In this document: piece after piece, positions 1-40,836 of the stretch
Layout: each line of letters begins with the position of its first letter
Position numbering within the stretch: position 1 is the stretch's first letter
Position numbers and translations under genes: made by a program
DNA from: a virus
Lineage: Duplodnaviria; Caudoviricetes
Virus record (IMG/VR): IMGVR_UViG_3300005542_000003
Coordinates: 1-40,836 of that record
DNA length: 40,836 bases
Strand: one strand, 5' to 3'
The notes under the pieces: model-generated
The model's database searches: none
The model's input: the letters and a program-made list of their open reading frames with translations, nothing else
Told to the model about the DNA's origin: nothing

Positions 1-40
1 TTCATCGAGGCTTCAAGGGAGCGGTTTGCGGATATCAATG
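1..40. repeat. Terminal 40-bp direct repeat (left copy); circular assembly overlap
   Basis: ttcatcgagg...gatatcaatg at 1-40 is identical to 40797-40836, and an ORF reads through the junction. Confidence 0.97.
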
Positions 41-570
41 CGCCAATTCCGCCAAACGTACGCGTAGCGGTAGGGTTCACATCGCGCGGGCTGAAGGGCT
101 CGCGTATCGGCGAATGCTGGTCTGACGTGTCGTCCGACGACGGCCACTTCGAGATATTCCTGAAGCCGACGCTAACCGATACCGCCTTGGTATGCTCCAC
201 TCTGACGCATGAGTTAATCCATGCGTGTGTCGGACTGGATCAAGGCCACAATGCCACGTTCAAGCGCGTAGCGACCTCCCTTGGGCTCGTGGGACGTATG
301 TCAGCAACAACGCCTAGTGCGGAATGGTTCGCATGGGCGCTCCCGGTAATCGAGAGCCTGGGGCCAATGCCCTATGCAGCGATCACTGGTGGTCTGTCGT
401 CAGCGCGTAAGAAACAGGCAACGGCGCTGCTGAAAGTAGAGTGTCCCGCATGTGGGTTCCTGGCTCGCGTGACCAAGAAACACATTGAACCGCACGCGTA
501 CTTGTCATGTCCTGTACCAGACTGTGACGGCGAGTTGGTAACTGAGGGCCACGACGATACCGGAGAGTAG
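1..570 (+). CDS. SprT-like zinc metallopeptidase with C-terminal Zn ribbon (3' part; starts at 40761 across the junction)
   Basis: Frame 1 is open from base 1. HELIH (HExxH) is followed by GHNATF, then CPAC...CPVPDC. Confidence 0.8.
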   Translation, partial: FIEASRERFADINAPIPPNVRVAVGFTSRGLKGSRIGECWSDVSSDDGHFEIFLKPTLTDTALVCSTLTHELIHACVGLDQGHNATFKRVATSLGLVGRMSATTPSAEWFAWALPVIESLGPMPYAAITGGLSSARKKQATALLKVECPACGFLARVTKKHIEPHAYLSCPVPDCDGELVTEGHDDTGE

Positions 571-625
571 GGCCTTAGCGCCCTACTTATCCCTCCCTTC
601 ACCTTACCTTACGGATACAAGTCAC

Positions 626-1900
626 ATGGCAATTGATATGTATGAAATGAAGGCGCTGGCGTCACGCATACGCGACCAAGTACCAAATATCGCTCCCGGC
701 GCTGTGATCTCTAGCTACACGCGCGATCTTCTAGAGCAATACGCCGGGTCCGCTGGCATGTCCCACCACGTTACCTTTAAAGCGTCTAATGCCGATTTGA
801 TCGGTCTGTATCTGGTAGGGCGCAAAACAGCCGATGGCGCGGTGCGTATGGCTGAGAAAATCACCGTACGCTTGAACGGACCTAGCCTGATAGAACCCGC
901 TCCGGTTCCCGCGCCTCCCCCGTACGTCAACGGTACGCCATCGATCCCGTTTGACGGTGTGACACACGCGCTACTATCGGAGACGATTGCAGCCCTAACG
1001 GCGGAAATGGGGCGTGGTGATCGCGCGACGCTAGAGGCGGTACAAGCTGACTTCGCGGCGCTTTCAGAGGGCCTTACTTCGCGCCTTCCGGGCATGATAC
1101 AGGAAGCTTTAAAGACAGTCACGCCAACGGTTCTCACGGTTCAAACCCCTAACTCGCCTCCCGTCTCTCTTGGCGTCGTACACCGTAAGACGGCGAAAAT
1201 CATAAAATGGCTGTCACTTGGCTCTAACGTGTATCTGCACGGTCCCGCCGGTTCCGGTAAGACGACAACGGCGATGAAATGCGCGGAAGCGTTCGGCCTG
1301 CCTTTCTATTGCGTGGCGAAGGTTGAGAATGAGCAAATGCTACTCGGCTATGAGGATATCAAGAGCGATCTAGTACGCACGCAATTCCGTGAAGCGTACG
1401 AGCATGGTGGCGTGTTCCTATTCGACGAAATGGACGCGTCAGGCTCTAGCGCCATCGTGGCGCTAAATATGGCGCTCGCTAACGGATACTGCCCATTTCC
1501 AGATGCGACCATTAAAATGCACAGCGACTTTAAATGCATTGGCGCTGGCAACACGACGCTTGGAGGGGCCACGTATCAGTATTCTGGCCGCAATCAGCTA
1601 GACGGCGCATCTATTGACCGCTTTGTGTTTGTAGAATTTGGGTACGACGAAGATTTAGAGCGCGCCATCGCCCCGGACGCCCAATGGTGCGCGTACGTGC
1701 AAGCGGCGCGTGCGGAAGCGGCGGTCATACTACCGGACAAGCTAATCACACCACGCGCAACGATCACTGGCGGTCATGCCATACTCGACGGTGGCCTTGA
1801 TCGTACGGAGATTGAGGATGCCACGGTTTACAAGGGGTGGGATATAGAGGATAGGAACACCGTTCATCGCGCCGCCATGGCGCGTTTGGCGAGGGGTTAA
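626..1900 (+). CDS. MoxR/CbbQ-like AAA+ ATPase
   Basis: Walker A GPAGSGKT, Walker B FLFDE, GAGNT sensor, LDGASIDRF arginine-finger region. Confidence 0.88.
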   Translation: MAIDMYEMKALASRIRDQVPNIAPGAVISSYTRDLLEQYAGSAGMSHHVTFKASNADLIGLYLVGRKTADGAVRMAEKITVRLNGPSLIEPAPVPAPPPYVNGTPSIPFDGVTHALLSETIAALTAEMGRGDRATLEAVQADFAALSEGLTSRLPGMIQEALKTVTPTVLTVQTPNSPPVSLGVVHRKTAKIIKWLSLGSNVYLHGPAGSGKTTTAMKCAEAFGLPFYCVAKVENEQMLLGYEDIKSDLVRTQFREAYEHGGVFLFDEMDASGSSAIVALNMALANGYCPFPDATIKMHSDFKCIGAGNTTLGGATYQYSGRNQLDGASIDRFVFVEFGYDEDLERAIAPDAQWCAYVQAARAEAAVILPDKLITPRATITGGHAILDGGLDRTEIEDATVYKGWDIEDRNTVHRAAMARLARG

Positions 1901-1904
1901 GACA

Positions 1905-2759
1905 ATGCAGGTACGTCTGAACAAGGAAGGCGCGAAGCCCACGGCGAGGTACTTTTTTGATAGCTTGCAAGAGGCGCAACGGTGGATAGAGGCGACGCCC
2001 CGTACGTGGCGAGAGGACGCGTCCAAGTCTAACAAAACGTCTCCTGATTGGGATCTGAATACGGATTACACCCAAGCCCTTGCGCTCGCCAGGGACGGCT
2101 GGCGCGAGGGCGCTGCAAAGGTAACAGGAGCTTTAAAGCGCATTCCCGTTAGATCAGCCGCCCCCGAGATACGCCATGATTTCTATGGCTATCGTCCTAA
2201 CGTAGCCCGCGCCATATCTGGTAGACCGGATGCCATGGTGCGGCGCGCGAATAATGCCGAAAGCAACGCGCGGCCTATCGTGACGCTTGTTGTGCCTATC
2301 AATGCGGGTTCCGGCGTACGTGCTTCCAGCATGTCCAACTTTGGTATCGCGGTCATGCACCACGTACGCCAGCTAGAGGCTAACAAGGTACGCGTGGAAA
2401 TCGTGATTTGCACAACAACGGAATTACATTCCGATGGCACGCGCCTATGCACCGCGATCCGGGTCAAGCGCGCAGAACAGCCTATGAACCTGGGGACGCT
2501 GGCGTTCGCCATAGGCCATCCCGCGATGTTCCGGCGGATCATATTCGCCATACGCGAGCGCACCGCAACAGAGAGCGATAGCTCATACGGTTTTAGCGTG
2601 TACACCGAACCTAGCGACATTGTTGGGTACAAGCCGGGAACGGTAATCATTAACGGTATGCGAGACGCCGATACCGTGGCGTCTACCCCGGCGAAGGCTT
2701 TAAAGTATGTAGAGGCGAAGATAGAAGCCGCCATGAAGGGAGGGGCGAAGGCGGCCTGA
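1905..2759 (+). CDS. vWA-like partner of the AAA+ ATPase
   Basis: Directly follows the AAA gene. Strand VTLVVPI precedes a degenerate MIDAS-like NAGSG, and HPAMFRR is typical of phage AAA-adjacent proteins. Confidence 0.6.
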   Translation: MQVRLNKEGAKPTARYFFDSLQEAQRWIEATPRTWREDASKSNKTSPDWDLNTDYTQALALARDGWREGAAKVTGALKRIPVRSAAPEIRHDFYGYRPNVARAISGRPDAMVRRANNAESNARPIVTLVVPINAGSGVRASSMSNFGIAVMHHVRQLEANKVRVEIVICTTTELHSDGTRLCTAIRVKRAEQPMNLGTLAFAIGHPAMFRRIIFAIRERTATESDSSYGFSVYTEPSDIVGYKPGTVIINGMRDADTVASTPAKALKYVEAKIEAAMKGGAKAA

Positions 2760-2766
2760 ATGCCGC

Positions 2767-2856
2767 CCCTAGGGCATGGGCCAGGGAGGCGCGCGTGGGG
2801 GGCGGTAGGGGTATAGCGCCCTTGCCATTCCCACCCGCCTAGCCCATGCCCTAGGG
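2767..2856. repeat. Long GC-rich hairpin / inverted repeat
   Basis: Perfect 15-bp arms ccctagggcatgggc (2767-2781) and gcccatgccctaggg (2842-2856), with further internal pairing. Confidence 0.85.
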
Positions 2857-3020
2857 CGAAAATCGGGCCATGACGGCCTGGGGTCCCTAGGGAGCGTTCA
2901 CATGCTAGGGTTGTTTGTCACGGTAGCGGGGTTTGGATTATACGCCAAGGGTAACTCGTACAGCATAGGACATAGGACATACGAAATGATTTTTGACGGC
3001 AACACGGAAAGGGACTACGC

Positions 3021-3260
3021 ATGAACGCGGCACAGAAAAAAGCTCTCACGAGTATCGTGAGCGACCTGGACGCCAGCAAGACGGCTCTAGAGGAGCTATA
3101 CGGCGAGCTACAGGGCGCTTACGACGATAAGTCTGAGAAATGGCAAGAGGGCGAGAAAGGTCAAGCGGCTAGCGGGTGTATCGAGACGCTTACGGAGGCG
3201 GCGTATACGTTGTACAACACGATACAGGACTTGGACGGCCTTACCAGTACCGACGACTAA
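3021..3260 (+). CDS. Hypothetical acidic helical protein
   Basis: SD-like aaaggga upstream; SEKWQEGEKG motif familiar from small phage proteins. Confidence 0.75.
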   Translation: MNAAQKKALTSIVSDLDASKTALEELYGELQGAYDDKSEKWQEGEKGQAASGCIETLTEAAYTLYNTIQDLDGLTSTDD

Positions 3261-3290
3261 CTCCAAGACATCGCGAATAACCCGCCCAAA

Positions 3291-3319
3291 AGGACGGAGC
3301 CGGAAACGGTGGCCGTCCT
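3291..3319 (+). other. Stem-loop with GAAA tetraloop
   Basis: aggacgg...gccg-GAAA-cggt...ccgtcct, intergenic, no U tract. Confidence 0.55.
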
Positions 3320-3355
3320 GAAGGCGTGCAAATCACTTTAAAGGACTTACCTTAC

Positions 3356-3640
3356 ATGACATACGTTATAGCAGTATACGAAATCAACCGCGCGTACGGC
3401 GGACCCGAGGAAGGCGGATGGTACTACGACACTGGCAAGCTAGTGCGGGTCCTGGGTACACGTTCGGGCGAGGAGGCTGCATACTCCCTAGCTAGTCGTC
3501 TCAACGGATGGATGGAACGTATGCAGCGCAACAAGCGGTCTATATCCTCCGTCCTGTATAGTGGAGGGTGCTATTCCGTGGAGGCTCATCTATACCTTCC
3601 GCCCGCGTGCTACCCGGAAACCAAGCCATACTATTCCTGA
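3356..3640 (+). CDS. Hypothetical phage protein (YGGPEEGGW motif)
   Basis: ATG 3356 preceded by aaagga; motif YGGPEEGGWYY. Confidence 0.75.
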   Translation: MTYVIAVYEINRAYGGPEEGGWYYDTGKLVRVLGTRSGEEAAYSLASRLNGWMERMQRNKRSISSVLYSGGCYSVEAHLYLPPACYPETKPYYS

Positions 3641-3651
3641 GGGGACCCGTG

Positions 3652-3840
3652 ATGACACACAAAGTACTGGTTTTCGCCATACAAGCTATAATGCTGGCGT
3701 TCGCGCTATGGATAACGTGGACGATACTAGCGTTCATAATATCCCTCATACCTAGACACGTTCTGGGGGTTATAGGGATTTCCATATCCGTAGCGAGCAT
3801 ATGTTCATTATGTAGCTGCTCGTGTAATTGCAAACACTAA
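3652..3840 (+). CDS. Small membrane protein with Cys-rich tail
   Basis: gagggga SD; two hydrophobic segments; ends ICSLCSCSCNCKH. Confidence 0.6.
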   Translation: MTHKVLVFAIQAIMLAFALWITWTILAFIISLIPRHVLGVIGISISVASICSLCSCSCNCKH

Positions 3841-4007
3841 TGCGCTACGCCCTATGTGTGCTCATACTGGCCTTAATCACCATCATAGCAGTAGCGCTGC
3901 TGTTGCAACTGTTTTCGCTCATATTCCATGGCGCGCTAGAGGTACTGATCATCACCCTTGGCGTCGCGCTTGGAGCGTACTGGATAAGCAAAGATAGAAA
4001 CCTTTAA
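3840..4007 (+). CDS. Small two-TM membrane protein (55 aa; not in ORF track)
   Basis: TAATG coupling to the previous ORF; MRYALCVLILALITIIAVALLLQLFSLIFHGALEVLIITLGVALGAYWISKDRNL. Confidence 0.6.
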   Translation: MRYALCVLILALITIIAVALLLQLFSLIFHGALEVLIITLGVALGAYWISKDRNL

Positions 4008-4019
4008 AGGATACCTCAC

Positions 4020-4067
4020 ATGAAAAAGCTTAATACAAAGTTAACCCTTGCCGACGTGGTTTGGTAA
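4020..4067 (+). CDS. 15-aa peptide MKKLNTKLTLADVVW
   Basis: aaagga SD about 8 nt upstream; fills the gap between ORFs. Confidence 0.35.
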   Translation: MKKLNTKLTLADVVW

Positions 4068-4071
4068 AGCT

Positions 4072-4206
4072 ATGGCTACGAACGCAATCGTAAACGCTAT
4101 GCTCGGGCTAATGCCCCCTGGCGAGCCGCTGGTACTGCCCGAAGATGGGACGGTCTGCGAGGATGAAGGTTGCCCGCATTTTGGTACTTTACATACGCAT
4201 ACTTAA
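4072..4206 (+). CDS. 44-aa putative metal-binding miniprotein
   Basis: Ends CEDEGCPHFGTLHTHT (C-x4-C-x-H-x4-H-x-H). Confidence 0.55.
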   Translation: MATNAIVNAMLGLMPPGEPLVLPEDGTVCEDEGCPHFGTLHTHT

Positions 4207-4220
4207 GGACCTTTAAAGAC

Positions 4221-4319
4221 ATGCGTAGGTGGAATACACTTCAACTTTCGGCGCTGCTCATATGCGGCTTCGTGGTGTTCATGCTAGGCGTCTACTTTAT
4301 GGTGGGCGCTCTGACATGA
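4221..4319 (+). CDS. 32-aa single-TM peptide
   Basis: MRRWNTLQLSALLICGFVVFMLGVYFMVGALT; ATGA overlap with the next ORF. Confidence 0.5.
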   Translation: MRRWNTLQLSALLICGFVVFMLGVYFMVGALT

Positions 4320-4429
4320 CCGCCCTAGAGGCCAGGAGACGCCAAATGCATTACCGGGCGGCACGGCGGCGATGGCTCTCGCTTATGGGCTTCCCAATCG
4401 ACCGGAAAACGACTAAGGTTTTTTCTTAA
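4316..4429 (+). CDS. 37-aa Arg-rich peptide
   Basis: ATGA coupling; MTALEARRRQMHYRAARRRW... Confidence 0.45.
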   Translation: MTALEARRRQMHYRAARRRWLSLMGFPIDRKTTKVFS

Positions 4430-4460
4430 GTTACCTTACCCTACAGGAGACATACTTTAA

Positions 4461-4919
4461 ATGACACGACAACCCAAGGGATTTAGTGTTCTAGAGCTAC
4501 CGGAAGATGAGCACGTATACACGTTTGTTTCCAATGACGGTACTGAGCCGACGCACATAGCGGCGACTACGCTTCGCCGCGCGCTGGAGATCATGAAATG
4601 GCCCATAATTAAATGCATGATCGGTGCGGAGCTTATTAAGTGCCTAGAACGCAATGACATATGCATAGAGCCTGAGCACGCCTTGGCGCTACCCGAGGAG
4701 GCTCTAGAGACGGCTATTATCGTATGCGAGTGGGGTACTGAGCACGTCATCGCGGATGGCTCACATAGGCTATGGCGGCGCTGGAAGCGTGGCGATGATC
4801 ACTTTAAAGGTTACACCGTCCCAGAGGCTGTCTGGCGTGAGTTCGCGATATACGACATTCCCGGAACCGGCGAGTATTGGGACAAGTTCAACCGTACAGC
4901 CAAGGTGCGAGGAGGATAG
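4461..4919 (+). CDS. ParB/Srx-like domain protein
   Basis: aggaga SD; VIADGSHRL matches the ParB-N DGxHR motif. Confidence 0.55.
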   Translation: MTRQPKGFSVLELPEDEHVYTFVSNDGTEPTHIAATTLRRALEIMKWPIIKCMIGAELIKCLERNDICIEPEHALALPEEALETAIIVCEWGTEHVIADGSHRLWRRWKRGDDHFKGYTVPEAVWREFAIYDIPGTGEYWDKFNRTAKVRGG

Positions 4920-4921
4920 CC

Positions 4922-5149
4922 ATGAAGTTCCCCAGGCCGCTGCCCGGTATGCCTAACGCCGTCGTGGCGTTGGCCGTAGTAGGACTAGTGTTGCTTGGGG
5001 TACTTCTGATCATGCACGGATCGAAGCTGGATAACGATCAAATGCTAATGGCTATTATAGCTGCGCTTGGAAACGTAGTGACAATATACGTTGGCTATGC
5101 TATAGGTCGTCACCATAAGCGTACCGGAGAAAATGAGCCCGATGCTTGA
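4922..5149 (+). CDS. Two-TM membrane protein (holin-like topology)
   Basis: gaggagga SD before ATG 4922; two hydrophobic helices and a charged C-terminal tail. Confidence 0.65.
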   Translation: MKFPRPLPGMPNAVVALAVVGLVLLGVLLIMHGSKLDNDQMLMAIIAALGNVVTIYVGYAIGRHHKRTGENEPDA

Positions 5150-5372
5150 TCCATGCGCCAACTGTAAGCGATGCGCCGCTGACCGTATGGTTGGCATAGT
5201 GCGTCGTGCGGACTGCCTCACGCTGTACCCGAACCTAACCAACATAGGCAACAGTCCAGGTGGATTTAAAGCTGCTATGTCATCGTGGGGTTGGAGCCTA
5301 TCTGAAAAGTACTTCTATGACCAACAAGTACTAGCAAATTACCCAAACCAAACCCTAGGAGACTTACTTTAA
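5133..5372 (+). CDS. Hypothetical protein with CxxCxxC
   Basis: ggaga SD; CANCKRC. Confidence 0.55.
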   Translation: MSPMLDPCANCKRCAADRMVGIVRRADCLTLYPNLTNIGNSPGGFKAAMSSWGWSLSEKYFYDQQVLANYPNQTLGDLL

Positions 5373-5374
5373 AT

Positions 5375-5914
5375 ATGAGCATCTTCCCCACACGCCCTGT
5401 GTACAAAACAAAAGCGCAATACTGCGCTGATCTAGTGCTCGCGTTCAACACCGCGACTAACCGCGTCAACTGGCGTGCGAAGATGGCGGGTACGCGCATT
5501 AACCCTGCGGTACACTTTACCTCGCGTAATTCCATGGTAGTAGTAGCGTATTTGGTGAACACCGAGAGTTTCACCATTACCTTTAAAAAGACCGCGTGCT
5601 CGTGGGGCGACTTCCTTGGTGCTGCCCAAAGGTCCTTAAACGTGGTGTTACTTAACCTGGAAGTGTCAGGTATGGGTTTTCACGCCCCACTGGACGACGC
5701 TAAGTTTCGTATCGAGTATAACCCGAAAACCAAAATAACGTCCATAGAGTTTATACTCTCGGAAGAGGAACAGAAGGCGCGTAGTTTCCTGCCCGCCATG
5801 GTGGGAGAGTACTACCCGCTGGACAACGAGGACCCAGACGACCCCGAGGAAGAATACTTTAAAGATGGTGATGAAGGGGTCGAAAATACTTCTGAAAACC
5901 CCCTTGACGTGTGA
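5375..5914 (+). CDS. Hypothetical protein with acidic C-terminus
   Basis: aggaga upstream; 179-aa ORF in operon context. Confidence 0.7.
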   Translation: MSIFPTRPVYKTKAQYCADLVLAFNTATNRVNWRAKMAGTRINPAVHFTSRNSMVVVAYLVNTESFTITFKKTACSWGDFLGAAQRSLNVVLLNLEVSGMGFHAPLDDAKFRIEYNPKTKITSIEFILSEEEQKARSFLPAMVGEYYPLDNEDPDDPEEEYFKDGDEGVENTSENPLDV

Positions 5915-5932
5915 GATACGAGGGGTTAAATA
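5904..5932 (+). promoter_or_regulatory. Putative sigma70-type promoter
   Basis: cccc-TTGACG-N17-TAAATA upstream of the 5988 gene; the same CCCCTTGAC occurs at 8476 and on the - strand at 38559. Confidence 0.5.
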
Positions 5933-5987
5933 TTCACTGTTCAACGCGCACAACGCGCTCACAAATCGCAATAAGGGACTAACCAAA

Positions 5988-6668
5988 ATGACTGATGAAA
6001 CCGCTACCTTGGCCGCCACGGCGACAGCTACTCCCGTTGCCGCCAGCGTTCTCGTGACCGAATACCCCAATATGACGGGGGAACGGTCGTTCGATTGCGC
6101 GACCATCCCTGCCAACGTGCGCCTGGACTTTCTCAAGGCCCATGTCCGCAGCTACATCGCGAACCGGCTAAACAGCCTTACCACGCGTCACCAAAAAGAC
6201 GCGGCGGTCATCGCCTGGAACGCGTACAACGAGGCCACGAAGGCCGATCCGCTCCAAAGCCTCGTGCCCAAGCCGACCGTTCCGCTGCCTGCTATGCCCG
6301 ACTACGACGAAGCGTACGGACGTGCCGTCGCTGATCTCGTGGCTGGCAAGGTGCGCCAAGTGTCGGACGAGCCGAAGCAACGCAAGACCAAAGACCCGCT
6401 TACGGCGGTCGTCACCGATGCGGTCATCCGCGAAGTGTACGAGAGCCGCAAGGCTGCCGACCCGAAGTACACGTTCATCAATGCTCGCGCCGAGGTTGGC
6501 GTGGACGGCATCGCGTACTTGAACAAGCTGATCGACGCCAAGGTCGCCCAAGGCGCGGATCGCGGCGAACTGGAGAAGATGCGCGAAACGCGGTACGTGG
6601 GACCGGCCAAGATGATGCTCGGCATCACCACGTCCAAGGCTACGGCGGCGCTTCCGTCCATCCTCTAA
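5988..6668 (+). CDS. Hypothetical protein, probably highly expressed (226 aa)
   Basis: aaggga SD before ATG 5988; strongly C/G-ending codons; own promoter and terminator. Confidence 0.85.
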   Translation: MTDETATLAATATATPVAASVLVTEYPNMTGERSFDCATIPANVRLDFLKAHVRSYIANRLNSLTTRHQKDAAVIAWNAYNEATKADPLQSLVPKPTVPLPAMPDYDEAYGRAVADLVAGKVRQVSDEPKQRKTKDPLTAVVTDAVIREVYESRKAADPKYTFINARAEVGVDGIAYLNKLIDAKVAQGADRGELEKMRETRYVGPAKMMLGITTSKATAALPSIL

Positions 6669-6681
6669 CGGGACGTACTTT

Positions 6682-6724
6682 AAAGCCCTCATGGTGTAAC
6701 AGCCGTGGGGGCTTTTCGGTGTTT
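6682..6724 (+). terminator. Intrinsic terminator
   Basis: 13-bp stem aaagccctcatgg/ccgtgggggcttt (two G-U pairs), 8-nt loop, T-rich tail. Confidence 0.75.
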
Positions 6725-6740
6725 ACTTTAAAGGTTACTC

Positions 6741-6920
6741 ATGAACGAAAACGAAGAACGCGCGTATTGGGCTGAGTACATACGTAAATCGCGAGCGGAG
6801 GCTTTGAAAGCCGAGAAAGACGCTAGGTGGTATCCGTGGCTCGCGCTGCTGCTAGCCGTAGTAGGGTCGGCTTGGGTTTCTGGCTTGATAATTTTCATGG
6901 CCCATGCGCTGCACATCTAA
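6741..6920 (+). CDS. Small C-terminally anchored membrane protein (59 aa; not in ORF track)
   Basis: aaagg SD; charged helix followed by RWYPWLALLLAVVGSAWVSGLIIF. Confidence 0.65.
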   Translation: MNENEERAYWAEYIRKSRAEALKAEKDARWYPWLALLLAVVGSAWVSGLIIFMAHALHI

Positions 6921-6948
6921 ATCAAACACTTTAAAGGATGCATATACC

Positions 6949-7185
6949 ATGCCTCGAAACTACGGCGGAAACGCACAGCAACCGCTAGTACAGGCGGCAC
7001 AAGATACGCTCAACCCGCATCGTCCGGTCATGGTGCGCTTCATAGTGCGTGACCCGGAGAACCCGGATATCGCCGTACATGACCGCACAGGGGATCACGC
7101 CGACCGCTTCTTCCGCGAGTGGCTGGATAAAACTATGTGGTGGGCGCTTCGCAACCAAAAGAGTGTCGCCATTTACCCAGAATAA
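6949..7185 (+). CDS. Hypothetical protein
   Basis: aaagga SD before ATG 6949. Confidence 0.65.
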   Translation: MPRNYGGNAQQPLVQAAQDTLNPHRPVMVRFIVRDPENPDIAVHDRTGDHADRFFREWLDKTMWWALRNQKSVAIYPE

Positions 7186-7209
7186 CTTTAAAGGTTTTAC
7201 CTTACCAAC

Positions 7210-7503
7210 ATGACATCACGTACAAACGAAAAGCCCTATGGGCTGGAAGAATACCTTAGAGAACAGAAGCGACTAGAGAACTGCCAGGACTTGCGTGACG
7301 ATACATGCTCAATTGTACTCAACGCGGGTAACATGCACGGTACTCTAGACAACACGCTGGAATACATACATGGGCATTCCGGTCCTCATCCAAGCACCAT
7401 CCGCAGATGGCTGAATAAGGAGGTAAACGCCCCACATATGGGGAAAATACGATCTACCTTGGAAATACTCGGGTACAGACTAAGCATCGAACCCAAAGGA
7501 TAA
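7210..7503 (+). CDS. HTH (XRE/Cro-like) DNA-binding protein
   Basis: SGPHPSTIRRWLNKEVNAPHMGKIRSTLEILGYRL. Confidence 0.6.
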   Translation: MTSRTNEKPYGLEEYLREQKRLENCQDLRDDTCSIVLNAGNMHGTLDNTLEYIHGHSGPHPSTIRRWLNKEVNAPHMGKIRSTLEILGYRLSIEPKG

Positions 7504-7526
7504 AACACTTTAAAGGAAACGACACC

Positions 7527-7868
7527 ATGACTGACAAATCAGATAAGACCGACAAGACAGAAACCGTCAAAAGCCTCATGGCTGCTAAAGACAACGCGTA
7601 CAGAGAACGAGACTTGCTTGTATGCGCCTTGTCAAAGCTATTCCGCTCGCACCTTGGACGACACCCGGACGACGATACCGAGTGGGAGAATGACTGGCGT
7701 TGGATCGTATTTATTGACTTGCCAACAGGTCAAGCGTCGTGGCATATACACGACAGCGAGCTTCATCTGTTCGAGCACTTGACGCACCATATCGGCCCGT
7801 CATCCTGGGATGGACACACAACAGAGGAGAAATACAACCGGCTCGCCGCTATCAAAAAGCAATGGTAG
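7527..7868 (+). CDS. WDGH-motif phage protein
   Basis: IVFIDLPTGQASWH...WDGHTTEEKYNRL. Confidence 0.7.
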   Translation: MTDKSDKTDKTETVKSLMAAKDNAYRERDLLVCALSKLFRSHLGRHPDDDTEWENDWRWIVFIDLPTGQASWHIHDSELHLFEHLTHHIGPSSWDGHTTEEKYNRLAAIKKQW

Positions 7869-7916
7869 TGTAAGCCTACCATCACCTTACCGTAATTTAC
7901 TTTAAAGGATATCATA

Positions 7917-8303
7917 ATGCCACGTAACAACACGCAACGTAAAGAGACTAAGCACATGCCAGCTACCGACTACCCCGGCGTTTGGTTCGTGCTCCCTAAC
8001 GAGTACTACGATTCGCAGCAGACTATCGACATGCTCGGCATGGTGCCTAACATGCTGAATATCAACGATACGCGGGACGCACAAACGCAGATTAGGGACA
8101 ATTACATAGGTGGCTGGAACCCTATGTTTGGTATCACGATTGAGCCGCAGGACAAGAAGTTTGCTTTAAAGTACCCCGGCGATCCTGACTTATATCCCAT
8201 CGCGTTCACCGTACTCGGGGAGCAAATTGTCCTCATGTATCCGTTCTCATGGGTGGCAATTGTTACACCGGGTAAAGACACAGAAGTGGCGAGGCTCGAC
8301 TAG
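7917..8303 (+). CDS. Hypothetical phage protein
   Basis: aaagga SD; LKYPGDPDL...VARLD. Alternative start at 7956. Confidence 0.7.
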   Translation: MPRNNTQRKETKHMPATDYPGVWFVLPNEYYDSQQTIDMLGMVPNMLNINDTRDAQTQIRDNYIGGWNPMFGITIEPQDKKFALKYPGDPDLYPIAFTVLGEQIVLMYPFSWVAIVTPGKDTEVARLD

Positions 8304-8479
8304 TAGGGCGCTTGACAAAGGGCGGATCGCAGCGATACACACCACTCGCTGGTGCTTGCCGCGCTCGCAACCATGACGCCCGTTGCCCCCCGGTTAGGGC
8401 GCGTCAGCGGTCTCTGCCCCGAGGCTGTCAGGGAGGCCCAAGGGTCTCCCTGTGGCCCCCGAGGGCTCCCCCAAGCCCC

Positions 8480-8508
8480 TTGACACACCTTAGCTTACAG
8501 TCCAGCCT
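8480..8508 (+). promoter_or_regulatory. Putative promoter of the replication operon
   Basis: aagcccc-TTGACA-N17-CAGCCT, mirrored by aagcccc-TTGACG-N17-GAGCCT before the late operon. Confidence 0.5.
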
Positions 8509-8583
8509 CCCTTGTTCTGGGGAACTATCCGACGCTTGGGCAAGTGTCGGTGAGACTAGCGCGGCAAAACTCACTGGTAACTC

Positions 8584-10815
8584 GTGGCATATCAGCATCA
8601 ATACGCAGAGATTGAAGCGGCGTTAACCGCATTCATCCGGCCTGGGCAGACATTCGAGATACGTCTGTTACACCATAACCATAAGCGTACCGATAGCGGA
8701 TACTTTAAAAGTCCAGTAGAAGCCGCTACCGCGATAGCGGGACTGGAAGAACATTACGCGGGTATCTATTACACACCCAATCCGGTAAACCCAGACTTAT
8801 CCGCGCGAGCCTTCAGCCGGATATCCCCATACGCTTCCCAGACAACTAAAGACGGCGATATCCTCGCGCGTCATTGGATACTCATTGACATTGATCCGGA
8901 TCGGCCAGCAGGTATTAGCTCAACACAGCGCGAACTAGACAACGCCTTTAAAGTAGCTGTTACTATTACAGGCATGTTAGAACTAGAAGGCTGGCCTAAG
9001 CCATACGTGAATGTAAGTGGCAACGGCTGTCACGTCATGTATTCCATGGACGAACCTAACACGGACGACGTACGAGATAGTTTACATTTGTTCCTTAAGA
9101 CACTCCATGCTCGATTTAAAGATCATGGCTGTTCCATAGACACGACCACATACAACGCCAGTAGGATATTCAGGCTCCCAGGTACATGGGCTCGCAAGGG
9201 CGATAGCACGCCCGATAGGCCACATCGCAAAGCGTATATGGTGGTCATCCCAGAGACAACAGTACCCGTTACAATAGCGCAAGTACGCGCGTTCAACTCC
9301 CGCAATTCCATGAGCCTCATGAACGGCTCCGCAGCGTACGCGACACAACGTAAGCCTCCTGTCGATGAGGACAAAAAGTTTAACGGCTTGAATAAGCACG
9401 CCATGGAGCGTATACATGAATGGGTGCCGAAATTCTTTGAAGCTGCTCGCCCGTACAAGGAAGGCTATCGAGTAGCATCGACGGACCTGGGACAGAACTA
9501 CGAGGAAGATTTAACCATACATCCATGGCCTCTAGGTATAAAATACTTTGGTATATCCGATCAGGGGGACCCCCAGGAAGGGAGGCGAACGCCGGTAGGG
9601 ATTTTAGCGGACTTACTTATGGGCGGCGATAAGGTTAAAGCTGCCAACTCATTAGCAAGTACTTTAAAGCTACCATTAACCGAGTTTGATATCCTTCCCA
9701 AGAACGGCCACAGTAATTTAGGACTTGACAAAACAAACGGGAAGATTATTCTTCCGGGGATAACGGCAAGCGAGATCAAATATGATTTTAGCGCCGTCCC
9801 GAACATCGCAGACTTACAAAAACGTACTTTTAAAGCACAGACATGGATAATTCCAGATGTATTACCAACGGGCTGTACGTTACTTGTGGCTCGGCCCAAG
9901 ATGCGTAAGACTTTCTTGGCATTACAATTATCGCTCGCGATGTGCGGCGCTCACGGTGGCCGATTTCTTGATTGGCGTTGTAATCCTGGCGAGGTACTTT
10001 TCCTTGGCCTGGAGGATAACGAGCGCCGCCTTAAGGCGCGTATAGCCTTGCTACAAACGTACGATCTTAACCCGCCAGACCTATCGGGGTTTCGTTACTG
10101 GACCGGAGGCGTGGACATATCGCCAACTACCGGCAGAATGTACGTGAGTAATCCTGAAGAAGCCGCTAGGACGTACTCGATGTTTCCTCGGGGACAAGCT
10201 GGCGTGGACGCCCTAGAGAAATATCTGGACGCGTACCCCAAGACAAAACTCATAGTCATAGACACGTACGCGCATTTTCGCGAGCAGTCCCGTAATAGCG
10301 ATGTATACCAGCGAGACTATGATCAGATGATGCCGATTACTCGTATGGCCGCACAACGCGATATATGCATAATGCCGGTACACCATGAAAAGAAAGGGCT
10401 GGCTAGCTCCGATAGCGCCGACTTTCTGGAAGATGTATCGGGGTCCGCAGGTATTACCGGAGCCGTTGATGGTGTAATGAGCATAAAGGGCAAGCGTGGC
10501 CCGGTAACGGATACAGGCGAGGAACGCAAGCTGTTCATTACTGGTCGCGATGTACCGCATGACTACGACATAGATACACTATTTGACGCAAAAAAGGGAG
10601 GCTGGCTTCCAGCCGCGCGCCAGGACGCCAAGGCAGTTATACTAACATTGCTTTCGCGTCACCCTTACATGGGACAGCTTGAAATCGTAAGCCTGTTGCC
10701 CCACATACCCCGCTCGCGTCTTACGCAAGTCCTGACTACGCTCGTGTACGAAGGCCACATCGTAAGGGGACGCGCGGGTTACTCACTACCCAACAACTTT
10801 AAAGGAGACTACTAG
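8584..10815 (+). CDS. Primase-helicase (AEP-like primase fused to RepA/AAA_25-type helicase)
   Basis: WILIDID, SGNGCH and RIFRLPG primase motifs; Walker A variant ARPKMRKT, Walker B LIVIDT, HHEKK, GSAGITGAVD. Confidence 0.85.
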   Translation: MAYQHQYAEIEAALTAFIRPGQTFEIRLLHHNHKRTDSGYFKSPVEAATAIAGLEEHYAGIYYTPNPVNPDLSARAFSRISPYASQTTKDGDILARHWILIDIDPDRPAGISSTQRELDNAFKVAVTITGMLELEGWPKPYVNVSGNGCHVMYSMDEPNTDDVRDSLHLFLKTLHARFKDHGCSIDTTTYNASRIFRLPGTWARKGDSTPDRPHRKAYMVVIPETTVPVTIAQVRAFNSRNSMSLMNGSAAYATQRKPPVDEDKKFNGLNKHAMERIHEWVPKFFEAARPYKEGYRVASTDLGQNYEEDLTIHPWPLGIKYFGISDQGDPQEGRRTPVGILADLLMGGDKVKAANSLASTLKLPLTEFDILPKNGHSNLGLDKTNGKIILPGITASEIKYDFSAVPNIADLQKRTFKAQTWIIPDVLPTGCTLLVARPKMRKTFLALQLSLAMCGAHGGRFLDWRCNPGEVLFLGLEDNERRLKARIALLQTYDLNPPDLSGFRYWTGGVDISPTTGRMYVSNPEEAARTYSMFPRGQAGVDALEKYLDAYPKTKLIVIDTYAHFREQSRNSDVYQRDYDQMMPITRMAAQRDICIMPVHHEKKGLASSDSADFLEDVSGSAGITGAVDGVMSIKGKRGPVTDTGEERKLFITGRDVPHDYDIDTLFDAKKGGWLPAARQDAKAVILTLLSRHPYMGQLEIVSLLPHIPRSRLTQVLTTLVYEGHIVRGRAGYSLPNNFKGDY

Positions 10816-10817
10816 CT

Positions 10818-11258
10818 ATGGCTATCTTGGAAGATATCTTGCACCAAATGACGCGTATCGCTAACGCCCTAGAGGCGTCGGCTATGCAATCCGGAACGGT
10901 GCAGCACGCGAGTAACACCGCCCCTCCGATGTCGTCGGGACAACTCACCAACGGCGCTCTGCAAGGTGGAGTACAGGCGCAACTGCCATTGACTACGCAC
11001 GTACAGCAGGCGATAAATAACCCTCCGCCAGCTACAAATATCACGGCGGAAGCCATCACGGCGCTTATCCAGCCGCATGTGGCGAACCCGGCAATCAAAG
11101 AGGCCCTTGGCGTTACCATGCGCTCCATGGGCATAAATGCGCTGCCGGATACTCAGCCGCATCAGTTTGCGGAGTTGTACGCGCGGTTCCAGGCTGTGAT
11201 CAATAATACCGGCATGGCGCAAGCGCATCAGCAACCGTCGTCCGCTTCCATCATCTGA
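10818..11258 (+). CDS. Low-complexity protein typically preceding DUF2800 nucleases
   Basis: aaggag SD; IANALE N-terminal helix, Q/P/A linker, small helical C-terminal domain. Confidence 0.7.
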   Translation: MAILEDILHQMTRIANALEASAMQSGTVQHASNTAPPMSSGQLTNGALQGGVQAQLPLTTHVQQAINNPPPATNITAEAITALIQPHVANPAIKEALGVTMRSMGINALPDTQPHQFAELYARFQAVINNTGMAQAHQQPSSASII

Positions 11259-11285
11259 CCTTTTAAAGCTAACAGGGAGATTTAT

Positions 11286-11516
11286 ATGGCTGAGAAATCT
11301 TACGGACAGAAAGCCGTGGGGATGGATTTCAACCCTAGCGGCGACGCCAACGTACGGCTAGTGAAGGAGGCTTACGCGGAAGTAATAGATCTCCTTAACG
11401 ACATGCGGAGTACTAATGAAGCTAGCGCCGAACTAAAGCGCAATTGTTCCCTCGCGATCACTCACGCGCAGACCGCCCAAATGTGGGCTGTCAAAGCCAT
11501 TACTTGGCGCTACTAA
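11286..11516 (+). CDS. Acb2/Tad1-like helical hairpin protein (candidate nucleotide-signal sponge)
   Basis: DFNPSG...SLAITHAQTAQMWAVKAIT resembles the C-terminal helix of the Acb2/Tad1 superfamily. Confidence 0.55.
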   Translation: MAEKSYGQKAVGMDFNPSGDANVRLVKEAYAEVIDLLNDMRSTNEASAELKRNCSLAITHAQTAQMWAVKAITWRY

Positions 11517-11533
11517 GGCAGTAGAGAACGGAC

Positions 11534-12778
11534 ATGGCAGCGCAACAACACGCCAAGAACAGACCGCCTAGCTCGGCGAAGCGTTGGCTGTCATGTCCGT
11601 TCTCCGCTAAGATTACGGAAATGTACCCGCATGAAACCACAGTACAATCGCTCAAAGGAGATACGTGGCATGATCTCATGCAAACTCTTATAACGTTTGG
11701 AACGCTACCGTTGGATGCGGACGCCGACGCAGCCGAAGAACTGGAGACTTTAAAGGACTTCGTGAATACGAAGGTACTAGAAGGCGGACCCGGTACTAGA
11801 ACCTTCGTCGAGCAACGGCTTGACATACCCGAAACAGGGGAGTTCGGTACAGCAGATATTGTCATAGTATCTCCAGCATTCATATACATAATAGACGAAA
11901 AGAGTGGCTACGTTCCAGTCAATGTAGAACGCAACGATCAGATGATGGTATACTTATTGGGCGCTATAGCCTTGTACGGCAAGCGACCGAAGTATGTCAT
12001 CGCTATACATCAGCCGAATTTCGATCATATAGATGGTACTATGCGATCCTACGAAGTGACAGAGGAAGAACTGGACGAGCTTAGGTTCAGGATAAAGGAG
12101 TCTTTAAAGAACCCCGATATGTGTAACGCAGGCCCATGGTGTAAAGCTACTTACTGCCCGCATCGCGGAGCATGTGAAGCGTTCCACACATATACACAAG
12201 ATTACCTGTCTCTCGGATGGCACAGTACGGAAGTTAAGGCCATGAAGGATAGCGTACTGGCGTCGGCGCTAGACGCGGCGGATGAGCTAGGCGGCTACCG
12301 GGCAGAGCTTCGCGCCGAGGCCATGCGGCGGCTCCTGGGTGATCGAGCGATAGAAGGCTACAAGATCGTCAAGGGAAGGCGCTCCAGGGCCGTCGCGGAC
12401 CCGGCCGGTGTGGTGGCAGCGGTCAAAGCCGCGATGGGCTCTGAGTGGGCTCTGAGGCTCTTTGACGGGCTGGAGTGGGCAGAGCTAGATTTGCTCCCGG
12501 CCATCGCCCAAGATGCGACCTTGAGCCCGTCTATTTTAAAGTTCCTTGGTACTCCTAAGCACATCGAGGACGTAATCAAACAGTACGCGAGGCAAGCCAA
12601 GCTACCTCGTGGTACATGGGAAACAGTGTACACCAATGTAGTTGGAAAGTACATTCGCGAAACGTCCGGTGGCCTGACACTTGAGAAAGCCATCGACGGG
12701 AGACCGGCTCACAAACGGGGTAGTGAGTTCGGAATACTAGACCCCGCAAACGGTACTGAAGGCAACACAATCATCTAA
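11534..12778 (+). CDS. Cas4-like PD-(D/E)xK exonuclease (DUF2800)
   Basis: PSSAKRWLSCP, FVEQRL, FGTAD, IIDEKSG, QMMVY, CKATYCPHRGAC. Confidence 0.85.
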   Translation: MAAQQHAKNRPPSSAKRWLSCPFSAKITEMYPHETTVQSLKGDTWHDLMQTLITFGTLPLDADADAAEELETLKDFVNTKVLEGGPGTRTFVEQRLDIPETGEFGTADIVIVSPAFIYIIDEKSGYVPVNVERNDQMMVYLLGAIALYGKRPKYVIAIHQPNFDHIDGTMRSYEVTEEELDELRFRIKESLKNPDMCNAGPWCKATYCPHRGACEAFHTYTQDYLSLGWHSTEVKAMKDSVLASALDAADELGGYRAELRAEAMRRLLGDRAIEGYKIVKGRRSRAVADPAGVVAAVKAAMGSEWALRLFDGLEWAELDLLPAIAQDATLSPSILKFLGTPKHIEDVIKQYARQAKLPRGTWETVYTNVVGKYIRETSGGLTLEKAIDGRPAHKRGSEFGILDPANGTEGNTII

Positions 12779-12801
12779 ACGCAAAGAAAGGTACTAAACT
12801 A

Positions 12802-13494
12802 ATGACCATCACTTCTCTATACGCCGGTAACAACGGCAAGCCGACGTTCAACGAGTTCATCACTCCAGTTGGCAAGATCGTACATTGCTACCACGACAGG
12901 CCACAGTTACAGGAAAACGAGAAAACAAGAACGCCTGTACTAGATGAGGACGGCATACAAAAGGCTGACTTTAAAGTCACCCTGGCGTGGCCCAAGGAAG
13001 AACTAAACACGTCGCTCATCCCGATGCGTACGCTGGCGGCGACGACACGTGATGAAGCCTGGGGTCCTGATTGCGCGAAGGACCAATGGTTCCGATTGGA
13101 GACGTTTCTGCGAGACGGCAACAATCCGGAGCACAATACGAAGCGGAAGGAATACCTGTTCGATATGGTGTACCTCAACTTCAAAACGAAGGCCATCCCG
13201 TCGCGTCAACCGGATGGGCGTATCGTCTACACTGGCAAGCCGGGGCTCATCGGCCCATATAACGAGGACTTGCTACCCATCGACGTGTACGCCGGATGCA
13301 CCGCTCGCATTTCGGGGATCATGTTTGCCACCGAGTACAGCGGACGCAAGTTCATCAGTACTCGTCTGAATAACATTCAGAAAGCGGCGGACGGCGAGCG
13401 CATGGGCGGGAGCGGTAAGCCTGACGCGCGTAGTCAGTTCGATCCGCTCTTAACCGCTCCGGTTGGCGGCGGCTTCGGTACTACGGTACTCTAG
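12802..13494 (+). CDS. ssDNA-binding protein (DUF2815 / T7 gp2.5-like)
   Basis: FLRDG, VYAGC, LNNIQKAADGERMGG; lies between the nuclease and the polymerase. Confidence 0.8.
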   Translation: MTITSLYAGNNGKPTFNEFITPVGKIVHCYHDRPQLQENEKTRTPVLDEDGIQKADFKVTLAWPKEELNTSLIPMRTLAATTRDEAWGPDCAKDQWFRLETFLRDGNNPEHNTKRKEYLFDMVYLNFKTKAIPSRQPDGRIVYTGKPGLIGPYNEDLLPIDVYAGCTARISGIMFATEYSGRKFISTRLNNIQKAADGERMGGSGKPDARSQFDPLLTAPVGGGFGTTVL

Positions 13495-13509
13495 GGGCGT
13501 AGCGTACCT

Positions 13510-15648
13510 ATGGTTGGCTTGCGGACACATATCGACTTCGAGAGTAGAAGTCTAGTAGACCTCATTAAGCTAGGCGAGCACACGTACGCTCGCCACTGGT
13601 CAACTACTCCGCTAATGCTTACCATAGGTACGGCTCCAAAGGGCGAGAAGCCTACTTTCCACACCATAGACTTCTTTAGTATACCGGGATACTCACAACA
13701 TGCATACCCGAAAAACCCGTTCCCGGACTGGTCACTCTTTAAAGTACCTTGCCCGCCTCTTATTGTGGCAGCACTCGAACGCGGCGACGTTTTCGTTGCA
13801 CATAACGCGAGATTTGAGCAGGCGCTATACTATTATATATGTCACATCAAATGGGGCTGGCCCTTACCTACATCGTGGTCGTGTACCGCGGCACGCAGTC
13901 GTTATTTTGGAATACGCGCCAGTCTTGACGGTAGTGCTTCGGACCTTGAAGTACCTACTCAGAAAGATGCGCGTGGTAAGCAATTCATCAACGACTTCTG
14001 TAAGCCAAGAAAGTACAAAGGAGCTAAGGGGCTTGGAGTTGTTAAAGACCTTTGGTACGAGCCAGAGGAAAATCCTGGGGGATGGGCCATTGGCCTCGAA
14101 TACTGCCAGATTGACGGAGAGGCAGAAGCAGACATAGACGCCATACTGCCCGATCTGCCGCCATTCGAGCAGGAAGTATGGGAGTGGGACTTTACCATAA
14201 ATACTCGTGGTGTACCTATAGACCTTGAGAGCGTACAACGCGCTAGGCAGTTCACTGAGTACTTCACCGAAAAAGCCGTAAGTAGGTTTGACGAAGTTAC
14301 GTCCCTACGCCCTACGCAGCGCGACAGGGTACTAGAGTACTTACAGCAGCGCGAGGAAATATCGGACCTGGGTGACTTGAGGTCTAAGACTTTAAAGCGT
14401 CTCATACGTTCTGAGTTCCCGCAGGACTTACAGGACGTAATTCAGATACGCTTGGATTGCTCCCTAGCGAGCATCAAGAAACTACAGACTATGGAGCGGT
14501 GTACGGACCCTGACGGTTTTGCCAGAGGCACGTTGCTATATGGTGGCGCTCACACTATGCGGTGGAGCAGCAAGCGCATTCAAGTACAGAATTTCAAGCG
14601 AGGTAATTCTAAAATACAGCGGCAAATGTTCGAGTATCTAACTGGTAATTCATGGGCGGATACTACACCAACAGACGGTAAGTATGCATGGATAGACGCC
14701 GCAGAGTGGCGCTTTATGCGACCTTTAAATGCGTTGTCCGTATCCATGAAAGGCTTTGTAAAAGCTACCCCTGGACGCAAGCTGGTAAGCGCCGATTTCT
14801 CGCAGATCGAGGCCAGAGTACTAGCGTGGCTTGCTAGGCAGATGGACTTACTACAGTCCTTCAGGGACAAGTTAGACCCGTATGTCAAGTTCTCAAGCGA
14901 GCATCTATACCGTCGCGACTACGACGATTGCTTCGTTACCGTGGACGGCAAGCGCCGCGTCGTAGCGGACTATGAGCGCCCGCGCCAGATCGCCAAATCT
15001 GCCGTGCTAGGTGCAGGGTTCGGCCTTGGGCCTCCCGGCTTCGTTGCGTACTGCGACAACTCGGATATTATCATAAGCCTGGACGAAGCCAAGAATACGA
15101 TAGGCGTGTACCGGGAGGCCAACGGCGACATAGTACGTCTTTGGGATCGGATAGAGCGGTGCGCCATCGGGGCCGTAGCGGCTCCTGGACGCACGTTTGA
15201 ATTGGGTACAACCGGGGTCAAGTTCTACACATGGTACGTTGACCAAGAACGCTATTGGCTCGTTATAGAGCTACCTAGCGGACGTTGCCTGCACTATTAC
15301 AGGCCGAAGCTGGACTTAGTGAACCGATGGGGACGTACGGTGGAGCAACTGTCGTACCGCATTGAATGGGTAGGCAGGAGCTACAGAGAGCAAACGTACG
15401 GCGGAAAAATAACAGAGAACATAGTACAAGCCATCGCAAGAGACATACTCGTGGTAGGTGGCCTCAAAGCTGAGAAGGCTGGATACCCGAGTATTTTGCT
15501 CTTGCATGATGATAACGTTACAATGCCTTTAAAGGATCACGGTAGCGCAGACGAGCTATGTCACATTATGTGTAATGAACAAGAGCCCTGGATAACCGAC
15601 TTACCCATAGCGGCTGAAGGGGCGGAAATGGAGAGACTAGGCAAATGA
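13510..15648 (+). CDS. Family A DNA polymerase with 3'-5' exonuclease
   Basis: Exo motifs IDFES, HNARFE, YCQID; motif A ADFSQIEARVLAW; motif B RQIAKSAVLGAGFG; motif C LLHDD. Confidence 0.95.
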   Translation: MVGLRTHIDFESRSLVDLIKLGEHTYARHWSTTPLMLTIGTAPKGEKPTFHTIDFFSIPGYSQHAYPKNPFPDWSLFKVPCPPLIVAALERGDVFVAHNARFEQALYYYICHIKWGWPLPTSWSCTAARSRYFGIRASLDGSASDLEVPTQKDARGKQFINDFCKPRKYKGAKGLGVVKDLWYEPEENPGGWAIGLEYCQIDGEAEADIDAILPDLPPFEQEVWEWDFTINTRGVPIDLESVQRARQFTEYFTEKAVSRFDEVTSLRPTQRDRVLEYLQQREEISDLGDLRSKTLKRLIRSEFPQDLQDVIQIRLDCSLASIKKLQTMERCTDPDGFARGTLLYGGAHTMRWSSKRIQVQNFKRGNSKIQRQMFEYLTGNSWADTTPTDGKYAWIDAAEWRFMRPLNALSVSMKGFVKATPGRKLVSADFSQIEARVLAWLARQMDLLQSFRDKLDPYVKFSSEHLYRRDYDDCFVTVDGKRRVVADYERPRQIAKSAVLGAGFGLGPPGFVAYCDNSDIIISLDEAKNTIGVYREANGDIVRLWDRIERCAIGAVAAPGRTFELGTTGVKFYTWYVDQERYWLVIELPSGRCLHYYRPKLDLVNRWGRTVEQLSYRIEWVGRSYREQTYGGKITENIVQAIARDILVVGGLKAEKAGYPSILLLHDDNVTMPLKDHGSADELCHIMCNEQEPWITDLPIAAEGAEMERLGK

Positions 15649-16094
15649 AAGTAAAATCATCACTCAACGTGCGTATCTTCGACCTTACTGAGTTCGAGTG
15701 GTACGGCGATAACCCGGAAACGGCGGGACCGCGACAATCAGCCATGCTAGAAACGGTCATGAAAGATGCATACGAGAGCGGGTGCAAGTACGCCGTTATA
15801 TTCGTAACGCCTGATGACTTGTTCTCCGTATCTCCAACCAACAAGCGACATAAGGTATTTTCTGAAAGCCTGTCGCCTATAGTTGGAAACCTGCAAGTCA
15901 CCATATCGGCTAACATTCCTCTTAAAAAGTACAACGAAGCTAACGCCCACCGTAGGGAAGCCATGCTTAAGCTGGCGGAAACTGATTTACTAGCTATGGG
16001 CAGTCATGTACCGGCTAAAGGTGTAGATATATCATACTTCGTGCTTGGAGTTGACGGGAGCAGCAGCACCATACTTAGGAGCGTCACATGCTAG
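15645..16094 (+). CDS. Hypothetical protein
   Basis: ATGA overlap with the polymerase stop. Confidence 0.7.
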   Translation: MKVKSSLNVRIFDLTEFEWYGDNPETAGPRQSAMLETVMKDAYESGCKYAVIFVTPDDLFSVSPTNKRHKVFSESLSPIVGNLQVTISANIPLKKYNEANAHRREAMLKLAETDLLAMGSHVPAKGVDISYFVLGVDGSSSTILRSVTC

Positions 16095-16411
16095 AGCGCA
16101 GTGTGGAGTACAGGCTAAAAGACCGTCTTGAGAGCAGAGGCTTTAAAGTTCTTAAGATGGTTACGCTCGGAACTATGGGAGCGCCAGATAGGCTCATACT
16201 GCGGCCTAAGTGGTCGCCTGGGCCACCGTGGCTTGTGGAGATAAAACGTCCCGGTAAGAAAGAGCGTCGGCTACAGGCTGCAATACGATTTGAATGGCGA
16301 GAGAGGGGACTTCTCGTACTTCATGCTGTTAGCACGTACGATGAAGTAGACGCTCTAGTCGATTACGTAACTAACATCTGCAACGCGGAGAGCATAGATG
16401 GCATTACATGA
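16088..16411 (+). CDS. VRR-NUC domain nuclease
   Basis: ERSVE, GAPDRLIL, VEIKRPG, LQ motifs. Confidence 0.85.
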   Translation: MLERSVEYRLKDRLESRGFKVLKMVTLGTMGAPDRLILRPKWSPGPPWLVEIKRPGKKERRLQAAIRFEWRERGLLVLHAVSTYDEVDALVDYVTNICNAESIDGIT

Positions 16412-16643
16412 AGAACCTGTTACGCCGGAAGTACAGGCCATACTCGATAAAATATGGACTATACTTCGCCAGGACATCACATCGGATAATGTAGCATCAT
16501 CCATGGCTGGTATACTCCAAATAGTCGGCGCAACGCTTAAAATCGTTAACCCGGACTACAGCCAGGAGTTCATACTTAGCAACGTACTACAAGGTGGCCG
16601 TATGGCTCACTTGCTGTTTGCTAAGACCAGGGGCAAGAACTAG
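16398..16643 (+). CDS. Hypothetical protein (paralog of the next gene)
   Basis: ggaga SD; aligns with 16644-16871. Confidence 0.7.
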   Translation: MALHEEPVTPEVQAILDKIWTILRQDITSDNVASSMAGILQIVGATLKIVNPDYSQEFILSNVLQGGRMAHLLFAKTRGKN

Positions 16644-16871
16644 ATGGGGGATAATTACGCATCAGATATGGTACTTATAGGCATATGGGCTTTACTGAAG
16701 GAACACGCCACACCGGATAATATAGATGATATACTAGCGCGTATGCTGCAAATAATTGGCGGCTCGCTTACCGTAATTAGTGCGGACAGAGAGACATGCG
16801 CGCAATTCGTAATAAATAATATACTTAAAGGCGAGGACATAGCTAATAGTGTATATGGGGGGATGAATTGA
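16644..16871 (+). CDS. Hypothetical protein (paralog of the previous gene)
   Basis: Abuts the previous stop; aligns with 16398-16643. Confidence 0.7.
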   Translation: MGDNYASDMVLIGIWALLKEHATPDNIDDILARMLQIIGGSLTVISADRETCAQFVINNILKGEDIANSVYGGMN

Positions 16872-18556
16872 TACTCCCTGATTTGTTATCCGATGATACG
16901 TTCTCCTGGGATGAGCGTCGAATACGTTCCTCGGATGGCGCTCCTATGCGCTCATACCAGCTTCGTGCGGCTCATAAAATATTCACTGGCGAGCTACGCC
17001 GCGATCCGCTCACTGGCCTCAAAACAGGGCCAGTGAGGGACGGCACAGCGGTTCACATCGACCCCGGCTTGGGTAAAACGATCACGGCGCTAACAGCCAT
17101 ATCCGAGTGGGTGAAGCAAGGTATTGTTACTAAGCCTGTTCTTGTTGTAGCTCCTATTAAGGTATGTGAGACGGTATGGCGGCAAGAGGCTATGGAATGG
17201 CTGCATACACGTCACCTAACGTTTCAATTAATACGTGGCGACGAGAGGGCTAGATCATTCCAGCAGAAGCGACCGGCGCACATACACTTGATCAATCCCG
17301 AGTTACTAGTATGGCTTCAAAAGTACATACGCGCCGATTGGTCTGGACAGTACGACGCTCTTATAGTTGACGAGAGCAGTATGTTTAAAGATCACCGCAC
17401 CAAACGATTTAGAGTACTCTCTAATTATGGTACACGCATGACTGTAAAGGGTCCCGATGGAAAAGCTTTAAAGAATATCATTACCGGACTTAGCATCATC
17501 GTGCCTCCCCCGCAATTCAAGCGTGTAGCCGTGCTTACTGGCACACCGTCACCTAGCGGACTTCAGAACCTATGGTCGCCATTCTACTTGTTGGACCACG
17601 GCGATAGGCTGCAAAAAACATTTGACACCTTCCAGGGGAGGTACTTTCAGCGTGTTAAGCAAGTAGCTCCGCATACATTCAAGTACGCGCTTAACAAGGA
17701 AGAGGACGAGCCACAACCTACATGGAAGATCGTACAAGGTGGCAAGGAAAGAATACACGAGTTAATAGCCGATATAACGGTAGAGCTTAACTCAGAGGAC
17801 TACGGAATACTTCCGAAGCAGCTACCGCCAGTTAAACATTACGTAGACTTGCCAGAAGCGATAAAGCCGCATTACCGGATGCTCGAACGCGAAGCCATAT
17901 TTGAAATGCTGAAAGACCCAATACTAGCTGCTAACGGCGGCGCTAAGTCTAGTATGTGCTGGCAGATATGCAATGGTGCCATATACTCCACGGATGATAG
18001 CGGTAAGAAGATTTGGACCGAGCTACATACACGTAAGATAGACAAACTTGTTGAGCTAGTGGACAGTCTGGATCAGCACGCGCTTATACCGTACCACTTC
18101 AACCATGATCTAGAACGCATAGTAGCACGCTTCAAAAAGGAAGGCATACCATACGCTATTTTAAAGGGTCCAGATTCTCAACACATAATTGACCGTTGGA
18201 ATAGCTGCGATATACCTAACTTGCTCATACACCCGCAATCAGCAGGGCATGGCCTCAATCTACAATTCGGCGGCCATAACTTGATATGGTTTAGTACTAT
18301 ATGGTCGCTTGAACGGTACTTACAAACAAACGCCAGACTAGCGCGATCCGGCCAGAAAGAGATAGTGGGTATCCACGTAATCATGGCTCGCCACACGACA
18401 GATGAAGTACGATACAATTCATGGTTCGAGCGGGGAGGGGAAATGGCCCGCTTTCGAGCCGCTACACTTGCGTACCAAAAGACCCTAGGTATAGACATCG
18501 AGTCTCTACCGGAGATTGTAACTCACAAGCATCACTTTGCAGGGATAGAACTATGA
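16868..18556 (+). CDS. SNF2-family (SF2) helicase
   Basis: PGLGKT, VLVVAP, IVDESS, LTGTP, HPQSAGHGLNLQ, QTNARLARSGQ. Confidence 0.93.
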   Translation: MILPDLLSDDTFSWDERRIRSSDGAPMRSYQLRAAHKIFTGELRRDPLTGLKTGPVRDGTAVHIDPGLGKTITALTAISEWVKQGIVTKPVLVVAPIKVCETVWRQEAMEWLHTRHLTFQLIRGDERARSFQQKRPAHIHLINPELLVWLQKYIRADWSGQYDALIVDESSMFKDHRTKRFRVLSNYGTRMTVKGPDGKALKNIITGLSIIVPPPQFKRVAVLTGTPSPSGLQNLWSPFYLLDHGDRLQKTFDTFQGRYFQRVKQVAPHTFKYALNKEEDEPQPTWKIVQGGKERIHELIADITVELNSEDYGILPKQLPPVKHYVDLPEAIKPHYRMLEREAIFEMLKDPILAANGGAKSSMCWQICNGAIYSTDDSGKKIWTELHTRKIDKLVELVDSLDQHALIPYHFNHDLERIVARFKKEGIPYAILKGPDSQHIIDRWNSCDIPNLLIHPQSAGHGLNLQFGGHNLIWFSTIWSLERYLQTNARLARSGQKEIVGIHVIMARHTTDEVRYNSWFERGGEMARFRAATLAYQKTLGIDIESLPEIVTHKHHFAGIEL

Positions 18557-18834
18557 CATTCATGTCTTTTGTACTGGCATACATGGATGGCTCCATACGA
18601 TCAAACGTCGGATGGCGAGCCTACGATATAGAGGCTATGGTTAAGCCCGACTACGTGTTGAAGGCTTTAAAGTATCTCGGTTATGCAAGAATGAAAGACC
18701 ATGCGCTATCTACCGTAGCCAAGGTGTACGAAATAGAAACAGCAGACGAGGCTAGAAAATTACTCGAACTATGGTGGGCTTTCGAGCACATTAACGGAGA
18801 GCGAGTACGTAGGCCGCCGCTTCGTAAGGATTAG
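18553..18834 (+). CDS. Hypothetical protein (last gene of the + arm)
   Basis: ATGA overlap with the helicase; its stop overlaps the tail-fibre stop. Confidence 0.6.
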   Translation: MTFMSFVLAYMDGSIRSNVGWRAYDIEAMVKPDYVLKALKYLGYARMKDHALSTVAKVYEIETADEARKLLELWWAFEHINGERVRRPPLRKD

Positions 18835-20963
18835 CGCCTACGTTTATGCGACGGAGCAGGGGAGGCGGGTTTACCTCCCTCTAGTTCCTTCACCTTGTCG
18901 GATAGTTCCTTCACGGCTTCTATAAGTACCGCGACTATATTGGAGTACGAAATACCGAGTGTCTTATCCTCGTCTACGCCCTCGAATACAACCTCCGGTA
19001 ATATGTCACGAACATGTTGAGCTACTAAACCGACTTGGCGTTTGGTGACACCGGGAGCGGTTGATTTAAAGTAGATGCCATTAAGCTTCTCGACCTTAGC
19101 AAGAGCGCCAAGTACCGGCTCAATATCTGACTTGAGCCGTATATCCGACCCGTTGACGATAGGCTGTTCAAACGTAACGATGCCGGTATTACGCGATATA
19201 TTCATAGGAGCATGGATTATTACGCCGCTATCGTTACATGATTGGAAGTAAAAATTCGAGCCTGCGTTCCCACCAGTCTCGGCAGTACTATCGCATTGGA
19301 AATGCCAGCGCAGTATCCCGCTTGTTGTGTAATCTATAGTTCTAGTGATACCGGCGTTATTATTAACTTGCATATTCGCGGCCCCGATTGAACCGGAGAC
19401 GTAGGCATTAAGAATGGTCACGAGACCAGTAGAGCGGTTTATACTCAGTGGCTCATCTAGGAAAGAGCCGTTATCTGCGTACCTTCCAATCATGAAATTA
19501 CTACCGGCGTTAGAGCCGGTTTCATCTACGGTAGACGTACCCATATGCCATCGTTGTACATTATTGGTCATTACGTCAAAGCCACGCCACGTAGCTTTCG
19601 CGCCGTTAGCTATAATAAGACCGCCGGTTGAGGTTATACTTCCATTGACCGCAAGACCGCTGTTACCGCCAGCACTAATTGTTACGAGACCAGTAGCGCG
19701 GTTAATCACTATAGGCGCGTCTATAAGTACGCCGTTATCTCCGGCGCGCTGTATGTAAAAATTCGATCCGGTGTTGCCGCCGCCTTCCGCCGTAAGATCG
19801 CATTGCAGATGCCAACGCGTAGAGCCGTTAGTCGCGAAATCGAACGACCGAGTTGTCGCAGGAGCGCCATTAACACGTACTCCAGAAGATATTTGCGTAA
19901 TGCCATCATTTCCGCACTGTATGGTGCCTCGCTGAGTTATTCCGCTGGCTGACGTAAATTGTAATATAGCGTATCCTGCCGTGCCCTGTCGAATGCGTAC
20001 TCCATAACCTTGCGCGTCAATAGTAGTTGTATCTATACCGCTGGAACCTACTATGCCCTTAGGCATAGTAACAATGCCTCCTGCACGGTCTATCGTTAGC
20101 GGGCGGTCTACATACGCACCAGCATCCGTGTACCGTTCGATGTAAAAATTGGAACCGGAGTTAGTCCCGCCTTCAGCAGTAGAACTCGTACCCATAACCC
20201 AACGGGACGACCCCGCCGTCTGCATGGAAATAGATCGAGCAGTACCAGAAGCGCCGCTTATATAAAAGCTCCCGCCAATAGATGTAATACTTCCGTTAAC
20301 TTGTGCCCCGCCTCCTTTAACGTACAAACCGCCTAAGCCGAAAGTAAACATTCCGGTAATACGATTTATAGAAAGCGAGAGTTCTATGAACGTACCGTCG
20401 TCAGCGAAACGGCTTATATCGAAGTCAGAACCCGCATTCGCACCAGTCTCCGCGCCGAGGCTAGCGAACAGGCCCCAACGATTTACTTGGTTCGACTGGA
20501 AATATATTTCCCTGTGTGTGCCAGGAGGGCCATTGACCACTAGCTGCGCAACCGCAATACCGCCGTTTATATTCATATTACCGCCGGAGATAATATCTCC
20601 AGTAACTCCGAAATCGCCTTCTACAGCTACACCGTCAACGGTGCTACGAAGTATCTCTTTACCTACAGATACAAGAGATACTTGGCCTACAGCTAACGAC
20701 GCGAGGCCAGTATTTGTATCGTGTATGAAGTGTAACGCCGGGGCTTGAAGTGTGCCGCCTCCTAAATTAGCGATGACGTGGCCACCCATATATAGCGTAC
20801 CCGTCATGGGCACTAGGCCGCTTCTGTAGAATGTAGTGTTAATAGCTGCCGCGTAGTTATTAAACTCGTCATCCATACGCACCGCTTCTATCTTGATACC
20901 AGCGTTCCGGTCATCAACCCAATTATAAGAGCGAGTGAAGTTGCCGGACGAATCTATAGGCAT
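18831..20963 (-). CDS. Tail fibre with five internal repeats and C-terminal S74 intramolecular chaperone
   Basis: Gly-rich; five RW..E.G.N.GS.F.I.R..D.G repeats; GSDIRLKSDIE...GLVAQ...coiled coil. Confidence 0.9.
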   Translation of the reverse strand: MPIDSSGNFTRSYNWVDDRNAGIKIEAVRMDDEFNNYAAAINTTFYRSGLVPMTGTLYMGGHVIANLGGGTLQAPALHFIHDTNTGLASLAVGQVSLVSVGKEILRSTVDGVAVEGDFGVTGDIISGGNMNINGGIAVAQLVVNGPPGTHREIYFQSNQVNRWGLFASLGAETGANAGSDFDISRFADDGTFIELSLSINRITGMFTFGLGGLYVKGGGAQVNGSITSIGGSFYISGASGTARSISMQTAGSSRWVMGTSSTAEGGTNSGSNFYIERYTDAGAYVDRPLTIDRAGGIVTMPKGIVGSSGIDTTTIDAQGYGVRIRQGTAGYAILQFTSASGITQRGTIQCGNDGITQISSGVRVNGAPATTRSFDFATNGSTRWHLQCDLTAEGGGNTGSNFYIQRAGDNGVLIDAPIVINRATGLVTISAGGNSGLAVNGSITSTGGLIIANGAKATWRGFDVMTNNVQRWHMGTSTVDETGSNAGSNFMIGRYADNGSFLDEPLSINRSTGLVTILNAYVSGSIGAANMQVNNNAGITRTIDYTTSGILRWHFQCDSTAETGGNAGSNFYFQSCNDSGVIIHAPMNISRNTGIVTFEQPIVNGSDIRLKSDIEPVLGALAKVEKLNGIYFKSTAPGVTKRQVGLVAQHVRDILPEVVFEGVDEDKTLGISYSNIVAVLIEAVKELSDKVKELEGGKPASPAPSHKRRR

Positions 20964-20975
20964 TTTAAAGCTCTC

Positions 20976-21272
20976 CTACTTAAGAAACGGTGCTGCGCCG
21001 TGCGTACTCTTTCCAATCATAACGGCCTTGCGCGCCGCTACGTTCTGGGCCGCTCGAATGCCGATAGCAGCCTTTACAGCCGCCATCAAACGATTACCTG
21101 GGGGAGCCGCCATAGCGTGAGGCGGGGCGGTCGGTATACCGCCTAGGTGCGATTGTACGACAGGAACCGGCGCTATATGCGCCACTACTCCTGATGCTGC
21201 CGGGTGCGGGACTACGGCCACAACGTTCGCAACGCCTGGGCGAGCTATACGTGGCACTCCTACTACTGCCAT
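20976..21272 (-). CDS. Hypothetical Ala/Pro/Val-rich basic protein
   Basis: ggaggg SD; fills the gap in the virion operon. Confidence 0.65.
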   Translation of the reverse strand: MAVVGVPRIARPGVANVVAVVPHPAASGVVAHIAPVPVVQSHLGGIPTAPPHAMAAPPGNRLMAAVKAAIGIRAAQNVAARKAVMIGKSTHGAAPFLK

Positions 21273-21281
21273 TGTACCCTC

Positions 21282-23474
21282 CTAGTGATGTCCTAAAAAT
21301 ACATTCCCAGCCTCAAGCCCTAATGCTGTAGCCCCACTATAACCTAAGTACTTAGCAGCCTGCCCAAGCCACTTGTCACGAGACGCCTTCAGCGCAAACG
21401 CGTCTTTCGCTGTCTGTGAAAGCCCTAATCCAGCCTCGTACTCTGCCTGAGTAAGTTTCCCCTGTAAGTTCGCTTGCTGAATAATTTTTACAAACTTCGG
21501 TCCAACATCTTCTGGAGCAGTATTTTGCAGGTCTATCAAGTTTTGCCGTAGTTGTATGGCTTGCTGCGCGCCTTTAGTTATATCACCGCTTAAAGCATCA
21601 GCTTGGCCGCTGTGGAATTTTGCCATTTGCGCGGCTTGATCCGCTTGATCAGATAATACTTTTGCTTGAGCGCCCGCAGCTTCAGAGGCTTTAAAGCGAT
21701 TTAGGTAATCCGACACAGCAGCTTGTAACGGGTCGTTACCTTGTATTGCGTCACCAAGCATAGTACCCGGAGCGACTATAGAAGCCGCTTGATCAGCCGT
21801 CTTAGCCTTAAGGAACGCATTTTGTAGCTGACTGGATAGTATGGACTGTATAGGGCTCTGACCCGCTACAGCAGTAGCTGCATTCACGGTATCTCGGCCA
21901 CCCGCGAGCACGCGTCCGGGTATTTGAGCCGCCGGAACAGTAGCCACGCCAGTACCTGGCTGCATCCCTACGATGGACTGTCCAAGATTTACTTTCTCGA
22001 ACGGAGCCAATGCCGCCTTACCCGCCGCCCAATTAGCTTGTACCGGGGCACTCGCGCCGCCAACATACGCATCCATGGCGTCAGAAACGCCTTTGTACAT
22101 TGCACCAGCTTGAGCGCGATTTATGGCCTCGTATCCGTCCACCTTTCCGTCGAGAACTTTGCCGAGGAAACGGCGGAAATCATCAACATTACCAAGACTA
22201 GGCTTGATGGTACGCGTGAAGCTCCCATCCGGTTGCGCATTGACTTGAATACCTTGAGCAGCCGCTTTATCCGCTTCATCTAGGGTAAGTCTAACCTCCT
22301 GAGGCTGCAATACATTTAAAAGCATTTGGTGTAGTTTGCCGCCAGCACTGTCCGCCGGTACGTTCCCTACAGACGGCCTACCGACAGGATCGGGCTGTAC
22401 TATCTTCTGTGAGCTAGCTATAAGAGCTTGGGCTTCAGGAGTATCGGATACACCAACTCCAGACTGAGCACGGTCGTCCGCTACCGCATCCATAGCGGAG
22501 CGATACTGATCATCAGCCGCTCGCATCTGTGCTTCAATAGCCGCTTGGTTCGATAGAGCCGCATCACGTACCGGATAGCCTTGATCTGATAGGTGTGTAG
22601 TATCTCCAAACGCGGGAGTTGGCGGCTCGGCTTGCGCTTGCAGGGCTGTGCTCTGCTGCTTTAAAGCATCTGCCTGCGCTTGTGCCTGTTGAGCCGCAGC
22701 TTGATGTTGTGCTTGCGTAGCAGCATCCGACTGCACTTGCGCTTGAGTATCCGCTATATCACCCGATATATGGCCTACCCCTTGGTCTGCCATAGTAGCC
22801 GAAACCGCGTTACCAGTACGTTGCGCGCTCATTACATTCGATACGCTATCCGCCGCGTCAGATACGGCGTCACCAACAGCCGGTGCAATTTTAGATATTG
22901 CGTTGCCCGCCGCGTCAACTACCGGAGAAGCAAGATTACCTATAGCGTCGTACGCACCTAGGCGATTTAAAGTCGGGTGGGCTATAGCCGCGAGCGCCAG
23001 CGCGGGAGCTATAGGATGGTTACGGATTATATCACGTATACCCGCTTCTGTCCCGTACTGTTGCTTGGCCTGAGCTACAGCAGTATTGAACGGCGCTGTG
23101 TCCATTGTAGGCGCGCTACCCTGGTTATCCGTAGGGGAAAGGTTGCGTACTGACTGAACAGCACCGCCAAGTATTCCAGCCGCCTTGCTGGCTACGTCGC
23201 TTATAGTTGCAGCCGTTTGTTGCGGGTGAACAGCAGCATTTATGAGGTTTGCCGGTAAGGCTATAGCGTTGCCCGCTACGTCCGCTAACTGTTGCGGTAT
23301 TTTGGATATTCCAGTACCTATGTCATCTAGCCATGATGGTTTAGCCGCTGGAGAAGATGCAGCCGAAGGGTGCTGACGCAATACTTCCGCCTGTACTTGT
23401 TCCTGGGTCGCACCAGCCGGACCATCTATTTGGTACGTATTCCCATCCGGAGCTTTTATTGCATATGTGGGCAT
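21282..23474 (-). CDS. Putative internal virion / DNA ejection protein
   Basis: Start MPTYAIKAPDG with TAATG coupling; Ala/Gln-rich helical; podovirus ejection-gene position. Confidence 0.65.
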   Translation of the reverse strand: MPTYAIKAPDGNTYQIDGPAGATQEQVQAEVLRQHPSAASSPAAKPSWLDDIGTGISKIPQQLADVAGNAIALPANLINAAVHPQQTAATISDVASKAAGILGGAVQSVRNLSPTDNQGSAPTMDTAPFNTAVAQAKQQYGTEAGIRDIIRNHPIAPALALAAIAHPTLNRLGAYDAIGNLASPVVDAAGNAISKIAPAVGDAVSDAADSVSNVMSAQRTGNAVSATMADQGVGHISGDIADTQAQVQSDAATQAQHQAAAQQAQAQADALKQQSTALQAQAEPPTPAFGDTTHLSDQGYPVRDAALSNQAAIEAQMRAADDQYRSAMDAVADDRAQSGVGVSDTPEAQALIASSQKIVQPDPVGRPSVGNVPADSAGGKLHQMLLNVLQPQEVRLTLDEADKAAAQGIQVNAQPDGSFTRTIKPSLGNVDDFRRFLGKVLDGKVDGYEAINRAQAGAMYKGVSDAMDAYVGGASAPVQANWAAGKAALAPFEKVNLGQSIVGMQPGTGVATVPAAQIPGRVLAGGRDTVNAATAVAGQSPIQSILSSQLQNAFLKAKTADQAASIVAPGTMLGDAIQGNDPLQAAVSDYLNRFKASEAAGAQAKVLSDQADQAAQMAKFHSGQADALSGDITKGAQQAIQLRQNLIDLQNTAPEDVGPKFVKIIQQANLQGKLTQAEYEAGLGLSQTAKDAFALKASRDKWLGQAAKYLGYSGATALGLEAGNVFLGHH

Positions 23475-25423
23475 TATGGACGTACCACAGAAGCCGTACC
23501 CCACCCCGTACTAGCCGGGGAAGACGTTGGAACTGTACCGGGAGCGGCACCGGGAGTATCACCAAAACTGTTATACGTATCTTGCATTTGTTTGGAAGTA
23601 CCCTGCGGTACTAAGCCCTTGCTTTCGGCCCATTGCATACGCGGAAGTACGCCGCCGATCTGGGCTTTCATCCATGCATTCCACGCACGCGGGCTCATGT
23701 TCTCCGCTGCGGCTTTCTGTTCCATAGTAGTACGAAGATTAGTTGCACCCGCCGCTCCCATAACAGCAGACAGTGTTTGCGATGCATCTACACGCCTATT
23801 CGCGAGTTCTACCCATTTAGGATCGTTCGTAGCTTTGGCTAATGCTACTTGAGCGTCCCCTATCGGCCCTAAATCAGACAACTTTAAAGCCACACCGGCA
23901 TCGTGGACGCCTTTAAGTACGGTAGGGATAGACTGAAGTAAGCCTGCTTTCTGTTGCGCCGAAGCGTTAGCCTGTAAATTTGCTACAGCGTGCAACTGTA
24001 CGGCATTAAGGTTAGGGTTAGCTAAAAGTGCTTCACCTATTACTTTAGCATTGCGGTTTGTAACTCCACGTAGATCAAGCCTGCCATCCGCCACGGCCTG
24101 ATTAATAGCATCTTGCTCGTCTGCTGAAGGCATGGTCGTACTTAAGCGAAGCCGCGCCGCTGCGAGCGTATTAGCACGATTTAAAGCATTCTGCCCGGCT
24201 TGGAAGGCTTCTTCTTTCGTACGCTGCGTATCCGCGAATTGCTCTTGGTTCGCCGTATTCGCGATAGTATAGTTCTGTCCTCGCGCTTGCTGTTGAGCTT
24301 GGTACGCCGCATTCGTCTGCGCTTGTATACTGGCGTTGTGACCTTCTAAGTCGGATACGTACCCAGCTTTCTGCAATTCCGCTTGGCGCTCCACGACGGC
24401 CTGATTAATTTTATCCTGATCCGACAAGCCTTGCGTGTACATTTTGTTCGCATCATCGAACAGAAATGGGTTTTGCATAAGCATCATTTGGTACGCTGCA
24501 TCAAGCATACGCGAACGTGCCGCAGGAGCGACCGTAGGCATATCGGGCTTCGGTATAGCCGCAGGCGCGTCTGGTACGGGAACAAACGCTTGCCCCGATG
24601 ATGCCGTACCAGGACTAGGTGTGGGCGCGCTAGACGGCGTTTGGGATGGGGTTGCCGTAGGCGTCGGTAATTGGTCGTCTCCTAATGCCTGGGATACTCC
24701 CGAGGTTGTTGACGGGTCCGATAGCGCCGTTACCGGCGATGCCGGAAAAGGGACCGCCGTACCAGCTTGGCTAGCCCCTCCTATACCGGAGGTATTTAAA
24801 GGCGGAGAACCGATAGGCGCACCCGTCGTTGGGGCGGTCGGGCTCGCCGTAGGGATCGGGGCCGTGGGGATAAGCCCTCCTGGCGGGGCCTGGGGCGGCC
24901 CTACAGCCGCTTGAGGCGATTGCGCTACCCCAGATAGGATCGCGGCAATGGCGGGGCTCACGGCTGCTCCTGGCGCGCTGGCGGCGGGGTCTGGCGGCGG
25001 ACCCGTTCCCGCAATGGGCATGGAGCCATCCGGGGTCGATGCAGCCGGTATACTTGCGTTAGGAGGCGGTACGGAAGAAGATGCAGGCGTACCATCTGGA
25101 TTAGTACCTAAACCAGCTTGAGCCGCTTGTTTCATAGCAGCTAGCGTTTGGTTCTGATATCCAGTATACTTAGCTTGTTCTCGTTTCTGCACATACCCGC
25201 CAACTATGCCACGAAGGACACGAGCAATACCATCAGCGTAACCGTATCCGCCGCGAGCTACCGCATCAGTACTTGTGCCACTAGTTATAGCAGCTTGAGC
25301 CAGCTTCGTACGCGGGTCATTTTGGTACGCCTGAGCAATGGCCGGAATAACCGGCACATTCGCATTAAGCGGCATGTACTGATATTCTGGCGGCAAATTT
25401 GGATTATACGGGGTCACAGCCAT
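23474..25423 (-). CDS. Putative internal virion / ejection protein with long Pro/Ala/Thr linker
   Basis: Composition, position and TAATG coupling at both ends. Confidence 0.65.
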   Translation of the reverse strand: MAVTPYNPNLPPEYQYMPLNANVPVIPAIAQAYQNDPRTKLAQAAITSGTSTDAVARGGYGYADGIARVLRGIVGGYVQKREQAKYTGYQNQTLAAMKQAAQAGLGTNPDGTPASSSVPPPNASIPAASTPDGSMPIAGTGPPPDPAASAPGAAVSPAIAAILSGVAQSPQAAVGPPQAPPGGLIPTAPIPTASPTAPTTGAPIGSPPLNTSGIGGASQAGTAVPFPASPVTALSDPSTTSGVSQALGDDQLPTPTATPSQTPSSAPTPSPGTASSGQAFVPVPDAPAAIPKPDMPTVAPAARSRMLDAAYQMMLMQNPFLFDDANKMYTQGLSDQDKINQAVVERQAELQKAGYVSDLEGHNASIQAQTNAAYQAQQQARGQNYTIANTANQEQFADTQRTKEEAFQAGQNALNRANTLAAARLRLSTTMPSADEQDAINQAVADGRLDLRGVTNRNAKVIGEALLANPNLNAVQLHAVANLQANASAQQKAGLLQSIPTVLKGVHDAGVALKLSDLGPIGDAQVALAKATNDPKWVELANRRVDASQTLSAVMGAAGATNLRTTMEQKAAAENMSPRAWNAWMKAQIGGVLPRMQWAESKGLVPQGTSKQMQDTYNSFGDTPGAAPGTVPTSSPASTGWGTASVVRP

Positions 25424-27027
25424 TATGCGTAAACCTTTCTGTAGTCAACGCCGAGATATCCATTCGGCATTACGGATACAGCATCCGGAAGTACTTTAAA
25501 GACCTCGTGCGCCATAACGCCAAATTGCTGTATTTTGCTACCGATGTATTTAAAGGCGTACGTCTTAATGCCATTAGTAAGTACGCCGATTGGTGTTACG
25601 TCCCACTTCAAGCGTATATCGCTTGGCGCAAACGCCGCGCCGACAGTACCAGCCGCGCCGAATATAGAGCCTAGCATATTGGCCTGGGCTTGCTGCGCTG
25701 TGTTGTACTGGCTTACAGCTTGGTTGTAATTGTTTTGCACAATACCCTGATAGTCAGGAGCGGCCACGCCGACTTGCGGTACGGCGCTAAACGTCGGGTT
25801 CGCAATACCTGGGCCAGTACCTAGGAGAGCCGCAATATCGTTTAGTGGCATATTACGCAAGTACGTTTGCTCTTGAATTTGCTGCGTTCTAGCGGCGTTA
25901 TTCAGGGACACGTTCGCCGCACTTTGGTTGAACGCCGAAGTCTGGGCCGCATTATTCATCGCAGCCGCCGCTTGGTTCTGCGAGAACTGTTGCGCGTTAC
26001 CCGCGTTAGCTAATTGTGCCTCGCCTTGCGCCTGGGTATACGTTTGGTTCTGAGCGTCATTCTGTTGGTTTATAGTATCTAGGTACTGTTGGTACGCCTG
26101 GGCCTGCGCTTGGTCCTGCTGTTGCGTAGTTGATAACGTTTGACCATACCCTTGCGCTTGCGCAGCATTGGCGAATTGACCTTGAGTATCAATGAGGTTC
26201 TGCTGTTGCTGTTGTGTTTGCAAACCTATACCGAATAAGCGAGATTGTTCAGCGCCACCCGCTTGTATAGCAGAATAGTTGGCCTGATTATACGCGTCGT
26301 TCTTCGCCATGTACTCCTGCTGTTGCGCGCGGTTATACGCTGCGGAGTTAGCAGAAATACCTTGAGCCGCCAGAGACGCGTTTGTAGCTTCGTCTTGTCG
26401 TTGCCACTGTGGGTCTAAGCGTGAAGCTGCTTGGCTGTAAAGCGCATTGGCAGCTTGATTACCCGCAGCAAGTAAGTCGCCTTGGCCTGGTAGCGCGCTA
26501 AGGCCGGAGTAATTTAAAGATGTCTGTATAGGGCCGCCAGCGCCAGTCTGCATACTGGCGATAGGACCCGCCGCACCTTGTTGCGCTTGGGTAATAGCGC
26601 CAGGGTTAGCGATGCTCGTTTGTACCGGATTGGCCGAAGTAGGGCCGCTTTGTAAGCCGAATATACCGCTGTTGGCCGAAGTTTGTAGTGGAGTTTCCGA
26701 ACTATAATCGAATGGCGTCTGTTGCGCCGTCGCTACGCGAGATATGTTACTGTCCGCAAGGTTGCCGAGAGCTAGAGATACTTGATTGGCTTGATCGTAC
26801 TTCTGCTGCTCAATCGGAGAGAGGGACGTAGTTTGCGTATACTGCGGAGTACCGTCAGAGTTCTTACCCGTTATAGAGTATACACTACTCCCCGTCGGCG
26901 TGTACTGATTGATCCGATCTAGGTTCGCTTGTGTCGTCGCCGCCGCCGTATTCGCCGCTGCCTGGGCATTCGCCGTCGCTACCGGATCGGGCGCTGGCGG
27001 GGGAGCCGGGGACGATTTCTTGCCCAC
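25423..27027 (-). CDS. Gln/Ala/Asn-rich virion (pilot/ejection-like) protein with C-terminal S74-like domain
   Basis: MGKKSSPAPPPAPDP N-terminus; SDIRLK...GVMAHEV...VDY C-terminus. Confidence 0.75.
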   Translation of the reverse strand: MGKKSSPAPPPAPDPVATANAQAAANTAAATTQANLDRINQYTPTGSSVYSITGKNSDGTPQYTQTTSLSPIEQQKYDQANQVSLALGNLADSNISRVATAQQTPFDYSSETPLQTSANSGIFGLQSGPTSANPVQTSIANPGAITQAQQGAAGPIASMQTGAGGPIQTSLNYSGLSALPGQGDLLAAGNQAANALYSQAASRLDPQWQRQDEATNASLAAQGISANSAAYNRAQQQEYMAKNDAYNQANYSAIQAGGAEQSRLFGIGLQTQQQQQNLIDTQGQFANAAQAQGYGQTLSTTQQQDQAQAQAYQQYLDTINQQNDAQNQTYTQAQGEAQLANAGNAQQFSQNQAAAAMNNAAQTSAFNQSAANVSLNNAARTQQIQEQTYLRNMPLNDIAALLGTGPGIANPTFSAVPQVGVAAPDYQGIVQNNYNQAVSQYNTAQQAQANMLGSIFGAAGTVGAAFAPSDIRLKWDVTPIGVLTNGIKTYAFKYIGSKIQQFGVMAHEVFKVLPDAVSVMPNGYLGVDYRKVYA

Positions 27028-27466
27028 TATCCTGATCTCCTGCTGTCTCAGCTAGGAACCGACATTCGCTCTTGAGCAGCCCATAGATAAGGGCGTCTCT
27101 AAAGCCGTCATAGCCTAGCCGAATGTTACCTTCAAGCTGGAAGCCAAGGCTTTCGAGGAAGCTCCTAGCCCGACGATTACTTTTCAATGTTATACTGGTG
27201 CAACGTACGCAACCAAGTTGGGTAAATATGTACGCGAATATAGCCTTACATACGTGAGGCCGCCATGCTGCGGGAGACTCGCTAGCGCATGATATCTCAC
27301 AGTCAGTGCCTCTAAAGTTGCTGATTACAACGCCAGCAACAAAGTTCATATCGTCATCCACTACCATGAATGCTTGAAACATACCGGGTGCGAGCGCCAT
27401 ACCCGTTTTCTCGGTCAAGTACTCACCGACCTTCTCGGTAAACTTACCTGCCGGTACTGCGATCAT
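26885..27466 (-). CDS. GNAT-family acetyltransferase-like virion-module protein
   Basis: FAYIFTQLGC.R...N.RARSFLESLGFQLEG..R; ATGA coupling at 27466. Confidence 0.8.
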   Translation of the reverse strand: MIAVPAGKFTEKVGEYLTEKTGMALAPGMFQAFMVVDDDMNFVAGVVISNFRGTDCEISCASESPAAWRPHVCKAIFAYIFTQLGCVRCTSITLKSNRRARSFLESLGFQLEGNIRLGYDGFRDALIYGLLKSECRFLAETAGDQDSGQEIVPGSPASARSGSDGECPGSGEYGGGDDTSEPRSDQSVHADGE

Positions 27467-29172
27467 TGGAACAGAATACCGTCTGTTTTCTCCATCACGA
27501 AGCGCGTCGAATACCAACGTATATCTGACGACGGCGCCGTAATGGAGAGCCATACGGACCCAACGTACCCGAGCTTTCCTACGGGTACGGTGAAATTTTG
27601 GGTCACGCTAGTACCCGCCCAAAAATCTTGGTCCCATAGCGATACGTCCCATATAGCGCCGCCAGGGTTAGTAAGTGTGCCGACGGGTACAGGAGGATCG
27701 TTCTGGAAGTTTACATTTAAAGCGCATGACAATGGAGGCGTACCGTCAGCCGATATGGCGAAACTAACGAAGTGAAACAGCTTGTCCATTTCGCCACGGT
27801 CGTACTTGTCGTCAAAATTATTCCACGCTTGACGACATGAAGCTGTTATGGGCTGGCCGTTATCTTCCGCCCCAACGAACGCTTGCACGATGCGACCATC
27901 ATAAGTACCGAAATACGGCTGACGGTCTAGAAGTGTCCAGGCAAGCGCATTCCACCCCGTAAACCTACACCACGAGCCATTATTAGTATTCATGACGTAC
28001 TGAATATACAGACCTTCCATCGTACTCGTGGTCGGCATATTCAATATAAGCGCGTTTCCCTCCGGGTACGAAAGTGCAGTCCAACCGTGAGTTGTACCGT
28101 ACTTTGTGAAGTCTTGGTACAGGCGACCGAGCTTCGCCGTAATGTACTGATCGCTGCCTTCTTCCTCGCCCATCTGGCGTAATTCGGAGACTGTCGATAC
28201 GCCCTCCTCAGTCATAAGGTACACGTCAGAACGGAATTTGAACCATCCGGTATTACCAAGCGGACGGCCACTAACGTACCTAGCGACAAGAGACCAGTTG
28301 GTAGGATCGGACGGGTCGATACCGGAGTACATAATGTACTCGCCCTCGGTAGTGATGAATATGGCGTAATCAGATGGACCGACGCCAGCATCCGTTTGCG
28401 AGATAGACGCGATGGACAGTAGCGAGCCGCCTAGAAGCGACTGCTGCGATAGATCGAAGAACGTGGCTTCGCCTTGTACAGCGCCAACGTCCAAGTACCA
28501 AAATCCAAGCGTGTTAAGCTGCCCCATAAGCACGCGACCTTTAAAGACATGCGCGCAAAAGATTTGGTCCTGCGGCTCCAAAGGCATAGGCAGCAATTCT
28601 GGGGGAGGCTCTACGACAGTAGGGATCGGAACCTTCATCCCTGTATACGAGATAAGGTAAGGCACTTTTTTCTTACGCGCGCGCTTAGGCGCAGGCGCTA
28701 AGTGTGCCTCATAACTAGTAACGCCCGTTATTACAAGCGGCGTGATGGATGCACCATCGTACATAACCGGCTGATCCTGACCAGTATATATCAGCAGTAC
28801 TGTAATACCGGCGTTCGAGAACATGCACGTAACCGGCTGATTAGATATGCGGCCAGAAATGAGCGGTGCGGCGGGAGCGTCGGCGTTAGTCACGTCGTAT
28901 ATATGACCCGCGCAGAACGCGAGCATACGGTTGCCGCCCGGACCCGTATATGTTTCAAGTCCCTCGACGGGACCCGGTAGCCCCGTAGCGTGGTTCATAC
29001 ATCCTGGTCGCATATCGCATGACGTGTTGTACGGGAACCAGTTATCTAGCACGTACGCGTCAGTAGGCTGCATATTCGCCAAACCATCGCGACCATTTAA
29101 ACCACCTACTGGAGCCCCCACCGTTACAGGAGCGGACCTAAGCGCACGATTGGGTTTGCGGAGCGCGACCAT
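27463..29172 (-). CDS. Tail nozzle / tubular protein B (P22 gp10-like)
   Basis: APVGGLN.RD N-terminus, beta-rich 569 aa, WD..LWD motif, follows the adaptor. Confidence 0.7.
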   Translation of the reverse strand: MVALRKPNRALRSAPVTVGAPVGGLNGRDGLANMQPTDAYVLDNWFPYNTSCDMRPGCMNHATGLPGPVEGLETYTGPGGNRMLAFCAGHIYDVTNADAPAAPLISGRISNQPVTCMFSNAGITVLLIYTGQDQPVMYDGASITPLVITGVTSYEAHLAPAPKRARKKKVPYLISYTGMKVPIPTVVEPPPELLPMPLEPQDQIFCAHVFKGRVLMGQLNTLGFWYLDVGAVQGEATFFDLSQQSLLGGSLLSIASISQTDAGVGPSDYAIFITTEGEYIMYSGIDPSDPTNWSLVARYVSGRPLGNTGWFKFRSDVYLMTEEGVSTVSELRQMGEEEGSDQYITAKLGRLYQDFTKYGTTHGWTALSYPEGNALILNMPTTSTMEGLYIQYVMNTNNGSWCRFTGWNALAWTLLDRQPYFGTYDGRIVQAFVGAEDNGQPITASCRQAWNNFDDKYDRGEMDKLFHFVSFAISADGTPPLSCALNVNFQNDPPVPVGTLTNPGGAIWDVSLWDQDFWAGTSVTQNFTVPVGKLGYVGSVWLSITAPSSDIRWYSTRFVMEKTDGILFQ

Positions 29173-29882
29173 TACTGCCCATAGCCGTTCTCGGGTATAT
29201 ACCCGATTGGAATTTCAGGAGATTCTATCATACGCCTATACGCCACAGGAAGCGAGCCCATATTCAGCATTTGGGCTAAAACTTGATACCTATTTACCTC
29301 GTAGTCGTTAAACTCCTCCTCATACGCTAAACCTTTAGCGCGACGAATACGCCAGTTAAGACCCTCTGCAACAAGCTCCTCGGACAGAAGTGCAGTATCG
29401 TTATCCAGCCCGTATTGGTAAGTAAGCTGACCGTTAGCTTGCTTTACGTTATTAGTAGTCGTGTATTCTAGAGTAATATGTTCTACTGTCTGAGGTATAG
29501 GCTGAATGTATATCATCTGCGGAAGGCCGTATGTACGGAATTTATACCTACCCAGATTAGTAGGAAAACTCCCGCGTTGCCGCGCCCACTCGGTAGACGA
29601 CAGAGAGCCGCGCAATTGATAATACTGTGATGACAGATACATAGTATCGCCGATTTGTCGTCCGAAGTCCGTTGGAATTGGGTACTTCTGTTGACCTACG
29701 ACCGTATCGAACTCAAACGGCGTTTGTAGCGTAGGCCAGTCCATACGTGACAATTCAGCGAGCGTCTGCCTCGCGTATACGAGCATCTGCCTCGATAGTT
29801 GATCCGTGCTGCTAGCAATAGAAGTAGGACGCGTAAGCCCAATCGCGTCAGCTACTTCCTGGCATACAGACAACAGCGTCAT
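29172..29882 (-). CDS. Head-tail adaptor / tubular protein A
   Basis: MTLLSVCQEV...L....W..L...Y.IP.DF pattern; position. Confidence 0.7.
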   Translation of the reverse strand: MTLLSVCQEVADAIGLTRPTSIASSTDQLSRQMLVYARQTLAELSRMDWPTLQTPFEFDTVVGQQKYPIPTDFGRQIGDTMYLSSQYYQLRGSLSSTEWARQRGSFPTNLGRYKFRTYGLPQMIYIQPIPQTVEHITLEYTTTNNVKQANGQLTYQYGLDNDTALLSEELVAEGLNWRIRRAKGLAYEEEFNDYEVNRYQVLAQMLNMGSLPVAYRRMIESPEIPIGYIPENGYGQ

Positions 29883-29893
29883 ACTGAGGCTCT

Positions 29894-30544
29894 TTAAATG
29901 ATATCGTCGATTATCTTGGCTTTGCCGCTCGTATTTCGCTCGCCAGCGGACTTCTCAAGTTCCTCGATACGCGTCGCAAGGGCTCGTACTTGTTCGTCTC
30001 GGAGCCGAAGTTCCTCGTTCGCCCGATCTAAGTCCGCCGCCAGCTTCGTAGCGTACCCGGTATCCCTCGCCGCCGCGATATACGCCCTGGCCTTCTCGCG
30101 CCACGTACGGCCATCCGGCCCGACTACGGTGAGTTTAGTATCTGGCAATTCCGCCAGCGCATCGACTGTGAAGATGTTAGCCGACCGTAGCTGCATAGCC
30201 ATAGTACGGTTAACTTCCTTCCATTGTGTAATAGGAGTACCAACGAGGTTAGCGTTGACTTCCTCGTCTTTCATGAAGCTGTCGATGTACTCCTTGAATT
30301 GACGATAGTTCATGCCATACGACAATTCCGGCTGGTTCATTTCGTCCGCGTATTTTCGGACTACCTCGAATACAGGCGTACTGTCGCGCGAACCAGGCGA
30401 AATAACTTCGACGTAAATAACTTCGTCGTACATAGGCCGACCGAGTTTTTCGGTAAGGAAATTGTTTTTCGCCGCGTCTCGCCATACGCGTAGTGCGGAG
30501 CCGTCCGGCGTTTTATACTGCGGGTCAGTCAATTCGAGTAGCAT
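29894..30544 (-). CDS. Hypothetical virion-module protein with C-terminal coiled coil
   Basis: aagga SD before ATG 30544; GTPITQW, IFTVDALAELPD. Confidence 0.75.
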   Translation of the reverse strand: MLLELTDPQYKTPDGSALRVWRDAAKNNFLTEKLGRPMYDEVIYVEVISPGSRDSTPVFEVVRKYADEMNQPELSYGMNYRQFKEYIDSFMKDEEVNANLVGTPITQWKEVNRTMAMQLRSANIFTVDALAELPDTKLTVVGPDGRTWREKARAYIAAARDTGYATKLAADLDRANEELRLRDEQVRALATRIEELEKSAGERNTSGKAKIIDDII

Positions 30545-30573
30545 CACGTATTTCCTTGTACGAGAGAGTAGGA

Positions 30574-30614
30574 CTAGCGGGGGCAACGGCGGGGGGCGAC
30601 ATTGCCCCCGCTAG
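30574..30614 (-). terminator. Perfect 13-bp hairpin after the capsid/decoration genes (terminator, attenuator or processing site)
   Basis: ctagcgggggcaa-N15-ttgcccccgctag; weak U tract. Confidence 0.6.
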
Positions 30615-30629
30615 CTCACGCCTACAGAC

Positions 30630-31139
30630 CTAAGTGATCTGTGTCTGGCATGAGGGGTACATCATTGTAGCGTACACCTGCCCGGACGCCGGTACTCCCA
30701 GGGCTGAAGAAATATGCAGCCCGGAAATCTGGCATCCAGCGACAGGAACGCTAGAAACAGAACCGTTCGTAGTAGTAGTGAACGCAGGACCGGCCACAGT
30801 ACCGGCCAAAGCGCTAAGTATAGCAACGCCTGTAAGCTGGAACCATCCGTACTGTCCTGCCCCTATAGCAGCAACCGCTACGGCAAGCGGCTTTGCTGAG
30901 TCTACAGCGAGCGCAGTAGTGAGGCGAGCCACCGTCGCTGATCCAGGCAGTAGATCGAACGCCACTATATCGCCAGCCTTTAGAGACGCGACGCCGGGGA
31001 GGTATATGAAGTCGGCTACCCCTTGTATGTCATCGTACCATTTGGCAATCGTGCCAATTTTCGTAGTAGTTACAGCATCGTCCGGTACGATATCCGAGAG
31101 CCCGAGAGGGGCATTAGGACCCGGTTTCCAGTCACTCAT
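30630..31139 (-). CDS. Capsid decoration / cement protein
   Basis: Directly downstream of the MCP; GQYGWFQLTG; small and beta-rich. Confidence 0.7.
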   Translation of the reverse strand: MSDWKPGPNAPLGLSDIVPDDAVTTTKIGTIAKWYDDIQGVADFIYLPGVASLKAGDIVAFDLLPGSATVARLTTALAVDSAKPLAVAVAAIGAGQYGWFQLTGVAILSALAGTVAGPAFTTTTNGSVSSVPVAGCQISGLHISSALGVPASGQVYATMMYPSCQTQIT

Positions 31140-31211
31140 GTTAGAAGTATCCTTCTAAAAGATTTGTAGGAGCTAAGTAAGCTTTAAAGGCTCTTAGCAC
31201 GCTGAGAACGC

Positions 31212-32186
31212 TTAGGCGCGAAGTACGCCCTGCATCATGCCGCCGGAAAGCGTCATGTTACCGGCCCAACCCATGAGTTGCACCATAGCGTCCTGATTGG
31301 TCGAGAACCGTTGTTTTTCGCCCAACGCGACGTACCTACGCTTCGGATGGTGGCGAAGGTAGATGTAGTCCGTGTTGAGGAAGTACATATGGTTCGTCGG
31401 GCACCCGCCGCCAATACCGCCGTCGTACACCACGTCCGCCGACTGATACCGTAGGCTCTCGAAACCCGCCTGGGCCATGGACGATGACATGAACCGCTGT
31501 TGTGGGAGTAGAGATTCCCAATACATGCGGTAATAGTTGTTGTCCGCCATAACGAGATCAGGACGTTCAGTGCCGCGTACGAGCGTAAGCCACGTACGGT
31601 TCATGTACGAAATGCAGTTCGTCGTATCCATCGCCGCGCCGTAGTCGCCGACCGCGGAAAACGACTGATTACGCCAGAACGTCCATGTAGCCCGATTGAT
31701 ATTCCCGACCGTTCCGACAGTATGCGCGTCGGCCACGAGCAACGCGAGGCCACCGATTGCCTTACCGCCGGCCGCCGTGCCGTCGCCGTACACGGCTTTG
31801 CCCATCTGGTTCTTCATCGTACGTTCAGAGTTCGCAATACGAGACTCAAGTAGGTCGATGAATTGCTCCTCGCCGGAGTTGATCAGTTGCTCCAGACCGG
31901 AGATACTGACAGCTACGGCGTTTTGCTTCCAGTCGTATTCAGCGGCGCTGAATACTTCTTGCGGCGTGATGTTCAGCGTGTCGTACCCGGAGTACCAACC
32001 GAACGTGCCGTTCTCGGCAAATTCGATTTCCTGGATGATACGCGTACCGCCGTCAGCGGGTTTGGCTTTGCCCTTACTCTCCATGCGGTCGAGTAGCGCG
32101 TGAGACTTACTCACGTTGTCGGCGAGAGCACGCGAGCGGTTCTCGATAGTCGTCGTAACGACTTCAGATAGGTTAGGTACGGCCAC
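31212..32186 (-). CDS. Major capsid protein
   Basis: aggag SD with GTG start; TTTIENRSRALADNV, YSGYDTL, YGDGT, YFLNTDY; biased codons; follows the scaffold. Confidence 0.92.
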   Translation of the reverse strand: MAVPNLSEVVTTTIENRSRALADNVSKSHALLDRMESKGKAKPADGGTRIIQEIEFAENGTFGWYSGYDTLNITPQEVFSAAEYDWKQNAVAVSISGLEQLINSGEEQFIDLLESRIANSERTMKNQMGKAVYGDGTAAGGKAIGGLALLVADAHTVGTVGNINRATWTFWRNQSFSAVGDYGAAMDTTNCISYMNRTWLTLVRGTERPDLVMADNNYYRMYWESLLPQQRFMSSSMAQAGFESLRYQSADVVYDGGIGGGCPTNHMYFLNTDYIYLRHHPKRRYVALGEKQRFSTNQDAMVQLMGWAGNMTLSGGMMQGVLRA

Positions 32187-32207
32187 TTCTGGGCTCCTGT
32201 ACAGGGG

Positions 32208-33326
32208 TTATGAGGAAGCGGCGATAGACGCTCGAATAGTATCCCGCAGGCTCATCTGAGCGCCGTCATTGGGATTAGCACCTTGCTGCGATGGAACGCC
32301 AGATTTGACGCTTACGCTAGCAGCACGAGCATTGCCGACCTTTAAAGCCGCCTGTCGCATCCGTTCCGCTTGGCCCACAGTATCAACCGCAGCCTGCATT
32401 TTGGAGCGTACATAGGGTGTACCCCAGCAAGCACGATCATACGCTTCCTGAAGTATCTGGCCTTGTGTCCAGTTGGGGTTTTGCTCTTTCACCATGCTAA
32501 TAAACGGTAGTACGTTGCTACCGAGTTCGTCGAAGTACGGGCGCAGAGGCTTTCCATCCTCGCCTTTCTCCGATGCGAACGCAATAACAGACTGTACTAT
32601 GCTATTATGCGCGGCTTGTTGCTGTTGCGTGTTCCACCCGGTAAGCTGGCCTTCTAGCTGCTGTACTTGCCTTTGTAAAGCAGCTACGGTAGGGTCAACC
32701 TGCTGGATGGCATCAGCACCACGTACTAGTTCTTCGAGGTTTACGCCAGTATTTTCTGCCATGTACTTGATAAAGCCCTTGGCGTCGCGACCAGCGAAGT
32801 CAGAAAGGGCTAGTAGTTGGTTGAGGGCCTGGCTCTCCGTCATACCATTTAAAGCCCACGCTTGGCGGCGTGGAGCTATAAGTTGCTCTACTTGATCCAG
32901 AACAGCGAGCCGCTGCTCCCTTTCCCCGATACCGTCCATAGTACGCGCAAGGTGAGCTTGCGTTTCCGCCGGAAGGGCATGGAAAACATTCGGGTCCAGA
33001 CCCGGAGGCGTGGGTATTGGGGACCCTTGTTCGTGTGTAATAGGTTCGGCTGGTACTCCCGCCGCTTGGCGTACTGGAGCGAACGTGCCGTCTGGATTAC
33101 GTGGTATGCCGTCTTTGCTGGCGACATCTGGCGTGGCTTCCTCGCCCTTTAAAGCACTCGAAATCTGATCCCTGAGCGAAAGTACCTTACTAGGCTCAGG
33201 GTCCTTGACCGTACGTTCCGACTGCCGAGTAAGCCCCTTTACATCGTCTGTTGCCAGTACGATATCTGGGTTCTCATGCTCGCTGTTGAGATCAGAGACG
33301 ATATCAACGTCGTTAGCGTCGGCCAT
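32208..33326 (-). CDS. Capsid scaffolding protein
   Basis: Acidic and helical; RNPDGTF, L.EAYDRACW, SLRDTI; directly upstream of the MCP. Confidence 0.8.
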   Translation of the reverse strand: MADANDVDIVSDLNSEHENPDIVLATDDVKGLTRQSERTVKDPEPSKVLSLRDQISSALKGEEATPDVASKDGIPRNPDGTFAPVRQAAGVPAEPITHEQGSPIPTPPGLDPNVFHALPAETQAHLARTMDGIGEREQRLAVLDQVEQLIAPRRQAWALNGMTESQALNQLLALSDFAGRDAKGFIKYMAENTGVNLEELVRGADAIQQVDPTVAALQRQVQQLEGQLTGWNTQQQQAAHNSIVQSVIAFASEKGEDGKPLRPYFDELGSNVLPFISMVKEQNPNWTQGQILQEAYDRACWGTPYVRSKMQAAVDTVGQAERMRQAALKVGNARAASVSVKSGVPSQQGANPNDGAQMSLRDTIRASIAASS

Positions 33327-33328
33327 AT

Positions 33329-33844
33329 CTAAGTTCCTGCTGTTATGATACTGGAGATAGCAGCGTGTTCCGCTGCCTGTACAGTAGCTTTTTCTCGGTA
33401 AACGTTCTCTGGGAGGGCTTTAACCTCCTCAATATGGCGTTTGATGGCCTCGCCGACCCCGGTAATGGGGATATTTGGGCGAGGCGCAGGCATACGTTCG
33501 TTGCCTACTTCTATAACATCGTGTATCTTTAAATGTTGCCGATGCGCCGACCGGCTAGTGATAATACTATTATCAATCGGGGACTGATACTCGCCTATAT
33601 CACGTATGACGTGTGGACACGGTAAGGCGCTCTGTCGCGCATGGCCGCGATCATCCCAATATACGTAGCGGCGACCATCGTATCCGACGTATGTGTGAAT
33701 GGCAGCTACAATACCGTGCTCTACAGCATGAACATAAGTACGACGGCCTTGCCAACCGGCGGGGTACTCACGAATGCCGTAGCGGTCGTCCATTGCCCAT
33801 CCTCCGACCTCGTGCCCCGTAGGCCGCTTCCCCGAGTACGTCAA
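33329..33844 (-). CDS. Hypothetical head-module protein
   Basis: DIGEYQSPIDNSIITSRSAHRQHLK..EVGNE; ATGA overlap with the portal. Confidence 0.7.
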   Translation of the reverse strand: MTYSGKRPTGHEVGGWAMDDRYGIREYPAGWQGRRTYVHAVEHGIVAAIHTYVGYDGRRYVYWDDRGHARQSALPCPHVIRDIGEYQSPIDNSIITSRSAHRQHLKIHDVIEVGNERMPAPRPNIPITGVGEAIKRHIEEVKALPENVYREKATVQAAEHAAISSIITAGT

Positions 33845-36174
33845 GGCCCGTCATCGCCAGAAGGCCCCGTCGCCGCGCTAGGGCTGTCCGTGGCGGCCTC
33901 GGGAGCGCCGGACCCTCCCTCTCCCCCTTCCGGCGCTCCCTGCCCCTCCTGGGCCGCTTGGGCGGCATCCGCCTTGATCTGATCAGCCGCCATGGTCTCC
34001 TGAGTGTCCAATTTCGCGTACTCGATTTCTTCTTGACGTACGGCTTGATCCACTTCGGCTTGTACGCCCATTTCGGCGATAGCAGCTTCGTGCAGGGCGG
34101 TAAACTTTAAAGTATCCGCATTCTCACGAGCCACTTGATCGCCACGTAGATTAGATATGGCCTTCGCCGCAGATTCTTTATCGCGTATAGCAAGCTCTTG
34201 CTGGCGTAATTGCAGTTCGAGCATCTTCTCCGCATGGCGGTTTTGCTCGGCTATGGCCGCAGCGGCATTAGTCGCTTGCTGGTGCTGGTCACGTAGTTGC
34301 AACTCAGCTTGCTTCGTCTGGCTTTCGGACTGGATACGCGCTTGTTCCGTCTGTTGAGCCATTTGTGCAACTTGGAGCTGTACTTGAGCCTTCGCTTGGC
34401 TTCCGTCCTTATCCTGGTTTTGCGGCTGCATGGCATTATTTTGCAACGCCTGTTGTACTTTCTCAAATTCATCCTCGATTGGCCTGGATGACGGGAATGT
34501 ACGCACGACAAACATGAGCATAGCGCCGAGTAACGGTCCAAGCTCCGGTGTGGCAGTTGCAGCCGGTACTGCCTGCTGTAAGAACGCACCCGCAGCCGAC
34601 AGAAATGCCGTACGGTCGGCTCGCTCGCTAGCGTCGTCAGCTAGCAAAGTACTATCCGTCTCAATATCTATAGTGGAAGTACGACGTAGTTCTGATTTAA
34701 TAAGATCTGTAGCTACTTTAAATGTCTGTATGTTCTGCTGCATAGAGGGACTATTAGCCACTTCAACCGGATCAGGTATACCGATACCGGAGAAAATCGC
34801 TATAGTCATCGGATCACAGTGTTCCGATATTACCTCGCCAGCTATAGCTATCAGGTCCCTGGCAAAACGTTGTACTTCATTCTGCATCTGCTTGACGCGA
34901 GCACTCGACCAGTCGTTCTTGATGTTCTGTGCGCCAAGTGTTTCAGACGCCTTCGTTACGCCACGTTGTATGTCGGAAAAGCCGGTTATCTCGTATATTT
35001 CCGCCTTCGCAACCTCGCGAGCGTTCTGTAGTTGCGTGAGCGTTTGTACGATGGCATCCAGCGGCAACCACTCTACGGAGCCCTTAATACCGCCAGACTG
35101 AGCAAACGCCGCCCACGAGTCCACCGCAATCATGCGATTACCCGACGCGGGGTTAAGTAAGTCATTCAGCTTGGCTTGCGAGCCGTCAAACAGGCCAACG
35201 ACGCGTAAGGCTTCCCCCAGGAGCCTGATACGCTTGGTCATTATGTTAAGTGTCTCAGCTTGAGACTTATACTGCGAATAGAGCGACCGAGGTACGAAAG
35301 TACGAGTATTAGACACGGCCCTTATTGGGCGCGGGCAGGGATAAAACCCCTTTAGCTTTAAAGGATCTGGCTTTGTATCGAGCAAGTCAGCCGGGTAACT
35401 CTCGGCGTACCAATACACGGTCTTATCCGCGCAGTTCCATATCTCCCACGCTTCCGCCGTCTCTGACGGACTGTCCATGTCGCGTGTTTGTCCCTCACGA
35501 ACAGTGTAATTCAGCTTGTTGGCCTTCGTCGCGCCAAAACGCGCCGTAGCGTCGGCTTCAGTCAAGTACAGTCGTCGCGCAACCCACGGCGTTTCCTTCC
35601 ACGAACGCGATACGCCGCACAGAAAATCCTGCCAATACACGTACTCCATCTTGACCATTTCGTCAAGTAGTTCGACGGTCGGGTCGCCGTTCTCGTCCGG
35701 TAGCGGCTTGCCGTCCATACCTACGACGTTGCGGAACCGCGCCTCGTATCGTACCCATGCAGTACCCAGCCCAGGCAGCAAGTAATCCTCAACGACGTTA
35801 GTCATAAGTTCGTCGAAGTCCTCCTCCTTAACCACGTACTCCAAACAGCCCTCAAGTATCCTCGCAGCGAACCGCGCATTGTCCGTCGCCGTATCTGTGG
35901 ACCGCAGCACAACACGAGGCTTCGGCGTAGCCGCGTACAGATTGGGACGTATGGTCTCCGTAGACGAGTACAGAATGTTATACTTGTCTTTTGAATAATA
36001 ATCGTTACCATCAGACTTCTGCATCCTATACGAGTCGATCACTATGTCCCCGGCGTCCCAAAACGTACGAAACCGCTTGCGGGCTCTACCGATCTCGCCT
36101 GACCAGTAAGCCCTATCTGGCGTTTGCGTCGCCGCCGGTTCTTTCGCACCGTACTGCACTACGGTAGTGTTCAT
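33841..36174 (-). CDS. Portal protein (podovirus type, long coiled-coil barrel)
   Basis: Follows TerL; YNILYS, FYPCPRP, IYEITGFSDIQRG..ETLGAQ; start at ATG 36174 (gaggg SD). Confidence 0.9.
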   Translation of the reverse strand: MNTTVVQYGAKEPAATQTPDRAYWSGEIGRARKRFRTFWDAGDIVIDSYRMQKSDGNDYYSKDKYNILYSSTETIRPNLYAATPKPRVVLRSTDTATDNARFAARILEGCLEYVVKEEDFDELMTNVVEDYLLPGLGTAWVRYEARFRNVVGMDGKPLPDENGDPTVELLDEMVKMEYVYWQDFLCGVSRSWKETPWVARRLYLTEADATARFGATKANKLNYTVREGQTRDMDSPSETAEAWEIWNCADKTVYWYAESYPADLLDTKPDPLKLKGFYPCPRPIRAVSNTRTFVPRSLYSQYKSQAETLNIMTKRIRLLGEALRVVGLFDGSQAKLNDLLNPASGNRMIAVDSWAAFAQSGGIKGSVEWLPLDAIVQTLTQLQNAREVAKAEIYEITGFSDIQRGVTKASETLGAQNIKNDWSSARVKQMQNEVQRFARDLIAIAGEVISEHCDPMTIAIFSGIGIPDPVEVANSPSMQQNIQTFKVATDLIKSELRRTSTIDIETDSTLLADDASERADRTAFLSAAGAFLQQAVPAATATPELGPLLGAMLMFVVRTFPSSRPIEDEFEKVQQALQNNAMQPQNQDKDGSQAKAQVQLQVAQMAQQTEQARIQSESQTKQAELQLRDQHQQATNAAAAIAEQNRHAEKMLELQLRQQELAIRDKESAAKAISNLRGDQVARENADTLKFTALHEAAIAEMGVQAEVDQAVRQEEIEYAKLDTQETMAADQIKADAAQAAQEGQGAPEGGEGGSGAPEAATDSPSAATGPSGDDGP

Positions 36175-36184
36175 AACATCACCC

Positions 36185-37693
36185 TCACGCGTCCGCGTAC
36201 TCCTCGCGGGACTGCCATAGATCATTCATCGTGGCGTTCTGCAACAGCTTAAAGTCCGGCGTGGTGGGAGCCCTCGGCTTCACCCGACGCCACGGGCGGC
36301 TCATGAGGCCATACCGCAGCGTATCCGGCGCGTGGTCCTCGCCATCTGTGTTACAGTCCTCCAGATTGTTAAGGTCGTGCTGTAACGCCGGAAGCGTGCG
36401 TATCAAAGCAGCGCAGCCTTTAAAGCAGTACCACATCGGACGCCCAACGCCGTAGTTTATATTATTATCCCCCTCGATCCCGCACAGCCGGTCGCGTACC
36501 ATGTCCCACCCGGCAATGCGGTTGTTATCCGCCTTCCTGAACAGCACGCCGTCACGAGCCATGCGCTCACCGTGCGAAGGTCCTGACTGGCGTGAGAACG
36601 CGCTCGGGTCCAGTACACCGTACGTCGGCGTGTCACCCTTCTCGTATTTCAGTATCTCTGTCGCGATGCGGTTCGCAGGCCAGCGCAGCCCCACGTTCGG
36701 CGTGCCGTTCCAGCCATACAACTCCCTGTATGTAATTACAGCCCCGGCAGGTACTGAGCGCCTGTAGAACGTCAGAGGATCGCCGGGTAACTCGAACTCC
36801 TCACTCACGACAGCGTGCCAGTGTACGCAGAACGGTGTCGCCGAACCCCAGTCCATGCTTCTAAATCTCATCCAGTGAGCAGGCAATTTAAAAGGCTCAA
36901 GTACGTGGTGCTGTAGCGAGAACTCAGGGAAGTACGCGCCTGTAATCACCGACCAGTCGCCGTCCAGCCATGCGCGTACTAGGTCCGGCGAGCCGATCTC
37001 CCGCAGGCGGCTTATGTACCCAGGGTCGTTACGCAGCAGTATCTTGTTGTCGCGCACCTTGCTCGGTATGAACATGCGCGTCGTCGTGTACCCGTCCTCG
37101 TCTGTGTTCTCCAGCACCTCCATACCGAGTGGGCAGGGGTCGATGAAGTACGCCTTGACAGCGTGGTGCCCTACCCCGCCGGGGTTCGCGCTGCACCGAA
37201 TACGTTTGAACGTCACCCCGAGCGCACTGCGTAGACACGCCTTAAGCTTCTTATACGAGTTCAAGTCAGGCCAGTTCGTAAGCTCGTCCCAGCCGATCCA
37301 CGTATACTGGTGTCCCTGATACTTGTCGCAGTCAGACTCGGTATCTACGTGCCGCATCTTCAGCGTAGCACCAGACGGAAACACGAACGTCCGGTCGGCC
37401 ACCTTGTACGTCGCCCCGTAGGCCCGGTATATCTGCTTCGCGCGGGTAATAAGCTCCTCTAACTCGGGATGGGACCGGCGGAATATTATACCCCGCCACG
37501 CCTCCCCCATGTCTATGTCCTGGAGGAAGTCGCCGAGCAGGTAGTCGGACTTACCCCCACCACGAGCGCCACCGAACATAAGCTCCGTCACGAACTGCGC
37601 TGATACGGCGAGAGACTGTGGTCCAGGCTGCGGCTCCCACAGGTCGTCGGCTGTTACAGGACCTAATACAGGGGCGTCTGTAGTGCGTGCCAT
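36185..37693 (-). CDS. terL: Terminase large subunit
   Basis: PQPGPQ, GGARGGGKS, IGWDEL, SANPGG, SMDWG, EDHAPD. Confidence 0.96.
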   Translation of the reverse strand: MARTTDAPVLGPVTADDLWEPQPGPQSLAVSAQFVTELMFGGARGGGKSDYLLGDFLQDIDMGEAWRGIIFRRSHPELEELITRAKQIYRAYGATYKVADRTFVFPSGATLKMRHVDTESDCDKYQGHQYTWIGWDELTNWPDLNSYKKLKACLRSALGVTFKRIRCSANPGGVGHHAVKAYFIDPCPLGMEVLENTDEDGYTTTRMFIPSKVRDNKILLRNDPGYISRLREIGSPDLVRAWLDGDWSVITGAYFPEFSLQHHVLEPFKLPAHWMRFRSMDWGSATPFCVHWHAVVSEEFELPGDPLTFYRRSVPAGAVITYRELYGWNGTPNVGLRWPANRIATEILKYEKGDTPTYGVLDPSAFSRQSGPSHGERMARDGVLFRKADNNRIAGWDMVRDRLCGIEGDNNINYGVGRPMWYCFKGCAALIRTLPALQHDLNNLEDCNTDGEDHAPDTLRYGLMSRPWRRVKPRAPTTPDFKLLQNATMNDLWQSREEYADA

Positions 37694-37694
37694 G

Positions 37695-37796
37695 TTACCT
37701 CGGCATGACTAGCGCAAATACGAACTGCATAAGTACGATCGCCATTATGATCAAGTACACAAATAGAAATATGGCCAGTCCCGTACGTACCTTCAC
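37695..37796 (-). CDS. 33-aa single-TM peptide between terS and terL
   Basis: GTGA overlap with the terS stop; MKVRTGLAIFLFVYLIIMAIVLMQFVFALVMPR. Confidence 0.5.
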   Translation of the reverse strand: MKVRTGLAIFLFVYLIIMAIVLMQFVFALVMPR

Positions 37797-38332
37797 AGGT
37801 CGATGCCAGAGAACGGTGCGGGCATAAGCTCGTACTCAGCGTCTACGGCGTCAAGTACAGGAGCTTGCAACCGGGAGACAGGCCCCGCCGGCACGGTAGG
37901 CCCTGCGAGTGTCTGCTGCTTCATGAGTAGCCATTCCTCGTATGTCGTAGCACGAGGCATCAGGTTGGCTATGTTCACCGTTACCTGCGGTGAGGAACTA
38001 CCGTCGCTGTCTCTGGAAAACTCCGGTACTTTCGCTTTAAGTAGCGTCTGTAGTAGAGTGTCTGAGTACTCTAGTTGCGTATCGACCTTCTCGCCTTTGT
38101 AGTAGATACCCCTCTCGATGCCATATACGCCTCGTGTTATGGCCGCTGAGACTAGAGTTTGCGTACCTATCTCACATGCGTTTTTAATGCGTTCGTCTAC
38201 GTCTGGGTCGTCTTTACGCCATTGCTGAATGAACAACATGGATACGCCGCATTGCTTGGACGCTCGTAGCATGTCGCCACAGTTGTGTGTGAGGGCGTCG
38301 CATAGGGCCAGAAGAGTAGGCTCGTTCCTCAT
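37793..38332 (-). CDS. terS: Terminase small subunit
   Basis: N-terminal HTH (ASKQCGVS..WRKDDP), YSDTLLQTLLKA; upstream of terL. Confidence 0.85.
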   Translation of the reverse strand: MRNEPTLLALCDALTHNCGDMLRASKQCGVSMLFIQQWRKDDPDVDERIKNACEIGTQTLVSAAITRGVYGIERGIYYKGEKVDTQLEYSDTLLQTLLKAKVPEFSRDSDGSSSPQVTVNIANLMPRATTYEEWLLMKQQTLAGPTVPAGPVSRLQAPVLDAVDAEYELMPAPFSGIDL

Positions 38333-38481
38333 CTGTTATGCCTGTTGTATATTCTGTTGTACATATGGTGAGGTATGGTGCCATCAGGATCAGTCTGGCG
38401 TACTTCCTCAATTAGCCTCTTGATAGCCACTGAGGCCAGTACCGAACCTAACGGTAGCTCCGGGGGTGGCTTCGGCTGCAT
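38329..38481 (-). CDS. YhhA-like triceptide (cyclophane RiPP) precursor peptide, 50 aa
   Basis: MQPKPPPELPLGSVLASVAIKRLIEEVRQTDPDGTIPHHMYNRIYNRHNR; ATGA overlap with terS. Alternative GTG start at 38523. Confidence 0.7.
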   Translation of the reverse strand: MQPKPPPELPLGSVLASVAIKRLIEEVRQTDPDGTIPHHMYNRIYNRHNR

Positions 38482-38526
38482 CGGCGGTTCTCGCGGTGCT
38501 GGGGAGTGATATCGCGCTCGCACGCG

Positions 38527-38555
38527 AGGCTCTCTCGGTTTGCATAAGGCGTCAA
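38527..38555 (-). promoter_or_regulatory. Putative late-operon promoter
   Basis: aagcccc-TTGACG-N17-GAGCCT on the - strand. Confidence 0.5.
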
Positions 38556-38595
38556 GGGGCTTTGTGGAGCGGGGCTGGCGATTAATAATAGGTTA

Positions 38596-38654
38596 AAGTA
38601 TTATACCTTTTGTGATATATGTAAGTATTATACCTTCTGTATTATATGTAAGTA
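38596..38654. repeat. Tandem 27-bp imperfect repeat
   Basis: aagtattataccttttgtgatatatgt / aagtattataccttctgtattatatgt / aagta. Confidence 0.85.
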
Positions 38655-39056
38655 AATTACTTAGAGTACCTTTTAAAAATACTGGAAAATTTTGTGGGTT
38701 GGTAGCGTTTTTAATTACAGTATAGCCTGCCGATTGGGTACGTGGCAGCAAGTATTCGCAGAGTATATCTTTAGTATTCGCTGGACGAATTACTCCATGA
38801 ATACTTAGCGCATAAATATATGTAAAGTATATTAAGTAAAGTGGATCGCAAGTAATAAATACTTTAAAGCATGTAGTATATAAGTTACTCTTCTGCAAAC
38901 AATCCAAGTAACAAACCCGCATATGCACAAGCGTGCATGTAAGTATTTACATACTTAAGTGCGTTAAGTACTGAAGGAATGCTTTAAAGGCGCTTGTTAC
39001 TAAGTACTTATAGGCTTTAAAGCACGCGTATATACTTAATAAATTACTTTATGAAG

Positions 39057-39118
39057 ATTACTTTGCAGAATGTAATATAAAATACTGTCTTAAAGTAAAT
39101 TACTTTGCAGAATGTAAT
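39057..39118. repeat. 20-bp direct repeat attactttgcagaatgtaat, two copies
   Basis: Copies at 39057-39076 and 39099-39118. Confidence 0.9.
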
Positions 39119-39232
39119 GTATAATACTAATAAATTACTCAGAATTTGTGCGCTGGGTACGCGAGAAACGCCTATTCAGACCCTTTAAATCACCCAAGTA
39201 CTTCAAGCTCGTAGGGGCAATGTAGAAAGAGC

Positions 39233-39248
39233 TATATATATATATATA
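39233..39248. repeat. (TA)8 tract
   Basis: Read directly from the sequence. Confidence 0.9.
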
Positions 39249-39587
39249 CCAAACCCCTGATTGCTATACATACCCATCACCTAATCTATTTATATACTGT
39301 GGGTGGCCGTGTCACCTTGCGATCAGCCGAGAACGGTCAGAAATCATGCTCAAGCTTGATTCGCTATAGCAGTGTAGGGTAATTCTCATTTAGAGACACA
39401 AGCAAGACCCAAAACTATACAGTAATATCATGGCAAATTTATCAATGATTTCAATGGCTTGCCACATAGTTTCGTGGTCGGCTTGACAAGCCTAGCTCGT
39501 TTTGGCAAGTAAATTACAAAACTAAATCCATATCCCGCATCTACTATATAAAGCCCCTCCCTCAAACAATAAAAGGTACTTAATACA

Positions 39588-40442
39588 ATGTCCACAAAGG
39601 CCAACGAATCAGCGTACAACGTGCGTATTCGCAACGTACTTACGAAGCGAAATCTACCGGATGGCATAGTATATAAGCAAAAATATCAAATACACACGTA
39701 TGAGAAAGCGCCGAAACCTATAGTATTCTCAGTACCTTGGCCGTCTATGGCTGAGAACGACGAATACTCAAAGGTAATGAGCGCAAGCACAATACGTGTG
39801 AATGCTTACGTTACAGTGCAGTATAACACCGCCGGTAAAGAGTACAACCTGCTAACTATCAAGTATTCTCGTGGTACAGATACGCACGCGCTCGGCGTGG
39901 AGTTCTACTATATAGACACTATTACTTGCAGGCTGACAGAGCTATGGCACGTGCAAGGCGGTGATACTGTATACATGACATCTAGTAACTATGAGTGGAT
40001 GAGCAAAGTAATAGTATTCGTGGAGGAACAGGCGCGTAAGAAATACTTGGAATACTGTCTAAGTGGCGTGGAGAGGCACATAACGCATTGCCACTTCGTA
40101 CCGGATACAGTAGACGTGCTAGAGTACAACGTGATGATTGCTAATCAGTACAAAGCGGCAAAGCAACGTGCTGTAGAAACGAAACCCAGGAGACGATACC
40201 GAACAAAGGCGCGCATAGCGCAAGCTCAAGTAGACGGTACTCTAAGTGAATTAATGACCGCTCGTGGTCCTGCAATAAACTACGAAAGTACTTTAAAGGG
40301 TCTAATTAACTGGCACAAGAAAGCCCTAGAGCGAGGGGACACAAAACGGGCGGAAAGTATCTCACGTTGGATACACAGGGTTAAGAGTCAGATGGCGGAC
40401 AGCGAGAATAATAGCCAAAATACACTCCCGGACATACTTTGA
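39588..40442 (+). CDS. Hypothetical basic protein (first gene of the + arm)
   Basis: aaaggt SD; 284-aa ORF; no motif recognised. Confidence 0.75.
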   Translation: MSTKANESAYNVRIRNVLTKRNLPDGIVYKQKYQIHTYEKAPKPIVFSVPWPSMAENDEYSKVMSASTIRVNAYVTVQYNTAGKEYNLLTIKYSRGTDTHALGVEFYYIDTITCRLTELWHVQGGDTVYMTSSNYEWMSKVIVFVEEQARKKYLEYCLSGVERHITHCHFVPDTVDVLEYNVMIANQYKAAKQRAVETKPRRRYRTKARIAQAQVDGTLSELMTARGPAINYESTLKGLINWHKKALERGDTKRAESISRWIHRVKSQMADSENNSQNTLPDIL

Positions 40443-40760
40443 TCATGTTCGCAGGAAGCAAAGTATGAGAACAAAACGTGAAAACGCCGTACACGGCTAC
40501 GGAGCACCTTCCCGGTACGATCCCACCCTAGGAAGCTATCGGCCGTGTACGGGCTTCCTAGGGGCCTTAGCGTGGACGCGGTACTTTTGCATTTTGCACG
40601 TGTGACGTACTGTCGCATTGACATCTGCATAATCGGTGGCACGCGCGCTTGCGTTCATTTTAGTTTCTCGGGGTCACTTTTTTGCTTGTACCGCACCGCT
40701 TTAAATGGCAGAAAGGGGCGGGGAAGAACCCCTTCAATGTTACTTTACAGGATGCAAACT

Positions 40761-40836
40761 ATGACTTACGACACTCGCGAGCAGTGGCTCCAAGCGTTCA
40801 TCGAGGCTTCAAGGGAGCGGTTTGCGGATATCAATG
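40761..40836 (+). CDS. 5' part of the SprT-like gene (continues through the junction to 570)
   Basis: agga SD, ATG 40761, MTYDTREQWLQAFIEASRERF, in frame with base 1. Confidence 0.85.
   Translation, partial: MTYDTREQWLQAFIEASRERFADIN
40797..40836. repeat. Terminal 40-bp direct repeat (right copy)
   Basis: Identical to 1-40. Confidence 0.97.

What the first reader, a model, noticed from the sequence alone, without database searches (positions are those of the whole stretch)
775..40298. Genome-wide highly iterated palindrome CTTTAAAG
Seen: I counted 43 perfect copies by eye: 775, 1107, 2131, 2698, 3336, 4002, 4211, 4802, 5857, 6678, 6726, 6929, 7186, 7508, 7900, 8164, 8946, 9662, 10797, 11748, 12102, 12969, 13737, 14390, 15527, 16141, 17466, 18665, 21689, 22659, 23882, 25494, 28539, 31182, 32340, 33147, 34105, 35356, 36418, 38862, 38982, 39015, 40291. 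Roughly 25-30 more TTTAAA cores occur, most keeping one flank. An independent-base model at about 50-55% GC predicts under 1 octamer and under 10 hexamers. Sites are spread about every 0.5-0.8 kb on both arms and sit inside genes in different frames (Phe-Lys, Leu(TTA)-Lys), which points to DNA-level selection. Inference: a lattice of protein-binding or modification sites, analogous to cyanobacterial HIP1. It could serve genome coating or protection, ejection or packaging, nicking, or titration of a host factor. No methyltransferase is recognisable in the genome.
Basis: partly seen in the sequence, partly recalled or inferred. Interest (0 to 1): 0.85.

Follow-up and report, generated by a model that had tools for sequence, protein, structure and literature searches.

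The report
Protease-like reader of phage DNA palindrome
This soil phage carries one eight-letter DNA palindrome 43 times, more evenly spaced than chance, and across unrelated phages the word's outer letters change in step with one amino acid of a small protease-like phage protein, so that protein likely docks on the sites and would shield the phage's DNA from host defence machines.

Summary
Real and selected. All 43 CTTTAAAG sites are exact (about 0.6 expected). The excess survives codon-preserving shuffles (30 vs 1.3), spacing is even (P=0.0002), and 14 of 14 close relatives share it.

The likely reader is the SprT-like zincin with a C-terminal Cys4 zinc-ribbon tail, whose gene crosses the circular junction (40761→570). 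The lead came from earlier scan notes, which found GTTTAAAC with this gene on other DNA; I retested it.

Added here is a residue–base code. In 155 distinct SprT loci, Arg at one tail position goes with G…C words (62 enriched, 0 C-type, 66 below threshold). Ala/Ser/Tyr/Phe goes with C…G words (19, 0 G-type; 6 other non-Arg loci neither). One origin of the C-type is rejected (AU p=0.006), and two unrelated phages share almost no other gene with the window. Controls: 0 of 65.

Function is untested. Best guess is a genome-wide docking lattice that shields invader DNA from host DNA-tracking defences, with autoregulation; the main rival is a repressor/silencer. I found nothing on it in print.

The parts
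775..40298 (.). 43 perfect CTTTAAAG sites at the coordinates given in the finding; 30 lie inside CDS, in the frames Phe-Lys and x-Leu(TTA)-Lys
1528..40706 (.). 31 further TTTAAA cores, mostly CTTTAAAT/ATTTAAAG (19) and CTTTAAAA/TTTTAAAG (7); part of the same lattice
40761..40836 (+). 5' end of the SprT-like gene (ATG at 40761); bases 40797-40836 repeat bases 1-40, so the frame continues at base 1
1..570 (+). Rest of the SprT-like gene (phrog_6361, weak Pfam SprT-like; 201 aa in full): the likely reader of the word
208..222 (+). HExxH zincin motif (HELIH), intact here and in 109 of 120 close homologs
406..525 (+). Basic linker plus Cys4 zinc-ribbon tail (beta hairpin and short helix in the model of the 79%-identical relative); predicted DNA-reading part
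424..426 (+). Specificity position (Ala154 of the full protein; Arg in proteins of phages with G...C words)
40699..40706 (.). CTTTAAAT site 55 bases before the SprT start codon; candidate autoregulatory site
3336..10804 (+). Early-arm copies that double as Shine-Dalgarno sequence (CTTTAAAGG[AT], 14-23 bases before a start): 3336, 6726, 6929, 7186, 7508, 7900, 10797

Best explanation
CTTTAAAG is a selected, evenly spread word in this phage's DNA and is likely the docking site of the phage's own SprT-like protein, whose zinc-ribbon tail is predicted to read it and which would act as a genome-wide shield against host machines that bind or travel along invader DNA. SHOWN: enrichment, selection, even spacing, co-occurrence with the gene, and covariation of one tail residue with the outer base pair in several lineages. 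INFERRED (about 0.9): the tail contacts the word directly, probably as a two-fold symmetric dimer, with Arg reading G and Ala/Ser/Tyr/Phe going with C. INFERRED (about 0.5): the gene opens the early arm, so the protein is made early and occupies a site every 0.5-1 kb. Any restriction motor, exonuclease-helicase or silencer moving along the genome then meets a bound protein within a short distance and is blocked or, where HExxH is intact, cleaved. The site before its own gene probably limits its synthesis.
For: Gene and word: the gene is in 4 of 4 complete word-rich relatives (6 of 14 records; the other 8 are 14-45% complete) and in 0 of 25 word-poor capsid relatives, 9 of them IMG/VR records at least 90% complete and 3 cultured phages. 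It is the only one of 46 window proteins with a hit in the fetched DNA of R5C, Pan1, Percival, Yang, 4A, ECO1230-10, Mica and Henoccus; in 7 of these 8 GTTTAAAC/GTGTAAAC or an overlapping 8-mer ranks first, and ECO1230-10 has 5 vs 1. Code: of 155 loci of at least 5 kb, Arg gives 62 G-type, 0 C-type, 66 neither (still 140 G words vs 18 expected); non-Arg gives 19 C-type, 0 G-type, 6 neither; 2 lack a tail; controls 0 of 65. The rule was noticed; the unrelated C-type cases came later: G040 33 and G041 21 C-words, G047 9 C/0 G, G050 28 C/0 G. G040 shares only this gene with the window, G041 also a weak helicase piece. The tree of the protease domain needs 5 changes; one clade is rejected, p-AU 0.006. 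Sister phages with Asn, Phe or Trp at the position carry ATTTAAAT, CATTAAAG and CATTAATA words; Arg-Tyr goes with GTGTACAC. A tail-only protein sits with 5 GTTTAAAC vs 0.02. Shield function: spacing is more even than random in 11 of 16 replicons; most sites lie in CDS and in both orientations; no integrase or repressor family hit in the window; 3 of 3 alphaproteobacterial plasmids fetched have the Arg protein and 5-6 G words vs 0.2-0.3; the protease domain's best structural matches are SPRTN and Wss1; ArdC, a DNA-binding zincin, counters a type I restriction system and does not need its catalytic residue (PMC7213743, passages).
Against: No binding, target or protection was measured. HExxH is lost in 11 of 120 close homologs and in three genomes that keep dense lattices (G005, G009, G038), so proteolysis cannot be essential. 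Some SprT homologs have no lattice: Dismas, Franklin22 and FP1 (divergent tails) and G048 despite an Arg. 66 of 128 Arg loci fall below the threshold. Spacing is not even in G013, G009, G039 and borderline in 4A and Mica. Starred branches force only 2 changes and one independent pair; many rows are near-copies. The reverse search (word first) gave 7 enriched loci; one is a known clade member and none shows the gene, though the five records searched are 9-72% complete. The SPRTN match is modest (Foldseek E 0.003; Z 8.1, rmsd 3.4, 97 aligned). Sites are enriched just upstream of the gene, which also fits a repressor.
Confidence: 0.5

Rival explanations
1. Same reader, but it is a repressor or silencer: it closes its own and other promoters and slows transcription at the intragenic sites, as stoperators do, giving immunity or timing control.
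For: A cognate site lies within 200 bp upstream of the gene in 26 of 62 Arg-type word-rich loci (7.8 expected) and 9 of 18 C-type loci (4.7 expected); in Yang, Mica, ECO1230-10 and L086 it abuts sigma-70-like hexamers by eye. Cluster AZ phages have no identified repressor, the SprT-like gene is named as a candidate, and the N-terminally truncated Liebe makes clear plaques while Maureen makes turbid ones (10.1101/2025.05.26.655371, passages). Intergenic sites exceed the intergenic share of DNA.
Against: Stoperators are asymmetric, oriented with transcription and intergenic (PMC9283540, passages). These words are palindromic or occur in both orientations (Yang 14:6, Henoccus 17:18) and mostly lie in CDS. 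The window has no integrase hit, and the lattice covers late structural genes evenly. Plasmids carry it. Mica, Arya and ECO1230-10 are annotated with separate HTH regulators. Liebe and Maureen differ at three other places too.
Confidence: 0.25
2. Same reader, but the lattice serves the phage's own DNA handling: compaction, genome entry, replication, repair of DNA-protein crosslinks or packaging.
For: Even spacing over all gene classes; SPRTN/Wss1-like fold; HIP1 is proposed to act in chromosome structure (PMC5861425, abstract).
Against: The module moves among podo-, sipho- and myoviruses and plasmids that share no replication or packaging gene with the window. Capsid relatives do without it. 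Mean spacing ranges from 0.4 to about 10 kb.
Confidence: 0.13
3. A host factor reads the word (nucleoid protein, methyltransferase or regulator), and the SprT-like gene is a passenger.
For: AT-rich words with a TpA step suit alphaproteobacterial silencers such as MucR (recalled), and GANTC depletion points to such a host. Gene and word are confounded within the window's own clade.
Against: Elements of Alphaproteobacteria carry G-type words when the protein has Arg (R5C, sphingomonad and Caulobacter plasmids), and G-type words span Actinobacteria, Beta- and Gammaproteobacteria. The word switches with one residue of the phage protein in separate lineages.
Confidence: 0.05
4. An RNA-level or translation signal (ribosome-binding enhancer, RNase site), or a codon or dipeptide artefact.
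For: 12 plus-strand sites read CTTTAAAGG[AT], 7 of them 14-23 bases before starts; CTTTAAAT is 12:5 on the coding strand.
Against: 30 of 43 perfect sites are inside CDS, in two frames, far above codon-preserving shuffles. Variant words in relatives (CATTAATA, GTGTACAC) do not end in a Shine-Dalgarno motif.
Confidence: 0.03
5. A biased mutational or repair process regenerates the word without selection.
For: 122 of 210 sites in aligned genes of five relatives are at positions where the window has none.
Against: 88 of 212 aligned window sites are at the same place in relatives, 88 of 111 where the amino acids allow. Synonymous identity is 237 of 375 at site codons vs 0.41-0.43 elsewhere. Spacing is under-dispersed and Phe-Lys is doubled.
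Confidence: 0.04

Closest known systems
Stoperators and immunity repressor of cluster A mycobacteriophages (L5, TipsytheTRex; PMC9283540, passages)
   Same: One phage protein with more than twenty sites across the genome, some of them in promoters.
   Different: Those are asymmetric 13-mers, oriented with transcription, intergenic, and read by an HTH monomer in temperate phages. Here the word is an 8-bp palindrome or quasi-palindrome, unoriented and mostly intragenic, the likely reader is a zincin with a zinc ribbon, and the module also occurs in an integrase-free phage and in plasmids.
HIP1 of cyanobacteria (PMC5861425, abstract; PMC4390886, search listing)
   Same: A selected, highly over-represented 8-bp palindrome inside and between genes, with non-random spacing.
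   Different: HIP1 is chromosomal, contains methyltransferase sites and has a 10-90 kb periodicity. Here there is no methyltransferase, the scale is 0.4-10 kb, and a candidate reader covaries with the word.
ArdC anti-restriction protein (PMC7213743, passages)
   Same: A DNA-binding domain plus a zincin domain on a mobile element; counters host restriction; catalytic residue dispensable.
   Different: [quoted passage not shown] Here a C-terminal Cys4 tail covaries with a dsDNA palindrome.
SPRTN/Wss1 DNA-dependent metalloproteases (PDB 6MDW/6MDX, 5XBN)
   Same: Best structural matches of the N-terminal domain; HExxH; a zinc-binding part follows the protease part.
   Different: They are eukaryotic crosslink-repair enzymes activated by DNA structure rather than sequence (partly recalled). 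The matches cover only residues 1-136; the tail was not matched.
'SprT-like protease' of cluster AZ/EH actinophages (10.1101/2025.05.26.655371, passages)
   Same: The same protein family (about 36% identity); a predicted C-terminal DNA-binding domain; proposed role in lysogeny.
   Different: The passages name no binding word (no TAAAC or TTTACAC in the main text; bioRxiv supplements not seen). The lattice and the residue-base code are not mentioned.

Membership tests
Stoperator system | Asymmetric sites oriented with transcription | tested here: not met
   The word is a palindrome; asymmetric variants occur in both orientations: Yang 14:6, Henoccus 17:18, window CTTTAAAT 12:5
Stoperator system | Sites in short intergenic gaps | tested here: not met
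   30 of 43 perfect and 53 of 74 core sites are in CDS; intergenic sites are over-represented but a minority
Stoperator system | HTH plus stoperator-domain repressor | tested here: not met
   The covarying protein models as a zincin plus zinc ribbon; no repressor family hit among 53 ORFs
Stoperator system | Represses transcription and confers immunity | not testable with these tools
   Needs reporters and lysogens; the only hint is plaque morphology
HIP1-type palindrome | Selected, many-fold over-represented palindrome in and between ORFs | tested here: met
HIP1-type palindrome | Linked to orphan methyltransferases of the same genome | tested here: not met
   No methyltransferase among 53 ORFs; the one PHROG methyltransferase hit is a 57-residue stretch of the SNF2 helicase. 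A host enzyme is not excluded.
HIP1-type palindrome | Cyanobacterial chromosome, 10-90 kb periodicity | tested here: not met
   40.8-kb phage record with mean gap 0.55-0.95 kb
SprT-like zincin (PF10263) | Profile match above the curated cut-off | tested here: inconclusive
   E 6e-5, 23.3 bits against a cut-off of 25.6; phrog_6361 E 6e-41
SprT-like zincin (PF10263) | HExxH plus third His on a minigluzincin/SPRTN-like fold | tested here: met
   HELIH and a conserved downstream His; model pLDDT 92, best matches SPRTN, abylysin, Wss1
SprT-like zincin (PF10263) | DNA-dependent proteolysis | not testable with these tools
   No assay; HExxH is missing in 11 of 120 homologs
ArdC | N-terminal ssDNA-binding domain before the MPTase domain | tested here: not met
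   The zincin domain is N-terminal and followed by a Cys4 tail; no ArdC family hit
ArdC | Anti-restriction activity | not testable with these tools
   Needs plating or conjugation on restricting hosts

The most novel reading that the evidence does not exclude
A mobile protein-plus-address module: phages and plasmids that acquire this zinc-ribbon zincin rewrite their whole genome with an evenly spaced 8-bp word, tether the protein there, and so block or cut host defence motors at fixed intervals. One or two residues set the address, so lineages switch to private words (GTTTAAAC, CTTTAAAG, ATTTAAAT, CATTAAAG, GTGTACAC). That would be a sequence-written self mark and a natural programmable DNA-binding domain of about 45 residues.
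Probability: 0.4. Interest if true: 0.92.

Novelty: categorically new. Interest (0 to 1): 0.82.

Why it matters
Highly iterated palindromes have been known for decades without an identified reader. Here a reader is named down to one residue, which makes the question testable with a single swap. The gene is in 164 phage and 74 plasmid records of the collections searched, including cultured, genetically tractable phages (Yang, Percival, Henoccus, R5C), so function can be tested now. It also bears on the missing repressor of cluster AZ phages. If the shield model holds, it is a counter-defence strategy written into the entire genome rather than into one inhibitor gene. Whatever the function, a small zinc ribbon with a simple residue-base code would be a new DNA-binding module.

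Tried and rejected
Searches for relatives with the polymerase and the AAA ATPase in IMG/VR found nothing.

The SprT alignment found nothing in GTDB genomes.

Fold of the tail alone had pLDDT 50 and was not searched. The Atlas gave only unnamed 87-91 aa clusters and small zinc-binding families for it; a PDB sequence search found nothing under E 0.08. The homodimer prediction gave no verdict.

The reverse test (word first) was weak: 80 of 123 loci were laid, 77 of them at least 4 kb, 7 enriched, none with the gene in the fetched stretch; five records of 9-72% completeness were searched with no match.

ORF 5988 had no PHROG or Atlas match and no significant Pfam match and was rejected as reader. 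ORFs 7210, 39588 and 4461 were rejected on distribution.

The promoter scan of 38300-40836 was at chance level. No RNA holder was listed; the one DNA run is a soil metagenome that may be the source.

The script stopped on an error and was completed; the regex residue calls of 71 were replaced by HMM columns in 73. The careful tree did not finish, so quick trees are reported. The independent-pairs test is circular because only enriched rows were kept, and is not used as support.

Literature searches that found no description of the word, the pairing or the code.


Full report
OBSERVATION. All 43 listed CTTTAAAG sites are exact, with 74 TTTAAA cores in all; an order-2 Markov model expects about 0.6 and 6. 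Shuffling synonymous codons across the 46 curated CDS gives 1.3 octamers against 30 observed and 8.1 hexamers against 53. Only CTTTAAAT (14 vs 1.0) and, weakly, CTTTAAAA (5 vs 1.6) share the excess among one-letter variants. The protein sequence also bends: Phe-Lys occurs 33 times vs 15.3. Cores are more evenly spaced than random (CV 0.67 vs 0.98, P=0.0002; perfect sites alone P=0.033). The site extends weakly, to a purine 5 bases left and a pyrimidine 5 bases right (50 of 60 vs 31.7).

THE GENOME. The first 40 bases equal the last 40, so this is a complete circular record. The left arm holds a family A polymerase, Enc34-type SSB, DUF2800 exonuclease, endonuclease, SNF2 helicase and primase-helicase; the right arm holds terminase, portal, capsid and tail genes. 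No integrase, repressor or methyltransferase gene was recognised among 53 ORFs. The nearest cultured capsids are 50-56% identical (ppBjS10J-1, Mx8). GANTC is depleted (16 vs about 97 in CDS), as are GGCGCC and GCCGGC; this suggests an alphaproteobacterial host through CcrM (recalled knowledge). No close prophage was found.

RELATIVES. 14 of 14 IMG/VR loci with 83-86% capsid identity carry 0.4-1.5 octamers per kb; the other 66 of 80 loci carry 0 or 1. In five near-complete relatives, 88 of 212 aligned window sites are at the same position, 88 of 111 where the amino acids permit. Synonymous identity is 237 of 375 at site codons vs 0.41-0.43 elsewhere, and 122 of their 210 sites are at other positions.

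An earlier scan note (e1-10032940) linked GTTTAAAC to a small zinc-protease-like gene. The window has such a gene across its junction (ATG 40761, stop 570), and I tested the link. It is present in 6 of 14 word-rich records, including all 4 complete ones, and in 0 of 25 word-poor records. Cultured phages of Alphaproteobacteria, Beta- and Gammaproteobacteria and Actinobacteria found by this protein share no other window protein in the DNA fetched (48-49 kb of the R5C, Pan1 and Henoccus records). In 7 of 8 of them GTTTAAAC/GTGTAAAC or an overlapping 8-mer ranks first, while ECO1230-10 has 5 vs 1 and Arya, fetched later, 7 vs 1. FP1, Dismas and Franklin22, whose tails diverge, have no lattice. Three plasmids (of 74 records hit) have the gene and 5-6 G-type words vs 0.2-0.3.

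THE CODE. At I saw that the residue three before the conserved Lys of the tail (T-R-M-L-K vs T-A-L-L-K) differs with the word. I then fetched about 160 more loci. From 217 loci with the gene, 186 distinct proteins remained, and 155 on loci of at least 5 kb were scored at Poisson P<1e-4 for G-type (GT[TG]TA[AC]AC) and C-type (CT[TG]TA[AC]AG) words; the word sets were fixed after seeing top-word lists. Arg: 62 G, 0 C, 66 neither (together 140 G words vs 18 expected, 15 C vs 23). Non-Arg: 19 C, 0 G, 6 neither. Two loci have no tail. Controls: 0 of 65 capsid-related loci. Three of the six exceptions are sister phages with their own words: Asn with ATTTAAAT, Phe with CATTAAAG, Trp with CATTAATA. 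Arg-Tyr goes with GTGTACAC (11 copies in G051). Outside the window's clade the C-type appears in L191/L196 (Ala), L204, L206 and L245 (Tyr). Whole records give 33, 28, 21 and 9 C-words, G047 and G050 have no G-word, and G040 shares only this gene with the window. A quick tree of the protease domain needs 5 changes, of which starred branches force 2; a single C-type clade is rejected (p-AU 0.006, 54 rows). A tail-only protein sits with 5 GTTTAAAC. Arg-guanine and Asn-adenine are the classic recognition pairs (established knowledge). I read this as direct readout by the tail, about 0.9. Limits: many rows are near-copies, G048 has Arg and no lattice, and the word-first search was inconclusive.

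STRUCTURE. The AlphaFold2 model of the 79%-identical relative has mean pLDDT 92: a zincin domain whose best matches are SPRTN, abylysin and Wss1 (Foldseek E 0.003; Z 8.1, rmsd 3.4, 97 aligned), then a basic linker, a beta hairpin (155-159, 166-170) and a short helix. The key residue 154 sits at the start of the first strand, and Lys157, Arg168 and Thr170 are invariant. The tail has no structural match yet. Dimer binding is inferred from the palindrome only.

FUNCTION. Spacing is more even than random in 11 of 16 replicons, including Yang (CV 0.44), Percival (0.42), Henoccus (0.53) and Pan1 (0.34), but not in G013, G009 or G039, and borderline in 4A and Mica. Most sites lie in CDS and in both orientations. 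That fits an action with a range along DNA better than promoter control. With the plasmid occurrence, the absence of an integrase here, the early position of the gene, and ArdC as a precedent for a DNA-binding zincin that counters type I restriction without needing catalysis (PMC7213743, passages), I favour a shield: bound protein blocks or cuts host motors and silencers (0.5). HExxH is kept in 109 of 120 homologs but lost in genomes that keep dense lattices, so occupancy is the likely core and proteolysis an addition. The repressor rival (0.25) rests on sites upstream of the gene (26 of 62 vs 7.8; 9 of 18 vs 4.7) and on the Liebe/Maureen plaque difference (10.1101/2025.05.26.655371, passages). 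It fails the stoperator hallmarks of asymmetry, orientation and intergenic position (PMC9283540, passages). The two readings can coexist as autoregulation plus a lattice. A jumbo-phage review suggests that SprT-like peptidases target host proteins (PMC7824862, passage). Copies that overlap ribosome-binding sites are probably cheap places to write the word (inference).

NOVELTY. Eight searches of the held library found no description of the word, the pairing or the code; subscription papers and bioRxiv supplements were not seen. This scan has noted the GTTTAAAC-SprT pairing many times on other DNA and CTTTAAAG once without a reader (e1-5960492). A look-up for the residue-base covariation returned nothing. 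The system works like stoperators in layout and like ArdC or SPRTN in parts, but fails defining features of stoperators, HIP1 and ArdC. Verdict: real, selected, reader identified by covariation, function open. Interest 0.82.

Noticed in passing
window 11286-11516 (+): Acb2/Tad1 hairpin domain (PF24729, E 4e-13), a likely anti-CBASS/Thoeris nucleotide sponge; no hit in 5 close relatives.
   Followed up: partly
window 626-2759 (+): CobS/MoxR-like AAA ATPase plus DUF7192 directly after the SprT-like gene; kept across the clade, but absent from unrelated SprT phages.
   Followed up: partly
window 5988-6668 (+): 226-aa orphan between a strong sigma-70-like promoter and a terminator hairpin flanked by two CTTTAAAG sites; conserved at 29-65% through the clade and its sisters; no family found.
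   Followed up: partly
window 38400-39590: AT-rich gene-poor stretch with a TA run and three AAGTAAATTAC copies (a fourth at 7892); GTAA[AT]TTAC clusters also in G005 (5) and L085 (7). Possibly an origin or a second binding motif.
   Followed up: partly
window 605, 3348, 4432, 7198: TACCTTAC motif shortly before early-gene starts; also seen upstream of SprT in G013.
   Followed up: no
whole window: Strong avoidance of GANTC and of most GC-rich 6-bp palindromes, and a second excess, AAGTAC/GTACTT (78 vs 36 in codon shuffles).
   Followed up: no
L433:4202, L434:2491, L435:4667: In alphaproteobacterial plasmids and in 58% of word-poor Arg loci one site lies inside the sprT gene itself; the plasmids have another site in traA.
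   Followed up: partly
L197, L201 (G051), L205: GTGTACAC lattices; the two loci with an intact tail have Tyr after the Arg, a possible second position of the code.
   Followed up: partly
window 39588-40442 (+): Orphan with a weak PADLOC JetD match (E 0.002, 60 residues), absent from relatives; probably chance.
   Followed up: no
L328/L329 (G042), L360 (G043): Viral fragments of 40-45% GC with 10-11 C-type words vs 1.3-1.9 expected and no SprT gene in the 72% and 36% complete records.
   Followed up: partly

Follow-up and report, generated by a model that had tools for sequence, protein, structure and literature searches.

Orphan YhhA-family triceptide precursors in phage late operons and a candidate RiPP-controlled Septu system in bacteria

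A phage genome from a soil metagenome carries, at the head of its packaging operon, an orphan precursor of the YhhA triceptide family, and similar precursors, likewise devoid of a maturase, recur in at least 10 unrelated phage packaging lineages. The bacterial gene cassettes that encode both precursor and modification enzymes lie mostly beside ptuA and ptuB, the gene pair of the Septu defence system. Precursor-only retention in phages, together with Septu linkage in bacteria, points to an anti-phage role for YhhA triceptides, and the sequence patterns make some anti-defence role of the phage copies probable. With confidence a little short of even, we propose more fully that Yhh-Septu is an immune system with a RiPP as its guard, analogous to a retron, in which a hydroxylated peptide stapled by a radical SAM enzyme serves as the antitoxin of PtuAB, and from which at least 10 phage lineages have taken the precursor alone, leaving the host enzymes to finish an anti-defence factor.

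The window, meaning the whole stretch of DNA analysed, is a complete virus record of 40,836 bp with direct terminal repeats. Its early arm encodes a primase-helicase, an exonuclease, an SSB, a family A polymerase and a SNF2 helicase, while the late arm, on the minus strand, runs in the order terS-terL-portal-capsid-tail; the nearest cultured capsid is that of Bradyrhizobium phage ppBjS10J-1 (56%). Among the early genes, at 626-2759, we also noted genes for a CobS/MoxR-like AAA ATPase (phrog_249) and, after it, a partner of 284 aa (phrog_1909). The features that concern the peptide are as follows.

38329..38481, minus strand: orphan YhhA-family triceptide precursor, 50 aa
38398..38433, minus strand: conserved helical leader motif, residues 17-28, SVAIKRLIEEVR
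38332..38361, minus strand: core Y-N-R / I / Y-N-R / H-N-R, residues 41-50
38550..38555, minus strand: TTGACG, putative -35 of a late promoter, 74 nt before the peptide ATG
38596..38656, minus strand: tandem repeat of 27 nt, AT-rich, containing a sigma-70-like site (10/12, no more than expected by chance)
37793..38332, minus strand: terminase small subunit (phrog_4044), its ATG overlapped by the peptide stop (ATGA)
36185..37693, minus strand: terminase large subunit
33841..36225, minus strand: portal protein
31212..32186, minus strand: major head protein, in the same late operon as the peptide

The preliminary description had called the 50-residue ORF a YhhA-like precursor, and the family HMM bears this out. 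The NCBIfam model NF041705 (YhhA) matches it at 40.2 bits (E 2.8e-10) over model positions 1-33, that is, all 33; because the score lies above the curated cut-off of 36 bits, at that E value and across the whole model, the match is not a chance one. The leader SVAIKRLIEEVR is followed by 13 residues and then by YNRIYNRHNR and the stop codon, so that the peptide has both hallmarks of the family, a helical RLIEEV-type leader and three C-terminal aromatic-x-Arg triplets. An AlphaFold2 model of the peptide places a helix at residues 18-30 (pLDDT about 85) and leaves the core unstructured. The leader motif is likely to be the element recognized by the maturase, and the three triplets are, as judged from their residues, of the kind cross-linked by YhhB, which, according to a passage of PMC11002830, joins C3 of Tyr and C2 of His to the beta carbon of Arg. 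YhhC is described as a beta-hydroxylase in a passage of PMC12186529, and both papers cite Sugiyama et al. (JACS 2022, doi 10.1021/jacs.2c00521) for the YhhA, YhhB and YhhC system (NF041705, NF041707 and NF041706). An alternative GTG start would lengthen the ORF to 64 aa; at its other end the Arg50 codon AGA plus the TGA stop overlaps the ATG of terS.

No maturation enzyme accompanies this precursor. The CxxxCxxC motif occurs across the window in short or shadow frames only, with no radical SAM gene, and the YhhB model found no match in the window genome at E<=0.01 while detecting 14 of 14 control genomes. Given the terminal repeats, the earlier observation that an apparently complete genome has no radical SAM gene stands. 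With yhhB, yhhC and the HExxH gene all missing in cis, the ORF is an orphan precursor and not a Yhh gene cluster.

Pattern searches for core and for leader, together with alignments, recovered YhhA copies with leader and core and without a maturase on 13 further IMG/VR contigs, and a core-only copy on one more (L014). Seven metagenome contigs carry such leader-and-core copies too, and in both sets they lie mainly within terminase/portal operons. YhhB is present in 65 of 66 GTDB bacterial loci and in 0 of 15 viral records, seven of which are at least 90% complete. The sole orphan among the GTDB loci (L082) has phage-type surroundings, and its genome holds no YhhB above cut-off. From 147 metagenome loci 80 were kept: 72 have YhhB/YhhC, one is too short, and the seven orphans are all phage-like, with terL or portal adjoining YhhA in four of them. 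The YhhA cut-off is reached by 17 of the 19 other orphan copies tested. TerL identity between carrier lineages is 20-37% or too low for any detectable match; the carriers therefore represent at least 10 unrelated packaging lineages, and the earlier suggestion that the phage supplies only the substrate holds well beyond the window.

Single-sequence searches with the peptide were unproductive: 0 of 87 IMG/VR candidates were confirmed, the protein database and plasmids returned nothing, and cultured phages gave matches at E>=1 only, with no cultured carrier of the gene. Six candidates (L015, L016, L020, L191, L216 and L220) were rejected as antisense or out-of-frame chance matches. L132 was left out of the counts as uninformative, and L133 out of the core counts as a duplicate of L063. 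The leaderless core of L014 (5779-6039) lies in frame after the TGA that ends an unrelated ORF and, from this layout, would be a read-through fusion or a relic.

The position of the gene differs from phage to phage.

Before terS: the window
Between terS and terL: L104, L103
Directly before terL: L023, L177, L017, L183
After terL: L013
Between terL and portal: L021, L102, L105, L181
Directly before portal: L154
After portal: L019
After a tail fibre: L018
Outside the late-operon pattern: L219 (early strand) and L218 (head module, antisense)

This variety bears on the coupling to terS and on the need during late infection that the preliminary description had read from it. An ATGA overlap with the next gene is found in 14 of 20 phage copies versus 8 of 148 bacterial ones and, because the overlapped gene differs each time, it denotes tidy operon insertion and not a partnership with TerS. 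The gene is absent from the fetched DNA of 11 other TerS relatives, and five whole records (three complete) also lack it. The nearest relative, L104 (TerL 73% identical), carries another core subtype at a different site, suggesting that the two were captured separately. Given the varying neighbours, the general ATGA overlap and the peptide-free TerS relatives, a special tie to TerS finds no support, and a TerS-specific role was dropped. As to late infection, placement in the late operon is common, but L219 demonstrates that it is not universal.

A promoter had been proposed ahead of the peptide. Besides the TTGACG of the window, TTGAC occurs 38-73 nt ahead of terS in four of the nine relatives examined and ahead of another small ORF in the same slot in two more, whereas a generic sigma-70 scan of the window gave four sites against 4.3 +/- 2.3 expected by chance, no excess. 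Since in relatives the motif precedes terS itself or a different small ORF, the peptide occupies a cargo slot that heads the late operon, and it is patchy cargo. Other small ORFs fill the TTGAC-terS slot in TerS relatives (L006:5673-5999, L007:2416-2616), one such ORF among the relatives being a Zn-ribbon peptide that is ATGA-coupled to terS, and the slot is worth mining for anti-defence genes. Further upstream, window positions 38580-39580 form a divergent control region of 1 kb that is rich in A and T, contains tandem repeats of 27 nt and of 40 nt as well as a TA microsatellite, and likely includes promoters or an origin.

The bacterial counterparts supply the functional context. In 66 GTDB loci the cassette reads yhhA-yhhB-yhhC-HExxH, at times with two precursors, and clustering of the surrounding genes yielded only two other conserved neighbours, an ATPase of about 460 aa and an HNH protein of about 256 aa. 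PADLOC scores them as PtuA (424-525 bits) and PtuB (211-263 bits), the PDB entries that match them best are PtuAs from retrons and from Septu, and the Walker and HNH residues are intact, making them a Septu gene pair; an assignment to QueC/TatD was discarded in favour of PtuA/PtuB. Both proteins score below the Ec78-specific cut-offs of NCBIfam. Of the 66 loci, 45 have the pair next to yhh, 40 of them at a distance of no more than 250 bp, and three further loci are truncated; relative to yhh the pair is convergent in 37 cases, upstream and co-directional in six and divergent in two. These linked loci span Proteobacteria, Bacteroidota, Nitrospirota and Binatia, and the defence context that had been surmised for bacterial Yhh systems is supported. 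Judged by gene content, the yhh cassette with ptuAB is itself a candidate for a defence system under RiPP control. The 66 loci share neither a transporter nor a protease as a conserved neighbour, and the Yhh product is therefore presumably intracellular. Loci in which the cassette abuts ptuA-ptuB include L073, L084, L067 and 42 more of L026-L091. Two precursors flank yhhB in L041, L045, L049, L056, L058, L059, L072, L078, L079, L081 and L091, and the second precursor of two-precursor loci always has Y-H-R as its middle triplet.

The association is frequent and not obligatory. Yhh-linked PtuAs form one clade in a quick tree (SH-aLRT 99), yet blind sampling (four samples, 1,404 genome searches) found six non-seed members of it, three beside yhh (two already in the set) and three alone, so the clade is not exclusive to yhh; at more distant PtuA loci yhh was found in 0 of the 13 fetched (of 17). 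Conversely, 17 complete yhh loci, including all seven from Streptomyces, have no ptuAB. Neither partner, therefore, strictly requires the other. A neighbour with a PADLOC hit occurs at 12 of these 17 loci (41 hand-chosen neighbours, no background control), the hits being to SIR2, TPR, kinase, helicase-nuclease, BREX, RADAR and other ATPase proteins. Cassettes of this kind lie beside SIR2, TPR/DUF4062 and other ABC/AAA ATPase genes (L027:5508-7514, L075:3592-6474, L037:5882-7579, L051:5940-7592, L053:11080-12510, L080:7125-9776), and by analogy with retrons the SIR2, TPR/DUF4062 and ATPase neighbours may be swapped effectors. Within Sphingomonadaceae, 4 of 301 genomes have YhhB, and three of the four have an adjacent ptuA.

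What the phages have kept is informative. A leader-only scan gave eight matches, two of them due to chance, and an intact core follows all six genuine leaders, two of which come from new phages; phages therefore retain a modifiable product and not merely an enzyme-binding leader. Across phage copies the N-terminus, spacer and synonymous sites are free to vary while leader and core are retained. Pairwise core differences amount to 626 synonymous versus 274 non-synonymous, a conservation that is partly circular because core patterns served to find most of the copies. The phage copies span all bacterial core subtypes, and cores identical to host cores occur in L018, L023, L104, L105, L154 and L177. 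The linker residue differs in frequency: Ile is found in 7 of 20 phage copies versus none of the 148 bacterial copies linked to a Yhh system, of which 139 have Thr, as do 6 of the 20 phage copies, and at lineage level I/V stands at 9:5 in phages versus 7:141 in bacteria, although Val is not phage-specific, being common among unplaced, probably bacterial homologues. Two cores are present in the phage copy L018 and in 26 of 249 unplaced homologues. Several of the 249 homologues have Pro-rich tails; the two that could be placed, L018 and L154, are phages.

A mechanism can be sketched by analogy. PMC12819146 describes PtuAB either as stand-alone and self-controlled, with no guard, or as sequestered by RT-ncRNA-msDNA until infection sets it free, and a passage of PMC13096335 describes cleavage of tRNA-Tyr by Septu leading to abortive infection. 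The Yhh peptide would be made for intracellular use and would hold PtuAB in check, much like RT-msDNA in a type I-A retron, until infection depletes or displaces it and frees the nuclease. A phage precursor, expressed mostly from a strong late operon, would be stapled by the host YhhB, YhhC and HExxH enzymes into the same cyclophane peptide as the host's own, refilling the guard pool and averting abortive infection. Yhh-linked PtuAs have an acidic stretch after Walker A, 15 of 16 with a net charge between -1 and -9, which is mostly missing in unlinked PtuAs; speculatively, the Arg-rich core could dock on this loop. The stapled peptide would then add a third way of controlling PtuAB to the two already described.

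We give an even chance to this reading, in which the host-matured Yhh peptide restrains PtuAB and the phage precursor is a surrogate antitoxin. It is favoured because a host-identical, modifiable copy profits the phage only if the product restrains defence; the phage cores identical to host cores would harm their carriers if the product activated it. Several points count against the model: with 37 of 45 ptuAB pairs convergent, yhh and ptuAB do not share a transcript in the manner of a usual toxin-antitoxin operon; complete yhh loci occur without ptuAB (17) and blind-found PtuAs of the clade without yhh (three of six); stand-alone Septu controls itself with no guard (PMC12819146); the rarity of YhhB (4 of 301 Sphingomonadaceae) limits selection on any single phage; and late expression could come too late for rescue if the trigger is early.

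The mature host peptide could instead be an activator or a cofactor of defence, or itself be antiviral; the phage precursor, overproduced and either unmodified or slightly altered, would then be a competitive decoy that jams YhhB or idly occupies PtuAB. The Ile skew of the linker agrees with such a role, as do the stand-alone PtuAB within the same clade, the convergent transcription and the defence-type genes often found beside ptuAB-less yhh loci (12 of 17, no background control). We nevertheless consider it unlikely in view of the host-type Thr core in 6 of 20 phage copies, the commonness of Val in unplaced, probably bacterial homologues, and the outcome of the leader-only scan, in which no leader-only copy was found and the core was present in 6 of 6.

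That same intact core, along with late-operon placement in many phages, would also suit phages that borrow the host maturase for a stapled peptide of their own, serving superinfection exclusion, lysis timing or signalling, or that trigger Septu against competitors. A function at the core of phage biology is unlikely, however, given that the maturase on which it would depend occurs in about 1% of the genomes sampled, and patchiness, with the gene in 0 of 11 TerS relatives, suits anti-defence cargo, so that we regard private use as improbable. It is very improbable that the gene is a functionless scrap of host DNA gained by recombination. Its tiny size, varied positions, the antisense copy of L218 and the core-only copy of L014 behind an in-frame stop are what neutral carriage would produce, but the capture is always precisely of the precursor, with no trace of yhhB or yhhC (0 of 15 records), at least 10 lineages are involved, leader and core are kept while other sites vary, and the ATGA insertion is neat in 14 of 20. 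Private use and neutral carriage both account less well for a pattern that is patchy, limited to the precursor and spread over many lineages.

The surrogate-antitoxin reading has precedents in its parts. The bacterial YhhA/YhhB/YhhC triceptide system shares with the phage peptide the leader and the three aromatic-x-Arg triplets, and the phage peptide scores above the curated cut-off; the phage copy differs in lacking a cis maturase, hydroxylases and ptuAB, in its place within a packaging operon and in its Ile linker. Type I-A retron-Septu (Ec78/Eco7, Ec83), as presented in PMC12819146, likewise combines a PtuA ABC-ATPase and a PtuB HNH nuclease with a co-encoded, potentially guarding biosynthetic module. 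In Yhh-Septu, by contrast, a radical-SAM RiPP cassette, mostly convergent with ptuAB, stands in for RT, ncRNA and msDNA, and restraint of PtuAB is only proposed; clustering of the 66 loci found no reverse transcriptase or msr-msd as a conserved neighbour of yhh-ptuAB. Yhh-Septu may thus work, by analogy, like a type I-A retron, though it is not one.

As orphan homologues of a host defence component in unrelated phages, the YhhA copies resemble AdfN, directed against DarTG1 (PMC11825919), and the pseudo-ToxI of PhiTE, directed against ToxIN (PMC3475682); the doubled core of L018 and of 26 of 249 homologues recalls the repeat expansion of pseudo-ToxI. The YhhA orphan differs from both in being a RiPP precursor that needs host enzymes, with a mimic activity that is only predicted. 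The peptide family and antitoxin mimicry are both already known, whereas phage-borne YhhA orphans are new to the literature searched: most subscription papers lay outside this search, which found no report linking Yhh with Septu and none of a phage-borne RiPP precursor, in agreement with the earlier remark that no phage RiPP-precursor mimic of this kind had been described. YhhA triceptides have been characterised chemically, and no paper on their biological role was found. If the proposal is true, a widespread triceptide family would gain a natural function, host-matured RiPP mimics would constitute a new class of anti-defence genes, control of PtuAB by a guard peptide would join the stand-alone and retron forms, and further RiPP-based defences could be sought by a simple rule, namely to look in phage late operons for RiPP precursors that are orphans.

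A more distant likeness is to the cyanobacterial triceptide system ChlA/ChlB-H (PDB 9gmc), which matches weakly in the core (E 0.085) and uses the same rSAM and HExxH chemistry, but is a non-viral, bacterial system with a fused maturase. One further locus, L213 (6999-9320), has no ptuAB and encodes a fused rSAM-HExxH maturase, ChlB-H-like, with a divergent YhhA-like peptide.
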